Shown here: piece after piece, positions 1 through 64,000 of the stretch
Layout of the letters: each line of letters starts with the position of its first letter
How positions within the stretch are numbered: position 1 is the first letter of the stretch
Source: Candidatus Omnitrophota bacterium
GTDB taxonomy: Bacteria > Omnitrophota > Gorgyraeia > 2-01-FULL-45-10
Assembly (NCBI GenBank): GCA_020057115.1
Contig: JAGVGJ010000002.1
Coordinates: 857-64,856, forward strand
Length of the DNA stretch: 64,000 nucleotides
Direction of reading: 5' to 3'
The notes under the pieces: model-generated
Databases searched by the model: none
The model's input: the letters and a program-made list of their open reading frames with translations, nothing else
What the model was told of the DNA's origin: nothing
Position numbers and translations under genes: made by a program

Positions 1-24
1 GCTATTTCCGACTACAACAAAGTC

Positions 25-465
25 ATGGAGATCGCCCCCGGAGCTACCGACGCATTGTATGGCCGCGGGCTCGCCTATTATAAAAAGAACGATATAAAAC
101 AAGCCATAGTTGATTTTAATAAAGTAATAGAGATGAGGCCTGAGTTCCCCCTAGCATATAGCGCCCGGGCGATCGCATATTTTGCGAAGAAAAACTATGG
201 CCAAACTCTTGCGGATGTGAATAAAGCTATATCATTGGGATTCAGGCAGCGGCCTTTAAAAGAGGCCCCGGAAGAAAAACTCTCGGCCGCTGCGGCCAGC
301 CCAGAAAAGAGCCAGCTATCCACGCCGATAAAGGGGTCGGAGAAGTCGAAGGCCTGGAAAGCAAAAAAACGATTGGCGCAGATAAAGATCTGCACCCTTA
401 CCGCTTTACTGATCGCCTGTCTGGGCGCGATCTTTATATTGTTACAAAATAAGCGCAACCAATAA
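25..465 (+). CDS. TPR-repeat protein with C-terminal hydrophobic anchor; the N-terminus may lie upstream of the window.
   Basis: TPR-like 34-residue repeats (AxxYYxxGxAYYKKNDIKQAIxDFNKVIE). Ala/Lys-rich linker followed by a C-terminal TM helix. The ORF begins 24 nt into the window. Confidence 0.5.
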   Translation: MEIAPGATDALYGRGLAYYKKNDIKQAIVDFNKVIEMRPEFPLAYSARAIAYFAKKNYGQTLADVNKAISLGFRQRPLKEAPEEKLSAAAASPEKSQLSTPIKGSEKSKAWKAKKRLAQIKICTLTALLIACLGAIFILLQNKRNQ

Positions 466-474
466 GGAGAGAAG

Positions 475-861
475 ATGAAGAGGTTGATCGCCGGATTAGT
501 ACTATTGCTTCTTGCCGCATCGAGCGGCTACGCTGAAACCATCGTCTTCGAAGGCTCGCCGCAGATGGCGAACTACTCTTCGCCCGAAGAGACTTTCAAC
601 ATGACTCTCACCGTGCGCGACCAGACTAATTATAGATGCGTGATCATAAAAGAGGGCGGCAAATACTTCTGGCTTTCCCGCGAGATGAAACCATTGAATC
701 ACGTCAAATCCGGGATGTTCGATTATTTCGTCAACCCAGATGGTGACGGCTATATAAAAATAGCGAAGATGAAGGACGGCACATACGCCTACATGGAAAC
801 GATGAACGTGACCTTCAGGGTAGTGACCTACTGGGGCATCGTAGATAAGTTTGAGCCATAA
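475..861 (+). CDS. Secreted hypothetical protein.
   Basis: N-terminal signal peptide MKRLIAGLVLLLLAASSGYA. AGGAGA RBS 8 nt upstream. No recognisable catalytic motifs. Confidence 0.4.
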   Translation: MKRLIAGLVLLLLAASSGYAETIVFEGSPQMANYSSPEETFNMTLTVRDQTNYRCVIIKEGGKYFWLSREMKPLNHVKSGMFDYFVNPDGDGYIKIAKMKDGTYAYMETMNVTFRVVTYWGIVDKFEP

Positions 862-1693
862 TAATATGCCATTATTTACTGTTAATAAAGACAAGTGCCC
901 GGGGGATGGTAAGTGCGCTGCCGTCTGCCCGGTCAGAATAATAAAGATAGATGAAGCTACCCGCCTGCCTGCTGTAATAGAAGGCAAGGAAGAGCTCTGC
1001 ATCAACTGCGGTCACTGCGTCGCGATCTGCCCTAAAGGCGCCCTGTCACTCACATCAATGCCAGTCGATTCTTGCGAGCCCTTAAAGCCGGGCTGGAGGC
1101 TTGGGCCCGAAGCTGTAGAACAATTCATAAAGGGCAGGCGCTCCATCCGGACATACAAAGACACTCCCGTACCAAGACAGACCCTCGAAAAACTTATAGA
1201 CATAGCCCGTTACGCTCCTTCAGGCATCAACAGGCAGCCTGTCTATTGGGCTATCATAGATGACAAGGATAAGGTCCGCAGACTGGCCGAATTGACGGTC
1301 GAGTGGATGCGCACCCTTATTAAAGAAGGCTCGGAGCTCGCCGCATCGCTCCGTTTCGAAAATATCGTAAAAGCATGGGAAAAGGGAAATGACCGCGTTC
1401 TTCGGGGCGCACCGGCAACCATAATAGCATACGGCCTGAAAGACGACCCGATGGCGCCGCAGGCCTGCACTATAGCGCTCACATACCTGGAGCTCGCCGC
1501 GCTTCCGTTCGGACTAGGGACATGCTGGGCGGGATACGCGCACATGGCGATAAACATGTATCCCGACGCCCAGAAGTTCATCGGCCTTTCGAAGAGGACG
1601 AGTTCGTTTGGCGCTATGATGGTCGGCTATCCAAAGTTTGAATATTGCAGGATACCTATGCGCAATAAACCGCACATTAAAGAGGTGGCGTAG
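851..1693 (+). CDS. Nitroreductase-family protein with an N-terminal 2x[4Fe-4S] ferredoxin domain.
   Basis: Two Cys clusters, CPGDGKCAAVCP and CINCGHCVAICP, are followed by a nitroreductase fold (RRSIRTY, PSGINRQP). Confidence 0.7.
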   Translation: MSHNNMPLFTVNKDKCPGDGKCAAVCPVRIIKIDEATRLPAVIEGKEELCINCGHCVAICPKGALSLTSMPVDSCEPLKPGWRLGPEAVEQFIKGRRSIRTYKDTPVPRQTLEKLIDIARYAPSGINRQPVYWAIIDDKDKVRRLAELTVEWMRTLIKEGSELAASLRFENIVKAWEKGNDRVLRGAPATIIAYGLKDDPMAPQACTIALTYLELAALPFGLGTCWAGYAHMAINMYPDAQKFIGLSKRTSSFGAMMVGYPKFEYCRIPMRNKPHIKEVA

Positions 1694-2716
1694 ATGAGGC
1701 GCTTTTCGATGCTTTTCATAGCCCTGTCGATAGCGGTTGCATTAACCGGCTGCAAGGGCGCTCCAAAAGGCACATTGAGTGAGACTAAAAATAAAGAGGG
1801 CATCCGCGAAGGCCGCATCATTGTCAAGGGTGGCAATGTCTGGTATAAGATAGTAGGAGCGGATAAAAATGGCGTCCCTTTAATAGTCGTTCACGGCGGG
1901 CCCGGAATGTCTCATGATTATTTGGAGCCGCTACAGGCTCTTTCCGACGAGCGGCCCGTGATATTCTATGACCAGCTTGATTGCGGCAATTCAGCAAAAC
2001 CAAAAATGCAATACAACTGGACCTTGAAACGCTCAACAAAAGAACTCCACCAGGTAAGAGACGCCCTCAAGCTGAAAAAAGTACACATACTTGGCCATGG
2101 GTGGGGAACTATGGTAGTCGCTAACTACATGCTTTTCGAGCAAAAACCCGACTGGAAAATACCCGTCGGCGTAGTCAGCATCGTATTGTCAAGCCCGCGC
2201 TTTAGCGCGACATATTTTATAAATGACCAGAAAAACTATTTCAAAAACGAGTTTACGCAAGCCGCGCTTGACGTAATGGCAAAGGCTGAAAGTACCGGGG
2301 ATTTTAGATCCAAGGAATACCTTGAGGTAACTGACCTATATTATAAACGCCATCTCTGCCGGCTAGACCCTTGGCCGGAAAGCCTGAAGAGGGCTTTCGA
2401 AAAAATGAACCGCCCTCTTTATGAATATATGTGGGGGCCCAGTGAATTCACCATGACAGGCATGCTCCGCAATTATGAATATTTCCACCGGCTGGCTGAT
2501 ATAAGGGTCCCGGCCTTGTTTACCTGCGGGCAGTATGATGAAGCCGCTCCTGCAACTACAGCCCAATACCGCTCCCAGTTACCGGGAGCAGAGATCGCGT
2601 TTTTTAAGGATGCGTCATCCAACCACCATCTCGAGAAACCAATTGAATACATAAAGAAAGTGCGGGATTTCCTCAGAAGAGCTGAAGCTGAGGCCGCCGG
2701 AAAGAGATGGTTTTAA
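1694..2716 (+). CDS. Alpha/beta-hydrolase lipoprotein, proline-iminopeptidase-like, with the nucleophile serine replaced by glycine.
   Basis: Lipobox LTGC. HGGPG oxyanion motif typical of the prolyl aminopeptidase family. The nucleophile elbow reads GHGWG instead of GxSxG. Confidence 0.55.
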   Translation: MRRFSMLFIALSIAVALTGCKGAPKGTLSETKNKEGIREGRIIVKGGNVWYKIVGADKNGVPLIVVHGGPGMSHDYLEPLQALSDERPVIFYDQLDCGNSAKPKMQYNWTLKRSTKELHQVRDALKLKKVHILGHGWGTMVVANYMLFEQKPDWKIPVGVVSIVLSSPRFSATYFINDQKNYFKNEFTQAALDVMAKAESTGDFRSKEYLEVTDLYYKRHLCRLDPWPESLKRAFEKMNRPLYEYMWGPSEFTMTGMLRNYEYFHRLADIRVPALFTCGQYDEAAPATTAQYRSQLPGAEIAFFKDASSNHHLEKPIEYIKKVRDFLRRAEAEAAGKRWF

Positions 2717-2717
2717 A

Positions 2718-3485
2718 GTGCGCTCTATAGAAAAAGAACATTCGATATTGATCGATACGCCGAATGGGGATGAGGCGCTAATAGGCTTTACAAAACCGAC
2801 CATAAGCGGCGATCCGTCCGAAGACGCGCCGAAAGCTCTCTCTTTAACGGCAGGCGCTTTCGGCACAAGCTTCATGAAGCAGGTCCACGGCGCTGATATA
2901 AAGCTAGTGGACCGCCCCGGACAATATACATGCGATGGCATATTTACGGCAGCGGAAAAACTTGCGCTCTTCGTAAAAACGGCTGACTGCCTCCCTCTAT
3001 TATTTTACAGTAAGGAGAAGGGCGTCACGGGCGCAGTTCACATGGGCTGGCGCTCCGCGAAGGACGGGATACTCGAGAATATCCCGTTCGGCCTGTCGTC
3101 ATTCGAGGTGATCGCAGGCGTCGGGATGCGAGACTGCTGCTATCAGGTCGGCAGTGAATTCCTCGATCACGGACGGTTCAACGGCTTCGTAGGCATGCGG
3201 GAAGGCGTGTATTATTTCGACCCTGTCGGATTCGCCCGAACGGAATTAATCAAAAAAGGGTTATCTGAAAAAATGTTTTTCGATTATAATATATGCAGCC
3301 ATTGTTCGGCAGATGGCTACTTTTCGCACAGGAAGAATGCGACCAATAACAGGACATTATCATTTGTCATGAAACTAGGGGGCATGGGTCCAGGGTCCGG
3401 AAAAAAGGAGAATGAAGATGAAAAAGATCCTCGGAGCAGCAGCTGTAGTTTTCTCGGTCTTATTTATTTTTGGCCTTGCGGATAA
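2718..3485 (+). CDS. pgeF: PgeF/YfiH family protein (purine nucleoside phosphorylase / peptidoglycan editing factor, DUF152).
   Basis: HMGWRS and CSHCSADGYFSHRKN motifs typical of the YfiH/PgeF fold. The 3' end overlaps the next gene by about 70 nt through a GGGTCCAGGGTCC heptad repeat, so the true stop may be earlier. Confidence 0.6.
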   Translation: MRSIEKEHSILIDTPNGDEALIGFTKPTISGDPSEDAPKALSLTAGAFGTSFMKQVHGADIKLVDRPGQYTCDGIFTAAEKLALFVKTADCLPLLFYSKEKGVTGAVHMGWRSAKDGILENIPFGLSSFEVIAGVGMRDCCYQVGSEFLDHGRFNGFVGMREGVYYFDPVGFARTELIKKGLSEKMFFDYNICSHCSADGYFSHRKNATNNRTLSFVMKLGGMGPGSGKKENEDEKDPRSSSCSFLGLIYFWPCG

Positions 3486-4440
3486 TTGTCATGCTGCGGC
3501 TAAGCCCAAGAAGATAAAGATAGGCGTGTCGCTCCCCACCCAGAGGGATGAGCGGTGGGTGAGGGACGCCCAGAAGATGAAAGAAGTGGCTGCAAAGGAT
3601 CCCACGATCGATCTCAAGATGCAGATCTGCGATAACGACGCTTCAAAGCAAATGTCGCAATGCGAGAACCTCATCGCCCAGGGCATAGACATATTGATCC
3701 TGGCCCCGCACGACGCTACAAGCGCAGCTGCCATAGTTGACGAAGCCAAGGCAGCCGGCCTTAAGGTCATCACATATGACAGGCTAGTCCTCGATTCTGA
3801 CGTAGATCTTTACATATCTTTCGATAACAAGGAAGTCGGACGCCTTATGGGCAAGTACCTGACAAATGTTGCCCCAAAAGGCAATTATATAGTCCTGGCA
3901 GGCTCGCCGACAGATAACAACGCTAAGCTGTACAGGGAAGGCGCGCTGGAATTCATAAAACCTTTAGCCGATAAGGGCGACATCAAGATCGTGACGGACC
4001 AGTGGATAACCGACTGGCAGCCGACGATCGCCATGAACCTGGTGCAGAACGCCCTTACAGCGAACAATAACAAGATAGACGCGATCCTTGCGCCCAATGA
4101 CAACACGGCCGGCGGCGTGATCCAGGCGCTCGAGCAGGTAGGCCTGGCAGGCAAGGTCCCCATAACCGGACAGGATGCCGAGGTTACCGCTGCCCAGAGG
4201 ATAGTAAAAGGCACGCAGACCATGACTGTATATAAGGATACCAGGGAACTGGCGTCGGAAGCCATCCAGGCAGCCATCAAGATGGTAAAGGGAGAGCCTG
4301 TGGCATCCAACGCGACCCTCAATAACCGCAAGAAGGATGTTCCGTCGATCCTCCTTAAGGCGCAAGTGGTCGATAAATCAAATATCGATAAGGTGCTGAT
4401 AGATTCGGGATACTTGAAGAAAGAGGATGTTTATAAATGA
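3412..4440 (+). CDS. Sugar ABC transporter periplasmic substrate-binding protein (CUT2 family, XylF/RbsB-like).
   Basis: Signal peptide followed by a periplasmic-binding-protein type I fold (KIKIGVSLPTQRDERW). Sits in an operon with a two-domain ATPase and a permease. Confidence 0.7.
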   Translation: MKMKKILGAAAVVFSVLFIFGLADNCHAAAKPKKIKIGVSLPTQRDERWVRDAQKMKEVAAKDPTIDLKMQICDNDASKQMSQCENLIAQGIDILILAPHDATSAAAIVDEAKAAGLKVITYDRLVLDSDVDLYISFDNKEVGRLMGKYLTNVAPKGNYIVLAGSPTDNNAKLYREGALEFIKPLADKGDIKIVTDQWITDWQPTIAMNLVQNALTANNNKIDAILAPNDNTAGGVIQALEQVGLAGKVPITGQDAEVTAAQRIVKGTQTMTVYKDTRELASEAIQAAIKMVKGEPVASNATLNNRKKDVPSILLKAQVVDKSNIDKVLIDSGYLKKEDVYK

Positions 4441-5957
4441 TGAATGACTTTATTCTCGAGATGAAGGGGATACACAAGGAATTCCCCGGCGTCAAGGCGC
4501 TGGACGATGTCACGTTCAGCGTCAGGAAGGGCGAGATACACGCGCTCGTCGGCGAGAATGGCGCGGGAAAGTCCACGCTCATGAAGATATTGAGCGGCGT
4601 CTATACTGCCGGAACATACGACGGGACAATAACCATATACGGTAAACCGCGCGAGTTCAAGACCATACGCGACGCCGAGAATGCAGGCGTCGCCATCATC
4701 TATCAGGAGCTCGCACTGATAAAAGAGATAAGCATCACCGAGAATATAAATCTTGGAAATGAGATAGAAAAATTCGGCGTAATCAACTGGGACGAAGAGT
4801 TCTTGAAAGCCGATAAAGCTATCAAGCAGGTAGGCTTGAACGTCAGTCCCGCTTATCCCGTATCGGTCCTCGGCGTCGGAGAGCAGCAGCTTGTCGCGAT
4901 AGGAAAGGCCCTGTCGAAGAAAGCAAGGATACTAGTCCTGGATGAACCGACGGCGGCGCTTTCAGAGGGCGAGTCCGAAAAGCTCCTGCGCATCCTCAAG
5001 CAGCTGCGCGACGACGGAGTGACATGCATCTACATATCGCACCGCTTAAAAGAGGTATTTGAAATAGCCGATACGATCACTATCCTCAGGGACGGGAAGA
5101 CAGTCGCCACAAAGAAAAAGACGGAGCTTGACGAGAATAAACTGATAGCCCTGATGGTCGGCCGCGAACTTACCAACGTCTATCCGCGAAAACCCCACAC
5201 GCCCGGCAAGGTCATCATGGAAGTGAAAGATTGGACAGTCTATGACCCTTCCATCAACAAGGTCATAGACCATGTTAACTTCACGCTGCGAGAGGGCGAG
5301 ATACTGGGGATGGCCGGCCTCGTAGGCGCAGGCAGGACGGAGCTGGTCATGAGCCTGTTCCATGTCTGGGGCAGGCAGGTTGCAGGAAAGATATATCTCG
5401 AAGGGAAAGAGCTGACATTAAAGAACGCGGGTGACGCCGTACAGGCGGGGATAAGCCTCGCATCGGAAGACAGAAAGCGATACGGGCTGATATTAAGCGA
5501 GGATGTCTGCAAAAATATATCGCTCGCAAGTCTCAAGAAGATAGCGAAGAACAGCATCGTTAATGAGAACGAGGAGATAAGGAGTGCTGAGAAGTACCGG
5601 ACAGAACTCAAGATCAAGACGCCGACCATAGAATCAAAGGCGGAGACCCTTTCCGGAGGCAACCAGCAGAAAATAGTCATCGGCAAATGGTTAATGACGA
5701 TGCCCAAGGTCCTCATACTGGATGAGCCGACAAGGGGAATAGATGTCGGCGCCAAGGTCGAGATATATAATATACTTAACGAGCTTGTCGACCACGGAGT
5801 CGGCGTCATCATAATCTCATCGGAACTGCCGGAGATGATTGGCATGGCCGACAGGATACTGGTCATGCATGAGGGAAGATTCACGGGCGAGCTCATGGTC
5901 AAAGAAGCCACACAGGAGAAGATAATGTATTACGCTACGGGAGGTAAGGATAAATGA
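4437..5957 (+). CDS. Sugar ABC transporter ATP-binding protein with duplicated ATPase domains (XylG/RbsA-like).
   Basis: Two Walker A / signature / Walker B sets (GENGAGKST ... LSGGNQQK ... ILDEPT). 4-nt overlap with the upstream gene. Confidence 0.8.
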   Translation: MMNDFILEMKGIHKEFPGVKALDDVTFSVRKGEIHALVGENGAGKSTLMKILSGVYTAGTYDGTITIYGKPREFKTIRDAENAGVAIIYQELALIKEISITENINLGNEIEKFGVINWDEEFLKADKAIKQVGLNVSPAYPVSVLGVGEQQLVAIGKALSKKARILVLDEPTAALSEGESEKLLRILKQLRDDGVTCIYISHRLKEVFEIADTITILRDGKTVATKKKTELDENKLIALMVGRELTNVYPRKPHTPGKVIMEVKDWTVYDPSINKVIDHVNFTLREGEILGMAGLVGAGRTELVMSLFHVWGRQVAGKIYLEGKELTLKNAGDAVQAGISLASEDRKRYGLILSEDVCKNISLASLKKIAKNSIVNENEEIRSAEKYRTELKIKTPTIESKAETLSGGNQQKIVIGKWLMTMPKVLILDEPTRGIDVGAKVEIYNILNELVDHGVGVIIISSELPEMIGMADRILVMHEGRFTGELMVKEATQEKIMYYATGGKDK

Positions 5958-7087
5958 AAGTTAAACATAGCAATTTAGCGACGCTCAGGAAATTCACAAT
6001 GCTTATAGCCCTCGTCGCCATATGGCTGATATTCACGGTCATGACGCAGGGGATATTCATCACGCCGAGAAATTTGTCAAACCTATTCATCCAGACTGCG
6101 ACGGTCGCCATACTCACCATAGGCATGACGCTCGTCATCGTGACGAGGAACATAGACCTCTCCGTAGGATCTGTCGCGGCATTTGCCGGCGCCGTAGCAG
6201 CCTTCCTGCAGGTCAAGATGGGATTGCCTACGAGCGTAGCTATTACGACGACTCTCGGCGTGGGCCTCCTGATCGGCGCCTGGCACGGCTTCTGGATAGC
6301 ATATCAACTTGTTCCCGCGTTCATAGTAACTCTTGCCAGCATGATGATATTCCGCGGCGCGGTCCTCGGCGTTACTAATGGCGCCACGATCGCTCCCCTT
6401 GCAAATGCCTTCAAGGCGATAGGCCAGCATTATCTGCCGCCCCATATCGCTATAGTTATCGGCATACTGGCCATAGCATGCTATATATTTTTCGATATAC
6501 GCAAACGGCTGAAACGGAAGAAATACGGCTTCGCCGTTCCTAAGCTCCCCATAGCGCTCCTCAAGATCACGGCCATATGCCTGGCGATAGCCGCTTTCTT
6601 TACGATACTTGTAGTCAACAGGGGAATACCGTACGCAGTGCTTCTGGTCATGGGGCTAGCGCTCGTTTTTAACTTCATCGCCCAGCACACAGTATTCGGC
6701 AGGCAGCTATATGCCATAGGCGGCAACCCGGACGCCGCGACGCTCTCAGGCGTGGACATCAAGAAGCGGGTGATGTGGCTATACATCATATTCGGCGCGC
6801 TGACAGCATTGGGCGGCCTTGTCCTGACGGCGCGTCTTAACGCCGCCACTACCTCGGCCGGCCAGGGCCTTGAACTAGACGTCATCGCGGCAGCGGTCAT
6901 AGGCGGCACGAGTCTCATGGGCGGCGAGGGGACGATACTCGGCTCCGTCATAGGCGCGCTCATCATGGCAAGCCTTGATAATGGAATGAGCCTCATGAAC
7001 ACTAACGTCACATACCAATTCATGATCAAAGGCCTCATACTTCTGTTGGCTGTCTGGATCGACATTGCGACCAGGAAGAATTCATAG
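5954..7087 (+). CDS. Sugar ABC transporter permease (XylH/RbsC-like).
   Basis: Polytopic membrane protein of the BPD-transporter family. Translationally coupled to the ATPase. Confidence 0.75.
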   Translation: MKVKHSNLATLRKFTMLIALVAIWLIFTVMTQGIFITPRNLSNLFIQTATVAILTIGMTLVIVTRNIDLSVGSVAAFAGAVAAFLQVKMGLPTSVAITTTLGVGLLIGAWHGFWIAYQLVPAFIVTLASMMIFRGAVLGVTNGATIAPLANAFKAIGQHYLPPHIAIVIGILAIACYIFFDIRKRLKRKKYGFAVPKLPIALLKITAICLAIAAFFTILVVNRGIPYAVLLVMGLALVFNFIAQHTVFGRQLYAIGGNPDAATLSGVDIKKRVMWLYIIFGALTALGGLVLTARLNAATTSAGQGLELDVIAAAVIGGTSLMGGEGTILGSVIGALIMASLDNGMSLMNTNVTYQFMIKGLILLLAVWIDIATRKNS

Positions 7088-7113
7088 CTCACTTTGCACA
7101 AAAATTCGCGATC

Positions 7114-7629
7114 ATGCCAAAGAACCTGATAATAGCCATATTGACGGCGGCCATCCTGGCCGCCGCGCCCGCAGCATCTTTTCCCGACGACAAAGATACC
7201 ATCTGCGAAGAAAGCCTCCAGCATTATAAGGATGGGATGGATTTTTTTGAGCTTGGCCTCTTTGAAAAGGCAGGGGCAGAATTCACCAGAGCCATAGAGA
7301 TCAGCCCTTATTTTGCCGAAGCCTATGTGGCGCTAGGGAATGTGTATTCTATATTTCGCCGATATGACAAGGCGATCGGATGTTACAGAAAGGCGATAGT
7401 GCTCAATCCCAATATCAGCGAAGCTCATATGGGCATCGGAATGGCGGCCGTATATGAAGGGGATTATCAGCTCGCGGCTAGCGCCTACCAGCATGCCATC
7501 CAGATAAATTATAACAATGCCAAGGCATACCTCTTCCTGGGAAAAGTCAATAAGCTGATGGGTGATGACAAGAGCGCGGAAGAGAATCTCGGTAAGGCCA
7601 AGGAATTATACGATAAAGATAAGAAGTAA
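7114..7629 (+). CDS. Secreted TPR-repeat protein.
   Basis: Signal peptide followed by three or four TPR units (AEAYVALGNVYS ..., AKAYLFLGKV). Confidence 0.5.
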   Translation: MPKNLIIAILTAAILAAAPAASFPDDKDTICEESLQHYKDGMDFFELGLFEKAGAEFTRAIEISPYFAEAYVALGNVYSIFRRYDKAIGCYRKAIVLNPNISEAHMGIGMAAVYEGDYQLAASAYQHAIQINYNNAKAYLFLGKVNKLMGDDKSAEENLGKAKELYDKDKK

Positions 7630-7641
7630 CCCTCGCGGCTT

Positions 7642-9309
7642 CTAGGCAGCCCTTGCCTGGCCCAACATCTCCTCGGCATGGGTGATAGAAATAGAGCTCT
7701 CCTTTTCACCGGACATCATCTTTGCAAGCTCCTTCACGCGCGCTCCTTCATCAAGAAGCCCTACTGCGGTCGTGGTGCGGTTATTCTCCACCTTCTTAGT
7801 TACTTTAAAATGCGACTCGGCGAATGACGCGATCTGGGGGAGATGGGTTATGAGGATGACCTGCCTGTCTCTCGAAAGCTCGCGCAGCTTCTTGCCGGTT
7901 ATGGTCCCGAGGCGCCCGCCTATCTGAGAGTCTATCTCGTCGAATATGAGTACAGGCATTGGGTCGACTTTTGTAAGGGCCTTCTTAAGCGCCAGCATGA
8001 CGCGCGCCGCTTCGCCCGACGACACTATTTCCGCAAGCGGTTTTAAGTCCTCGCCGGCGTTAGGGCTGATATAGAATATTACCCTGTCCTGCCCCGCGGG
8101 ACCGAGCTCAGCCTTTTCAATGCGGCATTCGAACCTCACGTTCTTTATGCCGAGCTCTTTCAATTCTTTTTCGATAGTCTTCTCGAGGTCCTGAGCCGTC
8201 TTCTTCCTGGCGCCCGTCAGCTTCTTGGCGATATTTATAAGGTCCGATTCGATCTCTTTGATCCTCCCGCGGAGCTCGGCATCATTATGCTCAAGGTCGG
8301 CAAGAAGACCATAGCGTTTTTTTGCCGCATCATAGAGATTCTTTGCATCCTCGATGGCGGGGCCGTATTTGCGCTTTATCTCTTCGTAGATATCGTATCT
8401 TGCCCTTATGTCACGCGCCTCGTCCGGCTCGAAGGACAAAGACTCCAGATAGCTGCGCAGTTCATTTATCAGCCTGTCGTTAGATTCCTGCAGTTGGGCA
8501 AGCGTTTCGGCGAAGGCGCGCGAACCCTCATCCAGACTATTCAATGTCTTCATGGGGCCGAATGCCTTGGATATCGCTTCGCCGATCCCGGTCTCGGCAT
8601 TCTCAAATATCTCGATCATCCGGGAAGCGTTCTCGTAAAGCTGTTCGGAGTTTTTAAGACGCTTCTCTTTTTCTAGAAGCTCTTCATAGCGGCCTTGGTC
8701 CAGCTTCACGCGCTCGAGCTCCTTTATCTGGTGGGCGAGAAGGTCCAGCTCGCGCTCCTTCGTAGCAGCGCTCGCTTTTATCTCCTCGAGGGCTTTACGA
8801 GCTTCGGCATATTCGCCGTATACCTTTGAGTAGGCGCCCTTAAGGGCGCCGAGATCGCAGAGCCTGTCGAGTATCTTTATGTGTGAGTCCTCGAGGAGGA
8901 GCATCTGATGGTCATTCGGACCGTGAAAATCGACCAGGTGGTTTCCGACCTCCTTAAGCTGGGAGACGGTAACGGACATGCCGTTTATCTTTATCCTTGT
9001 CTTGCCATCCGGAAGATGGGAGCGGCTTATGATGAGCGGCTCATCCTTGCCGGCAAGAAATTCCGATATGGCGGGATTCTCGCGGAGCTCTCTTTTCGAA
9101 AGCTCAAATACAGCCTCGACGACGCACGGCTTGGCCGCATCCCGCATCTGGTTTTGGTCGAGCCGCTCGCCGAGGGCATAGCGCAACGCGTCTATGACTA
9201 TGGACTTGCCGGCGCCGGTCTCCCCGGTAAGGATGTTAAGCGCAGGGGATAACTCAAGAGAGATCTTGTCGATGAGCCCGAAATTCTGTATGGTAAGCTG
9301 GCATATCAT
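7642..9309 (-). CDS. recN: DNA repair protein RecN.
   Basis: N-terminal Walker A (LTGETGAGKS), long coiled-coil middle region, and C-terminal SMC signature and Walker B. Confidence 0.85.
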   Translation of the reverse strand: MICQLTIQNFGLIDKISLELSPALNILTGETGAGKSIVIDALRYALGERLDQNQMRDAAKPCVVEAVFELSKRELRENPAISEFLAGKDEPLIISRSHLPDGKTRIKINGMSVTVSQLKEVGNHLVDFHGPNDHQMLLLEDSHIKILDRLCDLGALKGAYSKVYGEYAEARKALEEIKASAATKERELDLLAHQIKELERVKLDQGRYEELLEKEKRLKNSEQLYENASRMIEIFENAETGIGEAISKAFGPMKTLNSLDEGSRAFAETLAQLQESNDRLINELRSYLESLSFEPDEARDIRARYDIYEEIKRKYGPAIEDAKNLYDAAKKRYGLLADLEHNDAELRGRIKEIESDLINIAKKLTGARKKTAQDLEKTIEKELKELGIKNVRFECRIEKAELGPAGQDRVIFYISPNAGEDLKPLAEIVSSGEAARVMLALKKALTKVDPMPVLIFDEIDSQIGGRLGTITGKKLRELSRDRQVILITHLPQIASFAESHFKVTKKVENNRTTTAVGLLDEGARVKELAKMMSGEKESSISITHAEEMLGQARAA

Positions 9310-9391
9310 TTGACCTCATAGTATCAAAAAAAATTATCTTTGTGAAGAATAATATATTTATGATATACTTATCAACCGTGGGGGATAAAAG

Positions 9392-10687
9392 ATGAAGTCG
9401 AAGGGCATGGTCTTCATATCCGCAGTCGCGCTTGCGGTCATTATCGCGCTATCGCCGCATCTGGGCGCCGAGGCGCCTAAGGGCCCTAGCATCGTCCAGG
9501 TGAAGGGGACCGAGCTCATCGTCCAAAAACGCCTTGAGAACGGCTCGCTCGACCAGCCGAAGGCCTATTTAATGAAAGGCGTGACATGGTCTCCCGCGAC
9601 CCGCGCGCCGGATGATGGCCCGGACCCGGCAAACGCCGCGAAGATAGTGCCTTACGGGTTCTTCTTCGACTGGCCCGGCCGCGCGCCTCAAGGACGGACC
9701 ATATTCCGTTCCTGGCTGATACAAGAGACCTCCAGATACTACAAGACCGACATCCCTCTCATGAAAGAGATGAACGCGAACACCGTGAGGGTCTATGACG
9801 GCTTCGGCGAAAGCCCCGAAGTCAACAAGGCCATCCTCGACGAGTTCTACAAGAACGGCATAATGGTCATAATGGCGATAGCGGCGTCAAAAGATGATAT
9901 CGAGACATACAGATACCTGCGCATAGTGAAGATGTGCAAGGACCATCCGGCGATACTCGTGTGGTCGCTCGGCAATGAATGGAACCTGGAATACAATAAA
10001 TACTACGGATACGAGACCGTCGCGGATGCCGCCACAGCCACCGAAGAAGCTGCAAAAACCATAAAGAAGATAGACCGGAATCATCCGGTAAGCTCCTGCC
10101 TCGGCGACCGCTTTGAAGACAAGGATCCCAAAAATACGGTAAAGTGGATCGTGAAAAAATGTCCGGATGTCGATGTGTGGGGGCTCAACATCTACCGCGG
10201 CATGAGCCTGGGCGACCTTTTTAAAAGATGGCAGGCGACTACGACTAAACCTTTATACATAAGCGAGTTCGGAATAGATTCATTCGCCACAAAGACCTAT
10301 AAAGTGAGAAATGAGATTTATGCGGCGGATATCAAGGGCGGGGAAGACCAGGATGCCCAGGCGACATGGAACATAAAGATGTGGAATGACGTGGCAAAAA
10401 ATCTTTCGGCCGTAAATCCCAAGAATGTTTGCATAGGGGGCATCGTACATTCTTTTAACGATTCCCTGTGGAAGGTAGGCTCATACCATGTATTGCTGGG
10501 AGACCTCATAAATTACAATGACCCGCAGGAAGGCACGAGCTACTCTACCTATAACCCCGAAGGGTTGATCATGAAGGGCTCATTCCCGGATGACGTCGCG
10601 AACGAGGAATACTTCGGCATATTCGACGCCGACCGCAAGCCCAAGCTCATCTTTTACGAGCTCCAAAAATTTTATAAAAACTTATGA
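9392..10687 (+). CDS. Secreted glycoside hydrolase, clan GH-A TIM barrel (GH5/GH2-like).
   Basis: Signal peptide. Candidate acid/base motif WSLGNEW and candidate nucleophile motif ISEFGID. Confidence 0.45.
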   Translation: MKSKGMVFISAVALAVIIALSPHLGAEAPKGPSIVQVKGTELIVQKRLENGSLDQPKAYLMKGVTWSPATRAPDDGPDPANAAKIVPYGFFFDWPGRAPQGRTIFRSWLIQETSRYYKTDIPLMKEMNANTVRVYDGFGESPEVNKAILDEFYKNGIMVIMAIAASKDDIETYRYLRIVKMCKDHPAILVWSLGNEWNLEYNKYYGYETVADAATATEEAAKTIKKIDRNHPVSSCLGDRFEDKDPKNTVKWIVKKCPDVDVWGLNIYRGMSLGDLFKRWQATTTKPLYISEFGIDSFATKTYKVRNEIYAADIKGGEDQDAQATWNIKMWNDVAKNLSAVNPKNVCIGGIVHSFNDSLWKVGSYHVLLGDLINYNDPQEGTSYSTYNPEGLIMKGSFPDDVANEEYFGIFDADRKPKLIFYELQKFYKNL

Positions 10688-10691
10688 TCGC

Positions 10692-10720
10692 TTGCATTTT
10701 ACGTGCAGGATAGGTATAAT
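10692..10720 (+). promoter_or_regulatory. Sigma70-type promoter (TTGCAT-N17-TATAAT) for the PilZ gene at 10748.
   Basis: Hexamers read directly from the sequence. GGAGG RBS downstream. Confidence 0.5.
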
Positions 10721-10747
10721 TAATACCGGATCGGAGGAACATACAAA

Positions 10748-11122
10748 ATGTGGAACGGCATAAACAGAAGAAAATTCCCAAGAGCGAACTACAAGTGCGT
10801 CATCACTATTAAGAAGAGGCTTACGGCCAAGAACATATCAACGCATACCGAGAACCTCGGAGCAGGCGGGATATGCGTGCTCCTCAAAGAGGACCTCGGG
10901 CTCTTCCAGGGAGTTGACCTCGAGATAACGCTTGAAGACAGCAACATGCCGGTCAAGTGCGGCGGCACGATAGTCTGGGTAGTTAAGAAGGGCGAGCCGA
11001 AGCAGAAAGGCTCTTACCTGTATGATACCGGAATAGAATTCATCGACATAAGGCCTGAGGACAGAGACAGGATAACTGCGGTCGTTGACATGATCCTTAA
11101 AAAGAAAGTATATAGCAAGTAA
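10748..11122 (+). CDS. PilZ-domain c-di-GMP receptor (stand-alone).
   Basis: RRKFPR (RxxxR) and NLGAGGICV (D/NxSxGG) PilZ signature motifs. Confidence 0.6.
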   Translation: MWNGINRRKFPRANYKCVITIKKRLTAKNISTHTENLGAGGICVLLKEDLGLFQGVDLEITLEDSNMPVKCGGTIVWVVKKGEPKQKGSYLYDTGIEFIDIRPEDRDRITAVVDMILKKKVYSK

Positions 11123-11139
11123 AAATTCGGCTTGCGCCC

Positions 11140-11168
11140 TTGACAAAGGGCCGGGCGTATGTTATACT
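11140..11168 (+). promoter_or_regulatory. Consensus sigma70 promoter (TTGACA-N17-TATACT), overlapped by the palindrome GCCCTTGACAAAGGGC.
   Basis: Perfect -35 hexamer. The inverted repeat is centred on the -35 and could act as an operator or as the upstream gene's terminator stem. Confidence 0.5.
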
Positions 11169-11201
11169 TGGTAAAATTTATAATAAAGGAGGTGAATCAA
11201 A

Positions 11202-11534
11202 ATGAAGAACGTATTAAAGGGTCTTATTATATGTGTTGCTATATTGATGGTGCTTAATATAGCGGCCTCAAGCTATGCCCAGGATCCGGCAAAGAAACTC
11301 GGAAGAGGAGTTGCCAACATCCTGACAGGCTGGGTTGAGCTTCCGAAGAACATCTACGACACGAGCGTAGAAGATAATCCTCTCTCTGGTCTGACGATCG
11401 GTCTGGCTAAGGGTTTAGGTATGACCATCGTAAGAACTGGCGCTGGAGTGTACGAAACAGTTACATTCCCGTTCCCGATACCTGAGGGCTATGCCCCGGT
11501 TTTAGAGCCGGAGTTTGTGTTTAAGGGTAAGTAA
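11202..11534 (+). CDS. Small secreted protein resembling the exosortase-system-associated TIGR04073 family.
   Basis: Signal peptide plus a KLGRGVANILTGWVELPKNIY motif. The family assignment is from memory. Confidence 0.35.
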   Translation: MKNVLKGLIICVAILMVLNIAASSYAQDPAKKLGRGVANILTGWVELPKNIYDTSVEDNPLSGLTIGLAKGLGMTIVRTGAGVYETVTFPFPIPEGYAPVLEPEFVFKGK

Positions 11535-11556
11535 TCAGCTTACGCTGATAAAAAAT

Positions 11557-11597
11557 AAGGGGATAAAAAGAAATTTTTATCCCCTTATTTTTTTAAA
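11557..11597 (+). terminator. Rho-independent terminator.
   Basis: The AAGGGGATAAAAA and TTTTTATCCCCTT stems are followed by T8. Confidence 0.75.
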
Positions 11598-11657
11598 AAT
11601 TAGCTTGCAACTTATATATATTTATAATAGAATTAGGCCATTAAAAAAGGAGCGGAT

Positions 11658-12017
11658 GTGACCGAAAGAAGAAGATTCATGCGTTTTGAGACCGTGCTTA
11701 ACGCCCTGTGCGAAACGGTAAGCGAGAACGGCAGATCCTCTTCTGAAATAAAGAATATCAGCAAGGACGGCGCGCTCCTCATACTTGCAAAGCAATTAAC
11801 GCAAGGTTCGGAACTGAAACTATCGATGGATGTCCCGGGCGACAATGTGCCTGTATTCGCATCATGCGAAGTGGCCTGGCAGAAGATCTCAAGCAGTAAC
11901 GCTCCCAAAGGATATGAAACGGGAGTGAAATTCACAAAGATAGACAACGCTGACAAGGGAAGGCTCCTGGAATACATCTATACCCAGTGGTTAAAATTCT
12001 TGGATAGCTCTCGTTAG
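11658..12017 (+). CDS. PilZ-domain protein (stand-alone), GTG start.
   Basis: RRRFMRFE and NISKDGALL PilZ motifs. Confidence 0.55.
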   Translation: MTERRRFMRFETVLNALCETVSENGRSSSEIKNISKDGALLILAKQLTQGSELKLSMDVPGDNVPVFASCEVAWQKISSSNAPKGYETGVKFTKIDNADKGRLLEYIYTQWLKFLDSSR

Positions 12018-12052
12018 TCATATCGACGATTCATATAGGAAGGTGAGAGACA

Positions 12053-12397
12053 ATGGTTGAAGAACAGAAGAAAGAAGAAGTGAAGCCGGAACCGCAGGCC
12101 GCAGCTCCCGCTGTGCCCGCGACGCCGGCTGCCGCGCCGGCAACTCCGGATGCTCCGGCCGCTGCACCGGCAACGTCGGCCGCCGCAGCGACTCCTGCGG
12201 CTGAAAAGCCGAAGGAAGTGGCAAAGCCGCGCGGAAAAGCCGCAAGGCCGTCAAACTGCGCATCCTGCAACAAGTCCGTAAAGAAGACCCGCTGGTACTA
12301 CAGGGACGGCAAGTTCTACTGCACGAAGACCTGCTGGCAGGCTGCCGTGAAGAAACAGGAAGCCCCTAAAGAGGGCGCTGTCCCGGAAGCTAAGTAG
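12053..12397 (+). CDS. Ala/Pro-rich low-complexity protein with a C-terminal Cys4 zinc-ribbon-like motif.
   Basis: (A/P/T)-rich N-terminus, then CASCNKS...(13)...CTKTCW. Confidence 0.35.
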   Translation: MVEEQKKEEVKPEPQAAAPAVPATPAAAPATPDAPAAAPATSAAAATPAAEKPKEVAKPRGKAARPSNCASCNKSVKKTRWYYRDGKFYCTKTCWQAAVKKQEAPKEGAVPEAK

Positions 12398-12414
12398 TAC
12401 GACTTTAAGGCCTC

Positions 12415-12975
12415 ATGAAAAAATCAGAGCTATCGCCATGCCCGGCGCTATATCCGGTACCGGTCGCGCTAGTAAGCTCGATCGATAAAGCAACCGGCAA
12501 AATCAACATAATAACGATCGCATGGTGCGGCAACATATGCTCAGACCCTCCCATGGTCAGCATATCGATAAGGCCGAGCCGTCTATCCCACAGCATCATA
12601 AGCCAGACCAAAGACTTCGTGATAAATATTCCCACAAGCGATATGGCGAGGAAGGTAGATCTCTGCGGGGTCAAGTCCGGCAGGGACACCGATAAGTTCA
12701 AGGCATGCTCGCTCACGCCCGCGGCTTCGTTAAAAATATCCTCTCCCGCAATAAAAGAATGCCCGGTAAATATCGAGTGCGCGCTAAAAAGCGTGATCAA
12801 GCTCGGTACCCATGACATGTTCATAGGCGAGGTCCTTACGGTGCGCGCGGACGAGAGCATCATGGGCGAGAACGGCGCCATAGACTACGCCAAAGCAAGG
12901 CCGTTTACATACAACCAGGGCGAATACTGGGACCTCGGCAAAAATATCGGAAGCCACGGTTTTTCCTCCCGCTAA
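12415..12975 (+). CDS. Flavin reductase-like FMN-binding domain protein.
   Basis: PVPVALVSS...INIITIAW is the typical flavin_reduct family core. Confidence 0.6.
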   Translation: MKKSELSPCPALYPVPVALVSSIDKATGKINIITIAWCGNICSDPPMVSISIRPSRLSHSIISQTKDFVINIPTSDMARKVDLCGVKSGRDTDKFKACSLTPAASLKISSPAIKECPVNIECALKSVIKLGTHDMFIGEVLTVRADESIMGENGAIDYAKARPFTYNQGEYWDLGKNIGSHGFSSR

Positions 12976-13022
12976 ACCATCCTTTTGAGTTTTATCCGGA
13001 ACTGTGATACAATATACCCACA

Positions 13023-13373
13023 ATGCAAAAAGACGACTGCATCTTCTGCAAGATAGCCGCTAAGAAGATACCTTCGAAGGCTGTATATGAGGACGACGAG
13101 ATAGTCGCGTTCGAGGACATAAATCCCCAGGCGCCGGTCCATATCGTCGTTATCTCAAAGAACCATATTGAGAAGCTGTCGGATCTCGCCGAAAAAGACT
13201 CTCAGCTTGCAGGCAGGATGGTCATGGCGGCTAAGAATATCGCTAAGGAGAACGGCATACAGGAGTCGGGTTATCGTATTGTCATGAACTGCAATAAAGA
13301 CGGCGGGCAGGCCGTATTTCACCTGCACCTGCACCTGTTGGGCGGCAGGGCGATGAAGTGGCCTCCCGGATAA
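13023..13373 (+). CDS. HIT (histidine triad) family nucleotide hydrolase.
   Basis: HLHLHLLGG histidine-triad motif. Confidence 0.8.
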   Translation: MQKDDCIFCKIAAKKIPSKAVYEDDEIVAFEDINPQAPVHIVVISKNHIEKLSDLAEKDSQLAGRMVMAAKNIAKENGIQESGYRIVMNCNKDGGQAVFHLHLHLLGGRAMKWPPG

Positions 13374-13385
13374 AAGGAGAATGAA

Positions 13386-13748
13386 ATGGTAAAAGTGGAA
13401 AGAAGGGGAGCCCCGAGGGCGCCGGAAAAAGATCTCGCGATGAAACTTAAGCTCGGAGAGCTTGATACCGCGATCTACGCATTGAACATAAGCGCGTCCG
13501 GCGCTTATTGCAAGATCGACAAGGAAGTGCCCCTCATGTCGAGAGTGAAGATAGTAATAATGCTCCCCGACCCCGAAAAGGCGGGCTCGCCCACAAGGCG
13601 CATCGAGGTCACCGGCGTCGTTGTCAGGGAACATCCTGTAGTCGTCGACGGCAAGACGCAGCATTATGATCTGGCCATATTCTTCGAGGATATCTCGCAG
13701 AAGGACAGAGAGGCCATCGCCAGCTACGTCTCGAAAAAGACGGCCTAG
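13386..13748 (+). CDS. PilZ-domain protein (stand-alone).
   Basis: RRGAPR and NISASGAYC motifs. Confidence 0.5.
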   Translation: MVKVERRGAPRAPEKDLAMKLKLGELDTAIYALNISASGAYCKIDKEVPLMSRVKIVIMLPDPEKAGSPTRRIEVTGVVVREHPVVVDGKTQHYDLAIFFEDISQKDREAIASYVSKKTA

Positions 13749-13750
13749 AG

Positions 13751-14473
13751 ATGGGCGGGATCCACTCCCCTGACAGGGTTAAGCTTATCGCCGGGCTCAT
13801 CTCAAACGATCCGGAAATGTTTTCCCGGCTCAAGAGACCCCTGGAGCGCCTTTTAAAAAACCTCATAGACTACGAAAGCCCGATACTGGACTTTGACAAG
13901 ACCAGTTATTACAAAGAGGAGATGGGACCGGGCTTAAAGAGGATATTCTTCGGCTTCAAGGATCTGATAGGTCTTGACGGCGCTTACAAAATAAAGATAA
14001 AGACTAATGCGCTGGAGCGGAAGCTGTCGAAATGCGGGAAAAGGACCGTTAACATAGACCCAGGCTATCTCGACATGGCCAAGCTAGTCCTCTTCTCGAC
14101 AAAAGATTACACGCACAGGATACACCTTAATAAAGGCATATACGCCGAAGTGACGCTCCATTATAAGAACGGAGCTTTCGATATATGGCCCTGGACATAC
14201 CCCGACTACCAGAGCCGCGAATATCGCGAAATATTCGAAAATATGCGGGGGATATACAAGAAACAGACAAGGTCGCCTGACATGCTTATAAAAACGAAAA
14301 GCCTTATAGTCGCGCTCCTCTCGAGTTTCCTGATAGCGCTGGTCCTGTTATTGACGCTGGCATCATACCTTATTTATATGGAGCTAAAGACCAGAGAGTC
14401 CGAATCCTCATACCAAAAACTTATGATCAGGCTGAAGGCCAGCGAAAGAGCGGCTCAGACAGTCGGGAAATAG
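13751..14473 (+). CDS. Membrane-anchored protein with a possible DUF4416 N-terminal domain.
   Basis: NIDPGYL motif in a roughly 180-aa N-terminal domain. C-terminal TM helix and Lys-rich tail. The family name is from memory. Confidence 0.3.
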   Translation: MGGIHSPDRVKLIAGLISNDPEMFSRLKRPLERLLKNLIDYESPILDFDKTSYYKEEMGPGLKRIFFGFKDLIGLDGAYKIKIKTNALERKLSKCGKRTVNIDPGYLDMAKLVLFSTKDYTHRIHLNKGIYAEVTLHYKNGAFDIWPWTYPDYQSREYREIFENMRGIYKKQTRSPDMLIKTKSLIVALLSSFLIALVLLLTLASYLIYMELKTRESESSYQKLMIRLKASERAAQTVGK

Positions 14474-14498
14474 GCTATAATAAAAAGGCACATATCTT

Positions 14499-16211
14499 TT
14501 GAGAAAATTCTACTTCTTCTTAATAACGGGTTTTATAGCCTGCGTGCTCCTGTTCGTCGGGTCGTTCTTCTATCTCGACAGCCAGAAGCGCAATGTCTAC
14601 CATTTTGTAGTGAGCCTCAAGGGCCATGATATCGGCACGATAAAGATAGACAAATTCGTGACCGAAGAGAAGCGCCTCTATAAATCCTGGTCGGAGATGC
14701 CGTTCAATCCGGTATTCGATTCGGACAAGACGAGGATGGTCTTTGACAAGGACTATAAACTCGAGACCTATTCCTATGAGCGATCGGGTTCCGGCGCCAG
14801 CGAGGCCATCCAGATCGAAAATAGCGATAACCGCGTATCTTTCATCTCTATAGCAAGGTCGAAGTTCTCCTATCTGCGCGATATGCCCATAAGAGACATG
14901 ACATTCGTCTTTAAGGAGGATTCTCCGGTCACGTATCTTCCTTTGATAGAGAATTATGATTTCCGCAGAGGCAAGTCCCAGGGTTTCGACGCGATAACGC
15001 CATTCTCCGAGCTATATCCTCCCATGAAACGGTTCGTCACGCTTACATCCATAAGGAATGAATATATCAAGGTTGACAGGCGCAAGATAAAGACAGAGTG
15101 TCTGCTCCTTAAGATAAGGAACTATCCCCAGGGGACCGTCTGGGTCGCAAGGTCGGACAGGAGCATAATAATGATCGACCTGCCGACAGCCGGCATAACG
15201 ATACGCAGATCTTTCCTGCCGAAAAACATATCGGCTGTCGAGTATTCGCCGGACATGGAGAGAGCCTCTGTTAAAGACGTGAAATTCCCGGGTAAAGGCG
15301 GTGAGCTGGCCGGCACGCTATACATGCCGAAGATCGAAGGCAAGCGCCCGGCTGTCATCCTTGTATGGGGAGACGGGCCCGAAAAGGGCGCATACCAGGG
15401 GCTCTTTTCATCCATGGCCGCAGGGCTGGCAAAGGAGGGGTTTATTGCGCTCACGTTCGACAAGCGCGGGGTCGGCGGAAGCGGCGGCGATCCTAACACA
15501 ACTACGGATACTGATGCGGTGGATGACATAGGCTCAGCCGTAGACTTCTTAAAGGCAGAGAAGGATGTCGACCCGGACAAGATAGCCCTCATCGGACATT
15601 CGAAAGGTTCTTTCTACGCTTCGAGGGTCTGCTCGTCCAGAGACGACATAAAGGCTCTTGTGTTCATCGCCCCGAGAGCATCGCTTGAGTCGAAGCAGCA
15701 GGCAACGGACTTCGCAGATCTCATCGAAATGGCCAAAAGATACGGTTGGAGCGAAGATTATCTCAAGAGTGTCATGAAGTCCCAGGTAGAGACCCTCGAT
15801 AAAGCCAGGAACGCAAAGCGCGGCCGTGTTTCGCTACTGGGGAAGCGCTGTTTCGCAGGGAAGATGCAGGAAGAGATGTCCGAAGACCCGATAGCCGTGG
15901 CCGGAAAGATAAAGGCGCCTGTCCTCATATTGCAGGGGAAGGAAGACGGCATATCGCTTGCCGATTCGGCCGCAAAGATAGATAAGGCTCTTGAAGAGAG
16001 CGGCAATAAGGACCACACGCTTACATACTTCGGTTATCTTGATCACTTCATGGCGGCAAGCATAATAGATGGCAAGCATAAGATCCATTATGTGACAGAC
16101 CCATCGGTGGTCGATGCGACAAAGAAGTGGCTTGATGAAGCGCTGGCCGAACCGCCCCCAGAGGCCGCACCAGTGGCTACACCGGCGGCTGCAGCAGAAA
16201 ACACGACCTAG
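14499..16211 (+). CDS. Membrane-anchored alpha/beta hydrolase (dienelactone hydrolase / S9-like), TTG start.
   Basis: N-terminal TM helix, about 250-aa middle domain, GHSKGS nucleophile elbow, Pro/Ala-rich tail. Confidence 0.55.
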   Translation: MRKFYFFLITGFIACVLLFVGSFFYLDSQKRNVYHFVVSLKGHDIGTIKIDKFVTEEKRLYKSWSEMPFNPVFDSDKTRMVFDKDYKLETYSYERSGSGASEAIQIENSDNRVSFISIARSKFSYLRDMPIRDMTFVFKEDSPVTYLPLIENYDFRRGKSQGFDAITPFSELYPPMKRFVTLTSIRNEYIKVDRRKIKTECLLLKIRNYPQGTVWVARSDRSIIMIDLPTAGITIRRSFLPKNISAVEYSPDMERASVKDVKFPGKGGELAGTLYMPKIEGKRPAVILVWGDGPEKGAYQGLFSSMAAGLAKEGFIALTFDKRGVGGSGGDPNTTTDTDAVDDIGSAVDFLKAEKDVDPDKIALIGHSKGSFYASRVCSSRDDIKALVFIAPRASLESKQQATDFADLIEMAKRYGWSEDYLKSVMKSQVETLDKARNAKRGRVSLLGKRCFAGKMQEEMSEDPIAVAGKIKAPVLILQGKEDGISLADSAAKIDKALEESGNKDHTLTYFGYLDHFMAASIIDGKHKIHYVTDPSVVDATKKWLDEALAEPPPEAAPVATPAAAAENTT

Positions 16212-16218
16212 AAATTGT

Positions 16219-16247
16219 TTGACTTTATATCAAAATTATGATATGAT
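16219..16247 (+). promoter_or_regulatory. Sigma70-type promoter (TTGACT-N17-TATGAT).
   Basis: Hexamers read from the sequence upstream of the PilZ gene at 16281/16317. Confidence 0.45.
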
Positions 16248-16280
16248 ATATCGCTTGCAGGGTTATTATTGTAAGAGACG

Positions 16281-16700
16281 ATGATAGCCCTGCTTTTTAA
16301 TTCAATAAGGATACCCATGGACAAGATAAAGGATAAGCTGATCGAAAGACGCCGATATATAAGGCTCGAGGTGCCGCTTAAAGTAACTTATACCATACCC
16401 GAGCTTCATAAAATATACACGGCTGTAGCCAAGAACATATCTGCGGACGGCATAAGGTTCGAGACCCACGAAAGGGCCATCAAGGAATCAAGCGTGATAG
16501 AGCTTAAGCTCGACATCCCGAACGTGGCCAGCGCCGTACATATCAAGGGGCGCGTCATATGGAAATCGAAACTTTCCTTGGAGGACAGCGCGCCGTTCGA
16601 CGTCGGCGTGGAATTCCTCGAAATAGAGGATGACAACAAGAATACCTTCCTCAAATTCCTGTGCGATCTGATCTACAGCCTGCCAGAGGATGCAAAATAA
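16281..16700 (+). CDS. PilZ-domain protein (stand-alone); the true start is probably the internal ATG near 16317.
   Basis: RRRYIRLE and NISADGIRFE motifs. Confidence 0.55.
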   Translation: MIALLFNSIRIPMDKIKDKLIERRRYIRLEVPLKVTYTIPELHKIYTAVAKNISADGIRFETHERAIKESSVIELKLDIPNVASAVHIKGRVIWKSKLSLEDSAPFDVGVEFLEIEDDNKNTFLKFLCDLIYSLPEDAK

Positions 16701-16703
16701 CTT

Positions 16704-17078
16704 ATGCTAAGAATAATGTGCAAATCCAAGATCCACAGGGCGACCCTCACAAAGGTTGACCTCCATTACGAGGGCTCGATAGGCATCGACAAGGATCTGC
16801 TTGCGGCAAGCGACATCTACCCGGGAGAGATAGTCCAGGTGGTGAATGTAAATAACGGCTCGAGGTTCGAGACATACGCCTTCGAAGAGAAAGCCGGCTC
16901 AGGCACGATAGGCCTTTACGGAGCCGCGGCCCATCTTGGCAAGATAGGCGATCTTGTCATAATACTATCAAATTGCCTTCTGGAAGAGAAGAAGGCCAAG
17001 AAACTTAAGATGAAACGCATCCTGGTCGATCCAAAGAACAGGATAAAATCCAAAGACAGATGGCTAGCCTCCCAATAA
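16704..17078 (+). CDS. panD: Aspartate 1-decarboxylase.
   Basis: KIHRATLTKVDLHYEGSIGID and GAAAHL motifs. About 120 aa. Confidence 0.85.
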   Translation: MLRIMCKSKIHRATLTKVDLHYEGSIGIDKDLLAASDIYPGEIVQVVNVNNGSRFETYAFEEKAGSGTIGLYGAAAHLGKIGDLVIILSNCLLEEKKAKKLKMKRILVDPKNRIKSKDRWLASQ

Positions 17079-17533
17079 AGAAACTCCCAAACAGCGTACT
17101 GAGAAAAAAAGCTCGAGCGGTCGGTGAAGTGACCGACGCGGAACGGAAGACCCTCGCCGACATGGCGGAGACTATGTACCTTAATAACGGAGTGGGCCTG
17201 GCAGCGCAGCAGGTCGGCATCGATAAGCAGCTTGCCGTGGTCGACGCGGGAGACGGGCTTATGAAGATGATAAATCCGTGCATAGTCAAGCGCGAGGGAA
17301 CGGTGTCGCAGGAAGAGGGCTGCCTGAGCGTCCCCGAGCTCTCGGTAAAGGTGAAGCGTTCGGCAAAGATAACGGCAGAATTCCTTAATGAGAACGGCGA
17401 GGTCTTGAGGATAACCGCCGACGGGCTGCTTGCAAGGGTGATACAGCATGAGCTCGACCACCTTAATGGAAAGCTGATAGTGGATTACCTAGGGCCGCTG
17501 CGAAAGTTATTCGCGAAGAAAAATAGGCCTTGA
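17060..17533 (+). CDS. def: Peptide deformylase.
   Basis: GVGLAAQQ, EGCLSVPE and HELDHLNG motifs. Confidence 0.85.
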   Translation: MASLPIKKLPNSVLRKKARAVGEVTDAERKTLADMAETMYLNNGVGLAAQQVGIDKQLAVVDAGDGLMKMINPCIVKREGTVSQEEGCLSVPELSVKVKRSAKITAEFLNENGEVLRITADGLLARVIQHELDHLNGKLIVDYLGPLRKLFAKKNRP

Positions 17534-17726
17534 CGAATATTAAAAAACGCTATAAGATGTTATTTTACGAACCGGACAGGATATAGTTAGCAGGTATTTT
17601 GGTGTTCAATATTTTGCATAACTAACGCAGCAGCCATTCAGCCTTTCTCTAAAAAAGAGAAGAGCTTTGGGTGGCTATTTTTATTTTAGGCGTAAATCAT
17701 ATCCGAAAGGAGGTGTAGAAAGAAAA

Positions 17727-17930
17727 ATGGCTCAAGGTTCAGTAAAGTGGTTCAATGATAAGAAGGGCTTTGGCTTCATCATATCCGAGGATGGCAAGGA
17801 TGTATTTGTTCATCACACGGCTATTGAAGGCGAAGGTTATAAAAGCCTGAAAGAAGGGGAGAAGGTTCAGTTCGAGATAGTCCAGGGTCCGAAGGGGGAC
17901 CAGGCAACGAAAGTTGTTAAGCTGTCGTAA
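17727..17930 (+). CDS. cspA: Cold-shock protein (CspA family), with a long structured 5' leader of about 190 nt.
   Basis: [21 protein letters not shown]1 motif. AGGAGG RBS. The internal Met of the listed ORF at 17667 was chosen as start. Confidence 0.85.
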
Positions 17931-18061
17931 GAATTGTTTACCGTTATTACCTCTTTAGTAAAGATAGCGACTTTTCATGCATCCGGTAAGTATTTTCATT
18001 GGATTTGGTAAAAGAAAAGGGCGTGAAGGGGATTTATTTCCCAAAAACGGCATAAATACAT

Positions 18062-18508
18062 ATGGCGCTATATAAAAACATAGAAGATGATATGAAAGCT
18101 GCCCTTAAGCAAGGTGATGCTCTTAAGCTATCTACATTAAGGATGCTTATTTCGTCTGTTAGGATGCTGGAGCTCGAGAAACAGCTGAAAAGCATCGAAG
18201 ACGGCGATGTAATACAGATACTGCAAAAGCATGCAAAGCAGCGCAAGGAGTCGATAGACCAGTTTACCAAGGGCAACCGCCCGGAACTGGCCGAGAAAGA
18301 GGCGAAGGAGCTCAAGATCCTGGAAGCATACCTCCCCAAACAGCTCAGTGAAGAAGAGCTGATGGCCGTTATCCGCCAGGCTATGACCGATACCGGCGCC
18401 TCGACCAAGGCCGATATGGGCAAAGTGATGAAAGCCGTTACGGAAAAGACCAGGGGTAAGGCTGATGGCAAAGTCGTAAGCCAGCTTGTCGCCGGGCTGC
18501 TCAAATGA
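18062..18508 (+). CDS. GatB/YqeY domain protein.
   Basis: Matches the YqeY family (about 148 aa, KQRKESIDQFTKGNRPELAEKE). Confidence 0.7.
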   Translation: MALYKNIEDDMKAALKQGDALKLSTLRMLISSVRMLELEKQLKSIEDGDVIQILQKHAKQRKESIDQFTKGNRPELAEKEAKELKILEAYLPKQLSEEELMAVIRQAMTDTGASTKADMGKVMKAVTEKTRGKADGKVVSQLVAGLLK

Positions 18509-18545
18509 TCCTCCCCAGATAATACCGAAGGCTCCTAAGTTTTCC

Positions 18546-18574
18546 TTGATTATATTACCGATTTGTTGTATAGT
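18546..18574 (+). promoter_or_regulatory. Sigma70-type promoter (TTGATT-N17-TATAGT).
   Basis: Read from the sequence upstream of the ORF at 18598. Confidence 0.45.
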
Positions 18575-18597
18575 AATCCGCGTGAAAGGAGGGAAAA

Positions 18598-18984
18598 ATG
18601 GGAAAAAGACTTTTAAGCGTATTCTGCGTAATCTTGGCCTTGTCATTTGTCGTCCTTTCGTTCTCGTACGCTGCTGAAACACAGCAGTCGGTCGGGGCAA
18701 AGGCTAAAAATTTCTGGCAGAGATTATTCAACTATCCTGCAAACGTGACGAAAGATACAGCCAATATCGTCGGCGAAGCCGGAAAGAGCACCGTCAACAC
18801 CGTAACTACCGAAGTGAAGACGATCGGTCAGGTCACTTCAGGCGATGTCGCAAAGACTTCTGATCTCGTCACCGAGCCCGTAAAGGCGACTGGCGAAGCC
18901 ACTTACAATGCCGTAAAAGACACAGCTAACATGCCTGTTGAGGCAGCGAAGCAGTCTAATCCGGACGCAGCAGAGACGAAGTAA
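18598..18984 (+). CDS. Secreted low-complexity hypothetical protein.
   Basis: Signal peptide. Thr/Val/Lys-rich. Confidence 0.35.
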   Translation: MGKRLLSVFCVILALSFVVLSFSYAAETQQSVGAKAKNFWQRLFNYPANVTKDTANIVGEAGKSTVNTVTTEVKTIGQVTSGDVAKTSDLVTEPVKATGEATYNAVKDTANMPVEAAKQSNPDAAETK

Positions 18985-19032
18985 CAGCTCTTAAATGAGT
19001 GAGAAAAAGCCATATCTTCACTTAAAGAAGAT

Positions 19033-19590
19033 ATGGCTTTTTCTGCAAAAACGATCGAATATCTTATGAGACAGATAGTTCCATCCATAATAGCAGCTGC
19101 CATCCTGTCCTCGCTGCTCACTGCAATTCTCTTCCAGCCGGTGTCACTGGCCGTCTTTAAGCTTAGGGAGCCGTATTTTAAATACCCGATAAAGACAGCG
19201 GACGGGACGCTCACCATCCGCGAGGACGAGCTCGGAAGCGGCGAGTATGGCTCCAAAAGGGCCGGAGGGCGCGCCCATGACGGGATAGACATATTGGCCG
19301 ATGAAGGCACGCCGGTATGCGCCGCCAAAAGCGGCATAGCGTTCCGTCTTACTGTTCCCACCGGCTACGGGAAATATGTTATGATATATCATCCGGACCG
19401 TACGCAGAGCCTCTACAGCCACCTGAAGGATTACAATGTCATCTCCACGCAGAATGTCAGGCAGGGCGACGTCATAGGCTTCGTGGGAAAGACCGGAAAT
19501 GCGGGCGCCGCAATGATGCATGCGCACCTGCATTTCGAGATAAGAAAGAACGCCGTGTGCGTAGATCCAAAACCCCTCATGAGGAGATAG
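19033..19590 (+). CDS. M23 family metallopeptidase (LytM domain).
   Basis: HDGIDI...HLHFEI zinc-binding motifs. Confidence 0.75.
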   Translation: MAFSAKTIEYLMRQIVPSIIAAAILSSLLTAILFQPVSLAVFKLREPYFKYPIKTADGTLTIREDELGSGEYGSKRAGGRAHDGIDILADEGTPVCAAKSGIAFRLTVPTGYGKYVMIYHPDRTQSLYSHLKDYNVISTQNVRQGDVIGFVGKTGNAGAAMMHAHLHFEIRKNAVCVDPKPLMRR

Positions 19591-19591
19591 G

Positions 19592-20626
19592 ATGCATAAA
19601 AAACCTCCGGTCAAAAAGGATTGTTCCGCCAAAGGCTGTTACAAGTATGCGCTTGCCTTAAGCGAGCACTGCTGGGGCCATCTTCCCGATAAAAATGAGT
19701 ACCGGACGGCCCTTATCAAGGCCATCGACAGCGGGCAGGACTTGAGCGGAGAGAATCTTGAAAAGGTGGATCTAAGCGGCGCGCATATTGAAAAGGCGCT
19801 CCTATCAAGGGTGAACCTCTCGCAGGCGAACCTATCTGGAACACGGCTCTTCGATTCGAAGCTTGAGAACGCCGATCTGATAGGTGCCGATCTCACGGAT
19901 TCGGATCTTTCACATTGCGATATGCATGGTAGCGACCTCACGAAAGCAACGCTCGTCCGCGCGAGGTTGTGGAATACTGACCTGATGGGCTCTAACCTCA
20001 CGGAGGCAGACCTTTCCGGAGCGGATCTCTGGAGCGCGAAGCTATACAATGCCAGGTTGTGGCATACGACTTTCGCCGGAGCGAAATCTCTCGCCAAAAA
20101 GAATTTCTCTAAAGGCTCCGGCTCGCTCTCCAAGACCGTCATGATAAACGAGAGCGGCATTTTGTCTGCAGAAGAGGCCTATCGGGACCTTAAAGGATAC
20201 TTTATCTTGAACGGCATGTATAATGACGCCAGCTGGGCCGCCTTCAGGGAGAAGGCGATGGAACGCAAGATCTTCCTGAAGAGGGGCGACCTTAACTACA
20301 TACCAAGCCTTATCATGAACCTCTTGTGCGGATACGGCGAAAAACCTTACAGGATAATAATATCCGCCTTCGGCGCCATATGCCTCTTCGCGGCGCTCTA
20401 TGCGGCGCTCGGCTCCGTCCAGAACGCCTCGTCTCCGGACTATCTGATGAAGTGGAGCGATTACTTGTATTATTCCACCATAACATTCACGACCGTAGGA
20501 TACGGCGATTTTATCCCGAAACCCGGAACGCTATACAGGCTCCTGGCGGCGACCGAAGCATTCATGGGCATCTATGTGATGGGTCTTTTCATATTCACGC
20601 TGTCGAGGAAGTACTCGGGAAGGTAG
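19592..20626 (+). CDS. Fusion of a pentapeptide-repeat domain to a two-TM K+ channel pore.
   Basis: Tandem A(D/N)LxG pentapeptide repeats at residues 60-170. Canonical selectivity filter TTVGYGD flanked by two TM helices. Cys/His-rich N-terminus. Confidence 0.65.
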   Translation: MHKKPPVKKDCSAKGCYKYALALSEHCWGHLPDKNEYRTALIKAIDSGQDLSGENLEKVDLSGAHIEKALLSRVNLSQANLSGTRLFDSKLENADLIGADLTDSDLSHCDMHGSDLTKATLVRARLWNTDLMGSNLTEADLSGADLWSAKLYNARLWHTTFAGAKSLAKKNFSKGSGSLSKTVMINESGILSAEEAYRDLKGYFILNGMYNDASWAAFREKAMERKIFLKRGDLNYIPSLIMNLLCGYGEKPYRIIISAFGAICLFAALYAALGSVQNASSPDYLMKWSDYLYYSTITFTTVGYGDFIPKPGTLYRLLAATEAFMGIYVMGLFIFTLSRKYSGR

Positions 20627-20636
20627 CATAGCGGCT

Positions 20637-21620
20637 ATGGACGAGGGAAGAGGGAAGAGAGAGGAAAGAGGAATAAAAAAACTTGAGGCTGTCCGGAAAA
20701 CGAACGAGGCGCTGAAAGATTCCCTCAAAAACTGCAGGATATGCCCTCGCAAATGCGGGGTCGACAGGACTACAGGCTCGCTCGGATACTGCAGAGCGGG
20801 CGCGGAACCGATCGTCTACAGCTATTCGCCGCACCTTGGCGAAGAGCCGCCCATCTCCGGGACCCGTGGGTCCGGAACCATATTTTTCAGCCACTGCAAC
20901 ATGAAGTGCGTCTATTGCCAGAACTATTACTTCAGCCAGCTTGATAAAGGCGAGAAGGTCTCCGCTGAAAGACTCTCAAGGTTCATGCTCAAGCTCCAAA
21001 ACGAGGGATGCCACAACATTAATCTCGTAACGCCTACGCATTTCATGCCCCAGATAATGACAGCGCTGGAGCTCGCGCTTAAAGAAGGCCTCAGCATACC
21101 TATTGTTTATAACACGAGCGGATACGAACTCCCGGAGACGATAAAGCTCCTGGATGGGGTAGTCGATATATACCTGCCTGACATGCGATACTCCGCTAAT
21201 GAGGCGGCCAGGATATATTCCGACGCCCCGGATTATGTTGAGCGCGACCGGGCCAGCGTAAAGGAGATGTTCCGCCAGGTCGGCGACATGTCACTTGACG
21301 ATAACGGAGTAGCGTTAAAAGGCATCATAATAAGGCTCCTGGCCCTGCCGGAAGGCGTTTCAGGCACCATTGAAAGCTTAAGATTCATAAAGAACAGCAT
21401 ATCCCCGAATACATACTTAAGCATAATGAGCCAGTATTATCCTACGTTCAAAGCCTATAGCCACAGCCCGATCTCCCGACGGATAACTGCCGCCGAATAC
21501 AAGATTATTGTTGACGAGGCACATGAGTTGGGGTTAAATAATGGATGGATACAAGAAAGCCCCGAAGAAGAAGGCGGGCGCTTCCTGGGGACTAATATTA
21601 AACCTAAGACAGAGCTATAG
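20637..21620 (+). CDS. Radical SAM enzyme of the AmmeMemoRadiSam / PflA-like type.
   Basis: CRICPRKC...GYC N-terminal cluster and CNMKCVYCQNYYFS radical SAM motif. No AMMECR1 or MEMO1 partner gene in the window. Confidence 0.55.
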   Translation: MDEGRGKREERGIKKLEAVRKTNEALKDSLKNCRICPRKCGVDRTTGSLGYCRAGAEPIVYSYSPHLGEEPPISGTRGSGTIFFSHCNMKCVYCQNYYFSQLDKGEKVSAERLSRFMLKLQNEGCHNINLVTPTHFMPQIMTALELALKEGLSIPIVYNTSGYELPETIKLLDGVVDIYLPDMRYSANEAARIYSDAPDYVERDRASVKEMFRQVGDMSLDDNGVALKGIIIRLLALPEGVSGTIESLRFIKNSISPNTYLSIMSQYYPTFKAYSHSPISRRITAAEYKIIVDEAHELGLNNGWIQESPEEEGGRFLGTNIKPKTEL

Positions 21621-21623
21621 AAG

Positions 21624-22343
21624 ATGCCTACGAAAAAGACCTCCAAGACTAACGCAACGCAAGCGAAGCATATAGAAGCGATAACCAAGGTATCGAGGTC
21701 CATAACCTCGAACCTCTCCCTTGACGACATACTGAAACTCATAGTCACTGTCACCGCCGAAACTATGAACTCCAAGATATGCTCTCTCATGCTCTTGAAC
21801 GAAAAAGAAGGCGCGCTGGTCCTGAAAGCCACCCAGTCCATGAGCGACACATATAACAAGAAGCCGCCGCTAAAGCTCGGTGAGGGCATAGCCGGCAAGG
21901 TCGCTCTTCTGAATAAACCTATCGTGGTATACGACATATCGAAGGAATCGGAATATAAGTTCAAGGACATAGCCAAGAACGAGGGGCTGAAGTCGCTCCT
22001 ATCGGTGCCGATCGCCGTAAAGGGGCGCGTCATCGGAGCCCTCAACAACTATACGTCATTCGCGCACAAATTCACCGAAGATGAGATAAGCCTCCTTACG
22101 ACCATCGCCAATCAGGCGGCTATATTGATAGAGAACGCGGACCTCATGGTGAAGACCAGGACCATACAGGAAGAGCTTGAGACCAGGAAATTGATCGAAC
22201 GGGCCAAGGGGATACTGATGCGCGAGCAGAGCTTGAGCGAAGAAGATGCATTCCGCAAAATACAGAAGGAGAGCATGGACCTCAGGAAATCTATGCGCGA
22301 GATCGCGGAGGCCGTGATACTGATATCGAAGATGAAAAAATAG
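21624..22343 (+). CDS. GAF-ANTAR RNA-binding antitermination regulator.
   Basis: N-terminal GAF domain. C-terminal ANTAR helix motif (IERAKGILMREQSLSEEDAFRKIQKESM). Confidence 0.7.
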   Translation: MPTKKTSKTNATQAKHIEAITKVSRSITSNLSLDDILKLIVTVTAETMNSKICSLMLLNEKEGALVLKATQSMSDTYNKKPPLKLGEGIAGKVALLNKPIVVYDISKESEYKFKDIAKNEGLKSLLSVPIAVKGRVIGALNNYTSFAHKFTEDEISLLTTIANQAAILIENADLMVKTRTIQEELETRKLIERAKGILMREQSLSEEDAFRKIQKESMDLRKSMREIAEAVILISKMKK

Positions 22344-22346
22344 CTC

Positions 22347-22375
22347 TTGACGAGGCCGCGCAACTATGGTATACT
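22347..22375 (+). promoter_or_regulatory. Sigma70-type promoter (TTGACG-N17-TATACT) upstream of nadE.
   Basis: Read from the sequence. Confidence 0.45.
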
Positions 22376-22499
22376 TATTATGTAATGAAAGACAGCGAAG
22401 TCTTCTGGCAATGATCGCCGGAAGGCTTTTTATATTTACAAGGACTCAGGCGTCCGGATCCATTGATGGATTTAGGGCGCTTTCTGTTTATACGATAAG

Positions 22500-24188
22500 G
22501 TGAATACGATGGGAAAGCACATACGCATAGCGATAGCGCAGATCAATCTGACGGTCGGGGATATAGACGGCAATGTCAAGAAGATGGAGGAATACGTCCA
22601 GAAGGCCCGGACGCTTGCAGCCGACATTGTCGTATTCCCGGAGCTGGCGATACCGGGTTATCCTCCCGAGGACCTGCTGCATAAGGAGAGGTTCGTCGAT
22701 GACAATATCGCGGCGCTGAAGAAGTTCGCAAAAAGCGCGGAAGATATCCTAGTGGTTGCGGGTTTCGCCGATAAGAGGGCAGGAGATATATTCAATTCCG
22801 CGGCCGTCATATATAAAGGACATGTAAAAGGAATATATGACAAGGTATTCCTTCCGAATTACGGAGTATTTGACGAACGCAGATATTTCAAACCCGGACA
22901 GGAGGCTTCGGTCTTCAGAGCCGGGGACATGACTTTCGGGGTGAATATATGCGAGGATATATGGCATAAGGGCGGGCCGACCAAGGCGCAGGCGGCGTCC
23001 GGAGCCAGGCTTATAATAAACATAAACGCGTCTCCATATTATGCCGGAAAGACCAGGGAGAGGGAAGACGTCGTAAAAGAACGGGCGAAAGATAGCGGGG
23101 CATTCATCGTATACGCTAACCTGGTAGGAGGCCAGGACGAACTCGTATTCGACGGCCAGAGCATGGTCGTGGACAATGCGGGTAAAGTGCTGTGCCGGGC
23201 CGAGGCATTTAAAGAGGAGCTTCTGGTAGCAGATATCGAGTTGCCTGAAAACGGTTTAAAGGCAGCCGCAAAAGCGATAGTCGTAGCTGATAAAATGGAA
23301 ACCAGGACCAAGCCGTCAGCGGTCAAGAAAGATGCCAAGCCGCTTGAGCCGGTCGCTGAAGTGTATCAGGCCCTTACCGCAGGCCTTAAAGACTATGTAG
23401 CAAAGAATGGTTTTAAAAAAGTAGCCATAGGTTTAAGCGGTGGGATAGATTCGGCTTTAGTTGCCGCCATTGCCGTTGACGCGCTGGGCAAGGAGAATGT
23501 AAGCGGAGTATTTATGCCCACGCGATATTCATCCGAGGATTCTGAAATAGACGCAAAAGCGCTCGCAGCAAACTTAGGCATAAATTTCATGGATATATCC
23601 ATAGAGCACATATTCAAGATATATCTCATGACCCTTGAGCCGCATTTTGCGGGCAAAGAGCGTGACATAACGGAAGAGAACATACAGGCCAGGATAAGGG
23701 GTAATATAATGATGGCCCTCTCTAATAAATTCGGATGGCTGGTCCTGACGACAGGAAACAAGTCCGAGATGTCAACCGGCTATGCCACGCTTTATGGAGA
23801 CATGGCAGGCGGCTTCGCGGTCATAAAGGATGTCCCGAAGACGCTGGTCTATAAGCTGGCCAAATACAGGAACGGCATCTCGAAAGTCATACCGGACAGG
23901 ATCATAACAAAAGCTCCTACCGCGGAACTAAGGCCTGACCAGAAGGACCAGGACACCCTTCCGCCGTATGAGACGTTGGATGCGATATTAAAGGCATATA
24001 TAGAGGAAGACAGAGACCTTAAAGAGATAGTTGCCATGGGCTTCAATAAAGAGACAGTGCTGAAAGTCTCTAACATGGTAGATAAGAGTGAATACAAAAG
24101 GAGGCAGTCGCCTCCAGGTATTAAGATAACTCCCAAAGCATTCGGCAGGGACAGGCGGATGCCGATAACGAATAAGTACAAGCAATAA
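22500..24188 (+). CDS. nadE: Glutamine-dependent NAD+ synthetase (CN-hydrolase domain plus NAD synthase domain).
   Basis: N-terminal nitrilase-like domain (FPELAIPGY). C-terminal PP-loop SGGIDS. Confidence 0.85.
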   Translation: MNTMGKHIRIAIAQINLTVGDIDGNVKKMEEYVQKARTLAADIVVFPELAIPGYPPEDLLHKERFVDDNIAALKKFAKSAEDILVVAGFADKRAGDIFNSAAVIYKGHVKGIYDKVFLPNYGVFDERRYFKPGQEASVFRAGDMTFGVNICEDIWHKGGPTKAQAASGARLIININASPYYAGKTREREDVVKERAKDSGAFIVYANLVGGQDELVFDGQSMVVDNAGKVLCRAEAFKEELLVADIELPENGLKAAAKAIVVADKMETRTKPSAVKKDAKPLEPVAEVYQALTAGLKDYVAKNGFKKVAIGLSGGIDSALVAAIAVDALGKENVSGVFMPTRYSSEDSEIDAKALAANLGINFMDISIEHIFKIYLMTLEPHFAGKERDITEENIQARIRGNIMMALSNKFGWLVLTTGNKSEMSTGYATLYGDMAGGFAVIKDVPKTLVYKLAKYRNGISKVIPDRIITKAPTAELRPDQKDQDTLPPYETLDAILKAYIEEDRDLKEIVAMGFNKETVLKVSNMVDKSEYKRRQSPPGIKITPKAFGRDRRMPITNKYKQ

Positions 24189-24213
24189 TCTATCTAAGTA
24201 AGATAGCAACAAG

Positions 24214-24255
24214 GACAAGGATGCCCTTTCATGCGCCAAGAGAAGCGCGCGAAAG
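24214..24255 (+). terminator. Rho-independent terminator after nadE.
   Basis: CCCTTTC...GAAAGGG stem followed by T6. Confidence 0.6.
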
Positions 24256-24286
24256 GGTTTTTTATTTATAAGGCAGGTGATCTTCA

Positions 24287-24826
24287 ATGTATGAAACATT
24301 TGATGCAATGATGGCCAGGCTTTCACCGACACTTAAGCGGATAACGCACAGGATGAACGGCCATTTCACGTTCTTCAGTGATGACGACCTCTACCAGGAG
24401 GCTGTGATGCACCTCTGGATAGATTATCAGCATGACGTTTTGGGCGATAAGACGGATAGCTATATCCTCCAAGGGTGTTATTATTATCTGAAGAATTATC
24501 TTCGCATGACGCTTGATAAGGCAAAGATGGTAAGCCTATATAAGCTCATAGACGAAGACGACTGCACACTTGAAGATGTTATTACGATAAAAGGTAGGAC
24601 CGCCATGGATGCAGCGGAAGAGAGAATCATCGTTGATGACGCCACGCTTAATGGATTGACCGATAGGGAGAAAGAGGTGCTCACGCTCTCCATGGAGGGA
24701 TCAACAGTTCGCGAAATAGGTGAAAAACTTGGGATCTCTCATGTTATGGTAGTAAAATTAAGGGGCAAGTTGAAAGAGAAATACGCCAAGCTGAAGGGCG
24801 AACTGAAGAACGAGGTTACCAAATAG
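24287..24826 (+). CDS. Sigma-70-family-like protein (region 2 and region 4 HTH).
   Basis: C-terminal HTH (LTDREKEVLTLSMEGSTVREIGEKLGISHVMVVKL). Its last codons contain the GTTACCAAAT half of the conserved nitrogen box. Confidence 0.4.
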   Translation: MYETFDAMMARLSPTLKRITHRMNGHFTFFSDDDLYQEAVMHLWIDYQHDVLGDKTDSYILQGCYYYLKNYLRMTLDKAKMVSLYKLIDEDDCTLEDVITIKGRTAMDAAEERIIVDDATLNGLTDREKEVLTLSMEGSTVREIGEKLGISHVMVVKLRGKLKEKYAKLKGELKNEVTK

Positions 24827-24887
24827 CGCATATCTTTACTTGTATAGTTGTAAAAGCTGTAAAACACATTGTTGTGTAGCAAACACA

Positions 24888-24920
24888 GGCGTTCGTAGAT
24901 GAGAACGCCATATTTATTTA
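24888..24920 (+). terminator. Intrinsic terminator-like hairpin (GGCGTTC / GAACGCC) with a weak U-tract; first of two in tandem.
   Basis: Read from the sequence. Its 5' arm is part of the conserved AACAnnGGCGTTC motif. Confidence 0.45.
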
Positions 24921-24927
24921 GACGGTG

Positions 24928-24970
24928 ACGTCTTTCAATTCCATCGATGGATGAAAGACGTTTTTTATTT
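24928..24970 (+). terminator. Strong intrinsic terminator (ACGTCTTTCA / TGAAAGACGT, inner TCCATCGATGGA palindrome, T6).
   Basis: Read from the sequence. Confidence 0.6.
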
Positions 24971-24995
24971 ATAGTAATAAAAAAAGGGGCGTGAT

Positions 24996-25757
24996 ATGCG
25001 GGAACTTATAAACAGGATAATAATATCTAGCTTGGCGATAATGCTATCGTGCTTGGCGGTGAATGAGGCGCATTCAACGGCTTCCACGCACATATGGGCG
25101 CCATCTACTGACACTCAGGACTGGAAAACCGGACATGTCACTGCAGACATATATGTACCTGTAGAGACAAATCGCGATGGATCTAGGGCTCGAACGATCA
25201 CGGACGAGGGGCTAGAATTCGGTTTATTGCCGTTCAACAAGCTGAGGGCGGAAGCAGGTTTTGACTTTAAGACAGGATATGGCGACCTGGACAGCTGGCC
25301 AATGTACTTTAACGGAAAGCTCGCTATACCGGAAGACTCGTACGGCAAATTCTTCCCCGCAATAGCGATCGGCGTATATGACGTGGGAACAAGAAATGCG
25401 AAGACCAATTTTGATGTCTTCTATATAAAAGCGGCAAAGACCATTAAAGTGAAGGACCTTAACCTCGGCAGATTCTCTTTGGGATACTTCTGGGGCAACA
25501 ATGAACTTCTCCTTAATAAAGACGGCGCCAGGGACAATGAGGGCGTCTTCTGGGCCTGGGAGAGGACTATGACAGAGATAAACGACAAGCTGTGGGTCTG
25601 CATCGAATACCAGGCAACCGAATCTATCTATGGCGCATTCAACCTGGGCGGCTCATGGCAGTTTACGAAGAATATCTCTGTTCTCGGAGGTTATCAGTTT
25701 TATAATAACAAGAATTACGCCGATACATTCACTGTACAAGTAGACATAAACTTTTAA
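24996..25757 (+). CDS. Putative outer-membrane beta-barrel porin-like protein encoded directly upstream of amt.
   Basis: Signal peptide, alternating amphipathic strands, C-terminal ...VDINF with terminal Phe. Confidence 0.4.
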   Translation: MRELINRIIISSLAIMLSCLAVNEAHSTASTHIWAPSTDTQDWKTGHVTADIYVPVETNRDGSRARTITDEGLEFGLLPFNKLRAEAGFDFKTGYGDLDSWPMYFNGKLAIPEDSYGKFFPAIAIGVYDVGTRNAKTNFDVFYIKAAKTIKVKDLNLGRFSLGYFWGNNELLLNKDGARDNEGVFWAWERTMTEINDKLWVCIEYQATESIYGAFNLGGSWQFTKNISVLGGYQFYNNKNYADTFTVQVDINF

Positions 25758-25769
25758 CATGAAAGGAGA

Positions 25770-27014
25770 GTGGTTCAAATGATAAATTCTGGTGATGTTG
25801 CCTGGATCTTAGTGTCAACGGCGCTTGTCATGATGATGACGGCTCCGGGCTTGGCGTTCTTTTACGGCGGCCTGGTGAGGAGAAAGAACGTGCTCGCAAC
25901 AATGATGCAATCGTTCTTTGTGTTGTGTCTGATAAGCATTCAATGGATATTGTGGGGTTACAGCCTGGCGTTCGGGCCTGACAAGGGGCATCTTATAGGA
26001 AGCCTTGCATGGTTCGGTTTAAAGGGCGTGGGAATGGCCCCTAACCCTGATTATGCCTCTACGATACCGCATCTCTTATTTATGGCATACCAGATGATGT
26101 TCGCGGTCATCACGCCCGGGCTTATCACGGGAGCTTTTGCCGAAAGGATGAAATTCTCCGGCTACGTGATATTTACCTTATTATGGGCAACGCTCGTCTA
26201 TGACCCTGTTTGCCACTGGGTGTGGGGTATGGGTGGCTGGTTAAGAAATATGGGCGCGCTCGATTTCGCCGGGGGCACGGTCGTCCATGTCTCATCCGGA
26301 ATATCAGCTCTTGTATGCGCCTTATATTTAGGTAAGAGGCGCGGCTATGGCAAAGAACCGATGCCTCCTCACAACCTTCCTCTTACGATACTGGGTGCCT
26401 CATTATTATGGTTCGGATGGTTCGGGTTTAATGCCGGCAGCGCGCTAGGGGCAAATGAGCTTGCAGTATCTGCATTTATTGCGACAAATACAGCCGCAGC
26501 TGCAGCAGCTCTTACGTGGATGTTCATAGAATGGAAGGCCATAGGTAAACCCACGATCCTAGGCGGTGCAACAGGCGCAGTTGCAGGCCTCGTCGCCATA
26601 ACGCCAGCGGCAGGTTTCGTAACGCCGCTCTCCTCCATACTTATAGGCGTAGCGGTCGCATTCGTCTGCTACGCGGCGGTCGCCATAATAAAGCTCAAGC
26701 TTGCGTATGATGATTCGCTCGACGCATTCGGCGTCCACGGTGTAGGAGGAACCCTTGGCGCGCTCCTTACAGGACTATTCGCTCAAAAGATAGTGAATCC
26801 GGCAGGCAACAACGGGCTATTCTTCGGCAATCCGGCGCAGTTCGCGATACAAGCAACCGGTGTACTGGCCACCATGGCCTATTCAATAGTAGTGACTTTC
26901 ATCCTATTGAAAGCCATTGATGCCCTTATAGGCATCAGGGTCACTGATGAGGATGAGACTGTCGGCCTCGACATAACGCAACATGAAGAGTCGGCGTATA
27001 CGCTCTTAGACTAA
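25770..27014 (+). CDS. amt: Ammonium transporter (Amt family), copy 1.
   Basis: Canonical Amt motifs (DFAGGTVVH, GAxLxG). 414 aa. Confidence 0.9.
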   Translation: MVQMINSGDVAWILVSTALVMMMTAPGLAFFYGGLVRRKNVLATMMQSFFVLCLISIQWILWGYSLAFGPDKGHLIGSLAWFGLKGVGMAPNPDYASTIPHLLFMAYQMMFAVITPGLITGAFAERMKFSGYVIFTLLWATLVYDPVCHWVWGMGGWLRNMGALDFAGGTVVHVSSGISALVCALYLGKRRGYGKEPMPPHNLPLTILGASLLWFGWFGFNAGSALGANELAVSAFIATNTAAAAAALTWMFIEWKAIGKPTILGGATGAVAGLVAITPAAGFVTPLSSILIGVAVAFVCYAAVAIIKLKLAYDDSLDAFGVHGVGGTLGALLTGLFAQKIVNPAGNNGLFFGNPAQFAIQATGVLATMAYSIVVTFILLKAIDALIGIRVTDEDETVGLDITQHEESAYTLLD

Positions 27015-27031
27015 TATAAGGAGAATGATGC

Positions 27032-27373
27032 ATGAAACTCGTGATCGCAATTATACAGCCTCACAAACTGGAAGATGTCCTGCATGAGCTGGATACCAGA
27101 GAGATCTATCTTAGGACCGTCTCGAATGTCCTGGGCTGCGGCAGGCAGAAGGGGCGCACAGAAGTATATAGAGGAAGGAAAGAGACCGGCAACCTCCTCA
27201 AGAAGGTCCGCCTCGAGATCGCCGTGAACGAAAAATTCGTCACTCCTACGATCGAGGCCATAGCAAAAGGAGCCCGCACGGGAAACATAGGAGACGGTAA
27301 GATATTCGTTGTGGACCTTGGCCAATGCATAAGGATAAGGACCGGCGAAACCGACGGGGAAGCGATCGGATAA
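27032..27373 (+). CDS. glnK: Nitrogen regulatory protein P-II (GlnK-type, amt-linked), copy 1.
   Basis: 113 aa. T-loop RGRKETGNL (where Tyr-51 would be uridylylated in E. coli, this protein has Glu; YRG is present in the preceding turn). Confidence 0.9.
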
Positions 27374-27418
27374 TAATTAGTGGTTACCAAAAGACTACGC
27401 ATTTTACTTGTATATCAA

Positions 27419-27492
27419 ACACAGCGTAGTGTAGTGAAAAGAACAGAGGCGTTCAATTTGGTTTTATGACTAAATTGGGCGCCTCTTTTTTT
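27419..27492 (+). promoter_or_regulatory. ANTAR-type dual hexaloop hairpin element overlapping an intrinsic terminator (leader of amt-2).
   Basis: Hairpin 1 is ACAC-AGCGTA-GTGT and hairpin 2 is GAAC-AGAGGC-GTTC; both loops have A at position 1 and G at position 4. The terminator is AGAGGCG...CGCCTC followed by T7, and its 5' arm overlaps hairpin 2. Confidence 0.55.
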
Positions 27493-27544
27493 GCTCAATT
27501 TTTACTCAATTGAATACGCAGTTGAATAAAAAGAAAGGGATAAT

Positions 27545-28780
27545 ATGATCAATTCCGGAGATACTGCCTGGATCTTAGTATCGACCGCTCTTGTCATGCT
27601 GATGACGATACCCGGTTTAGCGCTATTTTACGGAGGCTTGGTCCGCAGGAAGAATGTCCTTGCCACCATGATGCAGTCATTCTTCGTATTGTGCCTGATA
27701 AGCATTCAGTGGGTACTTTTCGGCTATACGCTTTCATTCGGTCCGGACAAGGGACATATAATAGGTAACCTTGCATGGCTCGGCTTAAAAGGGGTAAGTA
27801 TCATCCCCAACGCCGATTACGCGCCCACGATACCGCACATCCTGTTCATGGCCTATCAGATGATGTTCGCGGTGATCACTCCCGGGCTCATAACAGGCGC
27901 GTTCGCTGAGAGGATGAAATTCTCAAGCTATGTGGCCTTTACCTTATTATGGGCAACACTCGTCTATAACCCCGTATGCCACTGGGTCTGGGGGACCGGA
28001 GGATGGCTCAAAACTCACGGAGTGCTCGATTTTGCAGGAGGGATAGTCGTCCACGTCACTTCGGGATTCTCGGCCCTTGCTTGCGCGCTCATCATGGGGA
28101 AGAGGCGCGGTTATGGCCGCGAGCCTATGCCGCCGCATAACCTGCCCCTTACAATAATAGGCGCAGGCCTCTTGTGGTTCGGATGGTTCGGATTTAATGC
28201 GGGCAGCGCTCTTGCGGCAAATGGCATTGCCGCAACAACATTTGTGGTAACCAATACTGCGGCTGCGGCTGCCGGGCTCACCTGGATGCTTATCGAGTGG
28301 AAAATAACGGGAAAACCCACCATACTGGGCGGGGCTACGGGGGCGGTCGCGGGACTTGCCACAATAACCCCGGCTTCAGGATTTGTCTCGCCGCTCTCCG
28401 CCATTTTAATAGGCATAGCCGCTTCCTCGATATGCTATACAGCCGTGGCTATTATCAAGCTAAAGTTCGCTTATGACGATTCATTGGATGCTTTCGGCGT
28501 CCACGGGATCGGAGGCGCGGTAGGCACGTTATCGGTAGGCCTCTTCGCGCAGAAACTTATCAACCCTTCAGGGAACGACGGGTTATTCTTCGGCAATGCT
28601 TCGCTATTCATCACGCAGGCGCTCGGAGTAATTGCGGTCATAGCTTATTCGGTAGGCCTCACGCTCATCATTTTGAAAGTCCTCGATGCGACTATAGGCT
28701 TAAGGGTGACGGATGAGGAGGAGGTTGTAGGTTTAGATATAACGCAGCATGAGGAGTCGGCGTATACTTTATTGGATTAA
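27545..28780 (+). CDS. amt: Ammonium transporter (Amt family), copy 2.
   Basis: Paralogue of copy 1 with a conserved core. 411 aa. Confidence 0.9.
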   Translation: MINSGDTAWILVSTALVMLMTIPGLALFYGGLVRRKNVLATMMQSFFVLCLISIQWVLFGYTLSFGPDKGHIIGNLAWLGLKGVSIIPNADYAPTIPHILFMAYQMMFAVITPGLITGAFAERMKFSSYVAFTLLWATLVYNPVCHWVWGTGGWLKTHGVLDFAGGIVVHVTSGFSALACALIMGKRRGYGREPMPPHNLPLTIIGAGLLWFGWFGFNAGSALAANGIAATTFVVTNTAAAAAGLTWMLIEWKITGKPTILGGATGAVAGLATITPASGFVSPLSAILIGIAASSICYTAVAIIKLKFAYDDSLDAFGVHGIGGAVGTLSVGLFAQKLINPSGNDGLFFGNASLFITQALGVIAVIAYSVGLTLIILKVLDATIGLRVTDEEEVVGLDITQHEESAYTLLD

Positions 28781-28799
28781 TATATAAGGAGGATCGAAT

Positions 28800-29141
28800 A
28801 TGAAACTCGTGACCGCAATTATACAACCCCACAAGCTCGAAGACGTATTACAGGAATTGGAAAAAGCAGAGATACATCTAAAGACCGTCTCGAATGCCCT
28901 CGGATGCGGAAGGCAGAAAGGCCGCACAGAGGTATATCGCGGCAGGAAAGAGACTGGGAACCTGCTAAAAAAGATACGCCTTGAGATCGCAGTAAATGAC
29001 CAGTTCGTGCAGCAAACCATCGACGCCATCGTGAAAGGGGCCAGAACAGGCAATATCGGCGATGGGAAGATATTCGTCGTAGCGCTTGCTGAATGCGTAA
29101 GGATACGAACAGGCGAAAAAGGAGGCCAGGCGATAGGTTAG
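28800..29141 (+). CDS. glnK: Nitrogen regulatory protein P-II, copy 2.
   Basis: 113 aa, same motifs as copy 1. Confidence 0.9.
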   Translation: MKLVTAIIQPHKLEDVLQELEKAEIHLKTVSNALGCGRQKGRTEVYRGRKETGNLLKKIRLEIAVNDQFVQQTIDAIVKGARTGNIGDGKIFVVALAECVRIRTGEKGGQAIG

Positions 29142-29217
29142 TAGAACCTTTGGCTTGTTACCAAAAATATGTATTTTTTACTTGTAATATCAGATGAAAA
29201 GTTGTATAGTATTTCTA

Positions 29218-29312
29218 GCACATTGCAGTGCGAAGTAAGGCGTAGACGACCAAATAGAACATTGACGTTCACTAATTATCTCGAAATGCCGAGATAATGT
29301 GAACGTTTTTTT
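29218..29312 (+). promoter_or_regulatory. ANTAR-type dual hexaloop hairpins plus an intrinsic terminator in the glnN leader.
   Basis: Hairpin 1 is GCAC-ATTGCA-GTGC and hairpin 2 is GAAC-ATTGAC-GTTC. The terminator is ACGTTCACTAATTATCTCG / CGAGATAATGTGAACGT followed by T7. Confidence 0.5.
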
Positions 29313-29340
29313 ATTTTATGGTATAATACGGGAGGTTTAA

Positions 29341-31593
29341 ATGAGCATAAGACAAGAGACATTGAGCAGGATCAATGGGATCGACATTGGAGGTGGCAAG
29401 ATGGGTGTGAGGCAGGAGACATTGAACAAGATAAAAGGCGTAGAGCTCAAGAAGATCGACATGCCTAAGAAGGTCTCTTCATATTTCGGCGAGAACACTT
29501 TCAGCATAACTGCCATGCAGAAGTACCTGTCAAAGAATACCTTTGACGCTTTTAAGAAATGGATGTCGGAAGGCGTTACGATATCCAAGGACCAGGCCGA
29601 TGAGATAGCCAATGCCATGAAAGACTGGGCTATGTCAAAAGGCGCCACATACTACACCCACTGGTTCCAACCTATGACAGGCCTCACAGCTGAAAAACAC
29701 GACAGCTTCATATCTATCACAGGGCCGGGAAAGGTAATAGAGAAGTTCTCCGGTTCAAAACTGATACAGGGTGAGCCTGATGCAAGCTCATTCCCATCCG
29801 GTGGCATACGCGCTACATTTGAAGCGCGCGGCTATACCGCATGGGACCCGTCAAGCCCGGCATTCATAATCGAATCACAGCTCGGGAAGACCCTTTGCAT
29901 ACCGACAATATTCATCTCCTATCACGGAGAGGCTCTTGATAAGAAATTGCCGCTCCTGCGTTCGGATGAGGCGCTTTCAAAGGCGGCCGTAAATCTCCTA
30001 AAGCTCTTCGGGCATAAGGATGTAAAGAAGGCCTTCTCCACATGCGGTCCGGAACAGGAATATTTCCTGATCGACAAGAATTACTACAACTTAAGGCAAG
30101 ACCTGGTCATGACAGGCCGCACGCTAGTCGGAGCCGCTTCTCCCAAGGGACAGCAGCTTGAAGACCAGTATTTTGGGACGATCAAGGAACGCGTAGTAAA
30201 CTATATGTTCGAGGTCGCGGAAGAGGCATATAAGCTGGGCATACCTGTAATGACAAGGCATAATGAGGTCGCTCCGCATCAATATGAGTTCGCTCCGATC
30301 TTCGAAGAATCCAATATAGCAGCAGACCATAACCAGCTCTTGATGGAGATAATGAAGAAGGTGGCTCTAAGACATAACATGGTCTGTCTCCTCCACGAGA
30401 AACCGTTCGCCGGCATTAACGGCAGCGGCAAGCATGTGAACTGGTCGTTGGGGGATGATAAGGGCAACAACCTCCTCAATCCCGGAGACACCCCTGAAGA
30501 CAGCCTTCAGTTCCTTGCCGTGCTCGCGGCAGTATTGAGAGCCGTATACCTGCATTCGGATCTTCTGCGCGCAAGCGTTGCCATGGCGGGAAATGAGCAC
30601 CGTCTCGGCGCCAATGAGGCCCCTCCGGCCATCATAAGCGTATTCCTGGGAGCGCAGCTTACAAAGGTCCTGGACGTGATCGAAAAGGGGGCAAAGTCCA
30701 GCGTATCGAAGAAAGATATCATCGATCTCGGGATCGCCAGGCTGCCAAGGTTCAATAAGGATGCGACCGACAGGAACAGGACTTCGCCATTCGCATTTAC
30801 AGGCAATAAGTTTGAGTTCAGGGCTGTCGGTTCAAGCCAGAACATATCTACGCCGATCACGATCGTTAACACGATCATCGCTGATTCGTTGGACTATGTT
30901 GCCGATAAGATCAAGAAGGCATCTAGCGGCAAGGATTTCAACACAGCGGCTCTGCAAGTAATAGCCCAGATAATCAAGGAGACTAAGGATATCCGCTTCG
31001 AAGGCAATAATTATGCCGAAGAGTGGGTGAAAGAGGCCAAGAAGAGAGGGCTGCCGAATATAGCCTCGACATACGAATCGCTAGAGGCTCTCACTAAAGA
31101 GAAGAACATAGCATTATTCGAAAAATACAAAGTCTTCTCAAAAGAGGAGCTCGTAGCCCGCTACCACATATGGATACACACCTATGACCTGATCCTAGAG
31201 ATAGAAGCCAATACGCTAGTCGAGATGGTCAATGCGAGCATCGTCCCGGCAGGTTATGAATACGAAAAACTCCTGGCCACCAATCTGGGCAGGCTGGCAG
31301 AACTAAAGAAGGTTGCCGGCATGAAGCTCGACACAGCGGTATTAAAGGACAAGGTCGAGCACTTAAAAGACGTTTCATCGAAGATATATTACGTAAGACG
31401 TAATACGGGCGAGATGGTAAAGCTCCTTGAAAAGGCTCACACATTGTCGGCTGAGAAGCGCGCCGAGCTGTATTTCGAGGAGTTAAAGCCGCTTATGGAC
31501 CACATCAGGAAGCACGTGGATCAGCTCGAATGCGTCGTTTCAGACGAGCATTGGGATCTGCCGAAGTACAGAGAGATGTTGTTCATTAAATAG
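29341..31593 (+). CDS. glnN: Glutamine synthetase type III (GlnN); the first 20 codons appear tandemly duplicated.
   Basis: About 730-aa GSIII architecture. MSIRQETLSRINGIDIGGGK is followed by MGVRQETLNKIKGVELKK. GGGAGG RBS before 29341. Confidence 0.8.
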   Translation: MSIRQETLSRINGIDIGGGKMGVRQETLNKIKGVELKKIDMPKKVSSYFGENTFSITAMQKYLSKNTFDAFKKWMSEGVTISKDQADEIANAMKDWAMSKGATYYTHWFQPMTGLTAEKHDSFISITGPGKVIEKFSGSKLIQGEPDASSFPSGGIRATFEARGYTAWDPSSPAFIIESQLGKTLCIPTIFISYHGEALDKKLPLLRSDEALSKAAVNLLKLFGHKDVKKAFSTCGPEQEYFLIDKNYYNLRQDLVMTGRTLVGAASPKGQQLEDQYFGTIKERVVNYMFEVAEEAYKLGIPVMTRHNEVAPHQYEFAPIFEESNIAADHNQLLMEIMKKVALRHNMVCLLHEKPFAGINGSGKHVNWSLGDDKGNNLLNPGDTPEDSLQFLAVLAAVLRAVYLHSDLLRASVAMAGNEHRLGANEAPPAIISVFLGAQLTKVLDVIEKGAKSSVSKKDIIDLGIARLPRFNKDATDRNRTSPFAFTGNKFEFRAVGSSQNISTPITIVNTIIADSLDYVADKIKKASSGKDFNTAALQVIAQIIKETKDIRFEGNNYAEEWVKEAKKRGLPNIASTYESLEALTKEKNIALFEKYKVFSKEELVARYHIWIHTYDLILEIEANTLVEMVNASIVPAGYEYEKLLATNLGRLAELKKVAGMKLDTAVLKDKVEHLKDVSSKIYYVRRNTGEMVKLLEKAHTLSAEKRAELYFEELKPLMDHIRKHVDQLECVVSDEHWDLPKYREMLFIK

Positions 31594-31623
31594 GGTCCAG
31601 GGGCCAGGGTCAAGGGTCCAGGG
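31593..31623. repeat. Copy of the GC-rich heptad-repeat element (GGGTCCAGGGGCCAGGGTCAAGGGTCCAGGG), forward arm only.
   Basis: 26/27 identity to 50604-50630. Sits between the glnN stop and the ANTAR hairpins. Confidence 0.6.
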
Positions 31624-31639
31624 AAAAGAAAAAATTATA

Positions 31640-31730
31640 AAGCACAGGGTCGTGCTTAGATAGAGACAAAAGAACAGAGGCGTTCAAAAAGGTCGAATCG
31701 TACCGGCCTGTTTGAACGCCTCATTTTTAT
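31640..31730 (+). promoter_or_regulatory. ANTAR-type dual hexaloop hairpins plus an intrinsic terminator in the leader of the GATase-gltBD operon.
   Basis: Hairpin 1 is AGCAC-AGGGTC-GTGCT. A 15-nt linker follows. Hairpin 2 is GAAC-AGAGGC-GTTC. The terminator is GAGGCGTTCAAA...TTTGAACGCCTC followed by a U-tract. Confidence 0.55.
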
Positions 31731-32441
31731 ATGAAAAAAATACTGATAATAAAACATGTGGACATAGAGGGCCCGGGGACGATCGAAGAGTTCCTTGTCG
31801 ATTCGGGCTGGAATGTGTCGCAAATTAACCTCGGCTCAGGCGAGATGCTGCCGGCATCGCCGGAAGGGATGGATGCGGTCATATGTATGGGCGGCCCGAT
31901 GAACGCCTACGAGGAAGAGAAATATCCGTTCCTTAAGAATGAGGATGCATTCATTAAGCAGGTAATAGCTTTCAGGATCCCTTTCCTCGGCCTATGCCTG
32001 GGCGCCCAATTGCTCGCAAAGGCTGCGGGCGCAAAAGTGATGAAGGCGCCCGCTAAAGAGATCGGCTGGTACCAGGTAAGCCTTACAAAGGATGGAAAAA
32101 AAGACAGGCTCTTTAGGAGCGCTCCTTCTAACTTTATGGTATTCCAATGGCATGAAGACACTTTCGAGCTGCCCGAGAATGGCGTATTGCTGGCGAGATC
32201 CGACCGGTGCGAGAACCAGGCATTTCGCATCGGCAAGAATGCGTACGGCCTGCAATTCCATATCGAAGTAACACCGCCTATGATAGAAAGCTGGCTGACC
32301 GAAGGCAATATACAGAAGAATGACTCCAGGGCCATGCTAGATGAAGCATATTTAAGGAAAGAATCATATAGCAGCCAGGCTAATTCAATATACATGGATT
32401 TCGCTGATATAATAAAAAGCTCGGAAATTAGAAGAGCATAA
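31731..32441 (+). CDS. Class I glutamine amidotransferase domain protein.
   Basis: GLCLGAQLL nucleophile Cys motif. His/Glu in the C-terminal part. Confidence 0.6.
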   Translation: MKKILIIKHVDIEGPGTIEEFLVDSGWNVSQINLGSGEMLPASPEGMDAVICMGGPMNAYEEEKYPFLKNEDAFIKQVIAFRIPFLGLCLGAQLLAKAAGAKVMKAPAKEIGWYQVSLTKDGKKDRLFRSAPSNFMVFQWHEDTFELPENGVLLARSDRCENQAFRIGKNAYGLQFHIEVTPPMIESWLTEGNIQKNDSRAMLDEAYLRKESYSSQANSIYMDFADIIKSSEIRRA

Positions 32442-32480
32442 AAAATTTTTAAGTTTTAATGCCTAAGCATTAGGCATGAG

Positions 32481-32870
32481 GTGCTAAAGATGATAACCAT
32501 CTTGATAGATGACAACGAAAACAAGTTGAAAGAGCTGCTGAGCGGATTTTTGCGCAGAGAAGGATATGTCACCCAGCCGGACGAGAATGACCCTAGCATA
32601 ATAAAAGTCGTGCCGAAGGAGATCCACGACGGCAAATTCTCCTTAAAGAACAAGATCGTCGAGCTAGAAAACTCTTTATATTATCAGAAAAAGGGTGTAT
32701 TATATAAATCCATTTTAGAAAATGTCGAGAAGCCCATGATAGAGCATGCTCTTGAGCGCACCGAAGGAAATCAGCTCAAGGCGGCAAAGATGCTGGGCAT
32801 GAACCGGAATACGATACGCGCAAAGATAAAGAAGCTCGGCATAGACTTAACGAGATGGAAGGACCATTAA
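32481..32870 (+). CDS. Small Fis-type HTH (HTH_8) DNA-binding protein resembling an NtrC C-terminus.
   Basis: C-terminal QLKAAKMLGMNRNTIRAKIKKLGI. Stop is 1 nt before the gltB start. Confidence 0.5.
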   Translation: MLKMITILIDDNENKLKELLSGFLRREGYVTQPDENDPSIIKVVPKEIHDGKFSLKNKIVELENSLYYQKKGVLYKSILENVEKPMIEHALERTEGNQLKAAKMLGMNRNTIRAKIKKLGIDLTRWKDH

Positions 32871-32871
32871 A

Positions 32872-35800
32872 ATGACGAATTACCATCTTCCGAAAAAACA
32901 GGGACTTTACGATCCGGCATACGAACATGATGCCTGCGGGGTAGGCTTTGTCTGCAACATAAAAGGCGAGAGGTCAAACGAGATCGTAAAACAGGGACTC
33001 GAGGTATTGAACCGCCTCGCTAACAGGGGCGCTACGGGATCCGACCCTAAAACCGGCGACGGCGCGGGCATCCTCATGCAGATGCCGCATGAGTTCTTCG
33101 CTAAGGCATGTCAGAGCGCTAAGATAGATCTCCCGTCTTCGGGCGATTATGCTACAGGCCTGGTATTCCTGCCAACGGATACAAAAGAACGCGAGTTCTG
33201 TAAAGGCGTATTCAAGGCGGCCGTTGAAAAAGACGGGCAGGCGCTTATCGGCTGGCGCATTGTGCCGGTAGATGATTCGGACATAGGCCAGACCGCCAAA
33301 CAGACAGAACCCGTCATCGAGCAGCCATTTATCAGAAAGGCAGACGGCATAAAAAACTCTCTGGAATTCGAGAGGCGCCTCTACATAATAAGAAAGAAAA
33401 TAGAGAACGCTATACGCTCGTCTGATATTAAGCAGAGATCCTTCTTCTACATAACCAATCTCTCAAGCCGCACATTCTCGTATAAGGGCCTCTTGATGCC
33501 GCACCAGCTGGGCAATTTCTTCCCGGACTTAAAAGAGAGCTCCATCCAAAGCGCTATATCCCTTGTCCATTCACGCTATAGCACCAACACCTTCCCTACA
33601 TGGGACTTATCGCAGCCATTCCGTTTCCTTGCCCATAACGGCGAGATAAACACTCTTCGGGGAAATATCAACTGGATGGCCGCAAGAGAAGGGCTGCTCA
33701 AGAGCAAGCTCTTCGGGAAAGATATCAATAAGATATCTCCTATAATAGTTCCGGGCGGTAGCGACTCTGCGGCTCTAGATAATGTATTTGAGCTTCTGGT
33801 CCTATCCGGCAGGCCCATACATCATGCGATGATGATGCTCATCCCGGCGGCATGGCAGCAGGATAAGCTCATGGACAACAAGCTTAAAGATTTCTATCGC
33901 TACCACGCCTGCCTCACCGAGCCGTGGGATGGACCGGCAGCGATAGCATTTACTGACGGAACAAGGATAGGTGCAGTCCTTGATAGAAATGGCTTAAGAC
34001 CGGCTCGTTATATAGTTACAAAGACCGGTATGGTCGTTATGGCCTCGGAAGCCGGAGTGCTTGATATTGACGCAAAAGATATTGCTATATCAGGCAGGCT
34101 TGAGCCAGGCAAGACATTCTTCATAGACACCGAAGCCGGGCGCATCATAAATGATGCGGAGCTTAAGAAGGAGACGGCTGAAAAACAACCTTACTCGAAA
34201 TGGCTCAAGGATCACCTGAAGAACTTGGATGATCTGCCGGGACATAAAGCTGCTAAAGGGAAGACCGGCGATACGCTCACAGCCTTAAAGGCATTCGGAT
34301 ATACGCGGGAAGACCTGCGGATGATAATCAAGCCGATGGCCGCAAAAGGCCAGGAGCCTATCGGCTCCATGGGCAATGACGCGCCTCATGCTGTCATATC
34401 CAAGAAGCCGCATCTCTTATATACATACTTCAAGCATCTTTTTGCCCAGGTCACCAATCCTGCCATAGACCCGATAAGGGAAGAGCTTGTTATGAGCCTC
34501 GACAGTTATATCGGACCCGAAGAGAACCTGCTTGATGAGACACCGGAACATTGCAATAAACTCAAGGTTTCAAAGCCCATACTTAGCAATGAGGAGCTTG
34601 AAAAGATACGTCATATCAAGGTGAATGGCTTCCGGACCCGCACTATCCCGATATTGTTCAGCGCTTCGGACAGCAAAGACTTCACAAAAACCCTTGATGC
34701 CATATGCAGCCAGACCGTGAAAGCGATCAGGGATGGATACACTTTCGTCATATTGAGCGACCGCGGAGTGAATAAAGCTAAAGCTGCGCTGCCGGCCCTT
34801 TTGGCCACAGGGGCCGTCCACCAATACCTTATCAAGAAAGCCATGCGCACGCAGATAGGCATAATAGTGGAGAGCGCCGAGCCCAGAGAAGTACACCATT
34901 TCGCTCTTCTCTTCGGTTATGGCGCAGATTGCGTAAATCCATATCTTGCTTACGAAGCAGTCGAATACCTGGTAAAGGAAGGCGAGCTTGATATCGACGC
35001 GAAGAACGCTGTGTCTAATTACAAAAAAGCGATCAATAAAGGCATCCTTAAAATACTTTCGAAGATGGGCATCTCTACATTACAGAGCTACCGCGGAGCG
35101 CAGATATTCGAGGCATTGGGTATAGGCGAGAAAGTAATAGCTAAATGTTTTACAGGAACTCCTTCCCGTATAGGCGGCGTAGACTTCGAGGTGCTCGGCA
35201 AGGAATGCCTCATAAGGCATGAAGATGCATATCCGAAAGACGCCGTACGATCTCCGATCCTTCCGCCCGGCGGCATATATCAATGGCGCATGGACGGGGA
35301 TTTTCACCTTTGGAATCCCGACTCGATTGCAGCCCTCCAGGATGCCACAAGATTCAATGACCGGGAAAGATATAAGGAATTTGCAAGGCTGATAAATGAC
35401 CAGTCAGATAATCCGTGCACATTGAGAGGGTTGCTGCGATTTAAGCCGGGAAAGCCTATCACAATAGATGAAGTAGAGCCTTTCGAGGAGATAGTGAAGC
35501 GTTTCGCTACCGGAGCTATGAGCTTCGGTTCGATAAGTAAAGGCGCCCACGAGACGCTCGCCATCGCTATGAACCGCCTGAAAGCAAAGTCCAATACCGG
35601 AGAGGGCGGGGAAGATCCTGCAAGGTTCCAGTCTCTCCCGAACGGTGACTCTGCAAGGAGCGCTATCAAGCAAGTCGCATCCGGCAGATTCGGCGTGACC
35701 ACAAATTATCTTATAAACGCGGACGAGCTCCAAATAAAGATAGCGCAAGGCGCAAAACCCGGAGAGGGCGGGCAGCTGCCCGGGCACAAGGTAAGCGCCA

Positions 35801-37401
35801 TCATCGCGAAGACACGCTACACCACTCCGAGAGTTACCCTGATATCGCCTCCGCCTCATCATGATATCTACTCCATTGAGGACCTGGCACAGCTTATATT
35901 TGACTTAAAAAATGTCAACCCTCGCGCCAGGATAAGCGTGAAGCTCGTATCCGAAATAGGCGTTGGCACAGTAGCGGCCGGCGTCGCCAAGGGCCATGCA
36001 GACATGATCCTGATATCGGGAGGGGATGGCGGGACAGGCGCATCGCCTTTAAGCTCCATAAAACACGCCGGGCTTCCGTGGGAGCTCGGATTATCCGAAG
36101 CCCACCAGACCCTTGTCCTGAATGACTTGAGAAGCCGGGTGCGACTTCAGACCGACGGCCAGATGCGGACCGGCCGGGATGTCGCTATAGCCGCTATGTT
36201 GGGAGCCGAAGAGTTCGGATTCTGCACGGCAGCCCTGATAGTATTGGGATGCGTGATGCTGAGGCATTGCCATCTCAACAACTGTTCTGTCGGAGTCGCG
36301 ACCCAGGACGAGATACTCGAGAAACATTTCAGGGGCAAGCCGGAATATGTGATCAATTATTTCCGGTTCGTCATAGAAGAATTGCGCGAGATAATGGCAT
36401 CCCTCGGGATACGCAAGCTTGATGAGATGGTTGGAAGGTCGGACCTGTTAGAGACCAACTCGGACATCCTTCCATGGAAAGCAAAAGGAATAGATTTTTC
36501 CCGCATACTATACAAGCCTGAAGTCCCGTCTTCGGTGGGGATCTATTGCACAAAAGCTCAGGACCATGGTATCGACAAAACATTGGACCGGAAACTTATA
36601 GAGCTGTCTAAGGATGCCCTGGAAAGGGCTGAAGCCGTAAAAATATCCTTACCGATAAGTAATGTCAACAGGACCGCCGGCGCCACACTATCCGGAGAGG
36701 TCTGCAGGATATGGGGAGAGAATGGCCTTGCCGAAGATACTATACACTGCAAGTTTAAAGGCGTGGCAGGGCAGAGTTTCGGTGCATTTCTTGCCAAGGG
36801 CGTCACGTTCGAGCTCGAAGGCATGGCGAACGATTATGTCGGTAAAGGCATATCATCCGGCAAGATCATCATCTATCCCGATAAGAATGCCGGATATAAG
36901 CCGGAAGAGAATATAATAATCGGCAATACCACTTTCTACGGCGCCATAAAGGGAGAGGCCTACATACGTGGGATGGCCGGGGAGAGGTTCTGCATAAGAA
37001 ACTCCGGGCTTCTGGCTGTAGTCGAAGGCGTAGGCGACCATGGATGCGAATACATGACCGGCGGGCGCGTCATAGTGCTGGGCAAGACCGGCAGGAACTT
37101 CGGCGCCGGCATGTCAGGAGGGATCGCGTATATCTATGACGAATCCGGAGACTTCAAATACAAATGCAACACCGAGATGGTAGAGCTTGAGAAAGTCGGA
37201 AGAGATGACCTCCTGATTATTAATGACCTTCTTATTAATCATTACAGGTACACTCAAAGCCCTATCGCGAAGAAAATAATCGACGATTTCAAGTCAAACA
37301 TTAAGAAATTCATAAAGGTCATGCCGACAGAATACAAGCGCATTTTAGACACAAAGAAGATGGACGAGAAGTTGGACCTAACAGAGGTATCAGATGGGTG
37401 A
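32872..37401 (+). CDS. gltB: Glutamate synthase large subunit.
   Basis: 1509 aa. N-terminal Ntn amidotransferase Cys (CGVGFV), FMN and 3Fe-4S domains, C-terminal GXGXG domain. Confidence 0.9.
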   Translation: MTNYHLPKKQGLYDPAYEHDACGVGFVCNIKGERSNEIVKQGLEVLNRLANRGATGSDPKTGDGAGILMQMPHEFFAKACQSAKIDLPSSGDYATGLVFLPTDTKEREFCKGVFKAAVEKDGQALIGWRIVPVDDSDIGQTAKQTEPVIEQPFIRKADGIKNSLEFERRLYIIRKKIENAIRSSDIKQRSFFYITNLSSRTFSYKGLLMPHQLGNFFPDLKESSIQSAISLVHSRYSTNTFPTWDLSQPFRFLAHNGEINTLRGNINWMAAREGLLKSKLFGKDINKISPIIVPGGSDSAALDNVFELLVLSGRPIHHAMMMLIPAAWQQDKLMDNKLKDFYRYHACLTEPWDGPAAIAFTDGTRIGAVLDRNGLRPARYIVTKTGMVVMASEAGVLDIDAKDIAISGRLEPGKTFFIDTEAGRIINDAELKKETAEKQPYSKWLKDHLKNLDDLPGHKAAKGKTGDTLTALKAFGYTREDLRMIIKPMAAKGQEPIGSMGNDAPHAVISKKPHLLYTYFKHLFAQVTNPAIDPIREELVMSLDSYIGPEENLLDETPEHCNKLKVSKPILSNEELEKIRHIKVNGFRTRTIPILFSASDSKDFTKTLDAICSQTVKAIRDGYTFVILSDRGVNKAKAALPALLATGAVHQYLIKKAMRTQIGIIVESAEPREVHHFALLFGYGADCVNPYLAYEAVEYLVKEGELDIDAKNAVSNYKKAINKGILKILSKMGISTLQSYRGAQIFEALGIGEKVIAKCFTGTPSRIGGVDFEVLGKECLIRHEDAYPKDAVRSPILPPGGIYQWRMDGDFHLWNPDSIAALQDATRFNDRERYKEFARLINDQSDNPCTLRGLLRFKPGKPITIDEVEPFEEIVKRFATGAMSFGSISKGAHETLAIAMNRLKAKSNTGEGGEDPARFQSLPNGDSARSAIKQVASGRFGVTTNYLINADELQIKIAQGAKPGEGGQLPGHKVSAIIAKTRYTTPRVTLISPPPHHDIYSIEDLAQLIFDLKNVNPRARISVKLVSEIGVGTVAAGVAKGHADMILISGGDGGTGASPLSSIKHAGLPWELGLSEAHQTLVLNDLRSRVRLQTDGQMRTGRDVAIAAMLGAEEFGFCTAALIVLGCVMLRHCHLNNCSVGVATQDEILEKHFRGKPEYVINYFRFVIEELREIMASLGIRKLDEMVGRSDLLETNSDILPWKAKGIDFSRILYKPEVPSSVGIYCTKAQDHGIDKTLDRKLIELSKDALERAEAVKISLPISNVNRTAGATLSGEVCRIWGENGLAEDTIHCKFKGVAGQSFGAFLAKGVTFELEGMANDYVGKGISSGKIIIYPDKNAGYKPEENIIIGNTTFYGAIKGEAYIRGMAGERFCIRNSGLLAVVEGVGDHGCEYMTGGRVIVLGKTGRNFGAGMSGGIAYIYDESGDFKYKCNTEMVELEKVGRDDLLIINDLLINHYRYTQSPIAKKIIDDFKSNIKKFIKVMPTEYKRILDTKKMDEKLDLTEVSDG

Positions 37402-38836
37402 TCCTAAAGGTTTCCTGAAACTTAAGAGACTATATTCGCTATACAGGCCTGTATGCGAGCGCGTAAAAGACTATGCGGAAGTCTCCGTATTGCGCACCGA
37501 TAAGCTGACCGAAGAGCAGAGTTCCCGCTGCATGGACTGCGGCACGCCATTCTGCCACTGGGGATGCCCGATCGGGAATGTCATACCTGAATGGAATGAC
37601 CTTGTGTTCCACAAGAAATGGGGTAAAGCCTTAGAGCTTTTGCATGCAACAAACAATCTTCCGGAGATAACGGGAAGGCTATGCCCGGCACTATGCGAAG
37701 CGGCATGCGTCCTGGGTATCAATGACGACCCGGTGACCATCCGGGAAAATGAATTAGGCATAATCGAGCATGCCTTTAAAGCCGGCTTGATAAAACCCAG
37801 GCCGTCCAAGAAGCGGACCGGAAAAAAAATAGCCGTGATAGGTTCCGGCCCGACAGGGCTTGCTGCAGCCGACCAATTGAATAAGGCGGGTCATGAAGTC
37901 ACAGTTTTTGAGAAGGATGATAAGATAGGCGGCATTCTAAGATACGGGATACCGGACTTTAAACTTGAAAAGACTATAATCGACAGGCGCGCCAAACTGT
38001 TAGCGAAAGAGGGCATAAAATTCAAGCCCGGTGTCGAGGCCGGAACTGATATCTTGACCTCAAAACTCAAAAAAGATTTTGATGCTATATGTCTTGCAGG
38101 AGGAAGCCGCGTGCCGCGCGACTTAAAGATAGATGGCAGGGAACTTGACGGCATATATTTTGCAATGGACTTCCTTATACAGGCCAACAGATGCGCCTCT
38201 GGCGAAAAGATAGCGCCCGATAAGATCATAAACGCCAAAGGCAAAAAGGTCGTAGTGATAGGCGGCGGGGATACCGGCGCTGACTGCGTCGGCACAAGCC
38301 ACAGGCAGGGCGCGAGTTGCGTTGTCCAGATAGAGGTCCTGCCGCAGCCTCCGGAGTGCCGCACAAAGGAATACCCATGGCCAAAATACCCGCTCTTGTT
38401 AAAAACATCTTCAAGCCACGAAGAAGGCGGAGAACGCCACTGGGCTGTCCTCACAAAAAAATTCAGCGGGAAAAACGGCCATGTAACGAAGCTTTCATGC
38501 GTCAGGGTGGAGTTCAATAAAGACGATAAGGGCTGCCCGGTGATGCAAGAAGTTCCGAGAAGCGAATTTGCAATAGAGACTGATATGGTTATTCTGGCGG
38601 TCGGATTCCTTCATCCGGAACACAATAAGCTTTTAAAAGACCTGGGAGTGCAATTCGACCATAGGGGTAATGTCAAAACGGATGCATCGTATGCGACTTC
38701 AGCAAAAGGCGTATTCTCAGCAGGCGATATGAGAAGAGGGCAATCGCTCATAGTCTGGGCGATATCAGAAGGAAGACGCGCCGCATATTCCATCGACAAG
38801 TATCTGATGGGAACAACGCGCCTGCCTCCGGGATAA
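37394..38836 (+). CDS. gltD: Glutamate synthase small subunit (NADPH).
   Basis: N-terminal Cys clusters and two Rossmann GxGxxG motifs (GSGPTGLAAA, GGGDTGADC). Confidence 0.9.
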   Translation: MGDPKGFLKLKRLYSLYRPVCERVKDYAEVSVLRTDKLTEEQSSRCMDCGTPFCHWGCPIGNVIPEWNDLVFHKKWGKALELLHATNNLPEITGRLCPALCEAACVLGINDDPVTIRENELGIIEHAFKAGLIKPRPSKKRTGKKIAVIGSGPTGLAAADQLNKAGHEVTVFEKDDKIGGILRYGIPDFKLEKTIIDRRAKLLAKEGIKFKPGVEAGTDILTSKLKKDFDAICLAGGSRVPRDLKIDGRELDGIYFAMDFLIQANRCASGEKIAPDKIINAKGKKVVVIGGGDTGADCVGTSHRQGASCVVQIEVLPQPPECRTKEYPWPKYPLLLKTSSSHEEGGERHWAVLTKKFSGKNGHVTKLSCVRVEFNKDDKGCPVMQEVPRSEFAIETDMVILAVGFLHPEHNKLLKDLGVQFDHRGNVKTDASYATSAKGVFSAGDMRRGQSLIVWAISEGRRAAYSIDKYLMGTTRLPPG

Positions 38837-38843
38837 TGATCTT

Positions 38844-39827
38844 ATGCTAAAGATAGACTGCAAGAAAACTGCCAGCCAGATCGAAAGGTTCATAAGGCAA
38901 GAGGTTCAGTCCGGATTTAAAAAGAAAGGTGCTGTGGTCGGCCTCAGCGGCGGGCTTGACTCATCAGTGACCGCAGCATTATGCGCAAGGGCCATCAGCC
39001 CGAAAAATGTTTTAGGAGTGCTTTTGCCCGAAAGGGAATCTGCGGGCAAGAGCTCAAGCTATGCCATTGCATTGGCCAAAAGATTAGGCATAAGGGCGGA
39101 GAAGAGGGATATCACCGCCGTGCTGGACTCTTTCGGCATTTATAGGGAAAGGGATTCTATAGTAAAAAGATATTTCCGGGATTTTCGTGCGGGGGAGCGG
39201 TTCCGGATAACCATGCCCGGAAGCATCTTGACTAACAGGCAGCTCAATATCCCGTGCCTGGAGATGAAGGATAATTTCGGGCGCCTTCACAAAGATATGC
39301 TATCGGCCGATGATTATCGTTCTATGATAGCGGCTACGAATGTAAAGCATCGCGTCAGGATGTCCGCCCTTTACTATTATGCGGAAAAGAATAATTACCT
39401 TGTGGCCGGAACTACTAATTTAACAGAATTCCTTCTTGGATTTTTTGTAAAATATGGGGATGGCGGAGCGGATATTGATCCTATCAGGCATCTCTATAAG
39501 ACGCAGGTATATCAATTGGCAAGATATTTAAAACTGCCGGATGTGATCATAGGCCGCACCCCTAGCCCTGATACATTCAGTTATCCGGTAAGTGACGAAG
39601 ACTTCTACTTTAGGCTACCTTACGGCAAGCTGGATATGTTATTATATTCTTTCATAAATAAAACGCCTTTAGCAAGGATCAAGAAAAGCGTCAGAGTGAA
39701 CACGGAACAACTGGAGAGGATATTCTTTGACCTCCGATCCAAATACAAGATCGGCAAGCGCTTAAGAAGCGCCCCGATAGGGCTCAAGCTATCCCGCACA
39801 AATATCGAAAGAAAAGGACATATATGA
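38844..39827 (+). CDS. nadE: NH3-dependent NAD+ synthetase-like PP-loop ATPase.
   Basis: SGGLDSS PP-loop and KYGDGGADIDPI motifs. Confidence 0.55.
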   Translation: MLKIDCKKTASQIERFIRQEVQSGFKKKGAVVGLSGGLDSSVTAALCARAISPKNVLGVLLPERESAGKSSSYAIALAKRLGIRAEKRDITAVLDSFGIYRERDSIVKRYFRDFRAGERFRITMPGSILTNRQLNIPCLEMKDNFGRLHKDMLSADDYRSMIAATNVKHRVRMSALYYYAEKNNYLVAGTTNLTEFLLGFFVKYGDGGADIDPIRHLYKTQVYQLARYLKLPDVIIGRTPSPDTFSYPVSDEDFYFRLPYGKLDMLLYSFINKTPLARIKKSVRVNTEQLERIFFDLRSKYKIGKRLRSAPIGLKLSRTNIERKGHI

Positions 39828-42397
39828 TCAGCACAGGAATAAGCGGACTGGATAAAGTCATAACCGGGCTGCAGCTCGGGGACAATGTGGTCTGGCAGAT
39901 AGACTCTATCAGCGACTATACCGAATTCGTGGACCCATTCGTAAAGAAAGCCCTTGAGGAGAACAGGCGGCTTGTCTATATACGTTTCGCCAACCACAAA
40001 CCTCTGTTAAAGAAAGAGAAGGGCATCACAGTCTATGAGCTTAATGCTACCGAAGGGTTTGAATCATTTTCCGCGCAGATAAACAGTATTGCAAAAAAAG
40101 AAGGTGAAGGGGTATTCTACGTATTCGATTGCCTCTCGGACCTTCTCTCTGCATGGTCGAATGACCTCATGATAGGCAACTTCTTTAAGATCACCTGCCC
40201 GTTCCTCTTCGAGCTGAACACAATAGCCTATTTTTCCCTCCTTCGCAACAGGCACTCATTCAAGACTGTCGCGCGTATCCGCGACACTACGCAGCTACTC
40301 ATAGATGTTTATAATTATAATGATAAATGTTATATACATCCTTTAAAAGTCTGGAACCGTTATTCTCCGACGATGTTCCTGCCGCATATCAGGACAAAAG
40401 ATGCATTCGTCCCTATCGCTAACAGCGTAGACACGGCCAAGCTCTTCTCTAACATATTCAAGAAAGGGATAAAGAGCACCGAGAGGAAGCTCGACTACTG
40501 GGACAGGCTCTTCATAGATGCCGAGGAACTGGCAAACCAAAAGGGCACGGCACGCGAAAAGAAGACAAAAATGATAGACAAGCTTTCAAGGATAGTGATA
40601 GCGCGAGACGAGAAGATGCTGGAGCTCGCAAAAGAGAATATAACGCTCGAAGATTTTCTTAATATAAAATCGAGGATGATCGGGACAGGTTTTATAGGAG
40701 GAAAATCTGTCGGCATGCTGATAGCACGCAATATCCTTTCAAAAGAAAAGTCTCTTGAGACGGAAACTCTGTTCGAGACTCACGACTCTTTCTATGTAGG
40801 TTCAGACGTATTCTACACCTACATCGTAGAGAACGGCTGGTGGAAGGCCCGCATGGAGCAGAGGACTAAAGAGGGTTACTTCGAAGTGGCTAAGACCCTC
40901 AAAGATAAGTTATTGACCGGGGTATTCCCAGAAGAGATCAAAGAGCAGTTCATGCAGATGATGGAATATTTCGGGCAATCCCCGATCATAGTCCGCTCAT
41001 CGAGCCTCCTCGAAGACAGCTATGGCAATGCCTTTGCCGGAAAATACGAGAGCGTATTCCTTGCAAACCAGGGGACGCCCGAACAGAGGTACTCGAAATT
41101 CGTGGATGCCATACGCCGGATATACGCTTCAACGATGAATGAGGATGCCCTTGTGTACCGCCTGCAGCGCGGCCTCGACCAGATGGATGAGCAGATGGCG
41201 CTCCTCGTGCAGCGCGTTTCGGGATCCTATCATAAGGATTATTTCTTCCCCGATGTCGCAGGTGTGGGCATATCCTCAAATATCTATGTCTGGAAAAACA
41301 CCCTGGACCCGAAGGCGGGGATGTTGCGCCTGGTCGCAGGACTCGGCACAAGAGCGGTCGACCGGGTTGAAGGGGATTACCCCAGGATCGTGGCCCTCGA
41401 CGATCCGCTCCTTAAGGCTCACGCCGGCATAAAGAGCATCCAGAGATTCTCCCAGCATGAAGTGGATGTTATAAATGTTAGAGAGAATGCATTCCAGACC
41501 ATATCATTAAGAGAGCTCTTGATGGAGAATGTCGACATGAAACTCGACCTCATAGGGACCAAAGACGAGGAAGCGACCGAAAAGCTGCGCGAGATGGATG
41601 TGGATGAAGAGTCCTGGATAATAACATTTGACGAGCTGCTTTCGAAAACGGATTTTTCACAGACCATGCGCAAGATCTTACGGACCCTTGAGTCGGCTTA
41701 CGGATATCCTATCGACATAGAATTTACAGTCAATTTTAAGACGGGCGGTGCATTCCAGATAAACCTCGTCCAGTGCCGTCCAATGCAGACAAGAGGATTG
41801 GGGCGCAGGGTGAGCATGCCTAAGACCGTATCAAAAGACAAGACGATATTCCAGTCGACCGGTAATTTCCTGGGAGGCAACATATCTCAGGCGATCGACA
41901 GGATAATCTATGTAGACCCCAAGGCATACTGCAGCCTGGCCACTCAATCCGAGAGATATGACATAGCCAGACTGGTCGGGATGCTGAACAGGCAGATAGA
42001 GTCCAAGGAAAAGATGTCGGTCATGGTGCTAGGGCCCGGCCGGTGGGGGACAACCACGCCTTCTTTAGGCGTGCCGGTATCCTTCGCGGAGATAAATAAC
42101 ATAACGGTGCTTGGCGAGATCGCGTTCGCCACGGTCAATGCCGCGCCTGAGATATCATTCGGCACGCACTTCTTCCAGGACCTTGTCGAGACAGGCATCT
42201 TCTATATTGCATTGTATCCCGATGACCGGAGCGCATTCACAAACCAGAAGTTCTTCGATTCCATGCCCAAAGGCCTCAAAGAGCTCGTGCCGCAATACAG
42301 CAAGTACGAGGATGTCGTAAAGGTGCTGGACGTCAAAGGAAAAGGCTTAAAGATCGTATCTGATATAGTGTCTCAGAAAGCTATTTGCTATTTCTGA
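39824..42397 (+). CDS. Large multidomain protein: degenerate KaiC/RecA-like N-terminus, a PPDK_N (PEP synthase / pyruvate phosphate dikinase nucleotide-binding) ATP-grasp domain, and a C-terminal domain of unknown function.
   Basis: GISGLDKVITGLQLGD has no Walker A. Then IGGKSVGML, VRSSSLLEDSYGNAFAGKYESV, and LVQCRP at the end of the PPDK_N-type domain. Confidence 0.5.
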   Translation: MISTGISGLDKVITGLQLGDNVVWQIDSISDYTEFVDPFVKKALEENRRLVYIRFANHKPLLKKEKGITVYELNATEGFESFSAQINSIAKKEGEGVFYVFDCLSDLLSAWSNDLMIGNFFKITCPFLFELNTIAYFSLLRNRHSFKTVARIRDTTQLLIDVYNYNDKCYIHPLKVWNRYSPTMFLPHIRTKDAFVPIANSVDTAKLFSNIFKKGIKSTERKLDYWDRLFIDAEELANQKGTAREKKTKMIDKLSRIVIARDEKMLELAKENITLEDFLNIKSRMIGTGFIGGKSVGMLIARNILSKEKSLETETLFETHDSFYVGSDVFYTYIVENGWWKARMEQRTKEGYFEVAKTLKDKLLTGVFPEEIKEQFMQMMEYFGQSPIIVRSSSLLEDSYGNAFAGKYESVFLANQGTPEQRYSKFVDAIRRIYASTMNEDALVYRLQRGLDQMDEQMALLVQRVSGSYHKDYFFPDVAGVGISSNIYVWKNTLDPKAGMLRLVAGLGTRAVDRVEGDYPRIVALDDPLLKAHAGIKSIQRFSQHEVDVINVRENAFQTISLRELLMENVDMKLDLIGTKDEEATEKLREMDVDEESWIITFDELLSKTDFSQTMRKILRTLESAYGYPIDIEFTVNFKTGGAFQINLVQCRPMQTRGLGRRVSMPKTVSKDKTIFQSTGNFLGGNISQAIDRIIYVDPKAYCSLATQSERYDIARLVGMLNRQIESKEKMSVMVLGPGRWGTTTPSLGVPVSFAEINNITVLGEIAFATVNAAPEISFGTHFFQDLVETGIFYIALYPDDRSAFTNQKFFDSMPKGLKELVPQYSKYEDVVKVLDVKGKGLKIVSDIVSQKAICYF

Positions 42398-42419
42398 TAC
42401 GCAGCAAGGTCGGGAAAAT

Positions 42420-42500
42420 ATGGATATTCTTTTTATAGGGATCATTGCGATTCTGGCAATGATCTCTTTTGCCTTTATAGCGCTATGCGCCAAGCTATGA
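42420..42500 (+). CDS. Tiny hydrophobic ORF (about 26 aa, MDILFIGIIAILAMISFAFIALCAKL) in the kdp leader; coordinates are accurate to +/-1.
   Basis: Single predicted TM helix. Not in the ORF track, which has a length cutoff. Confidence 0.2.
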   Translation: MDILFIGIIAILAMISFAFIALCAKL

Positions 42501-42514
42501 GCGGAGACACGCCA

Positions 42515-42606
42515 TGACAATGATATACTGGATCGGCGGCACAATTTCTCTTCTTCTATTTATCTATCTCTTGATAGCCCTTCTTAAGCCGGAGATATTC
42601 TCATGA
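42515..42606 (+). pseudogene. kdpF: kdpF-like gene with an apparent -1 frameshift.
   Basis: ATG ACA ATG ... GGC GG then a frame change. The downstream frame encodes TISLLLFIYLLIALLKPEIFS and ends with TGA overlapping the kdpA ATG (ATGA). An intact reading would need one extra nucleotide after GGCGG. Confidence 0.4.
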
Positions 42607-44339
42607 ACTGGAGCAATCTCACCCAGGCCTCCATCTACATCATAACCATACTAGTCTTCGTCAAGCCTCTTGGTATGTATATGGCCAGGATATATGAAGG
42701 CAAGCCTGCGGGCATGAATGTTTGGCTGGGATGGATAGAGAGGGTCATCTATCGCCTGTCAGGGGTAAACCCTGAACAAGAGATGACCTGGAGGGCATAT
42801 GCCGTTGCTGCGATGATCTTTAATTTTTTTGGCATAATTACCGTATATGCTATCCAGCGTCTTCAGGTATTCCTTCCTTTAAACCCGATGTCGATACCTG
42901 CCGTGGCACCGGACCTAGCATTCAACACGGCTGTCAGCTTTGCCACAAATACGAACTGGCAGAGTTATGGCGGCGAGACAACATTAAGTTATTTTACCCA
43001 GATGCTCGGATTAACGGTCCAGAACTTTGTGTCGGCAGCGACAGGCATGGCTGTGCTCGCAGCATTGATCAGAGGTTTTATCCAAAAACAGTCAGACAGA
43101 ATAGGAAATTTCTGGGTTGATCTGGTCAGATCAACGCTCTATATTTTATTACCGCTATCAATACTCTTGTCCATCATATTAGTTTCGCAAGGCGTGGTGC
43201 AGACGTTCAAGCCATATGAAAAAGTGGCTATGGTCCAGCCGATAAATAATAATGGAACGGCCGCCCAGGAGCAGGTAATTGCGTTAGGCCCGGCCGCTTC
43301 ACAGATAGCTATTAAACAATTGGGGACAAATGGCGGCGGTTTTTTTAATACAAATTCTTCACACCCATTCGAAAACCCGACGCCTCTATCCAACTTCTTA
43401 GAGGTCATCGCCATTCTTTTGATACCGGCCGCCCTATGTTATACATTCGGCTGCATGGTCAAAGACAAACGCCAGGGATGGGCGCTATTGGCTGTAATGC
43501 TCATAATATTCATACCGTGCCTGTGGAGTTCGATGCACTTTGAGCAAAAGGGAAACCCATTATTTGATCGGCTAGGCATCGACCAAAAAGCATCCGCTTT
43601 CCAGCCGGGCGGCAATATGGAAGGGAAAGAGGCCCGTTTCGGTATAGCAAATTCCGCCATATGGGCTGCAGCGACAACAGCCGCTTCGAATGGCTCTGTC
43701 AACTCAATGCATGATTCTTTCATGCCCCTGGGTGGATTGGTACCAATGTGGCTCATGCAGTTGGGCGAGGTCATATTTGGCGGAGTGGGCTCCGGACTTT
43801 ACGGACTGCTCGCATTTGTGATCGTTGCCGTATTCATAGCAGGCCTCATGATAGGCCGCACTCCGGAATATCTGGGCAAAAAGATAGAATCGTATGAGAT
43901 GAAGATGGCCGCTCTTGTACTCCTAATCCCGCACATGCTTGTGCTTGCCGGAACCGCCATATCTGTTATTTTACCCCAGGCACGGCAGGCGATATTGAAC
44001 CTTGGCGCGCATGGCCTGAGTGAAGTGCTTTATGCTTTTTCATCCGCAGGCAACAATAACGGGAGCGCGTTCGCCGGCCTTTCGACGAACAATATCTATT
44101 ATAATATCGCGCTAGGGCTTGCCATGTTCTTCTCCAGATACTGGCTTATCATCCCGACCCTTGCCATCGCCGGGTCGCTTTCGAAGAAGAAGATCGTGCC
44201 TGTGAGCCAGGGGACTCTACCAACGCATACGCCGCTCTTCGTCATATTTCTTGTAATGGTCGTTCTCATTGTCGGCGCCCTGACATTCTTTCCGGCATTG
44301 GCGCTGGGGCCCATAGCTGAACATCTAATGCTCCATTAG
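42603..44339 (+). CDS. kdpA: Potassium-transporting ATPase subunit A.
   Basis: 578-aa polytopic protein. KdpA selectivity-filter-like GGG repeats. Confidence 0.9.
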   Translation: MNWSNLTQASIYIITILVFVKPLGMYMARIYEGKPAGMNVWLGWIERVIYRLSGVNPEQEMTWRAYAVAAMIFNFFGIITVYAIQRLQVFLPLNPMSIPAVAPDLAFNTAVSFATNTNWQSYGGETTLSYFTQMLGLTVQNFVSAATGMAVLAALIRGFIQKQSDRIGNFWVDLVRSTLYILLPLSILLSIILVSQGVVQTFKPYEKVAMVQPINNNGTAAQEQVIALGPAASQIAIKQLGTNGGGFFNTNSSHPFENPTPLSNFLEVIAILLIPAALCYTFGCMVKDKRQGWALLAVMLIIFIPCLWSSMHFEQKGNPLFDRLGIDQKASAFQPGGNMEGKEARFGIANSAIWAAATTAASNGSVNSMHDSFMPLGGLVPMWLMQLGEVIFGGVGSGLYGLLAFVIVAVFIAGLMIGRTPEYLGKKIESYEMKMAALVLLIPHMLVLAGTAISVILPQARQAILNLGAHGLSEVLYAFSSAGNNNGSAFAGLSTNNIYYNIALGLAMFFSRYWLIIPTLAIAGSLSKKKIVPVSQGTLPTHTPLFVIFLVMVVLIVGALTFFPALALGPIAEHLMLH

Positions 44340-44354
44340 TTTAAAAAAGGCCGC

Positions 44355-46433
44355 ATGAAGACATCACATAAAAAAAGATCGTTATTTGACCTGGCAATAG
44401 TCGGGCCGGCTGTCATCGATTCTTTAAAAAAGCTGGATCCCAGGCACCAGATCAAGAATCCAGTGATGTTCGTTGTCCTGATAGGGAGCATACTGACTAC
44501 GGGACTGTATATCCAGGCTGTGCTAGGCCAGGGAGAGGCGCCGGCAGATTTTATTCTCGCTATCTCATTATGGTTATGGTTCACTCTGATCTTCGCCAAC
44601 TTCGCCGAAGCCATGGCTGAAGGCCGCGGAAAGGCGCAAGCGGCAAGCCTCCGGCGCGCCCGGAAAGACACTCCGGCAAAGAAACTCTCAAGCCCAAAAT
44701 ATGGGTCGGATTTTAAAACTGTTTCCGCTACAACTCTCAAGAAGGGTGATGTCGTTCTGGTAGAAGCCGGAGACGCGATCCCCATGGACGGTGAGGCAAT
44801 AGAAGGCATAGCCTCTGTCGATGAAAGCGCTATCACCGGCGAGAGCGCACCTGTAATACGCGAATCAGGCGGTGACCGCAGCTCTGTTACGGGCGGGACA
44901 AGGGTGCTTTCAGACTGGCTTGTCATACGCATCAGTTCCAATCCCGGCGAGACATTTCTCGACCGCATGATCGCCATGGTCGAAGGCGCCAAACGCCGAA
45001 AGACCCCCAACGAGATCGCTCTAAGTATTTTATTGGCAGTGTTCACCATAATATTTCTTTTAGCTACGGTAACATTATTACCCCTCTCGATATATAGCGT
45101 TTCGGCAGCCGGCCACGGAGCGCCGATCACGGTTACTGTGCTGGTGGCTTTACTCGTATGCCTTATCCCTACGACTATCGGAGGGCTGCTTCCCGCGATA
45201 GGCATCGCGGGCATGGACAGGATGATCCAGGCCAATGTCATAGCCACATCCGGTCGTGCCGTTGAGGCGGCAGGGGATGTGGATGTCCTGTTACTCGACA
45301 AAACCGGTACGATAACTCTAGGGAACAGGCAGGCTGTATCTTTTATACCGTCCAAGGATGTAAGCGTTGGATCGCTGGCAGATGCGGCGCAGCTCTCTTC
45401 GCTATCTGACGAAACGCCCGAGGGGAGAAGCATCGTGGTTTTAGCAAAAGAAAAATACGGAATAAGAGGCCGCCACATCCATGAGCTCGAAGCAAAATTC
45501 ATCCCATTTACCGCCCAGACGCGCATGAGCGGTGTAGACCTGGGCGACGGCAGACAAATAAGAAAAGGCTCGGTTGACGCTATCGAAGATTACGTGAAAG
45601 CGCTAGGTGGTTCCTTCCCTGAAGATTTAAAGGCAAGCATTGAATCGATAGCCAAGTCCGGCGGCACGCCGCTTGTCGTAGCAGAACACAAGAACGTGCT
45701 TGGTGTCGTACAGTTAAAGGATATCGTAAAGGGCGGCATAAAGGAACGGTTTGCGGAGCTGCGCCGTATGGGAATAAAGACCGTCATGATAACAGGGGAT
45801 AATCCTTTAACTGCCGCGGCCATTGCCGCCGAAGCGGGTATGGATGATTTTCTGGCCAAGGCTACGCCTGAAACGAAGCTTAAGCTTATCCGTGAAATGC
45901 AATCCGGGGGCAGGCTCGTAGCAATGACGGGAGACGGGACCAATGACGCGCCGGCTCTCGCGCAAGCTGATGTCGCGGTTGCCATGAACACCGGCACGCA
46001 GCCTGCTAAAGAGGCAGGCAATATGGTAGACCTTGATTCAAACCCTACAAAACTTATCGAGATCGTAGAGATAGGCAAGCAGCTTCTCATGACACGCGGT
46101 TCATTGACAACATTCAGCATCGCCAATGACATATCTAAATACTTTGCCATCATACCGGCGGCATTTGTAGGAATCTATCCAGCATTGGGAGCGCTTAATA
46201 TCATGCACCTGGCGACACCGGAAAGCGCCGTATTATCGGCGGTTATCTTCAACGCGCTCGTAATTATTTTTCTCATCCCGCTCGCCCTGCGCGGCGTGCC
46301 ATATAAACCGATGCCGGCGAACCGCCTTCTGAAAGACAACCTGTTGATATATGGGGTCGGAGGGATAGTTGCGCCATTTATAGGCATTAAATTGATCGAC
46401 ATGATCTTGGTGGCATTGCATTTAGTCAGATAA
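44355..46433 (+). CDS. kdpB: Potassium-transporting P-type ATPase subunit B.
   Basis: DKTGTIT phosphorylation motif, TGDN and [10 protein letters not shown] motifs. Confidence 0.9.
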
Positions 46434-46441
46434 GGAGAAAC

Positions 46442-47017
46442 ATGCTAAGAGGGCATATCAGACCGGCGATCTTGATATTCTTGATCCTGACCGTTATTAC
46501 AGGGATCCTTTACCCGATGTTCATCACCTGGGTCGCTCAAGCATTTTTTCATTCCCAGGCTAACGGCAGCTTGATATACCGCGATGGAAAACCGACAGGA
46601 TCGGCTCTTATTGGCCAGCAGTTCGATGACCCAAAATATTTATGGGGACGCATATCTGCAACATCGACGGTGCCATATAATTCCGCCTCCTCAGCCGGTT
46701 CGAATCTAGGCCCTTCGAATCCGGCGCTTGTGAATAATTTAAAAGCGCGAATAACGGTCTTAAGATCCTCTGATCCGGACAACAATCTGCCGATCCCCGT
46801 AGACCTCGTCACTTCGTCGGCAAGCGGGCTCGACCCGCATATAAGCCGAGCAGCCGGCTATTACCAGATAAGGCGCATAGCAAGGACAAGAGGCATGCCG
46901 GAAGAGGCTATAAAACATATCATAGATCGCAATACAACCGGCCGTCTTTTCGGTTTGATGGGTGAGTCGGTAGTCAATGTATTAAAGGTAAATATAGATT
47001 TGGATTCTCACAAATAA
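46442..47017 (+). CDS. kdpC: Potassium-transporting ATPase subunit C.
   Basis: 191 aa, N-terminal TM helix, KdpC family core. Confidence 0.85.
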   Translation: MLRGHIRPAILIFLILTVITGILYPMFITWVAQAFFHSQANGSLIYRDGKPTGSALIGQQFDDPKYLWGRISATSTVPYNSASSAGSNLGPSNPALVNNLKARITVLRSSDPDNNLPIPVDLVTSSASGLDPHISRAAGYYQIRRIARTRGMPEEAIKHIIDRNTTGRLFGLMGESVVNVLKVNIDLDSHK

Positions 47018-47034
47018 TAGAGTATATTATACAC

Positions 47035-49233
47035 ATGGTTGATGAAAGATCGGACATAGGGGCTATATTGGCGAAAGTAAAGACCGAGGAACCCAACCGC
47101 GGTAAATTGAAGATCTTCTTTGGCGCCATGGCCGGGGTCGGCAAGACCTACACCATGCTCGAGGCAGCCAGGGCCCAGAAGAAAGAGGGCGTCGACGTCG
47201 TTGCCGGATACGTTGAAACCCATAAACGCGCTGAAACAGATGCCCTCTTGGAAGGCCTTGAGATACTACCTAGAAAAAATATCGTATATAAAGGCGTGGA
47301 TATCAGCGAATTCGATATAGATCTCGCTTTAAAGAGACATCCCGCCATAATATTGGTAGACGAGCTGGCCCATTCGAATGCCCCTGACTCCCGTAATTTA
47401 AAACGCTGGCAAGATGTCGAAGAACTGCTCGAGGCGGGCATCGACGTCTACACCACTTTAAATGTCCAGCATTGTGAAAGCATAAACGACGTAGTGGCGC
47501 AGATCACCGGCATAACGGTTCGCGAAACTGTCCCCGATACGTTCATAGAAAAGGCTGACGACATAGAGTTGGTAGACCTTCCGCCCGAAGACCTTTTAAA
47601 GCGTCTTAAGGAAGGCAGGGTGTACCTGGGAGATCAGGCTGAGCGCGCTATCCAAAATTTCTTCCAGATAGGCAATCTCATCGCATTAAGGCAGCTGGCG
47701 CTGCAATATACTTCGCGCCTTGTGGACGCCAATATGCGTACCTATAAACAGACCTATTCGGTATCGAAGGTCTGGAACGTGCGTGACCGATTCCTGGTAA
47801 GCATCAGCCCGTCGCCGCACGCCATAAACCTGATAAGAGCGGGAAAGCGTATAGCGTCGGGCCTGGGCGTAGAATGGATCGTGGTAAACGTAGAAACTCC
47901 TTCCTACACATACAACAAAAAGGATAGGGCTCGGGTAGCCGAGATGATGCGCTTTGCAGAAGAGCTTGGGGCCGAGACCATTACTTTGACCGGCCAGGAT
48001 GTCGCGGAGAGCTTGGTCTCTTATGCACGTTCGCGGAACATCACAAAGATCATAGCAGGGAAGCCCGGGAAACCCCGATGGCATGAGCTGCTATTCGGCT
48101 CAACCGTCAATGGGCTTGCCCGCAAATGTGGCGAAATAGACCTGTACCTTATAAGCGGAGAAGCGCACGGAGATCCTGTAAAATTCGAGCTGCGTCTGTC
48201 AAAACCATTTCCGTGGAAAAGCCTGTTATCGACCGTCATAACGGTCGCGCTCTGCAGCATAATCGGAAGGATATTATCCCGTTACCTGGGCCCGGAAAAC
48301 GTGGTCATGATGTATCTGCTGGGAGTGGTGTGGATCGCTTATAGATATGGCCTCAGGGCATCTGTCATAGCCTCATTCCTCAGCGTCCTCGCCTTCGATT
48401 ATTTTTTTGTGCTGCCTTATTTTACTTTTGTGGTAGCGGATGTCAAAAAAGACCTGGTCACATTTGTGGTCATGTTGATCGTAGGCATCACGATAAGCGT
48501 TCTAACGGGACGGCTCAGGCAGCAGGCCATCTCCATGCGACTGCGCGAAAGCAGGACACAGGCCCTTTACCAGTTAAGCAGGGACCTTGCCAAAAGCTCC
48601 GATCCAAAAGAACTATTCCAGGTAGCGGCCATGCATATACAGAAATTTTTTAAATGCCGGAGCGCTATATTTTCACCCGACAAAAAAGGAAAGATAGAGA
48701 TATTTTTTGATAACTCAAAGGGCACGGCACTCATGGAAAATGAACAGGCTGTAGCCCAATGGGTGTACGAGCACAAGAAGATGGCTGGCAAAGATACGGA
48801 CACGCTGCCGGGGTCTAGAGGCCTCTATCTGCCACTTGCGGGGTCAGAAAAGACCGTGGGCGTTATCGGCATATTCCCGCATGAAGATAAACAGTTTACG
48901 GATCCTGAGCATTTGCACATGCTCGAGATGTTCGTAAATCAGACTGCATTGGCGGTAGAGGGAGCCCAGCTTGCCGCCGCGACCGTAAAGGCAGAGACCG
49001 AGGTCGAGAACGAGCGCCTTCGGAACATGCTATTAAGCACATTTTCTTTCGACATTCCGGCCCCGTTAACAGCTATCTCTGAGGCAGCCGCAAGCCTGTT
49101 AATACCGGAAAACGCGCATGACCCGGCAAAACGCGATAAACTGATACGGAAGATACGGGCTGAAGCAGAACGCTTAAATGGCCTGGCCGCAGAAATGACC
49201 AAGATCATCACTTCGAAAGAAGACCTTGGCTGA
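47035..49233 (+). CDS. kdpD: KdpD-like sensor lacking a functional histidine kinase. Domains: KdpD-N, USP, 4TM, GAF, and a degenerate H-box with no HATPase_c.
   Basis: N-terminal Walker A GAMAGVGKTYTM. The H-box reads STFSFDIPAPLTAI where SHDLRTPL is expected. The protein ends about 90 aa later. No kdpE follows. Confidence 0.7.
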   Translation: MVDERSDIGAILAKVKTEEPNRGKLKIFFGAMAGVGKTYTMLEAARAQKKEGVDVVAGYVETHKRAETDALLEGLEILPRKNIVYKGVDISEFDIDLALKRHPAIILVDELAHSNAPDSRNLKRWQDVEELLEAGIDVYTTLNVQHCESINDVVAQITGITVRETVPDTFIEKADDIELVDLPPEDLLKRLKEGRVYLGDQAERAIQNFFQIGNLIALRQLALQYTSRLVDANMRTYKQTYSVSKVWNVRDRFLVSISPSPHAINLIRAGKRIASGLGVEWIVVNVETPSYTYNKKDRARVAEMMRFAEELGAETITLTGQDVAESLVSYARSRNITKIIAGKPGKPRWHELLFGSTVNGLARKCGEIDLYLISGEAHGDPVKFELRLSKPFPWKSLLSTVITVALCSIIGRILSRYLGPENVVMMYLLGVVWIAYRYGLRASVIASFLSVLAFDYFFVLPYFTFVVADVKKDLVTFVVMLIVGITISVLTGRLRQQAISMRLRESRTQALYQLSRDLAKSSDPKELFQVAAMHIQKFFKCRSAIFSPDKKGKIEIFFDNSKGTALMENEQAVAQWVYEHKKMAGKDTDTLPGSRGLYLPLAGSEKTVGVIGIFPHEDKQFTDPEHLHMLEMFVNQTALAVEGAQLAAATVKAETEVENERLRNMLLSTFSFDIPAPLTAISEAAASLLIPENAHDPAKRDKLIRKIRAEAERLNGLAAEMTKIITSKEDLG

Positions 49234-49266
49234 CATTCATTCAATAAATATGCCAAAAAAGATAGG

Positions 49267-49294
49267 TTGACAAATAATATTACCCTAATATAAT
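49267..49294 (+). promoter_or_regulatory. Sigma70-type promoter (TTGACA-N16-TATAAT) for the atp operon.
   Basis: Read from the sequence. Confidence 0.5.
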
Positions 49295-49308
49295 ATTAAT
49301 TAACACCA

Positions 49309-49584
49309 ATGGCGATGTCTTCTGGCGACGAATGCTGGAGGGCATTTTTTATGCAAAAAAAGAAGGTCTACAAGTGGATCAAGATCGGTGGGCTATTATC
49401 ATTCCTGCCGTTCGTAATGGCTGCCGGACCTCTCGGGGGATACCTGATGGGCGAGCTCCTGCAGAAAAAGCTGGGACTTCCTCCGATAACGATGGCGATA
49501 TGCATAATACTTGGATTCCTCGGAAGCGCCGTCGAAACTGTTAAAGTGATCAAGATGGCGCTGCGCGCAGAGGAGAAAGACTAG
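49309..49584 (+). CDS. atpZ: AtpZ/AtpI-family small membrane protein encoded upstream of the ATP synthase genes; probable start at the internal Met near 49351.
   Basis: Two TM helices with a GPLGGYLMG motif. Position matches atpZ. Confidence 0.4.
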   Translation: MAMSSGDECWRAFFMQKKKVYKWIKIGGLLSFLPFVMAAGPLGGYLMGELLQKKLGLPPITMAICIILGFLGSAVETVKVIKMALRAEEKD

Positions 49585-49586
49585 AG

Positions 49587-49865
49587 ATGGGCAATCCGAA
49601 ACTTATGTGGTTGAGCGGTTTTCTTATCGGCGCCGGCTGGAGCGCCGTAAATTTCCTTCTCATATTATCCATTCTTAAGATATCTATGCTCGAAAAACCG
49701 AAGACAAAGCTGGGGGCTATACTTCTTTTGAAATTTCCGGTGCTTTATCTCGTCGGATTCCTGATACTGAATTCCGGCATCTTCCCGATATCAAGTATAC
49801 TTGCAGGCCTGACATCAACACTATTACTTGTCGGAGCTATAAAATTATGGCCGAAGCGCACGTAG
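49587..49865 (+). CDS. atpI: ATP synthase protein I-like membrane protein.
   Basis: 92-aa, two-TM protein immediately upstream of atpB. Confidence 0.4.
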   Translation: MGNPKLMWLSGFLIGAGWSAVNFLLILSILKISMLEKPKTKLGAILLLKFPVLYLVGFLILNSGIFPISSILAGLTSTLLLVGAIKLWPKRT

Positions 49866-50599
49866 CGACTAACCCGGAACTGCCCAACCTTGTCACAATA
49901 CTCGAAAAGACATTCGAGGGAACTTCCTTCGCGCATTTCCTGAAGGCGTGGGAGAACATAATATTCTCTCTGATCATCATATTCATGATCACCGTGGTGG
50001 CATATTTTGTTTCCAAAAAGAACTCCATGGTGCCTGGGCGTTTCCAGTGCGCGTGGGAGATGTTCGTGGGCGGAGTGGATGATTTCGTATGCGGCATAAT
50101 GGGGCCGGCGGGAAGACAGTTCGTCCCATTCATCGGAACGCTCTTCATCTACATACTCTTCATGAACCTCTCGGGGCTCATACCGTTATTTAAATCTCCT
50201 ACGTCAAACTGGTCCATAACTCTCGCGCTCGCCCTCTGCGTTTTCGTTTACGTCCAATTCACCGGCTTCAGGAGGCTTGGGTTTTTGGGTTATATCGACC
50301 ACCTGGCTGAAAAGCCAAGAGGGATACTGGCATTCTCGGTCATAATACCGATACTCATGTTCTTCCTGCATGTCATATCGGAGCTTGTTCGGCCCTTGAG
50401 CCTCTCCTTGCGTTTACGAAGCAATATCTGGGGAGATGACACGCTCCTGGCCGTTCTCGCCGGATTCGGGTTGGGCGGGGTGCCGCTCCTTCTTTTTAAT
50501 ACGTTCCTTGTAATAATCGCAGGCATAGTCCAGACGCTGGTATTCTGCCTGTTAACGACAATATACTTCACGCTCATCGTGACAGGTGAAGAGCATTAA
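49847..50599 (+). CDS. atpB: F0 subunit a.
   Basis: Conserved Arg in LSLRLRSNIWGDD of the penultimate helix. Five or six TM helices. Confidence 0.85.
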   Translation: MAEAHVATNPELPNLVTILEKTFEGTSFAHFLKAWENIIFSLIIIFMITVVAYFVSKKNSMVPGRFQCAWEMFVGGVDDFVCGIMGPAGRQFVPFIGTLFIYILFMNLSGLIPLFKSPTSNWSITLALALCVFVYVQFTGFRRLGFLGYIDHLAEKPRGILAFSVIIPILMFFLHVISELVRPLSLSLRLRSNIWGDDTLLAVLAGFGLGGVPLLLFNTFLVIIAGIVQTLVFCLLTTIYFTLIVTGEEH

Positions 50600-50603
50600 C
50601 GTA

Positions 50604-50675
50604 GGGCCCAGGGGCCAGGGTCAAGGGTCCGGTAAAATTTTATTCTGGACCCTGGACCCTTGTCCCTTGACCCTT
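50604..50675. repeat. GC-rich heptad-repeat element forming a long hairpin in the atpB-atpE spacer: forward arm GGGCCCAGGGGCCAGGGTCAAGGGTCC, reverse arm GGACCCTGGACCCTTGTCCCTTGACCCTT.
   Basis: 26/27 identical to 31593-31623. A related GGGTCCAGGGTCC repeat lies at 3386-3400. Confidence 0.6.
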
Positions 50676-50700
50676 ACACATAACTAAAAGGAGGCGTTAG

Positions 50701-50931
50701 ATGGATTACAAAACAGCACTGGCATTCGCTCTGCCGCTTGGGTTGGCGATTGCGGCATTCGGTTCAGCGATAGGCCTTGGCAGGGTAGTTGCGGCGGCGA
50801 TGGACGCCACCGGAAGACAACCGGAAGCGGCAACCAAGATACTCATTAACATGGCGACGGGTTGCGCGTTCATAGAGGCGCTCACGATCTACGCGCTTGT
50901 ATTCGTCTTCGGCTTAGCCGGAAAGATATAA
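50701..50931 (+). CDS. atpE: F0 subunit c.
   Basis: GRQPE loop, two TM helices. 76 aa. Confidence 0.85.
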   Translation: MDYKTALAFALPLGLAIAAFGSAIGLGRVVAAAMDATGRQPEAATKILINMATGCAFIEALTIYALVFVFGLAGKI

Positions 50932-50937
50932 TCTTTC

Positions 50938-51444
50938 ATGGAATTGCTAAAGCTCCTAAGCGCTAATGAGCTGGTAGCCCAGATCGTAAGCTTTCTCATA
51001 TTGCTCTTCATATTGAAGCGCTTTGCGTGGAAGCCTGTCCTCAAAGTCCTTGACGAAAGAAAGAACAAGATCGAATCGGAATTCAAGGAAATTGACGAGA
51101 TAAAGGGCGAAGCCGAGAGGATGAAGTCCGAATATGAGACGAAGCTTAGCGCTATCGAGCGGATCGCGAAAGAAAAGATCGAAGAGGGCGTAAAAGAAGG
51201 CAGGCGCATGGCCGATGTCATAAAGCAAGGGGCCGTAAAAGACGCTGAGCGCATGATCGCAGACGCCAAGGATGTCATCAAGGATGAGACCCAAAAAGCG
51301 CATGATATCCTCAAAGAAGACATAGTGGACCTTACTATAAGCGCGGCAGAAAAAGTAATTGGAGAGAAGGTTACCGATAAGCATGACAGGAAAGCGATAG
51401 AAGAATTCCTGGATATGCTGGAAAAGAAGAAGAATGGATGGTAG
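50938..51444 (+). CDS. atpF: F0 subunit b.
   Basis: N-terminal TM helix followed by a long charged coiled coil. Confidence 0.8.
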   Translation: MELLKLLSANELVAQIVSFLILLFILKRFAWKPVLKVLDERKNKIESEFKEIDEIKGEAERMKSEYETKLSAIERIAKEKIEEGVKEGRRMADVIKQGAVKDAERMIADAKDVIKDETQKAHDILKEDIVDLTISAAEKVIGEKVTDKHDRKAIEEFLDMLEKKKNGW

Positions 51445-51979
51445 CCAGATAGTCAAAAGATATGCCGACGGATTCCTTGAATTCGCCAAAGAGACCATAG
51501 GGTTCAAGGAGGGCTTGGAGGAAATGGGTGCCCTAAGAAGCGTTCTGCGCGATAATCCTGAATTCAAATCGCTCTTAGAGAATCCCGCGATCGGATATTC
51601 CGAAAAATGCGCAACTCTTAACAATGCCCTGGGCAAGAGTTTCTCGCGGGAGACCCTTATACTTCTCATGCTCCTTCTTAAGAAAGACCGCATACATGAA
51701 TTTGATCATATAGCAGAATACGCCAGAGTGAAGTATGCACACGGGGATGAGGTAGAGGCTGTATTAAAAGCAAGCTATCCTCTCGACACGGCAGTCCTTG
51801 AACGGATAAAGCGGATGCTGGAAGAAACTATGGAAAAGAAATTACATATATACATGAACCTGGCCCCTGAACTCCTTGGCGGAGTAAGGGCGGAGATAGG
51901 CCACTTCGTCATCGACGGATCTCTGAAGAGGCGCCTTGTAGACTTGAGGCGCAAGTTGATGGCAGTTAGGATGAACTGA
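51434..51979 (+). CDS. atpH: F1 delta subunit (OSCP).
   Basis: About 180 aa. Position between atpF and atpA. Confidence 0.8.
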
Positions 51980-51980
51980 T

Positions 51981-53489
51981 ATGCCGATAAGACCGGAAGA
52001 AGTGACGTCAATAATAAAAAAGGAGCTTGAAAAATACAAGGTCCGCTTGAGGATGGAATCTACCGGCACGGTCCTCCAGGTAGGTGACGGGATCGCGCTG
52101 GTGTACGGCCTGACGGACGTAATGGCCGGAGAGCTTGTCCAGTTCGCTAACGGCACCATGGGCATGGTCTTTAATCTCGAAGAAGATAGTGTCGGCATAG
52201 TCATACTCGGATCCGAAAAGGATATAAGAGAGGGTGACACGGTAAAGAGGACCGACAAGATAACCCAGATGCCCGTCGGGGAGTCTTTATTGGGCCGCGT
52301 AGTAAACGCGCTCGGAAAACCTATCGACGGAAAAGGCGATATAGAGATCCACAGGTACAGGCCGCTTGAGGCGCGCGCGCCGAGCGTAGTCGAGCGCCAA
52401 CCGGTCAAGGAACCGCTCCAGACAGGCATCAAGGCTATCGATTCGATGATACCTATCGGCCGGGGCCAGAGAGAGCTTATCATAGCAGACCGCCAGACCG
52501 GCAAAACGGCGATAGTCCTCGATACGATCATAAATCAGAAAGGCAAAGGCGTTCATTGCATCTATGTCGCCATAGGCCAAAAGATGTCGAACATAGTAGC
52601 CGTATCCCAGACGCTTGAAAAATACGGCGCAATGGAATACACGATCATAGTAAGCGCTTCATCAAGAGCCGCAGCATCGATGCAGTATCTAGCGCCCTAT
52701 GCCGGCACTGCCATAGGAGAGGAGCTGATGCGCTCGGGGAAGCACGCGCTCATAATCTACGACGATCTTTCCAAGCATGCACAGAGCTATCGCCAATTGT
52801 CCCTGCTTTTGAGGCGTCCGCCGGGAAGAGAGGCATATCCAGGCGACATATTCTACCTGCACGCCAGACTCCTTGAACGAGCCGCAAAGCTTAACGACTC
52901 TTTAGGAGGCGGATCGCTTACAGCCATCCCGATAATCGAGACACAGGCAGGCGACATAACGAGCTACATACCCACTAACGTCATCTCCATCACCGACGGG
53001 CAGATATACCTTGAAACGGATCTTTTCTATGCCGGCGTAAGGCCTGCCATAAATGTCGGGTTGTCGGTATCGCGCGTTGGCGGCAATGCCCAGACGAAGG
53101 CCATGAAGCAGGTGGCGGGTCGCCTGAGGCTTGACCTGGCGCAATATCGAGAGCTTGCCGCATTCACACAGTTCGGGTCAGAGCTCGACAAGGCCACGCA
53201 GGCGCAGCTCGCTCGCGGCGAAAGGATGGTCGAGCTGTTAAAGCAGGGGCAATACGAGCCGCTGCCCGTATCGAAGCAGGTAATGATACTATATGCCGGC
53301 ACGAACGGCTTCCTGGACGATATCCCCGTAAATAAAGTGAGGAAATTTGAAATCGCATTCTACGCGTATATCGACAAATACCACCCTGACATAGGCGTTG
53401 AGATAGACATGAAGAAGGAACTGACGGAAGATATAAAGAAAAACCTGAATAACGCAATAACAGAGTTCAAGGTAGAGTTCGCAAAATGA
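51981..53489 (+). CDS. atpA: F1 alpha subunit.
   Basis: GDRQTGKT Walker A. Conserved alpha core. Confidence 0.95.
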
Positions 53490-54340
53490 TACAGTCCTTA
53501 AGGACCCTCAGGCTCAGGATACGCTCGATAGAGAACACCAGGAAGATAACTCGCGCCATGGAGATGATATCCTCTTCCAAGTTTAACCGTGCAAAACAGG
53601 CCCTCTTTGCGCATCTTCCTTATTATCTTAAGCTCGACGGGATGGTGACCCACATGCTTGAAAGCGTAGACATGCCACCTCATCCATTCTTAGAGAAAGG
53701 GCCTGCCGAAAAACCGGCGGCGCTTGTACTTGTCACCTCCGACACAGGGCTTTGCAGCACCTACAACCATTCCGCAATACGCCAGGCTGAAAATTTTATA
53801 GCAAAACGCGGGAAAGAGAAGACCATGCTCTTAGCGATAGGCCGCGAGGGGTTCAATTATTTCAAACGCCAGAATATCGACATTAAAGATGCCTACATCG
53901 ACCACCATGGCCGCCTTACTAAGGAATTATCCGAAAAGATAACATCCAACCTGACGGGCATGTTCCTTGAAAAAAAAGTGAGCGAGGTATATATGGCGTA
54001 CACGCACTTCGGGGGCGTCTTGCGCCATAAGCCGGTGCTTGAAAAGATACTTGACATCGAATCACCCGGCGAGCCGGTAATAGAGTATCTTGCCGAGCCT
54101 GATATACAGGCGATATTCGACAAGATATTGCCTAAATATATAGCGGAGAAGATAAGACACATACTCATGGATGCATTCACGTCTGAACATGCCTCGCGCA
54201 TGGTGGCCATGAAGAGCGCGAAAGATAATGCTACGGAACTCATAGACACATTGACACTCTTAAAAAATAAAGCCCGGCAGGCGGCTATCACGAAAGAGAT
54301 ACTCGAGATATCGATGTCGGCGGAAGCTTTGAAAGGATAA
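53486..54340 (+). CDS. atpG: F1 gamma subunit.
   Basis: 284 aa. N-terminal and C-terminal coiled-coil helices. Confidence 0.9.
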
Positions 54341-56027
<1,687 letters not shown>

Positions 56028-56031
<4 letters not shown>

Positions 56032-56468
56032 AATATACTAAAGGCTCTATAGGAAGGATATTCCTCTTAAAGTTCGAGGATGACGATATCCTTCTGAAGG
56101 AAATAGAGAGACTGGCGCGGAAAGAGCGCATAAGGGCGGCATCATTCGTATTTATAGGAGCCCTGAAAAAAGGCGACATAGTCACCGGACCGAAGGTGCC
56201 GGTCATCCCGCCGGATCCTAATTGGAAGAGCTTTAAGGACGGCTGGGAGGCCATGGGGATCGGCACGATATTTACGAATAAATCCGGCCCGCAGATACAC
56301 ATCCATACTTCGATGGGAAAAAAGGATGATGTCATCACCGGCTGCGTCAGGAAAGACTCAAAAGTCTTCCTGGTCATAGAGGCTATCGTATTTGAACTGA
56401 AGGGCGTCAAAGCATCGAAAGACATCGACCCAAGGACAGGCTTGAATCTGTTGAAGATCGGGGCCTAG
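56028..56468 (+). CDS. PPC/DUF296 domain protein.
   Basis: About 140 aa with IGRIFLLKFEDDDIL... pattern. The family name is from memory. Confidence 0.45.
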
Positions 56469-57734
56469 ATGGAGCTCCTTGTTTGCGATAGCAAGAATCG
56501 CATATACCCAATAAAACATCTTGAGCCGGCCGGTATGGAAGCCGGCCATTTTTTTCGGCTAGATACAAAAGACCTCATCAAATTACCCCGCGGAAGCCAG
56601 CTATTCACCCTTCCTGATAGGCGACCTGTAGGGTATGATCCTTCAAGCAAAAGCTTTGTCGCGCCTGAAGAAAAACTTTTTGCCGTAGGAGCATTCGTCT
56701 CGCCCGGCCACACGACAACGCATTCAGCTGCTTATATGGAACTGGACAAGCCGAAGCTATTGCCGCTATTCTCGTACGCAGCCGTTGCCATACATAAAGG
56801 CAAATATTATACAGCCGCTATAAAGGTAGACGACGATACCCGCCATGACTGCACCTTGATAGATATAGCTAAGGTTAAAATTGGCGTAAAGGCCCTTCGC
56901 AAGAAATTCCCGAAGAACAGGCTTGTCCGCCACCTTGAAGATTGCGCTCTTAAATACGGATGCGCCGGAGCACAGAACTTTTTTTTAGGCAAGCATGAAG
57001 GGCCGCTGCCATCATCACCGTATTGTAATGCGGTCTGTCTCGGATGCATATCTTACCAGCCGCGCAAGCTATGTTCCGAGACCCAGCCTAGGATAAAATT
57101 CATCCCAGAACCTCAGGAGATAGCCGAGATCGCATTATTCCATATGGATAGGGTGAAGGACACCATTGTGAGCTTCGGCCAGGGTTGCGACGGCGAGCCT
57201 CTTATCGTGGGTGATGTGCTGGTGGAAGCGGTAAAGCTGATCCGGGCAAAAAGATCCGATAATATGATCAATGTGAACACCAATGGCTCGAGGCCTGATA
57301 TTGTTTCTCGGCTTTTCGACGCAGGTCTTGATTCCATTCGGGTCAGCATGAACAGCGCAAGGATCGAATACTACTCAAGATATTATAAGCCCATAGGTTA
57401 TGCATTCCACGATGTCCTTGCCTCTATAAAGATAGCAAAGAAGAAGGGCGGGTTCGTTTCGCTGAATTACCTTACAATGCCCGGATTCACTGATACCGAG
57501 CCTGAGCTAGCGGCAGTCTCGAAACTAATAGAGAAATATCACATCGACATGATCCAGTGGCGCAACTTAAACTATGACCCGATGGAATATTTTAAAGAGA
57601 TAGATATCGCAGTCGACCGCTCCGATATCCTTGGCGTACGCAGCATGATGCAGTCCCTGGAAAAACGCTTCCCAAAGCTGATCTTCGGCTATTTCAATCC
57701 AAGTCGTGGAAAAATAAGGGCCGTTGTCGATTAA
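56469..57734 (+). CDS. Radical SAM enzyme with an N-terminal domain of about 190 aa of unknown function.
   Basis: CNAVCLGC CxxxCxxC motif at about residue 195, followed by a TIM-barrel-like radical SAM core. Confidence 0.5.
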   Translation: MELLVCDSKNRIYPIKHLEPAGMEAGHFFRLDTKDLIKLPRGSQLFTLPDRRPVGYDPSSKSFVAPEEKLFAVGAFVSPGHTTTHSAAYMELDKPKLLPLFSYAAVAIHKGKYYTAAIKVDDDTRHDCTLIDIAKVKIGVKALRKKFPKNRLVRHLEDCALKYGCAGAQNFFLGKHEGPLPSSPYCNAVCLGCISYQPRKLCSETQPRIKFIPEPQEIAEIALFHMDRVKDTIVSFGQGCDGEPLIVGDVLVEAVKLIRAKRSDNMINVNTNGSRPDIVSRLFDAGLDSIRVSMNSARIEYYSRYYKPIGYAFHDVLASIKIAKKKGGFVSLNYLTMPGFTDTEPELAAVSKLIEKYHIDMIQWRNLNYDPMEYFKEIDIAVDRSDILGVRSMMQSLEKRFPKLIFGYFNPSRGKIRAVVD

Positions 57735-57962
57735 GTCTCTCACGAGATAAGGAGATGTCTTCCTCAAGCCACTCCACGCCAAGCATCTTCTCCTCATTCG
57801 AATATTCCTTTTATAGAGGCACTGTCCCTCTCGGGGCGGGCCAGTGCCCTTGGCAAGGCGAATATCCTCACTCGTCGTTCACCAACCATGTCTCCCTCTG
57901 GGGTAGACATGGCTACAAGTCAATATCAATAGCCACTCTCGCCTTCGACGAGTGAGATTTTC

Positions 57963-58166
57963 CTCATATTGTAGGCGCGGACCGTTAGGGTGGGTTTGGA
58001 ACGGCCTTGTAAAATTTCGATCCCTTAAGCCGATACAGCAAGGCCGAACAAACCTGTCAATAGTTCTTCCTTATAGTCCGGGTTGGTCGGCCATCGAAAT
58101 TTTACGGAGCGAGCGAGGATGGCTAATCCGAGCGAGCGTCCGCGACAGACCCACCCTAACGGTCCG
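57963..58166. repeat. Palindromic MITE-like or structured-RNA element of about 200 nt with 18-bp perfect terminal inverted repeats (CGGACCGTTAGGGTGGGT ... ACCCACCCTAACGGTCCG) and nested internal inverted repeats.
   Basis: Inner IR GTAAAATTTCGAT / ATCGAAATTTTAC and GGCCGAACAAACC / GGTTGGTCGGCC. A direct repeat CGAGCGAGCG x2 lies in the 3' arm. Additional flanking IRs pair 57872 with 57946. Confidence 0.5.
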
Positions 58167-58286
58167 ACAGCCTCATGGAGAGGAATATTTGAATGAGGAT
58201 CAGGCATCCTTGCAACGAACTATTGACATCATCCCTAAAAAGCGGTATACTTGTTATGAACATATGTTCATAACATAGGAGCCATC

Positions 58287-58592
58287 TTGAGGCCGAAAAA
58301 GACTAGATCCATAAGCTGCATGCCGGGAGAACGGTGCTTTAAGCCGCTCTGCAAACCATTAAATAAAGTAGAGTCGGTATTTCTAACCCTGGACGAATTT
58401 GAAGCATTGAGGCTTGCTGATCTTGAAGAGATGAAGCAGGTAGATGCGGCAAAAATGCTTAATATCTCAAGGCCGACATTCTCGCGCATCGTAGGGTCAG
58501 CGCGTAAAAAGATAGCGGACGGCCTGGTCAACATCAAGGCCATAAGGATCGAGGGCGGCTGCTGCAAGATCTCAAGGAGAGTAAGGCGATGA
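58287..58592 (+). CDS. DUF134/UPF0251 family putative DNA-binding protein, TTG start.
   Basis: N-terminal Cys-rich motif (CMPGERCFKP), LTLDEFEALRLADLEEM..ISRPTFSRI..ARKKIADGLVNIKAIRIEGG. Confidence 0.55.
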   Translation: MRPKKTRSISCMPGERCFKPLCKPLNKVESVFLTLDEFEALRLADLEEMKQVDAAKMLNISRPTFSRIVGSARKKIADGLVNIKAIRIEGGCCKISRRVRR

Positions 58593-59761
58593 AAGAATGG
58601 AAGAAATTTCTTTATGTTGTCGCGATATTCTTAGGTTGTTTCTATCTGCCTGTCGAAAACCTGCGGTTCTCCAATGCTATCTTTGAGGCGCTTGCCCTCG
58701 TAAAGTGGTATGCCCGGGAGCATGTATTATTATGCCTTGTCCCGGCATTTTTTATTGCCGGAGCCATATCCGTATTTGTAAGCCAGGCGTCGATCATAAA
58801 ATATTTCGGCGCCAAGGCGAACAAAGTCCTTTCTTACAGTGTTGCCTCCATATCCGGAACCATCCTGGCGGTCTGTTCCTGCACGGTTTTGCCTTTATTC
58901 TCCGGTATATATAAAAGAGGTGCCGGGCTTGGGCCTGCGATAGCTTTCCTTTATTCAGGACCTGCTATCAATGTCCTTGCCATCATCCTTACCGCGCGCA
59001 TCCTTGGCTGGCAGCTTGGACTGGCAAGGGCGATAGGCGCGATTGTATTTAGCGTAGTGATAGGGCTCGCCATGCACCTCATATTCTTAAAAGGGGAGAG
59101 GGAGCGTCATGTTAATGGCAACTTCGACATAGAAGATGTAAAAGAAGCGCGCCCTCTGGGTAAGACCGCCGCCTACTTCACATCCCTTGTCGCGATACTT
59201 GTATTTGCGAACTGGGGCAAGCCACTCGAAGGCGATCACGGTCTATGGAGCTTGATATATGCGCTTAAATGGTGGATCACAGGTTTTTCCTTCGCCGGCC
59301 TCATCATCATGCTGTTCAAATGGTTCAAAAAAGATGAATTAAAAGAGTGGGCCGCGGTTTCATGGGGATTTGCCTTACAGATACTGCCGCTTTTACTCGG
59401 CGGCGTACTCGTCTCCGGATTCCTGCTAGGCAGGGTCGGGCATGAAGGGATAATACCTTCAAGGTTCATTACGATGCTTGTCGGCGGAAACTCATTATGG
59501 GCGAACTTTTTCTCGTCGATCGTGGCGGCATTCATGTATTTTGCAACACTGACCGAAGTACCCATACTTCAAGGGCTGATGAACTCAGGTATGGGTAAAG
59601 GGCCTGCCTTAGCGCTTCTTCTTGCGGGGCCTGCGTTAAGCCTTCCAAGCATGCTGGTCCTCCGCAGTATCATTGGGACAAAAAAAACTGTCGTCTATGT
59701 AAGCCTGGTAATCATCATGGCTACGATCAGCGGGATGTTCTTTGGGTGGATCGTTAAATAA
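58589..59761 (+). CDS. DUF318 (YraQ-like) permease.
   Basis: CSCTVLPLF...GAGLGPAIAFLYSGPAINV is the DUF318 hallmark. About 10 TM helices. Confidence 0.6.
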   Translation: MKEWKKFLYVVAIFLGCFYLPVENLRFSNAIFEALALVKWYAREHVLLCLVPAFFIAGAISVFVSQASIIKYFGAKANKVLSYSVASISGTILAVCSCTVLPLFSGIYKRGAGLGPAIAFLYSGPAINVLAIILTARILGWQLGLARAIGAIVFSVVIGLAMHLIFLKGERERHVNGNFDIEDVKEARPLGKTAAYFTSLVAILVFANWGKPLEGDHGLWSLIYALKWWITGFSFAGLIIMLFKWFKKDELKEWAAVSWGFALQILPLLLGGVLVSGFLLGRVGHEGIIPSRFITMLVGGNSLWANFFSSIVAAFMYFATLTEVPILQGLMNSGMGKGPALALLLAGPALSLPSMLVLRSIIGTKKTVVYVSLVIIMATISGMFFGWIVK

Positions 59762-60548
59762 AACAGGGGAGCATATGAAGAAAAAAGAAAAAGTTATCAA
59801 ACAGCATGTAAAAGAAGGCTATGCAAAGATAGCGCTACAAGGAGGCTCGTGTTGTCCTGGATCATCTTGTTGCGGAAGCTCAAGCCTTGCTCAAGATATA
59901 AGCAAGGCCGTTGGCTACACCGACCGAGAGATGAAGACTGTTCCTGAAGGAGCCAATCTGGGCCTTGGCTGCGGAAACCCGGTCGCGATCGCTTCCTTAA
60001 AAGAAGGCGAAACGGTCCTTGATCTGGGCGCCGGCGCGGGGTTTGATGCATTTTTGGCTGCCGCCAAAGTAGGTAAAAGCGGGAAAGTGATCGGCGTAGA
60101 TATGACCCCCGAAATGATCGACCGTGCCAGAAAAAACGCCCTTAAAGCCGACTACGCCAATGTAGAATTTAAATTAGGCGATATAGAGAATTTGCCCATA
60201 GAAGATAATTCTATTGATGTGGTCATATCAAATTGCGTTATCAATCTTTCGCCTGACAAGAAACGAGCATTCAAGGAAGCATTCCGTGTCTTGAAGTCCG
60301 GTGGAAGGCTCATGGTGTCGGACCTGGTTCTTATGAAAGACTTACCTGATGTTACAAAGAGATCGATCGAGGCTTATGTGGGTTGCATTGCCGGCGCCTC
60401 CGGGAGAGAGGATTATATCAATTTTATCAAGGAAGCTGGTTTTAAAGATATAAAAATTATAAGCCAGGATAAATATCCTGTCGAAGCCGTGGCTGATACT
60501 TCGGCCGTGGTAAGCGTCAAGATATATGCTATTAAACCCGAGGATTAA
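59742..60548 (+). CDS. arsM: Arsenite S-adenosylmethionine methyltransferase.
   Basis: SAM motif VLDLGAGAGFD. Conserved Cys positions: N-terminal CC pairs, NCVINL, GCIAGA. Confidence 0.7.
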   Translation: MGGSLNKTGEHMKKKEKVIKQHVKEGYAKIALQGGSCCPGSSCCGSSSLAQDISKAVGYTDREMKTVPEGANLGLGCGNPVAIASLKEGETVLDLGAGAGFDAFLAAAKVGKSGKVIGVDMTPEMIDRARKNALKADYANVEFKLGDIENLPIEDNSIDVVISNCVINLSPDKKRAFKEAFRVLKSGGRLMVSDLVLMKDLPDVTKRSIEAYVGCIAGASGREDYINFIKEAGFKDIKIISQDKYPVEAVADTSAVVSVKIYAIKPED

Positions 60549-60557
60549 AGGAGATAT

Positions 60558-60794
60558 ATGAAAATTGAGATCCTGGGTATGGGATGCCCGAAATGCAAAA
60601 AGTTATATGAAAATGCTCAGACCGCTGCGAAAGAGCTGAATATCGCGGCAGATATCGTTAAAGTAGCTGACATCGACAAGATCACCGGATACGGCGTAAT
60701 GATGACGCCTGCCTTGGCTATTGACGGTACAGTTGTTTCATCTGGCAAATTGTTGAACAAAGACGAGATAATCAAGATCATCTCTAAGCGTTAA
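60558..60794 (+). CDS. Small thioredoxin-fold redox-active disulfide protein.
   Basis: 78 aa with a GCPKC CxxC motif. This type of protein commonly accompanies DUF318 permeases. Confidence 0.6.
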   Translation: MKIEILGMGCPKCKKLYENAQTAAKELNIAADIVKVADIDKITGYGVMMTPALAIDGTVVSSGKLLNKDEIIKIISKR

Positions 60795-60803
60795 GGAGCT
60801 CTT

Positions 60804-61238
60804 ATGCGTAAAAAACTTTTTACATTACTTTTATCGGTTCTGCTATTGTGCGGTTTCGCGCTGCCGGTGCGCTCAGGCCAAGGCGCAGACGCAAAACCCC
60901 AGAATAAGGTTATCGCCTATTATTTCCACGGCGATTTCCGATGCCCTACATGCTTCAAGATGGAGCAACACTCGAGGGGGGCTGTGGAAAAATATTTTAA
61001 AGATGAACTGGCTTCCGGGAAAGTAGTATTCAGCGCGGTAAATACGGACGAAAAAGCGAATAAGCATTTCGTGCGCGACTACGGACTTTATGCGAAATCC
61101 CTCATAATATCCCTGGTTAAGGACGGAAAGGAAGTCAGATCAAAGAACCTTACTAAGATATGGGAATATGCCTGGGATGAACGGGAATTCTACGATTATG
61201 TCAAAACGGAAGTTGAAAGCTATTTGAAAGAACTTTAA
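60804..61238 (+). CDS. Secreted CxxC (CPTC) thioredoxin-like protein.
   Basis: Signal peptide plus a CPTC motif. Confidence 0.4.
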   Translation: MRKKLFTLLLSVLLLCGFALPVRSGQGADAKPQNKVIAYYFHGDFRCPTCFKMEQHSRGAVEKYFKDELASGKVVFSAVNTDEKANKHFVRDYGLYAKSLIISLVKDGKEVRSKNLTKIWEYAWDEREFYDYVKTEVESYLKEL

Positions 61239-61924
61239 TGGATAATCTGCTGGTAGGCATCCTCTCCGCGCTATGGCTTGGCATATTGACGTCGATAAGC
61301 CCGTGCCCTTTAGCCACTAATATAGCCGCGATCTCATTTATATCAAAAAAGATAATTCACCCCAAAATGGTATTTATTTCAGGCCTTGCTTATACCCTAG
61401 GCAGGATGGCATCCTACGCGCTGTTAGGCTTTATCATCATAGGCTCGCTTTTAAGCGTACCGGCAGCAGCAAATTTCCTGCAGAAATACATGAACAAGGC
61501 GATAGGCCCTATGCTGATATTCACGGGTCTCTTCTTGCTGGACATTATTAAATTTAGCATACCTGCTTTTTCGCTCTCCGAAAGACATCATCATAAACTC
61601 GCCGAATCAGGTGCGGGCGGAGCATTTCTATTAGGACTGATATTCGCCCTGACCTTCTGCCCGATCTCAGCTGCGCTATTTTTTGGCAGCTTAATACCGC
61701 TTGCGCTTAATCATAAATTGGGGGCGATATTACCGTTTATATACGGTTTTGGAACAGGCTTACCGGTTTTGCTATTCGCCGTTTTGATAGCCCTTGGAGT
61801 GGCATCGCTTAAGCATTGGTTCCATCGCCTGACAAGACTGGAATATTACACGAAAAAGATCACTGGTGCTATCTTTATAGCGGTTGGAATATATTACATT
61901 TTCTCATATTTGATATATCTCTAG
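61238..61924 (+). CDS. DsbD/CcdA-like thiol-disulfide transfer membrane protein.
   Basis: SISPCPLATN motif in TM1. Six or seven TM helices. Confidence 0.4.
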   Translation: MDNLLVGILSALWLGILTSISPCPLATNIAAISFISKKIIHPKMVFISGLAYTLGRMASYALLGFIIIGSLLSVPAAANFLQKYMNKAIGPMLIFTGLFLLDIIKFSIPAFSLSERHHHKLAESGAGGAFLLGLIFALTFCPISAALFFGSLIPLALNHKLGAILPFIYGFGTGLPVLLFAVLIALGVASLKHWFHRLTRLEYYTKKITGAIFIAVGIYYIFSYLIYL

Positions 61925-61951
61925 TAGACCGGAAAGGAGCCGATCTGCCTT

Positions 61952-62116
61952 ATGGAAGAAGAGAAGGAAACTATTGCATTAAGCAAAGAACAGATATTTG
62001 AGCTTGTCCAGATAGTTTTTGATAATGACAAAGACGCTGCTTTAAAGTTCCTGGAGTATAATATATACAAACCTATTCAAAGACGAAAAGAAGCTAAATG
62101 TAAAAAAGAAGTTTAG
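61952..62116 (+). CDS. Small hypothetical ORF (54 aa) with an RBS.
   Basis: GGAAAGGAG RBS about 12 nt upstream. Not in the ORF track because of the length cutoff. No homology recognised. Confidence 0.25.
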   Translation: MEEEKETIALSKEQIFELVQIVFDNDKDAALKFLEYNIYKPIQRRKEAKCKKEV

Positions 62117-62138
62117 GAATAATTCAAGAGGTGGATAA

Positions 62139-63209
62139 ATGCAATATACCAAACACGAAGCATCGGAATTAAAACGTGAACTATCTTTATTGGACAAACT
62201 CCTTACGCCTCTTATATTCATTGCGATGGGGGTGGGAATAGCTTTAGGATATTTTGCCCCAGGCGCAACCAAGGTCATAGCTGACATGCAGGTCGGCACG
62301 ACCTCCATACCGATAGCCATCGGTCTTATCCTCATGATGTATCCGCCGCTCGCGAAGGTGAAATACGAAGAGATAGGGAAGGTATTCAATAAGCCGAAAC
62401 TGCTGATCCTTTCCCTTGTGCAGAACTGGATAGTCGGGCCCGTCGTAATGTTTATTCTGGCCATCATATTTCTTCGGCATTATCCTGAATATATGATAGG
62501 CGTTATCCTGGTGGGACTCGCCAGGTGTATCGCAATGGTCATAGTCTGGAATGAGCTTGCCGAAGGCGACAGGGAATTTGCCATAGGGCTCGTGGCATTT
62601 AACGCGGTATTTCAAGTCCTATTTTACGCGGCATACATCTATATATTCATCACAGTCGGACTTAACTGGCTAGGGCTGGTTAAAGGCCTGAACCTGAATA
62701 TTTCCATGGTCGAAGCCGCCAAGACCGTCTTTTTCTACTTAGGGATACCATTCCTTGCAGGAGTTATCACCCGCGTCAGCCTGATGAAGCTAAAAGGGAA
62801 GGTGTGGTATGAGGATATTTTCATCCCGAAGATAAGCCCGATCACGCTCATCGCGCTTTTATTTACCATCATCGTCATGTTCTCGCTTAAAGGGCAATAT
62901 ATCATACAGCAGCCTTTTGATGTCGTAAGGATCGCCATCCCGCTTGCCATATATTTCTTCCTGATGTGGTTCGCGACATTCTTCATCGCCAGAAAGATGG
63001 GTATTAATTATGCGCAGACAACCGCAACCTCCTTCACCGCGGCAAGCAATGATTTCGAGCTCGCGATAGCGGTCGCTGTCGCTATCTTCGGGATCAGCTC
63101 TAACCAGGCATTTGCGACTGTCGTCGGGCCGTTGATAGAAGTCCCGGCGCTCATCATTCTTGTAAACGTCGCTTTGAGATTCAAGAGGGGCGGCCTTTGG
63201 AAAAGATAA
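62139..63209 (+). CDS. acr3: Arsenite efflux transporter, ACR3 family.
   Basis: MMYPPLAKV and [13 protein letters not shown] motifs. Ten TM helices. Confidence 0.85.
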
Positions 63210-63874
63210 TATTCTCATGGTCGAGCGGCAAGGATAGCGCGATGGCGCTATATGAGGCTAAGCAGAGCGGAAAGTATGCGATCGATTGCCTGCTTACGAC
63301 TGTCACGGAAGGATATGACAGAATAAGCATGCACGGCGTAAGACGAGAACTCCTTGAGGCGCAAGTAGAGTCGATAGGCCTGCCTCTTGAAAAGATATTC
63401 ATTTCCAAAAAGAGCTCAAGCGATGAATACGAGTCGAAGATGCGGGAATTCCTTGAAAGAAAGATCTCCGAAGGCGTGAAGGCAGTAGCATTCGGAGACA
63501 TATTCCTGGAGGACCTAAAAAAGTATCGCGAAGACAAACTCGCTCAGGTTAATATGAAGGCTCTATTCCCGATATGGAAAAGGGATACGACAGAGCTTGC
63601 AGGGAAGTTCATCGAGCTCGGCTTCAAGACGATAATAACTTGCGTGGATACAAAAGTCCTGGATAAGAGCTTTGCCGGCCGCCTCTATGATGAGTCCTTT
63701 CTAAAGGACCTTCCTAAGAATATAGATCCGTGCGGCGAAAATGGCGAATTCCATTCATTCTGTTTCAACGGCCAGATATTCGGCACGCCTATCAAGTTCA
63801 CAATAGGCGATTCGGTATTGCGCGACAATAGATTCCAATATCAGGACTTGATAGCACCCTCTCGGGATGGGTAA
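63197..63874 (+). CDS. PP-loop ATP pyrophosphatase of the MJ0570/Dph6-like (ATP_bind_4) family.
   Basis: SGKDS PP-loop at the N-terminus. Conserved [13 protein letters not shown]-terminal block. Confidence 0.65.
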
Positions 63875-63987
63875 GGTGTCTTTCCGCGAACATTCCATTC
63901 CCAGAGGGAATGTCATTCGGAAGGTCGCGATTTTCGTTGAAAAATCGCGACCTTCGATGTCGCTCCAAGACACCTTACCCATCCCTC
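63867..63987. repeat. 22-bp perfect inverted repeat (CTCGGGATGGGTAAGGTGTCTT / AAGACACCTTACCCATCCCTCGG) enclosing two internal hairpins.
   Basis: Inner hairpins CATTCCC/GGGAATG and AAGGTCGCGATTTTC/GAAAAATCGCGACCTT. The element reaches the window edge. Confidence 0.5.
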
Positions 63988-64000
63988 GGGGGCCCCAGTG

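Follow-up and report, generated by a model that had tools for sequence, protein, structure and literature searches.

How an uncultured Omnitrophota bacterium switches on its genes for ammonium uptake and for glutamine and glutamate synthesis is the question raised by the 64-kb stretch of DNA analyzed here (hereafter the window). An earlier reading, made from the sequence only, had proposed RNA-level antitermination by a GAF-ANTAR protein. Based on the anatomy of the leaders, their conservation and covariation, the associated genes and the domain identities of the proteins, we propose that transcription antitermination gates the block from 21.6 to 39.8 kb as a regulon for nitrogen assimilation (a probability of about 0.7 for the whole explanation). 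A Pfam profile search of the window upheld the gene assignments made before. The genes of the block are:

21624..22343, + strand: GAF-ANTAR one-component regulator, 239 aa (Pfam GAF_2 78.8 bits, ANTAR 74.7 bits)
22500..24188, + strand: glutamine-dependent NAD synthetase, nadE (CN_hydrolase and NAD_synthase), syntenic with GAF-ANTAR in many loci
24287..24826, + strand: ECF-type sigma-70 family factor, 179 aa (TIGR02937, Pfam Sigma70_r4)
24996..27373, + strand: operon 1, 253-aa protein, Amt and PII (Pfam)
25770-27373, + strand: first Amt/PII pair, amt1-glnK1 (Pfam)
27545..29141, + strand: operon 2, Amt and PII, amt2-glnK2 (Pfam)
29341..31593, + strand: GS-III, glnN (Pfam)
31731..39827, + strand: GATase-1, Fis-type HTH (129 aa), GltB, GltD and small NadE (Pfam)

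The 253-aa protein of operon 1 has no Pfam match, and a BBP2 porin occupies its position in the related locus L001. A radical-SAM gene lies upstream of the GAF-ANTAR gene, with a 4-nt gap between them, and the gene string starting at 31731 runs on into a PPDK_N-like gene, to 42397.

The leaders of this block were folded, as the sequence-only reading had suggested, and strong terminators overlapping small hairpins were found in all four leaders that it had named. The leader fragments fold at -36 to -40 kcal/mol (z -4.2 to -7.7), with strong terminators and U-tracts, and the 5' arm of each terminator takes in the small hairpin's 3' arm. The elements are as follows, P1 and P2 being the two hairpins of a dual site:

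22347..22375, + strand: nadE leader promoter, canonical sigma-70, TTGACG-17-TATACT with TG (same type in L001, L003 and L006)
22390..22431, + strand: nadE leader unit A, hairpin agacAGCGAAgtct (22390-22403) and overlapping terminator (22397-22431)
22442..22489, + strand: nadE leader unit B, hairpin ggacTCAGGCgtcc (22442-22455) and overlapping terminator (22449-22489)
24213..24263, + strand: nadE-to-sigma spacer unit, hairpin ggacAAGGATgccc (24213-24226, with an A.C mismatch) and terminator (24223-24263)
24815..24966, + strand: leader 1, porin-amt1-glnK1 (folding, covariance models, promoter motif)
24815-24842, + strand: leader 1 promoter, GTTACC-N16-TACTTG
24864-24877, + strand: leader 1 P1, acacATTGTTgtgt (linker to P2, 4 nt)
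24882-24893, + strand: leader 1 P2
24888-24919, + strand: leader 1 terminator 1, weak U-tract
24920-24933, + strand: leader 1 third hairpin, agacGGTGACgtct, overlapping terminator 2
24927-24966, + strand: leader 1 terminator 2
27383..27492, + strand: leader 2, amt2-glnK2, promoter (27383-27410), P1 acacAGCGTAgtgt (27419-27432), P2 gaacAGAGGCgttc (27441-27454), terminator (27445-27492)
29157..29312, + strand: leader 3, glnN, promoter (29157-29184), P1 gcacATTGCAgtgc (29218-29231), P2 gaacATTGACgttc (29257-29270), terminator (29265-29312)
31640..31728, + strand: leader 4, GATase-fis-gltBD-nadE, P1 aagcacAGGGTCgtgctt (31640-31657), P2 gaacAGAGGCgttc (31672-31685), terminator (31677-31728)

The core motif GAACANNGNCGTTC has three exact copies in the 64 kb (27441, 29257 and 31672) and one copy with a single mismatch (24881), all on the + strand and all within the four leaders. 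The upstream hairpin had been recognized in only three of them; since leader 1 carries one at 24864-24877, all four are dual, and the A1/G4 signature claimed for the hexaloops holds in 8/8 loops of these dual sites. This pair of A1/G4 hexaloops, with P2 overlapping the terminator, matches the ANTAR target model described by Ramesh et al. 2012 (PMC3369931), as had been noticed before. The window contains eight hairpin/terminator overlaps with strong terminators, the U-tract of leader 1 terminator 1 being weak, and four of them are further single units (22390-22431, 22442-22489, 24213-24263 and 24920-24966). In some single units loop position 1 is T or G.

Conservation was assessed in the window and in related loci. 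A strict dual-hairpin pattern matched 21 times on the gene strand and 0 times on the other in 1.29 Mb, with about one match in shuffled sequence, and core motifs with a terminator behind them numbered 49 on the + strand versus 3 on the - strand. In the window, covariance model R1 matched the four leaders and the nadE leader and nothing else. Unit A lies inside the latter match (22387-22458, E 0.046) and is kept in L001, L003 and L006; a core-motif and terminator unit between GAF-ANTAR and nadE is found in eight sources (the window and seven loci), and the spacer unit has a counterpart in L003. A second model, R2, built from 23 sites that all come from genomes other than that of the window, recovered 4/4 window leaders (E 1e-6 to 3e-4) and gave 42 matches in 83 sources. 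The 41 on the gene strand precede amt, glnK, GS, GOGAT, nadE, GDH or the regulator gene. The genes 3' of matches comprise GS-I, GS-III, amt, porin, GATase, gltB, nadE, the sigma gene, GDH and the regulator's own gene. In the hexaloops of relatives G4 is present in 49/49 and A1 in 38/49, the remainder being G, while C6 of P2 is found in 27/28; the linkers between the two hairpins vary from 4 to 33 nt, and the conserved part consists only of two hairpins of 3-6 bp.

The sequence-only reading would have failed had orthologous leaders in related genomes lacked these hairpins; the hairpins are conserved there, and the outer stem pairs show compensatory changes. Paired cells make up 95.7% of the site alignment, alignments A3 and A4 having been fitted to the model. 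The P1 outer pair is GC in 18, AU in 17 and GU in 6 sites, the P1 second pair CG in 32, UA in 6 and UG in 2, and the P2 second pair AU in 20, GU in 13 and GC in 6; as two inner pairs per stem are invariant, the covariation rests on the outer pairs. The repeats could in principle be DNA operators for a dimeric factor, such as the Fis-type HTH protein encoded before gltB, with incidental terminators: GAAC-N6-GTTC and CAC-N6-GTG are palindromic as DNA, and an uncharacterized HTH_8 protein is conserved in the block. However, across seven inner pairs the stems accept G.U (23 cells) and never A.C (0 cells), the counterpart required for pairing on the other strand, which points to an RNA on this strand rather than a DNA palindrome. 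Together with the asymmetric conservation of the loops (A1, G4, C6), the strand specificity of the R2 sites, and their position downstream of a promoter motif with a terminator arm always overlapped, this makes the operator explanation highly improbable.

Glutamine riboswitches form an established family, and the leaders fold far better than shuffled sequences, so we considered whether these RNAs might choose between hairpin and terminator on their own, as protein-independent attenuators or as an undescribed metabolite-sensing riboswitch. We regard this as scarcely probable, since an Rfam search of the leaders returned no family match even at E up to 10, the two short hairpins with their variable linkers offer no pocket-like core, and the motif is the ANTAR protein-binding consensus. 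In addition, the small hairpins are outcompeted energetically by the terminators in minimum-free-energy folds, and RNAalifold on the 42-site alignment predicted P1 but not P2, which is thermodynamically marginal. The marginal stability of P2 fits a dependence on protein without being independent support for it. We also find it very unlikely that the terminators work between operons as constitutive insulators or partial attenuators and share a motif by common descent or leader duplication. The leaders of one genome do resemble each other, and three window P2 hairpins are nearly identical; however, the motif is kept across phyla in which the regulator is only about 50% identical and the sequences of linker and terminator have diverged, compensatory changes occur, and a terminator separating the promoter of an essential assimilation gene from its start codon would be costly unless there were a way to read through it. 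The in silico tests proposed by the sequence-only reading were all favourable, supporting ANTAR-type antitermination of these leaders, which we consider very likely.

Is the neighbouring GAF-ANTAR protein the regulator? The gene order GAF-ANTAR, nadE, sigma, porin, amt, glnK, GS, fis, gltB is conserved in relatives, and hairpin sites adjoin GAF-ANTAR orthologues across Omnitrophota and other phyla, the co-occurrence that the covariance-model search had been meant to reveal. Loci L004-L083 were picked via the regulator gene, an ascertainment bias that a motif-first metagenome scan, about half of whose matches are chance, offsets in part only: 56/123 matches were terminator-linked, and 48/56 of these lay in nitrogen-gene blocks, compared with 6/67 of the others. 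GAF-ANTAR occurred in seven motif-first loci, all with terminator- or nitrogen-gene-linked sites. Alternatively, another ANTAR regulator, for instance a REC-ANTAR like GnfR, NitR or EutV, may act on these leaders from elsewhere while the GAF-ANTAR protein has other targets. The genome is visible over 64 kb only, so that another ANTAR protein or an NtrC/sigma-54 system may lie elsewhere; in the nitrogen-related ANTAR regulators that have been characterized, the ANTAR domain is linked to REC, pseudo-REC or NIT; and three informative metagenome loci (L100, L181 and L186) have leaders with no GAF-ANTAR within 4-7 kb upstream. Against this, the gene order is tight and widely conserved, the regulated nadE leader lies directly 3' of the GAF-ANTAR gene, and this gene is itself preceded by a dual hairpin and terminator in at least eight lineages. 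No other ANTAR domain was found in the window, where GAF-ANTAR is the sole ANTAR protein as previously claimed, or in 735 kb of motif-first loci. The distance from the regulator to the first of the four leaders is 2.5 kb, not the 8 kb given before, and NtrBC, NtcA and GlnR are absent from the 64-kb window, the scale at which the earlier statement holds. We therefore judge the alternative regulator unlikely, and the neighbouring GAF-ANTAR the likely binding protein.

The ANTAR domain of this protein is nearest to Rv1626 (1s8n), and its AF2 model (pLDDT 85) runs from the GAF domain through a 51-residue helix into two helices. NifA GAF domains answer to nitrogen status, in Azotobacter NifA to 2-oxoglutarate. 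The window GAF matches PtsP (NF008283, E 3.7e-21) and NifA (E 2.4e-13), which are its best matches by sequence and fold, PDB 3trc and 3ci6 coming first (TM 0.86-0.88); in these proteins the GAF domain feeds into a PTS phosphotransferase or into a sigma-54 AAA+ activator as output, whereas here the output is an RNA-binding domain. As the GAF of PtsP (EI-Ntr) binds glutamine (PMC4848567), the suggestion of glutamine or 2-oxoglutarate as candidate ligand gains support from these domain and model comparisons, although an identity of only 23-27% means that the ligand is not transferable with confidence. Whether the signal is low glutamine, that is nitrogen limitation, is an even call; the glutamine-consuming NadE in the regulon, and GDH in other lineages, do not fit a simple nitrogen-limitation logic.

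A second layer, a sigma factor and a promoter motif, had been overlooked, so that the claim of RNA-level control is supported but control is probably not purely at that level: the block encodes an ECF-type sigma (TIGR02937, 48.8 bits, cut-off 42.9, residues 4-165), and the motif GTTACC-N16-TACTTG precedes three of the four window leaders. Leader 4 has no such motif and is reached by transcription from glnN. Across the sources, the motif stands ahead of the hairpins wherever the sigma gene occurs. GTTACC-N16-TACTT gave 20 matches, every one on the + strand with a spacer of exactly 16, 19 of them in sources carrying the sigma gene, itself present in 14/83 sources; among the true metagenome sites, the motif lies 11-37 nt ahead of P1 in 42/56. 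The leaders of the sigma gene itself combine sigma-70 promoters with hairpin and terminator, and in L015 and L017 full dual hairpins stand in front of it. No anti-sigma gene was evident. This co-occurrence suggests that the ECF sigma probably drives these promoters.

Taken together, each leader RNA would by default end at its intrinsic terminator. A GAF-ANTAR dimer would bind the small hexaloop hairpins (CAC-ANNGNN-GTG and AC-ANNGRC-GU) and, because one stretch of RNA serves both as 3' arm of the second hairpin and as 5' arm of the terminator, keep that hairpin closed and block the terminator, so that RNA polymerase reads on. The PtsP/NifA-like GAF would give the signal, most likely low glutamine, possibly with high 2-oxoglutarate, so that the protein would bind RNA when nitrogen is limiting. 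In a second tier, the nadE leader (two units), read from its sigma-70 promoter, and the nadE-sigma spacer (one unit) would gate the ECF sigma, which would feed forward by transcribing porin-amt-glnK, amt-glnK and glnN; these transcripts would again need the antiterminator, and those from glnN would cross a fourth gate into GATase-fis-gltBD-nadE. The outcome would be a coherent feed-forward (AND) circuit, in which ammonium-uptake and glutamine/glutamate-synthesis genes are apparently switched on by a one-protein antiterminator with a dedicated small sigma factor.

Such a regulon had been thought uncharacterized, which overstated its novelty: ANTAR control of nitrogen genes is already widely predicted (Ramesh 2012) and partly shown (GnfR, NitR). 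In the excerpted texts (PMC3369931; Stewart 2012, PMC3369936), regulons predicted in Desulfotomaculum acetoxidans, D. reducens and Pelobacter carbinolicus likewise have many ANTAR-type leaders before PII, ammonium transporter, glutamine synthetase and glutamate synthase genes, with up to 13 sites in six transcription units in one genome; they belong to other phyla, and those excerpts neither assign a GAF-ANTAR nor connect the regulons with a dedicated sigma factor or promoter. EutV/EutW of Enterococcus faecalis (PMC3369931) shares the A1/G4 hexaloop pair, the P2-terminator overlap, several leaders per regulon and sequence-specific closing base pairs, invariant here too. EutV, however, is a kinase-activated REC-ANTAR response regulator for ethanolamine use, and, unlike the targets described there, those proposed for the one-component GAF-ANTAR have strongly conserved stems (CAC/GUG, AC/GU), a nearly invariant C6 in the P2 loop and, in some leaders, extra single hairpin-terminator units. 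GnfR of the GnfK/GnfR pair of Geobacter sulfurreducens relieves premature termination in the nifH, glnK and amtB leaders, a cascade that similarly layers antitermination on separate control of initiation; in contrast to our system, it is a phosphorylated response regulator, initiation depends on sigma-54 and GnfM, the conserved RNA sequence is CAGGCAANGGCGCC, and the targets serve nitrogen fixation rather than GS/GOGAT (PMC2995071). NitR of Clostridium acetobutylicum and C. saccharobutylicum is an antiterminator that controls ammonia assimilation in C. acetobutylicum, but in the excerpt citing it (PMC4676874) it is a Firmicutes protein compared with the REC-ANTAR Clo1313_2030 of C. thermocellum, with antisense RNA involved. 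NasR of Klebsiella oxytoca (NIT-ANTAR) is also one-component, with a ligand-binding sensor, a long helix and ANTAR, and targets a two-hairpin A1/G4 leader, whereas its NIT sensor is for nitrate/nitrite, its single target operon is nasF, and transcription needs NtrC/sigma-54. Beside these systems, what is new here is the GAF-ANTAR type of sensor, the coupling to a sigma factor and the phylum.

Pfam and NCBIfam scans bore out the gene map proposed in the sequence-only reading and placed the following genes in and beside the nitrogen block, in which a GAF-ANTAR protein had been suggested to act as an antiterminator of nitrogen assimilation.

Genes of the nitrogen block (Pfam/NCBIfam scans; position, strand, product)
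20637-21620, + strand, radical-SAM gene
21624-22343, + strand, GAF+ANTAR protein
22500-24188, + strand, glutamine-dependent NAD synthetase (NadE)
24287-24826, + strand, 179-aa sigma-70/ECF-family protein
between the sigma gene and Amt, + strand, 253-aa protein without Pfam match; the equivalent gene in one relative is a BBP2 porin
25770-27373, + strand, Amt-PII pair
27545-29141, + strand, Amt-PII pair
29341-31593, + strand, GS-III
31731-39827, + strand, GATase-1, 129-aa Fis-type HTH, GltB, GltD and small NadE

By tblastn, the GAF-ANTAR gene is indeed the sole ANTAR-encoding gene in the 64 kb. The absence of NtrB/NtrC, NtcA and GlnR also held among the other large ORFs of the window, where a KdpD-like sensor and the Fis-type HTH were all that was seen. 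The KdpD-like protein (47035-49233) adjoins kdpA and has KdpD, Usp, DUF4118 and GAF_3 domains, histidine-kinase catalytic domains being absent from the Pfam matches listed for it. The 129-aa protein (32481-32870) is essentially a Fis/NtrC-type HTH_8 DNA-binding domain, lies directly upstream of gltB in many loci and could be a third regulator. Both in the window and in seven related loci (L001-L007), the radical-SAM gene, which has weak NrdG-like activase matches, directly adjoins or overlaps the GAF-ANTAR gene, suggesting co-transcription.

The closest protein matches and genome records are named Candidatus Omnitrophota. The GAF-ANTAR protein is 72-92% identical across more than 100 protein clusters, and its relatives, more than 7,500 of which were scored, are encoded in at least 514 species genomes. 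GS, GOGAT, amt, PII or nadE adjoins the regulator gene in many of 80 genome loci, and the order radical SAM, GAF-ANTAR, nadE, sigma, porin, amt, glnK, GS (I or III), Fis-HTH, gltB is common to two long contigs. Some genomes have two GAF-ANTAR paralogues per neighbourhood (L011, L013, L036, L069); in L036, an NtrC-type sigma-54 activator sits between the second paralogue and nadE.

The ANTAR domain of the regulator (PF03861; Pfam 74.7 bits vs a cut-off of 27.3) is C-terminal, after a long helix, and aligns to Rv1626 (1s8n), to 6wsh and to NasR (4akk). The AlphaFold (AF2) model (pLDDT 85) consists of the GAF, a 51-residue helix (152-202) and two further helices. The best family matches of the GAF are the N-terminal GAF of PtsP/EI-Ntr (NF008283, E 3.7e-21, residues 25-200) and NifA (E 2.4e-13), and the closest solved structures are the PtsP GAFs 3trc (E 7.5e-15) and 3ci6 and Aquifex NifA-like GAFs. 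Foldseek likewise ranked 3trc and 3ci6 in places 1-3 for the model (TM 0.81-0.88 of target). As the PtsP GAF binds glutamine, inhibiting EI-Ntr autophosphorylation (PMC4848567), glutamine, perhaps with 2-oxoglutarate, is by analogy a reasonable candidate ligand of the GAF-ANTAR protein, at an identity of only 23-27%. Pfam and NCBIfam gave no Response_reg match, which together with the N-terminal GAF places the protein outside the REC-ANTAR subfamily (EutV, GnfR, PdtaR); at the RNA level it is expected to work as those regulators do. Pfam found no NIT domain either, and the alignment to NasR 4akk covers the ANTAR part only.

Folding of the four leaders, upstream of porin-amt1-glnK1 (leader 1), amt2-glnK2 (leader 2), glnN (leader 3) and GATase-fis-gltBD-nadE (leader 4), gave strong U-tailed terminators, which are their minimum-free-energy folds. 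Each had been proposed to carry a GAAC/GTTC motif in its 5' arm; the coordinates agree, the 3' arm of the small hairpin opening the 5' arm of the terminator. There are three exact copies of GAACANNGNCGTTC in the window and a fourth with a single mismatch, all on the + strand and one per leader. Two short stem-loops with hexanucleotide loops, here P1 and P2, are present in 4/4 leaders, P1 having the form (A/G)CAC-hexaloop-GTG(U/C). The upstream hairpin had been assigned to three leaders only, but leader 1 has one as well, acacATTGTTgtgt (24864-24877), 4 nt before P2. All eight loops of these dual sites begin with A and have G as their fourth nucleotide (A1/G4), as had been noted for the five hexaloops first listed. 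Further units, in which a single hairpin overlaps a terminator, are found outside the dual sites.

Single units (position, strand, description)
22390-22431 and 22442-22489, + strand, nadE leader units, each a single hexaloop hairpin overlapping a terminator, behind a TTGACG-17-TATACT promoter
24213-24263, + strand, nadE-to-sigma spacer unit, hairpin overlapping a terminator, with a conserved A.C mismatch in the stem
24920-24966, + strand, second gate in leader 1, single hairpin and terminator, following a first terminator whose U-tract is weak

Together with the four leader sites, these four single units bring the terminators of the block to eight, all of them overlapped by a small hairpin; by coordinates, hairpin and terminator share nucleotides in 8/8 units. 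Loop position 1 of the single units is A, T or G, and position 4 is G. In the nadE leader (22347-22489), a canonical sigma-70 promoter is followed by two tandem terminators with their own hexaloop hairpins, an arrangement kept in the related loci L001, L003 and L006. The palindrome TCCATYGATGGA lies at 22459-22470 and 24940-24951, at the tip of two of the extra terminators. Allowing one mismatch, 8 matches were counted vs 1.6 expected; the palindrome may serve as a protein site or be simply a stable extension of the stem. A 23-nt G-rich repeat, CCAGGGGCCAGGGTCAAGGGTCC, has two exact copies (31597-31619 and 50608-50630) that lie a few bases past the stop codons of glnN and of the ATP-synthase A-chain gene, with zero matches in shuffles.

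A generic scan (3-bp stem and ANNGNN loop) gave dozens of matches inside genes and was too noisy; it was replaced by a family-specific pattern and by covariance models of the dual-hairpin site. The first model, R1, was built from nine sites. In the window it found the four leaders (E 1e-8 to 1e-11) and, weakly, the nadE leader, with nothing else credible: a match at 52502-52557 (E 0.2) was rejected as chance because it lies inside a 502-aa ORF (51981-53489) and has no terminator. Across 82 related loci R1 matched 23 sites, always on the gene strand; the second model, R2, was rebuilt from these sites with the window sequence left out. R2 still recovered 4/4 window leaders (E 1e-6 to 3e-4) and gave 42 matches, 41 of them on the gene strand. 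The motif is kept upstream of nitrogen genes in related loci: the genes downstream are GS-I, GS-III, amt, porin, GATase, gltB, nadE, the sigma gene, glutamate dehydrogenase and GAF-ANTAR itself, and nearly all matches precede a terminator with a GCGTTC/ACGTTC arm. The nadE leader was not recovered by R2 at E<=1; since a whole terminator separates its two hairpins, two single units describe it better than a classical dual site does. Strand bias was also marked in the window and related loci for a strict dual-hairpin text pattern (gene strand 21, other strand 0, about 1 expected), and the core motif with terminator gave 49 units on the gene strand vs 3 on the other.

Pairing holds for 95.7% of cells over the 42 sites, and compensatory changes are seen in the outer pairs (P1 GC 18 / AU 17 / GU 6 and CG 32 / UA 6; P2 AU 20 / GU 13 / GC 6). 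Both sides change in 4/8 pairs, with 31 such cells vs 7.3 in shuffles and 0/500 shuffles as high, in an alignment fitted to the model. The innermost two pairs of the P1 and P2 stems never vary, which confines covariation to the outer pairs, with counts drawn from model-fitted alignments. A palindrome read as DNA would be the alternative to a folded transcript; among the seven inner pairs, 23 cells are G.U and 0 are A.C, a tolerance that argues for RNA structure on the gene strand and against a DNA palindrome. RNAalifold on the 42-site alignment predicted P1 alone, P2 being too weak for prediction. In relatives, G4 is found in 49/49 loops, A1 in 38/49 (the remainder G) and C at position 6 of P2 in 27/28; exceptions in loop size are a 7-nt P1 or 8-nt P2 in some relatives. 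A known riboswitch or other Rfam family was also considered for the leaders; Rfam gave 0 matches at gathering score over the whole window and, at E up to 10 over 21500-33000, two chance-level matches only, none of them relevant.

Metagenome contigs were searched by the RNA motif alone, free of selection through the regulator gene; the figures are proportions among the matches listed, not totals. A terminator using the P2 arm stood behind 56/123 matches listed, and 48 of these 56 sit in blocks with an amt, PII, GS, GOGAT, porin, nadE or sigma gene. Among the matches listed without a detected terminator, only 6/67 lie in such blocks and the rest look like chance, a split suggesting that roughly half of the metagenome matches are chance. 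GAF-ANTAR orthologues were present in at least seven metagenome loci, all with terminator- or nitrogen-gene-linked sites, and no other kind of ANTAR domain was seen in 735 kb of metagenome loci among the matches listed. Three of the listed loci have several kb of upstream sequence without GAF-ANTAR, so that adjacency is frequent, not universal.

The regulator gene itself lies behind a dual hairpin and terminator in L011:4571-4615, L014:5194-5239, L015:9865-9907, L018:3417-3458, L024:6310-6360, L026:3331-3378, L032:190-238 and L069:7928-7974, which implies autoregulation in many lineages. In the six of these loci examined for a promoter, the upstream element is of sigma-70 type in L011, L014, L015, L032 and L069, and GTTACC-N16-TACTT in L018. 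The window GAF-ANTAR gene, unlike those with their own dual-hairpin leader, directly follows the radical-SAM gene.

The small sigma protein of the block matches TIGR02937 (NCBIfam sigma-70/ECF; residues 4-165; 48.8 bits vs a cut-off of 42.9) and Pfam Sigma70_r4 and r4_2. It has regions 2 and 4 only, in about 180 aa, as in ECF (group 4) sigma-70 factors. No anti-sigma domain was seen beside its gene, whose neighbours are nadE and the porin-like gene. Upstream of P1 in leaders 1-3 we found GTTACC-N16-TACTTG (24815-24842, 27383-27410, 29157-29184). In the window and related loci, GTTACC-N16-TACTT has 20 matches, 20/20 on the gene strand with a spacer of exactly 16, and the source of 19 of them contains the small sigma gene. 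The motif also lies 11-37 nt upstream of P1 in 42/56 terminator-linked metagenome sites among the matches listed. From this co-occurrence alone, GTTACC-N16-TACTTG would be the cognate promoter of the ECF-type sigma. The leaders of nadE, of the sigma gene and, in other lineages, of GAF-ANTAR have canonical TTGACA-17-TATAAT promoters instead; what stands before the sigma gene is sigma-70 promoters and a hairpin/terminator, not the GTTACC motif. Leader 4 lacks a promoter motif, transcription presumably entering it from glnN.

In summary, the block as a GAF-ANTAR antitermination regulon, with predicted RNA binding and read-through, is well supported in silico by its anatomy, conservation and gene association; the sequence-only reading, supported in this respect, missed the second, sigma/promoter layer. 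The block is most simply read as a cascade: with the antiterminator, transcripts begun at a sigma-70 promoter would extend into the ECF sigma gene; the ECF sigma would in turn initiate transcription of amt/glnK and of glnN, and every transcript so begun would need the antiterminator once more. Nitrogen assimilation in Omnitrophota and several mostly uncultured phyla may then run on a two-tier feed-forward circuit free of NtrBC/sigma-54, in which a glutamine-sensing GAF-ANTAR frees an ECF sigma from terminators and gates every transcript from GTTACC-N16-TACTTG promoters; we give this whole reading a probability of about 0.4. If this is true, it would be the first time that a GAF-ANTAR is assigned both a signal and a regulon, and we know of no earlier ECF sigma factor dedicated to ammonium assimilation. 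The direction of the response is uncertain, given the glutamine-consuming NadE in the regulon and glutamate dehydrogenase in other lineages. A dual hairpin lies directly before the glutamate dehydrogenase gene at L027:14281-14317, L036:10739-10775, L037:2277-2322, L042:10735-10777 and L058:13369-13410, with an overlapping terminator visible in 4/5 and not evident in L037. These sites, in five lineages, complicate a simple reading of induction under nitrogen limitation.

The main value of the locus is as a test system for the GAF-ANTAR class and for a sigma-plus-antiterminator circuit. It brings together a concrete protein and a defined RNA consensus with a likely ligand and the full list of targets, making the class directly testable in vitro. 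It also suggests how GS/GOGAT and ammonium uptake may be controlled in uncultured phyla, among them Omnitrophota, Desantisbacteria, Elusimicrobiota and Nitrospirota MAGs. Both motifs, promoter and hairpin, can be used to mark nitrogen regulons when annotating metagenomes, and the compact arrangement, in which an antiterminator-gated terminator stands before a sigma factor, could serve synthetic biology.

The regulon had been put forward as uncharacterised, which is correct for its regulator: the literature searched yielded no characterised GAF-ANTAR protein or GAF-ANTAR nitrogen regulator. In this literature, no GAF-ANTAR had been characterised as of 2012 (PMC3369931), PAL and NasR were the only one-component ANTARs studied by 2020 (PMC7496416), and a 2025 review table has AmiR, NasR, EutV and Rv1626 and no GAF-ANTAR (PMC12591593). 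The same search found no coupling of ANTAR control to an ECF-type sigma and promoter, no ECF sigma linked to amt/GS/PII, and nothing on nitrogen regulation in Omnitrophota/Omnitrophica. What appears to be new here is the GAF-ANTAR as regulator, the coupling to an ECF-type sigma and promoter, and the occurrence in Omnitrophota, none of which we found described. The claim does not extend to the leaders, since ANTAR nitrogen leaders were already reported in 2012. Those reports describe, for several phyla, ANTAR-type leaders ahead of the genes for PII, the ammonium transporter, glutamine synthetase and glutamate synthase (PMC3369931; PMC3369936), with 13 ANTAR-type sites in Desulfotomaculum acetoxidans (PMC3369931). 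Experimental precedents for ANTAR control of nitrogen genes are GnfR in Geobacter (PMC2995071) and NitR in clostridia (PMC4676874), so that the principle is not new. The two-hairpin target architecture seen here is the one defined for EutV, NasR and AmiR, and the invariance of the innermost stem pairs in our sites resembles EutV, where the closing pairs are sequence-specific (both PMC3369931).

Follow-up and report, generated by a model that had tools for sequence, protein, structure and literature searches.

What reads the bipartite box that recurs in front of three nitrogen operon leaders at this locus, a sigma factor or a dedicated transcription factor? Within the window (the whole 64-kb stretch of DNA analysed), the sequence GTTACCAAAW-N10-TTTACTTGTA occurs in exactly three copies, all on the plus strand and free of mismatches (Table 1). 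No further copies were found in the window at up to two mismatches, half-by-half searches gave no additional paired copy in the 64 kb, and dinucleotide-preserving shuffles produced no box matches (0/100). The repeated box with identical spacing, as described in the initial annotation, was confirmed, and the 10 nt between the halves are indeed unrelated among the three window copies. Conservation does not reach the 3′ extension that had been proposed, (T/A)ATA; the sequences there are TAGT, TATC and ATAT, and the information content of box positions 31–35 is low over 76 homologous sites.

Table 1. Coordinates of the box copies and the adjoining gene, in window positions.
Feature	Positions	Strand	Remarks
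Listed part	24287–26826	+	
Sigma-like ORF	24287–24826		3′ end overlapped by box copy 1; protein of 179 aa
Box copy 1	24815–24844	+	0 mismatches
Box copy 2	27383–27412	+	0 mismatches
Box copy 3	29157–29186	+	0 mismatches

All three copies lie close to the end of the preceding gene. Copy 1 takes in the final three codons of the sigma-like ORF together with its stop (GTT ACC AAA TAG), in agreement with the overlap noted originally, while copies 2 and 3 start 9 nt past the glnK stop at 27373 and 15 nt past the second glnK stop at 29141, respectively. The first hairpins begin at box positions 50, 37 and 62 (copies 1–3), at distances of 19, 6 and 31 nt from the final base of the box. The placement of the box 40–60 nt upstream of the ANTAR hairpins, as first given, holds only when the distance is counted from the box start and fails when it is counted from the box end.

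The initial annotation saw no match to sigma70 spacing in the element, and this proved to be wrong. Read as hexamers, the box is TTACCA, a spacer of exactly 17 nt, and CTTGTA, which is the geometry of a −35/−10 promoter, and 17 nt is the canonical spacer of the sigma-70 family. A purine is found 6 nt past the −10 half. The ANTAR leader hairpins begin 7–13 nt past this half, too close for a further promoter to fit in between. The protein encoded next to copy 1 matches the sigma-70/ECF superfamily model from end to end, and its predicted fold matches those of sigma factors.

The box is not confined to this locus. Among 80 genome loci retrieved via the adjacent sigma-like protein, GTTACC-N17-ACTTGTA was found (n = 77), along with a version with N16 (n = 4), and over the range of spacings 6–31 the two halves were never paired in any further way. 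All box copies at these loci are on the strand of the sigma gene. The pair of box and sigma gene precedes genes for ammonium uptake and for glutamine/glutamate synthesis in Omnitrophota, Syntrophorhabdales and other uncultured lineages. A metagenome scan, made from DNA only, gave 137 boxes, 106 of them with a scorable downstream ORF; 97 of these 106 precede glutamine synthetase (type I or III), Amt, PII, putative porins, the gltB operon or an amino-acid permease. Of 120 box-selected metagenome stretches, 50 also carry a sigma homologue.

Recent duplication of amt-glnK, already argued against in the initial annotation, does not explain the similarity of the copies, since conservation of the box extends across phyla. 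The other of the two readings offered was that direct TTAC half-sites are bound by a dedicated transcription factor. TTAC is common to both halves, but it is all that they share, and each half has distinct flanks of its own that are nearly invariant, so this reading is not supported. Nor is there support for the Fis-HTH gene at 32481, suggested as a candidate regulator of the box. Elsewhere this gene is one of the targets of the box, standing first in gltB operons that the box drives, and it is present in 25/120 of the box-selected stretches, half the number for the sigma homologue. The evidence favours the alternative-sigma promoter and the sigma-like gene of Table 1.

We consider it probable that an undescribed sigma factor of the σ70 family is dedicated to nitrogen assimilation, that the box is its cognate promoter, and that GAF-ANTAR antitermination adds a second layer. 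In such an arrangement, the small alternative sigma factor encoded by the neighbouring gene would read the box as a promoter, and antitermination by GAF-ANTAR would act as a further control. No publication describing nitrogen-gene control of this kind was found. As the initial annotation correctly pointed out, the box is distinct from the sites of sigma-54, NtcA and TnrA/GlnR.

Follow-up and report, generated by a model that had tools for sequence, protein, structure and literature searches.

A probable family of lineage-specific heptanucleotide-repeat intergenic elements in Candidatus Omnitrophota, with a predicted hairpin between atpB and atpE

A G-rich 27-mer, GGGYCCAGGGGCCAGGGTCAAGGGTCC, occurs after glnN and again between atpB and atpE in the 64 kb stretch of DNA that was analysed (hereafter the window), which belongs to a metagenome-assembled genome of Candidatus Omnitrophota, and it is a genuine multi-copy repeat rather than a chance match. 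We consider it probable that the copies belong to a family of lineage-specific heptanucleotide-repeat intergenic elements of Candidatus Omnitrophota, in which arrays would change by slippage, whole words would be copied between loci, and the paired form would fold into a hairpin that is silent for operon expression. Its most likely role is that of a self-folding inter-cistron mRNA hairpin that may be tolerated or weakly useful. The relevant features of the window are:

3385..3400, + strand: short degenerate copy TGGGTCC AGGGTCC GG (nhmmer E about 0.003)
31592..31623, + strand: solo G-rich array of 4.6 heptads, AGGGTCC AGGGGCC AGGGTCA AGGGTCC AGGG
31624..31640, + strand: A-rich tail AAAAGAAAAAATTATAA 3' of the solo array, from the alignment of copies (compare TCCAGGGAAAAACAAAAAAG in contig L137)
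31677..31729, + strand: terminator-like hairpin and T-run downstream of the solo array
49267..49294, + strand: promoter ahead of the atp operon, a perfect match to the sigma-70 consensus
50603..50632, + strand: G-arm AGGGCCC AGGGGCC AGGGTCA AGGGTCC GG, beginning 4 nt after the atpB TAA
50633..50644, + strand: A/T-rich loop TAAAATTTTATT
50645..50675, + strand: C-arm of inverted heptads, CT GGACCCT GGACCCT TGTCCCT TGACCCT T
about 50601..50677, + strand: whole imperfect hairpin of ~77 nt (predicted fold)
50690..50704, + strand: atpE Shine-Dalgarno GGAGG (50690-50694) and ATG (50702), both outside the hairpin

The two copies of the 27-mer, at 31593-31619 (starting GGGTCC) and 50604-50630 (starting GGGCCC), are identical at 26 of 27 positions. 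When up to three mismatches were permitted, these were the only two matching sites in the window, and 100 shuffles gave none. Tandem Repeats Finder assigned a period of 7 to both 31592-31623 (4.6 copies) and 50648-50675 (4.0 copies), and the arrays of the window hold 4.6, 4.3 and 4.4 heptad units. The heptad unit and the multi-copy nature of the 27-mer, both proposed in the preliminary description, are thereby borne out. The family consensus word, taken from an alignment of copies, is GGGTCC AGGGGCC AGGGTCA AGGGTCC, i.e. four AGGGNCM heptads followed by an A-rich tail. An nhmmer profile built from 12 family copies found three loci in the window and no more, with E-values of 1e-24, 4.5e-14 and, for the copy at 3385, ~0.003.

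The first two bases of the solo array complete the TAG stop codon of glnN, leaving a distance of 0 nt. Its A-rich tail matches the left half of the loop of hairpin copies, and the glnN copy therefore looks like half an element that lacks the C-arm. Because the terminator-like hairpin with its T-run lies further downstream, the solo array would be situated within the glnN 3' UTR. The short copy had likewise been described before, and we confirm that GGGTCCAGGGTCC lies at 3386-3398 and that GPGSG is read within the PgeF tail. This tail (...GGMGPGSGKK...) reads through for 38 residues beyond the limit of the PgeF Pfam domain. The copy is followed by an A-run and then by the Shine-Dalgarno sequence of a sugar-binding-protein gene, a layout that matches the solo copies in L130, L154, L123 and L132. 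It is a weak third copy, presumably a remnant.

Outside the window, the core sequence was present in 51 metagenome stretches. The exact 27-mer, or 36 nt when the flank is included, was found at six other distinct and unrelated metagenome places, among which at least two are Omnitrophota contigs with the copy adjoining ribH. The ribH 3' flank in L184 is identical over 36 nt to the glnN copy (31586-31621), and L137, an Omnitrophota contig, carries two hairpin copies, one on either side of ribH. The sites at which elements occur thus include the ribBA-ribH and ribH-nusB junctions as well as the 3' end of rodA, and there are also solo arms. Several contigs share with the 3385 site a solo copy on the coding strand, 5-15 nt upstream of a start codon. 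The GC content of the contigs bearing the 27-mer ranges from 0.46 to 0.65, and the organism-labelled best AtpB homologues are all from Omnitrophota.

In 833 kb of fetched sequence, 261 arrays had a period of 7, whereas none of the other periods from 5 to 10 accounted for more than 25. The most frequent length was four units over 372 arrays, although these fetched loci had been collected starting from arrays of 3-4 units or more and are biased accordingly. Among 43 inverted pairs in the fetched loci, the G-rich arm came first in 41 and the C-rich arm in 2, the purine-rich arm was the 5' one in 42, and the window pair at 50603-50675 has the same kind of paired arrangement, in convergent orientation.

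Between atpB and atpE, the G-arm is followed by the inverted heptads GGACCCT GGACCCT TGTCCCT TGACCCT at 50648-50675, and the minus strand of the C-arm is a second G-rich word. The predicted hairpin at 50601-50677 has a folding energy of about -47 kcal/mol with a z-score of -4.5, which was reached in 0 of 200 shuffles. It consists of 6-bp helices with an interruption about once per heptad, giving a stem of about 30 bp. A long hairpin had been proposed before, and this part stands, while its dimensions need correction: 17 nt and not 15 nt separate the two arrays, and the span is ~77 nt and not ~70 nt. Since the atp operon is preceded by the sigma-70 promoter, the hairpin would be inside the operon transcript. 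The earlier suggestion of a translational-coupling hairpin for atpE was not supported in the sense of control by concealment of its ribosome-binding site, because the Shine-Dalgarno sequence lies 14 nt beyond the stem. An intrinsic terminator was rejected as well: the C-arm is followed by TACACATAAC with no T-run, and no terminator was called at 50601-50690. A search of Rfam gave no match at the gathering threshold, only sub-threshold look-alikes of microRNA precursor hairpins.

Comparison of the atpB-atpE spacer between relatives, as proposed in the preliminary description, revealed a rapid turnover at orthologous spacers that is apparent from the sequences. Three close relatives have hairpins of differing short tandem units at this junction, namely AGGCACC in L174, AAGCTAT in L121 and 9-mers in L122, and no GGG runs are present in any of the three. 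The hairpin of the closest relative is the one built from AGGCACC; other orthologous hairpins have AAGCTAT or GTCAAAA units, likewise four to five per arm. All of these close-clade hairpins are stable (z from -3.1 to -5.5), so that a stable hairpin is found in 4 of 4 close-clade members. By contrast, the spacer measures only 0-20 nt in three distant Omnitrophota (20 nt, 12 nt, or overlapping genes). L121 and L122 also have a heptad hairpin between atpE and atpF, a junction of only 6 nt in the window. The ribBA-ribH spacer is filled in L137 and empty in L185. No target-site duplication is visible in this comparison; instead, 16 nt were replaced, and the L137 element provides a TAG stop that makes RibBA two codons shorter. 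At one locus, two otherwise ~97% identical contigs differ by an indel of two heptads (14 nt). Identical 27-36-mers at unrelated loci, together with orthologous sites that are either filled or empty, thus support the earlier proposal of a dispersed element.

Based on these observations, we propose that arrays lengthen and shorten by whole units through slippage, as seen in the 14-nt polymorphism. Whole words would in addition be copied among loci by recombination, or by a mobilisation that leaves no target duplication; this we infer from the identical 27-36-mers in unrelated contexts and from the filled versus empty orthologous sites. New copies may settle 0-5 nt from a stop codon and may provide that stop. 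Once transcribed, the paired form would be a self-contained hairpin, returning the upstream stop and the downstream ribosome-binding site to roughly their ancestral spacing. Such a hairpin may be tolerated inside operons because transcription does not end at it and the Shine-Dalgarno sequence stays exposed, and it could perhaps also block 3' exonucleases or be a site of RNA processing. The formation of G-quadruplexes would be a by-product of the unit sequence and not a selected property.

A less probable alternative is a dedicated inter-cistron regulatory hairpin at atpB-atpE that is selected to set the ratio of subunit a to subunit c. It could do so by RNase III-type processing, or as a 5'/3' stabiliser that causes the half-lives of the atpE-distal and atpI-atpB segments to differ, and the tandem-repeat make-up would merely be how the stem evolves. 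The persistence of a stable stem at the same junction in all four close-clade members, despite a complete turnover of its sequence, fits this idea, and it could point to a specific role under positive selection instead of simple tolerance. An imperfect stem of ~30 bp without a terminator tail is likewise in keeping with a regulatory hairpin. Segmental mRNA stability is established for the atp operon of Escherichia coli, and the P6b stem of the Nostoc trnL intron is a precedent for a functional stem of 7-nt repeats whose repeat class was repeatedly replaced. However, more distant Omnitrophota manage with spacers of 0-20 nt, elements are also present at ribBA-ribH, ribH-nusB and the rodA 3' end, L121 and L122 have the extra hairpin at atpE-atpF, and the solo arms are unable to form a stem.

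A broader view, which we regard as rather unlikely, is that heptad palindromes, G-rich or not, represent one widespread class of self-propagating intergenic elements with a mechanism specific to 7 nt, of which GGGTCCAGGGGCCAGGGTCAAGGGTCC would be an actively spreading member. Arrays would then be made by slippage and fold-back template switching, or by a dedicated enzyme, with strict arm polarity and docking at stop codons, and they would persist since the hairpin is structurally silent for operon expression.

REP and BIME elements are short, GC-rich intergenic sequences located after stop codons, often as inverted pairs and in many dispersed copies. They insert without target duplication, and their transcribed hairpins can stabilise the upstream mRNA. 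A REP unit has a conserved GTAG-type tetranucleotide at its 5' end and then an imperfect palindrome, and a RAYT gene is typically flanked by REPs. It is improbable, to our judgement, that the present elements are REP-like, in which case a tyrosine transposase of the RAYT or IS200/IS605 type, with its gene elsewhere in the genome, would recognise the arms or hairpin as ssDNA and copy them to other intergenic sites. The resemblance lies in short, intergenic, post-stop and often paired inverted copies, in identical words at unrelated loci of different genomes, and in filled and empty orthologous sites without the target-site duplication, as predicted for that transposase family. However, the copies have no conserved GTAG-type head (in the alignment they begin with CGTAG, ATAG, AAAG, AATG or AACG), and each arm is a tandem heptad array instead of a palindrome. 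Lengths vary unit by unit, which points to slippage. A Pfam scan of the 40 window ORFs identified no transposase, RAYT included, and the viral contigs contained no matches to the element. Membership of the REP/RAYT system, as suggested earlier, was therefore not upheld, in view of the variable head and the absence of a transposase among these ORFs. In addition, Rehm et al. (2015, PMC4692102) saw no association of the sister class of repeats with insertion sequences or transposable elements.

Similarly doubtful is a G-quadruplex switch, in which the four G3 tracts would fold as RNA or DNA, compete with the hairpin and modulate transcription, translation or decay of glnN and atpE. These arrays account for three of the five canonical G3N1-7 loci in the window (the other two are at 26215 and 28327), four units are the minimum for a quadruplex, and the G-arm is transcribed first. 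Sister repeats, with a similar G3N4 make-up, fold into quadruplexes in vitro (Rehm et al. 2015, PMC4692102). However, the 25-nt G4Hunter mean stays below 1.5 throughout the arrays, well below the usual thresholds, which is explained by the CC in each unit; a hand estimate from the unit sequence, rather than a computed value, is about 0.7 per AGGGTCC heptad. ViennaRNA never preferred a quadruplex when these were allowed, even for the isolated G-arm, although its quadruplex parameters and G4Hunter are rough guides only. Orthologous hairpins keep four to five units per arm without GGG, which argues against the quadruplex as a selected property. Given the low G4Hunter values and the absence of GGG from the closest relative's units, the capacity to form a quadruplex is probably not what matters most about the element.

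The fixed heterogeneous unit order TCC-GCC-TCA-TCC across genomes is unlike what free slippage predicts, and it could reflect sequence-specific protein recognition or enzyme-driven mobility. A binding array for a sequence-specific protein, for instance an RNA binder of the cold-shock, S1 or CsrA type or else a factor that reads 7-nt units in DNA, would account for this order, for the exact 27-mer being kept across loci and contigs of different GC, and for the coding-strand solo copies 5-15 nt upstream of start codons. The same proposal was made for TAACTGA heptamers (MacGregor 2015, PMC4679880). Nevertheless, wholly different units are tolerated at orthologous sites and the element has no linked candidate gene, and we rate this possibility as very low. 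A MITE, which would have terminal inverted repeats and a target-site duplication, was rejected, since the comparison of L137 with L185 shows 16 replaced nucleotides and no target-site duplication.

Returning to the family of heptanucleotide-repeat elements that we favour, the element is a new case in a class of heptameric simple-sequence repeats that had been described before. Knowledge of tandem heptanucleotide repeats goes back to about 1990 and to the cyanobacterial STRR, a class defined in heterocystous species, in which the units are CCCCAGT, TTGGTCA and CAACAGT. None of these matches the Omnitrophota unit. As far as STRR and the over-representation of heptanucleotides in bacterial genomes are represented in PMC4692102, which cites them as its references 39 and 33, the dominance of period-7 arrays among intergenic tandem repeats is shared. 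TAACTGA direct repeats of Beggiatoaceae, cyanobacteria and Bacteroidetes also form short intergenic arrays of one heptamer (2-6 copies), many of them just upstream of start codons, and a post-transcriptional role is suspected (MacGregor 2015, PMC4679880). They differ from the G-rich Omnitrophota element in their unit, in not being G-rich, and in being almost only direct, with one inverted case. In the P6b stem-loop of the Nostoc tRNA-Leu(UAA) intron, the 7-nt repeats are TDNGATT or NNTGAGT (Kaasalainen et al. 2015, PMC4476775). There too the hairpin arms are tandem heptanucleotides with whole-unit indels, and the repeat class was repeatedly replaced at one position while the stem persisted; unlike P6b, which is inside a group I intron, the present element lies between cistrons, and unit sequences and lineage differ.

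The closest likeness in detail is to the G-rich heptameric quadruplex-motif repeats GGGAATC of Xanthomonas and GGGGAYT of Nostoc, which have about four units and lie beside stop codons, singly or in convergent pairs (Rehm et al. 2015, PMC4692102). The Omnitrophota arrays share with them head-to-tail 7-nt units with one G3 tract each, a mode of four units, a position beside the stop codon (4 nt beyond it at atpB, 0 nt at glnN), an occurrence either alone or as convergent inverted pairs that can form stem-loops, lengths that differ between relatives, and a lack of both a link to insertion sequences and a functional explanation. The Xanthomonas and Nostoc heptamers are abundant, in the order of 100-200 genome sites (PMC4692102); here there are three in 64 kb. 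The Omnitrophota element matches the canonical quadruplex pattern, but its unit AGGGNCM contains CC and has a lower predicted quadruplex propensity, with low G4Hunter values and no quadruplex predicted by ViennaRNA. It also differs in its phylum and in having, in place of near-homogeneous arrays, a fixed heterogeneous four-unit word common to loci and genomes.

Such elements may provide stop codons and lengthen intra-operon spacers, which is of relevance for annotation, as is their resemblance to quadruplex, microRNA-like and REP-like patterns, families of which they are not members. The class was detailed in 2015 for Xanthomonas and Nostoc. To this, the present analysis adds a new phylum, the uncultured Omnitrophota, evidence of a fixed four-unit word copied between loci and genomes, and a hairpin architecture of four to five heptads per arm that persists while the unit sequence changes.

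The repeat in the window is real and non-random. The preliminary description had placed two 27-nt copies of a heptad-repeat word at positions 31593 and 50604, and both were found there with the sequence as described.

Copies of the heptad element in the window and the features that flank them
31593-31619, + strand: glnN copy, GGGTCCAGGGGCCAGGGTCAAGGGTCC, seen in the sequence
50604-50630, + strand: atp copy, GGGCCCAGGGGCCAGGGTCAAGGGTCC, seen in the sequence
3386-3398, + strand: short copy, GGGTCCAGGGTCC, translated as GPGSG
29341-31593: type III glutamine synthetase (glnN), flanks the first array
31731-32441: class I amidotransferase, flanks the first array
49847-50599: ATP synthase subunit a (atpB), flanks the second array
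50701-50931: ATP synthase subunit c (atpE), flanks the second array
49267-49294, + strand: sigma-70 promoter with perfect consensus (TTGACA-16 nt-TATAAT), upstream of the atpI-like gene and the atp operon

With up to three mismatches permitted, the 27-mer had no match in the window besides 31593 and 50604. A chance match was rejected, as none was found in 100 dinucleotide-preserving shuffles. When the 64 kb of the window were searched with a profile of 12 family copies, three places were recognised and no others (31593, 50604 and 3386). Tandem Repeats Finder reported two period-7 arrays, with 4.6 copies at 31592-31623 and 4.0 copies at 50648-50675. The latter stretch contains the inverted heptads that had been proposed to pair with the G-rich array of the atp copy, and this pairing was borne out: the predicted RNA hairpin (approximately 50601-50677) has a folding energy of -47 kcal/mol and a z-score of -4.5, and 0 shuffles folded as well. 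The short copy is indeed read as GPGSG in the tail of PgeF, which extends for 38 residues past the end of the PgeF domain.

The first array begins within the TAG stop codon of glnN, and the second begins 4 nt past the TAA of atpB. The Shine-Dalgarno sequence of atpE (50690) is located 14 nt beyond the hairpin stem. Since there is no T-run after the stem and the operon promoter is located upstream, the atp hairpin lies within the operon transcript and is not an intrinsic terminator. An RNA-family search ruled out a known RNA family as the identity of the element. All AtpB homologues with an organism name were from Candidatus Omnitrophota. At the same junction, TAACG at the atpB stop (50597-50601) is complementary to CGTTA (50695-50699), which is located after the Shine-Dalgarno sequence and before the ATG of atpE, and in one predicted fold the two form a 5-6 bp helix that encloses the whole hairpin; this complementarity may be due to chance.

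Several other features of the window were observed. The box TTTTACTTGTAWA is present in three copies on the + strand, as compared to 0.1 expected (24834-24846, 27402-27414 and 29176-29188). These boxes are located upstream of nitrogen genes, namely a group encoding a 253-aa ORF, a 414-aa ORF and PII, then amtB-PII, and then glnN, and each box is followed by a hairpin and T-run right before the gene. Hairpins were seen near 24920-24975, 27445-27490, 29255-29320 and 31677-31722, with ACAGAGGCGTTCAA common to two stems. These upstream regions had no Rfam match at E ≤ 1. The boxes and hairpins may represent nitrogen-regulon leaders or attenuators. Nested palindromes with 33-nt arms around a perfect 15-nt hairpin follow the last gene (63857-63992), and CCCTCTCGGGG-like motifs that they contain recur in a 217-nt gap at 57735-57951 (within it, 57821-57920); these could represent a further repeat or a small RNA. 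Lastly, four small PilZ-domain ORFs are clustered at 10748-16700 (10748, 11658, 13386 and 16281).

Beyond the window, AGGGNCCAGGGTCAAGGGTCC used as a metagenome query retrieved 51 stretches from approximately 42 distinct places, and an exact match to the glnN 27-mer was present at six further distinct places (the fetched stretches L130, L135, L145/L147/L166, L154, L169 and L184). Among the contigs that bear the 27-mer, only L137 and its close relative L184 were placed taxonomically, both through RibH homologues, which identified L137 as an Omnitrophota contig. L137 has two hairpin copies, one at the ribBA-ribH junction and the other after ribH. In L184, TTAAATAGGGTCCAGGGGCCAGGGTCAAGGGTCCAG comes after the ribH stop; this 36-nt stretch is identical to window positions 31586-31621 but has a different gene context, and it continues into a loop and the inverted C-rich arm. 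In the consensus from an alignment of the family copies, an A/T-rich head precedes four heptads and an A-run, after which come a short loop, a T-run and the inverted heptads. The glnN copy corresponds to the left half of this consensus alone, i.e. the word with its A-rich tail, and in several contigs, as well as at 3385-3400 of the window, a solo word precedes an A-run and a ribosome-binding site. The aligned copies have in common the order TCC, GCC, TCA, TCC of their variant units. Such a common order cannot arise by independent expansions and, therefore, the copies descend from one another. The sequence ATAACTAAAAGGAGG downstream of the hairpin was considered as part of the element, since it is found ahead of ribH in L184. 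However, the empty sites of L185 and L176 have it too, and it thus represents native ribosome-binding context.

We compared the junctions with those of relatives. The three closest relatives found, with AtpB identities of 77-82%, have an atpB-atpE spacer of 90-113 nt (101 nt in the window), and it forms a stable hairpin of tandem short units (z = -3.1 to -5.5). The hairpin form was thus kept and the units had changed: AGGCACC/AGGTACC in L174, AAGCTAT in L121 and 9-mers in L122. L121 (1100-1270) and L122 (1910-2030) have an extra hairpin of GTCAAAA/GGTAAAA heptads between atpE and atpF, with approximately -40 kcal/mol in L121; the atpE-atpF junction of the window measures only 6 nt. In distant Omnitrophota (AtpB approximately 66% identical), the atpB-atpE spacer is 20 nt or 12 nt, or the genes overlap, and no period-7 arrays were found in the 8-21 kb examined. 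The ribBA-ribH spacer measures 38 nt in L185, where it is empty, and approximately 100 nt in L137, where it is filled. There was no target-site duplication in filled L137 versus empty L185, and the L137 element provides the TAG stop of ribBA, making RibBA two codons shorter. In one locus sampled three times, the length of the C-rich arm differs by exactly two heptads. Orthologues of the 3' flank of glnN were sought with the amidotransferase gene that lies downstream of it; the identity of the best relatives did not exceed 60%, and none was syntenic. Altogether, the orthologue comparison revealed length changes of the slippage type and showed that elements are gained or replaced at fixed junctions, and the hairpin architecture persists across atpB-atpE orthologues without a need for G-tracts. 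As for other repeats, the Omnitrophota stretch L185 has a different, GCGGCCATCGAAATTTT-like dispersed repeat in three spacers (3789-4051, 13247-13280 and 13551-13685), and, at approximately 1990-2025, a solo heptad array of the TGCGT type that separates ribBA from a riboswitch-like leader.

The comparison data show slippage, which alters the array length, as well as copying of words from one locus to another. With respect to function, we favour the view that the element would be a self-folding, largely neutral insertion. At atpB-atpE, the predicted stem would restore an unpaired spacer of approximately 18 nt from the atpB stop to the atpE ribosome-binding region, which is near the 12-20 nt of two distant relatives with non-overlapping genes, and it would neither end transcription nor cover the Shine-Dalgarno sequence. 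A role as exonuclease barrier or processing site is a plausible candidate for a secondary benefit. The heptameric repeats described by Rehm et al. (2015; PMC4692102) form quadruplexes in vitro, and no function was identified for them. For the present element, selection is unlikely to act on quadruplex formation, because the CC in each unit puts the G4Hunter score under the usual thresholds, because hairpins are preferred even for the isolated G-rich arm when ViennaRNA is allowed to form quadruplexes, and because orthologous atpB-atpE hairpins lack G-tracts. A phage-borne element was rejected, as a search of viral contigs gave 0 matches. The suggestion of a REP-like repeat mobilised by a RAYT transposase is improbable, since the aligned copies have no conserved head and the arm structure does not fit, and within the window no supporting transposase was found.

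A degenerate four-heptad pattern gave at least 120 matches from many phyla in the genome collection. Among the matches listed, the loci L001-L120 (833 kb) contain 261 period-7 tandem arrays, 89 of them without G-tracts, and 10, 25, 7, 5 and 1 arrays for periods 5, 6, 8, 9 and 10, respectively. Several different heptads can occur within one locus (e.g. L001, L019, L028 and L032). Among the matches listed, 41 of the 43 inverted pairs of the fetched loci have their G-rich arm at the 5' side. When pairs in the fetched loci L001-L185 were scored independently by purine content, all 29 G-type pairs and 13 of the 14 non-G pairs had the purine-richer arm first. The loci were picked for having one G-type array, so that the non-G figures are less biased, and the sample is small. 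For perfect inverted repeats of generic type in this DNA, the ratio was 66:31. Strand and gene-context statistics were discarded, since the crude ORF caller yielded no usable signal on GC-rich contigs. The fixed unit order, stop-codon docking, period-7 dominance and purine-first polarity merit systematic study in complete genomes.

Comparable repeats have been described. Those of Rehm et al. are G-rich (GGGAATC in Xanthomonas, GGGGAYT in Nostoc), genome-wide and over-represented in non-coding DNA, differ in length among relatives, and are mostly without a link to insertion sequences or transposable elements (PMC4692102). Each Xanthomonas genome has 70-75 inverted pairs, convergent without exception (PMC4692102), and strict arm polarity was previously reported only in the form of these 'convergent' pairs. 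The stem-loop of the Nostoc tRNA-Leu intron always consists of one of two 7-nt repeat motifs, with whole-unit indels and repeated replacement of one class by the other (Kaasalainen et al. 2015; PMC4476775), and arrays of the TAACTGA heptamer are located directly upstream of start codons (MacGregor 2015; PMC4679880). The window element shares all sequence-level characteristics of the class of Rehm et al. (PMC4692102), and it is a new, lineage-specific member of this known class of heptad repeats.

Follow-up and report, generated by a model that had tools for sequence, protein, structure and literature searches.

An 857-aa protein encoded at the end of a glutamate synthase gene string in a Candidatus Omnitrophota bacterium (39824-42397, + strand) was found to belong to a large, uncharacterised protein family of 898 clusters (50% identity, E<=1e-30). 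Members stand beside genes of ammonium assimilation in many anaerobic bacteria, so the family is probably a hitherto undescribed component of nitrogen metabolism or of its control; no paper on it was found in the literature. The most likely predicted role of the protein is that of a phosphotransferase, driven by ATP, that either regulates the 2-oxoglutarate/glutamate node or serves it. All positions refer to the window, which is the whole stretch of 64,000 nucleotides that was analysed.

Genomic features of the nitrogen cluster

The region 31731-42397 contained six + strand genes in one tightly packed string: a class I glutamine amidotransferase (GATase), a small Fis-type HTH protein, gltB, gltD, an NH3-type NadE and the 857-aa protein, with intergenic spacings of 39 nt, 1 nt, -8 nt, 7 nt and -4 nt for the ORFs as called. 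ORF coordinates and Pfam/NCBIfam assignments confirmed the gene identities given in the original prediction. The string is the tail of a nitrogen cluster of approximately 17 kb, the upstream part of which (21624..31593, + strand) codes for a GAF-ANTAR protein (21624-22343), a first, glutamine-dependent NadE (22500-24188), a GerE-like protein, amt, glnK, amt, glnK and glnN (type III GS), and this upstream gene order recurred in six loci. The string was preceded by an ANTAR-type terminator leader and followed by a terminator-like hairpin with a 12-bp stem (42437..42467, + strand) at the end of the transcription unit, ahead of kdpA.

The ANTAR-type two-hairpin element (31640..31685, + strand), obtained by fold and pattern scan, comprised hairpin 1 at 31640-31657 (AAGCAC-AGGGTC-GTGCTT) and hairpin 2 at 31672-31685 (GAAC-AGAGGC-GTTC), with A at position 1 and G at position 4 of both hexaloops. 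An intrinsic terminator (31677..31730, + strand), made of a 12+6 bp stem at 31677-31722 followed by AUUUUUAU, overlapped hairpin 2 with its 5' arm and abutted the GATase start codon. The leader fold had an MFE of -50 kcal/mol (z = -5.8 against shuffles), and no Rfam family matched the leader. Two more ANTAR-type copies, which share the GAAC/GTTC second stem and have a T-tract downstream, were located at 27419-27454 and 29218-29270, giving three ANTAR-type leaders and one GAF-ANTAR gene in the window. The hexaloops, the terminator overlap and the nearby ANTAR gene that characterise an ANTAR-regulated terminator leader were all present, and RNA binding and antitermination are predicted from them. 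The GAF-ANTAR protein would bind the two hexaloop hairpins and presumably permit read-through from glnN past the terminator, and read-through would lead to expression of the glutaminase-type GATase, the HTH regulator, GltBD, the NH3-type NadE and the 857-aa protein. We regard the region as a putative single ANTAR-gated transcription unit that makes up the 3'-terminal part of an Omnitrophota supercluster for ammonium assimilation.

The stand-alone class I GATase (31731..32441, + strand, 236 aa) matched PF00117 (E 1e-21, 77.9 bits against a cutoff of 22.8) and scored 204 bits on NF005458, under the cutoff of 250; its Cys-His-Glu triad could be read in the translation (Cys in GLCLG, His and Glu in FHIE). 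The small Fis/NtrC-type HTH protein (32490..32870, + strand, 126 aa) carried HTH_8 (PF02954, E 8e-17, 61.2 bits against the Pfam cutoff of 22) at aa 79-119 in 129-aa numbering, while its 70-aa N-terminus had no Pfam match. Its gene most likely starts at the ATG at 32490 (126 aa), not at 32481 (129 aa), which leaves 48 nt between it and the GATase gene; the 126-aa version was identical to a database protein (P0270). The protein had been labelled an orphan, which proved wrong: it belongs to a conserved family of 125-127 aa whose genes immediately precede gltB in Omnitrophota and Planctomycetia (six loci and about 10 metagenome loci). The large and small subunits of glutamate synthase were encoded by gltB (32872..37401, + strand, 1509 aa; NF008730, 1795 bits) and gltD (37394..38836, + strand, 480 aa; TIGR01317, 670 bits). 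The next gene (38844..39827, + strand, 327 aa) coded for a PP-loop enzyme of the NH3-dependent NAD+ synthetase type (NF002048, 363 bits against a cutoff of 313), in which the SGGLDSS PP-loop was present and no CN_hydrolase domain was found; its substrate assignment is predicted. The stop codon of this gene overlapped the start codon of the 857-aa gene (ATGA).

Domain architecture of the 857-aa protein

The sole Pfam match of the 857-aa protein was PPDK_N (PF01326, aa 290-669, E 3e-54), and its AF2 model had a pLDDT of 88.3 and a pTM of 0.85. The original prediction described a two-part fusion of a KaiC-like domain and PPDK_N; both domains were recovered, and a conserved fourth domain had been overlooked. 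The four modules, all on the + strand, were a KaiC/FlaH/RecA-fold domain without Walker A (aa 1-215, 39824..40468), a helical linker taken from the model secondary structure (aa 216-285, 40469..40678), the PPDK_N ATP-grasp domain (aa 286-661, 40679..41806) and a novel C-terminal domain (aa 662-857, 41807..42397). The two motifs quoted earlier were present, VRSSSLLEDSYGNAFAGKYES at aa 390-410 and LVQCRP at aa 648-653.

The N-terminal domain was indeed KaiC/RecA-like and without Walker A, as had been proposed, with the fold recognised at the structure level only. Foldseek matched it to KaiC (7s65_B, E 3.4e-9) and FlaH (4yds, E 6.4e-9) with TM scores of 0.65-0.67 normalised to the target (0.67 for KaiC-CI, 4tlb), and Pfam gave nothing on this domain even at E<=10. 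No GxxxxGK[ST] was found in aa 1-215, where the position after strand 1 reads WQIDSISDY, and the domain is therefore no P-loop ATPase; D102 (Walker-B-like) and a G78-F79-E80 motif were conserved. The ATP-grasp domain showed invariant GGK (292-294), RSSS (391-394), E397, D398, K407, E633 and Q650-C651-R652. Its Foldseek matches were rifampin phosphotransferase and HpeI (E 1e-12 to 5e-10), and PDB sequence matches to PEP synthases were confined to aa ~350-470. As this domain is homologous to PPDK_N enzymes and the nucleotide-site residues are kept, ATP use is likely.

The C-terminal domain (190 aa) contained invariant P738-G739-R740, E765, S778, G780, H782 and E789 and had no Pfam, PDB-sequence or Foldseek match, the best Foldseek hit of its model against the PDB having an E of 0.18. 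The reported absence of a canonical PEP-utilising or phosphohistidine domain was upheld by Pfam, Foldseek, hhalign and HMM searches. The PF00391 swivel domain gave no Pfam match and a negative HMM search on the protein, and hhalign of the C-terminal domain against 120 real PF00391 proteins returned a probability of 0.3%. The PF02896 TIM barrel likewise had no Pfam match, and just 196 residues remain beyond the ATP-grasp domain. An HMM built from the 120 PF00391 proteins detected no partner His gene within +/-10 kb of 172 loci. The protein did not fit the characterised families, in agreement with the original prediction: NCBIfam models of PEP synthase, PPDK, rifampicin phosphotransferase and PigC scored 21-69 bits against cutoffs of 500-1700, and profile searches placed it in no well-characterised family with all domains present.

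Across 119 representatives, including variants without the KaiC-like domain, essentially no variation was seen in the residues of the nucleotide site or in P-G-R, E, S, G, H and E of the C-terminal domain. N-termini were variable across the family, and some variants had extra NTase fusions. The C-terminal domain is a new domain that forms the conserved, putatively catalytic core together with the ATP-grasp domain, and the KaiC-like domain is a replaceable part of the family.

Linkage to ammonium-assimilation genes

Neighbourhood analysis showed that about 95 of the 160 homologous loci, from several phyla, had gdhA, gltBD, GS, amt, glnK or nrpR within 6 kb (47 of the 80 species-level genome loci and about 48 of the 80 metagenome loci). 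By record title, the linked genome loci were assigned to Omnitrophota, Planctomycetota, deltaproteobacterial lineages (Syntrophales, Desulfobacterales, Desulfuromonadales), Bacillota, Actinomycetota, Acidobacteriota (Bryobacterales), Margulisiibacteriota, Spirochaetota and one Methanoregula MAG. The gdhA gene was found within 6 kb in 28 of the 80 species-level genome loci, with a median gap of 196 bp, and three distant variants were also gdhA-linked. Among close relatives, the 857-aa gene took different slots of the cluster (between glnK and glnN, after gltD, before gltB, and after gdhA), which is typical of a functionally linked gene. Other neighbours of the family genes were NrpR, GAF-sigma54 activators and STAS/anti-sigma proteins. 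About 40% of the homologous loci had no nitrogen gene within 6 kb, including a 75%-identical ortholog surrounded by unrelated genes, and four variants were located in unrelated contexts.

The extended operon proposed originally was not conserved as such when neighbourhoods of the 160 homologous loci were compared, NadE and GATase being local additions; taken literally, this is an outcome that the original prediction had named as refuting it. The 327-aa NadE adjoined an 857-aa homolog in none of the 160 loci; the GATase did so in just two distant loci and was not found in the close Omnitrophota clusters. Despite the unconserved operon, the association of the 857-aa family with ammonium-assimilation genes is strongly conserved and functionally meaningful.

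Proposed function and alternative explanations

The reading that we tentatively favour is an ANTAR-gated unit in which the 857-aa protein acts as a phosphotransferase and post-translational regulator of ammonium assimilation. ATP would be bound in the ATP-grasp site and a phosphoryl group transferred, either via the invariant His782 or directly, to a component of the 2-oxoglutarate/glutamate node. In the AF2 model, His782 stands at the start of a helix, a placement shared with other phosphohistidine carriers; the role of His782 is conjecture, since no relation of the C-terminal domain to known phosphohistidine domains could be detected. The preferred acceptor would be a protein (GdhA, GOGAT or PII), which would make the enzyme such a regulator, and the P-loop-less KaiC-like domain may be an exchangeable input or oligomerisation module. 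The variable N-termini, the NTase fusions and the NrpR, GAF-sigma54 and STAS neighbours were counted as signalling-like traits. The consistent position immediately after genes for glutamate-forming enzymes would suit a metabolic role just as well, and for anaerobes short of energy, regulation by ATP-to-AMP chemistry would be costly.

In such a metabolic role, the protein would be a dikinase or phosphotransferase for small molecules in nitrogen metabolism, acting on a GDH/GOGAT-linked metabolite (for example 2-oxoglutarate, glutamate or a pyridine nucleotide), with the KaiC-like domain only building an oligomer. To our knowledge, all characterised PPDK_N enzymes, which include those among the structural matches, use small molecules or glycans (PpsA, PPDK, glucan water dikinase, rifampin phosphotransferase, phenylphosphate synthase/HpeI and PigC), and the gene is most often found directly downstream of the glutamate-forming, NADPH-using gdhA or gltD. 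The translational coupling to the NAD synthetase gene points the same way, but this adjacency is unique to the window. We consider this role somewhat unlikely, as the 2-oxoglutarate/glutamate node has no obvious missing ATP-dependent step, the family gene also occurs with amt-glnK, nrpR and sigma54 activators where neither gdhA nor gltBD is present, and the variable N-terminal modules are closer to signalling proteins than to pathway enzymes.

Less likely still is a non-catalytic ATP/AMP sensor or scaffold that modulates GDH, GOGAT or PII allosterically, with no phosphotransfer, as might be suggested by an N-terminal domain that is already a pseudo-ATPase and by the missing His swivel domain. 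GGK, RSSS, E633, QCR and the C-terminal His, Arg, Glu and Ser were essentially invariant in the 119 divergent representatives, a pattern typical of active enzymes and not of binding modules.

Chance juxtaposition after gltD-nadE of a protein unconnected with nitrogen metabolism would account for the 75%-identical ortholog amid unrelated genes and the loci without nitrogen genes nearby, but is very improbable. By our estimate, a gene present once or twice in a 3-Mb genome would lie nearby by chance in roughly 1% of loci, against the 28 of 80 species observed for gdhA, and the linkage recurs across several phyla, in several arrangements and in distant variants. An ordinary PEP synthase, PPDK or rifamycin phosphotransferase, suggested by database names such as 'phosphoenolpyruvate synthase', by the PPDK_N and PDB sequence matches and by weak NCBIfam matches to PpsA and Rph models, is the least probable identity and was refuted by the domain tests, with scores far under cutoffs (69 against 883, 42 against 999), PF00391 and PF02896 absent, a C-terminal domain unrelated to the swivel domain, likeness confined to the ATP-grasp domain and a nitrogen-assimilation context.

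Comparison with known systems

Compared with PEP synthase, PPDK and rifampin phosphotransferase, the 857-aa protein has a homologous ATP-grasp domain that keeps GGK, RSS, E and Q-x-R, lacks the swivel His domain, the PEP/pyruvate TIM barrel and the rifampicin-binding domain, and adds the novel C-terminal domain, a family-specific Cys in QCR and the N-terminal KaiC-like domain. The rifampin phosphotransferase model NF041857 gave 42 bits against its cutoff of 999, and the structural match to 5hv1 and 5hv3 spanned only ~415 columns, corresponding to the ATP-grasp domain. As in the split dikinases (phenylphosphate synthase PpsB; HpeI, PDB 9goj, which was among the top structural matches), the ATP-grasp domain stands apart from canonical substrate/His domains. 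The partner subunit of PpsB/HpeI carries the canonical His domain, whereas no PF00391-type gene lay within +/-10 kb of the 172 family loci.

The fold of aa 1-215 and its conserved Walker-B-like Asp resemble KaiC/FlaH/RecA-superfamily ATPases; unlike these, the domain has no Walker A and no Pfam KaiC match and is fused to an ATP-grasp domain. The HTH_8 of the 126-aa protein can be aligned to the C-terminal ~50 residues of Fis and NtrC, but this protein lacks AAA+ and receiver domains and has a distinct conserved 70-aa N-terminus and a fixed position directly upstream of gltB.

In EI-Ntr (PtsP), GlnD/GlnE and PknG-GarA, a sensor and a (phospho/nucleotidyl)transfer module control GS, GDH, GOGAT or PII. 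The 857-aa protein has no sequence or fold relationship to these systems except for the PPDK ancestry of EI, and the analogy is one of working alike only. Some of its relatives carry an extra nucleotidyltransferase domain. EI-Ntr consists of the half of a PPDK-like enzyme that binds PEP, whereas the 857-aa protein would be built from the other half.

Organisation of the GOGAT operon

Profile searches concurred with all the gene identities of the original prediction, and the ORF coordinates confirmed its positions for the six genes in 31731-42397. The class I glutamine amidotransferase (GATase, 31731-32441) matched PF00117 (E 1e-21), the small HTH gene product matched HTH_8 (E 8e-17), GltB matched NF008730 (1795 bits), GltD matched TIGR01317 (670 bits), and the NH3-type NadE (38844-39827) matched NF002048 (363 bits against a cutoff of 313), with SGGLDSS as its PP-loop and no CN_hydrolase domain found in the profile search. 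The sole Pfam domain of the 857-aa protein, encoded by the last gene (39824-42397), was PPDK_N (aa 290-669, E 3e-54), and the two peptide motifs quoted for this protein were found in its translation. From the GATase through the 857-aa gene, the intergenic gaps were 39 nt (or 48 nt if the corrected HTH start is used), 1, -8, 7, and -4 nt, and the sole convincing terminator-like hairpin on the + strand was located directly 3' of the 857-aa gene (42437-42467).

The region is the tail of a bigger nitrogen cluster, all on the + strand, which also contained a GAF-ANTAR regulator (21624-22343), a glutamine-dependent NadE with CN_hydrolase and NAD_synthase domains (22500-24188), amt, glnK, amt, and glnK (25770-29141), and the type III glutamine synthetase gene glnN (29341-31593). 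The cluster therefore has two NAD synthetase genes. The glutamine-dependent one adjoins the GAF-ANTAR gene, a pairing kept in three of the numbered comparison loci (L103, L106, and L119), and is again first in the cluster in L089, while the NH3-type one (327 aa) is unique to the window operon. The NH3-type NadE and the GATase are each a local addition here. That a GATase of glutaminase type adjoins an ammonia-dependent amidating enzyme is suggestive, and the stand-alone GATase could be the ammonia source for the 327-aa NadE. A kdpA-kdpB-kdpC-kdpD-like potassium uptake operon (42603-49233) lies directly 3' of the nitrogen cluster, and the L114 locus too has kdpA 3' of gltD. The nitrogen PTS controls Kdp in E. 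coli.

The small HTH gene most likely starts at ATG 32490, with GAGGTG 6 nt upstream, and its 126-aa product was identical to database protein P0270. The description of this protein as an orphan was not borne out, as it belongs to a conserved family (125-127 aa, full-length identity 53-87%) whose gene is directly 5' of gltB in other Omnitrophota (L087-L089), in Planctomycetia (L019, L020, and L029), and in about 10 metagenome loci. It is best read as a putative dedicated regulator of the GOGAT operon. Its 70-aa N-terminus matched no known domain, and a receiver-domain remnant was rejected, Response_reg giving no hit even at E<=10. In the Omnitrophota locus L087 (10385-12022), gltB was split by an inserted transposase gene (IS200-type, Y1_Tnp) immediately 3' of the small HTH gene.

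ANTAR-type elements

In the fold of the 137-nt spacer between glnN and the GATase gene (z = -5.8), a hexaloop hairpin precedes a long terminator, after which comes AUUUUUAU, and the terminator's 5' arm is overlapped by an alternative hairpin (GAAC-AGAGGC-GTTC). The two hexaloops carry the ANTAR target signature, A at position 1 and G at position 4. Folding and a pattern scan gave three such two-hairpin elements, in the spacers 5' of the second amt (27419-27454), glnN (29218-29270), and the GATase gene (31640-31685), all with A1/G4 hexaloops, a common GAAC/GTTC second stem, and, 31-38 nt further on, a T-tract. The earlier remark that an ANTAR leader precedes the operon is therefore well founded. 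Rfam showed no family at gathering score anywhere in the window, these elements included. The location of the three elements in successive spacers suggests serial antitermination checkpoints on one long nitrogen transcript, with the GAF-ANTAR protein (21624-22343) in control. For antitermination by an ANTAR protein, the nitrogen genes of Geobacter (GnfK/GnfR system; PMC2995071) are a precedent, and that paper makes no mention of an 857-aa-type protein.

A G-tract element, GGGNCCAGGGGCCAGGGTCAAGGG(TCCAGGG), which fits the G-quadruplex consensus, was located immediately 3' of the glnN stop codon (31593-31623). A second copy is intergenic near 50.6 kb (50604-50627), with an inverted C-rich copy 23 nt on (50650-50673), and the sequence could represent an intergenic repeat or a motif that is structured as RNA or DNA. 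Taken alone, the operon is an ordinary GS-GOGAT cluster, putatively under ANTAR control, and the interest lies in the 857-aa protein.

Domain architecture of the 857-aa protein

AlphaFold2 modelling, which the original prediction had proposed as a check, gave a confident model from 45 homologs (pLDDT 88.3, pTM 0.85). In Foldseek against the PDB, aa 1-215 resembled KaiC (E 3e-9), FlaH (E 6e-9, TM 0.65 target-normalised), KaiC-CI, and RecA, and the P-loop was missing, so that the KaiC-like domain without Walker A, called from the sequence alone, was correct. Residues 1-285 had no Pfam hit at a threshold as loose as E<=10. The stretch aa ~286-661 resembled the ATP-grasp domain of rifampin phosphotransferase (5hv3, 5hv1, and 5hv6; E 1e-12 to 1e-10) and also HpeI (9goj). 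Both parts of the predicted KaiC-like/PPDK_N fusion are thus present; the two-domain description was incomplete, with aa 662-857 overlooked.

This C-terminal domain, modelled alone, reached pLDDT 89.8, and its Foldseek search against the PDB showed nothing better than E 0.18 or TM 0.38, with no profile match to PDB sequences and no Pfam match. The PpsA alignment (phmmer) reached aa 695, and SFGTHFFQDLVE in the domain by eye resembles GGxTSHAAIVARE. Comparison of the domain by hhalign with an alignment of 120 genuine proteins of PF00391, the phosphohistidine or swivel domain of PEP synthase (PpsA) and PPDK, gave a probability of 0.3%. An HMM of these 120 proteins, a narrow RPH-like subfamily with limited sensitivity to distant swivel domains, gave no match to the 857-aa family or to ORFs in the 2.7 Mb of related loci. 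A diverged swivel domain at aa 662-857 was not supported by the hhalign, Foldseek, and HMM results, and a canonical His-domain partner gene nearby was rejected, none being found in the 2.7 Mb with the RPH-like HMM. As judged by hhalign and this narrow HMM, a canonical His domain is absent in cis and nearby, in agreement with the predicted absence of a phosphohistidine domain. A degenerate Pol-beta nucleotidyltransferase (GPGRWGT...GVPV compared with GS...DxD) was rejected on negative Foldseek and Pfam results, and a defence-system role was rejected as PADLOC gave no hit to the protein.

Family variants and invariant residues

The best database matches were from Candidatus Omnitrophota. The family is large: a word-indexed search scored more than 8000 proteins, and 898 clusters were counted at 50% identity (E<=1e-30). 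The unit of aa ~255-857 (ATP-grasp and C-terminal domain) recurs behind other N-termini, and the KaiC-like domain is an exchangeable module. Variant forms of the unit were ~780, ~1050, and ~1500-1650 aa, and included a Geobacter-type tandem fusion and an added nucleotidyltransferase domain. The fusion in Geobacter sp. OR-1 (L001, 10001-14419; 1472 aa) has a full KaiC-like copy behind a core-only one; its annotation is 'phosphoenolpyruvate synthase', and it is located between an alpha-amylase-family gene and pgi, away from nitrogen genes.

Among 119 divergent representatives, GGK 292-294, RSSS 391-394, E397/D398, K407, E633, and Q650-C651-R652, which make up the nucleotide site familiar from PPDK and PpsA, were essentially invariant. 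Equally, P738-G739-R740, E765, S778, G780, H782, and E789 of the C-terminal domain were essentially invariant, with His782 at a helix N-terminus in the AlphaFold2 model. This residue pattern in both domains indicates a putatively active enzyme, whose active site probably involves the ATP-grasp and C-terminal domains together. A non-catalytic sensor is accordingly improbable, as the residue conservation is of the catalytic type.

Linkage to ammonium assimilation

The exact arrangement of the extended operon was not conserved. When the proposed check of neighbourhood conservation was run on 160 loci, the adjacency of NadE and GATase to homologs of the 857-aa protein was not kept: the 327-aa NadE adjoined a homolog in none of the 160, the GATase in 2 (L025 and L036, both distant), and the neighbours of a 75%-identical ortholog were unrelated genes.

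The link of the 857-aa family to ammonium assimilation is conserved. In 80 genome loci (one per species, with every ORF up to 6 kb from the homolog clustered and the identities confirmed by Pfam), gdhA was the commonest neighbour (28/80, median gap 196 bp), followed by gltD (10), amt (10), GAF-sigma54 activators (8), nrpR (7), glnK (7), gltB (5), glnN (4), and type I GS (3). Of the 80, 47 had one or more of the core assimilation genes within 6 kb. By our own estimate, chance alone would bring gdhA within that distance in roughly 1% of genomes if it has one or two copies per ~3 Mb, and chance adjacency to nitrogen genes is rejected as highly improbable. By record title, the linked genome loci include Omnitrophota, Planctomycetota, Bacillota, Actinomycetota, Acidobacteriota (Bryobacterales), deltaproteobacterial lineages (Syntrophales, Desulfobacterales, and Desulfuromonadales), Margulisiibacteriota, Spirochaetota, and one Methanoregula MAG, and ~48 of 80 metagenome loci had the linkage.

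In close Omnitrophota relatives, the homolog (X) occupied varying slots of one cluster: glnK->X->glnN (L103, L106, L114, and L119), HTH-gltB-gltD->X (L107, L111, L112, and L116; without a detected HTH hit in L118), X->gltB-gltD (L094, L095, L109, and L127), and gdhA->X (L117, L126, and L153). A distant 782-aa variant follows gdhA in L172, and the variants in L001, L085, L091, and L173 were without nitrogen linkage. In two distant variants (L086, 2868-10031; L090, 1780-10055), gdhA is followed by a PPDK_N protein (583 or 973 aa), a PPDK_N protein with a C-terminal nucleotidyltransferase (1064 or 1077 aa), and a convergent Metallophos phosphoesterase gene 3' of the pair; this set could comprise modifying and demodifying enzymes tied to glutamate dehydrogenase.

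Proposed function

Three observations point to a putative ATP-using enzyme acting on the 2-oxoglutarate/glutamate node: the ATP-grasp site is intact, the C-terminal domain has invariant His, Arg, Glu, and Ser residues, and the linkage to glutamate-forming enzymes and nitrogen regulators persists. We tentatively favour a regulatory phosphotransferase directed at proteins, because the modularity is signalling-like, the KaiC-like domain is a pseudo-ATPase, and nrpR, glnK, GAF-sigma54 activators, and STAS/anti-sigma genes are found at the same loci. The principal alternative, a small-molecule dikinase, has the chemistry of all characterised relatives and the placement of the gene downstream of gdhA and gltD on its side, and is considered rather unlikely. 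A canonical PEP synthase or rifampicin phosphotransferase is scarcely credible and was rejected.

The 857-aa protein is a variant inside the PPDK_N dikinase superfamily, from which it differs in lacking two defining domains and having one novel domain. Its architecture and nitrogen link have no record in Pfam, NCBIfam, the PDB, or the literature, full-text searches finding no paper on the family, and the earlier statement that it fits no characterised family holds for the domain and structure databases. In databases, many members of the family carry the name 'phosphoenolpyruvate synthase' or 'PEP/pyruvate-binding domain-containing protein'; the former is incorrect, and metabolic reconstructions of uncultured anaerobes could go astray because of it.

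Few regulatory networks of bacteria have been studied as thoroughly as that of ammonium assimilation. Use of the enterobacterial GlnD/GlnE machinery is not known for most of the anaerobic lineages here (Omnitrophota, Planctomycetota, Syntrophia, and Clostridia), and no cyanobacterial PII kinase is known to have been identified. This large, conserved, and probably enzymatic family, tied to gdhA, gltBD, glnN, and amt-glnK clusters in several phyla, offers a concrete candidate, open to testing, for a regulatory or metabolic step that is missing in ammonium assimilation. It would extend the PEP-synthase/dikinase superfamily by a new architecture and possibly by a phosphocarrier domain of a new kind. 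A more specific and doubtful extension of the regulatory reading is that the family is an unrecognised ATP-dependent protein modifier in the ammonium-assimilation network of anaerobes, in which a dikinase-derived kinase, with a phosphohistidine or catalytic domain of a new type, would toggle GdhA, GOGAT, or PII. The 857-aa family would then take a role equivalent to that of GlnD/GlnE, PknG-GarA, and the cyanobacterial PII kinase elsewhere.
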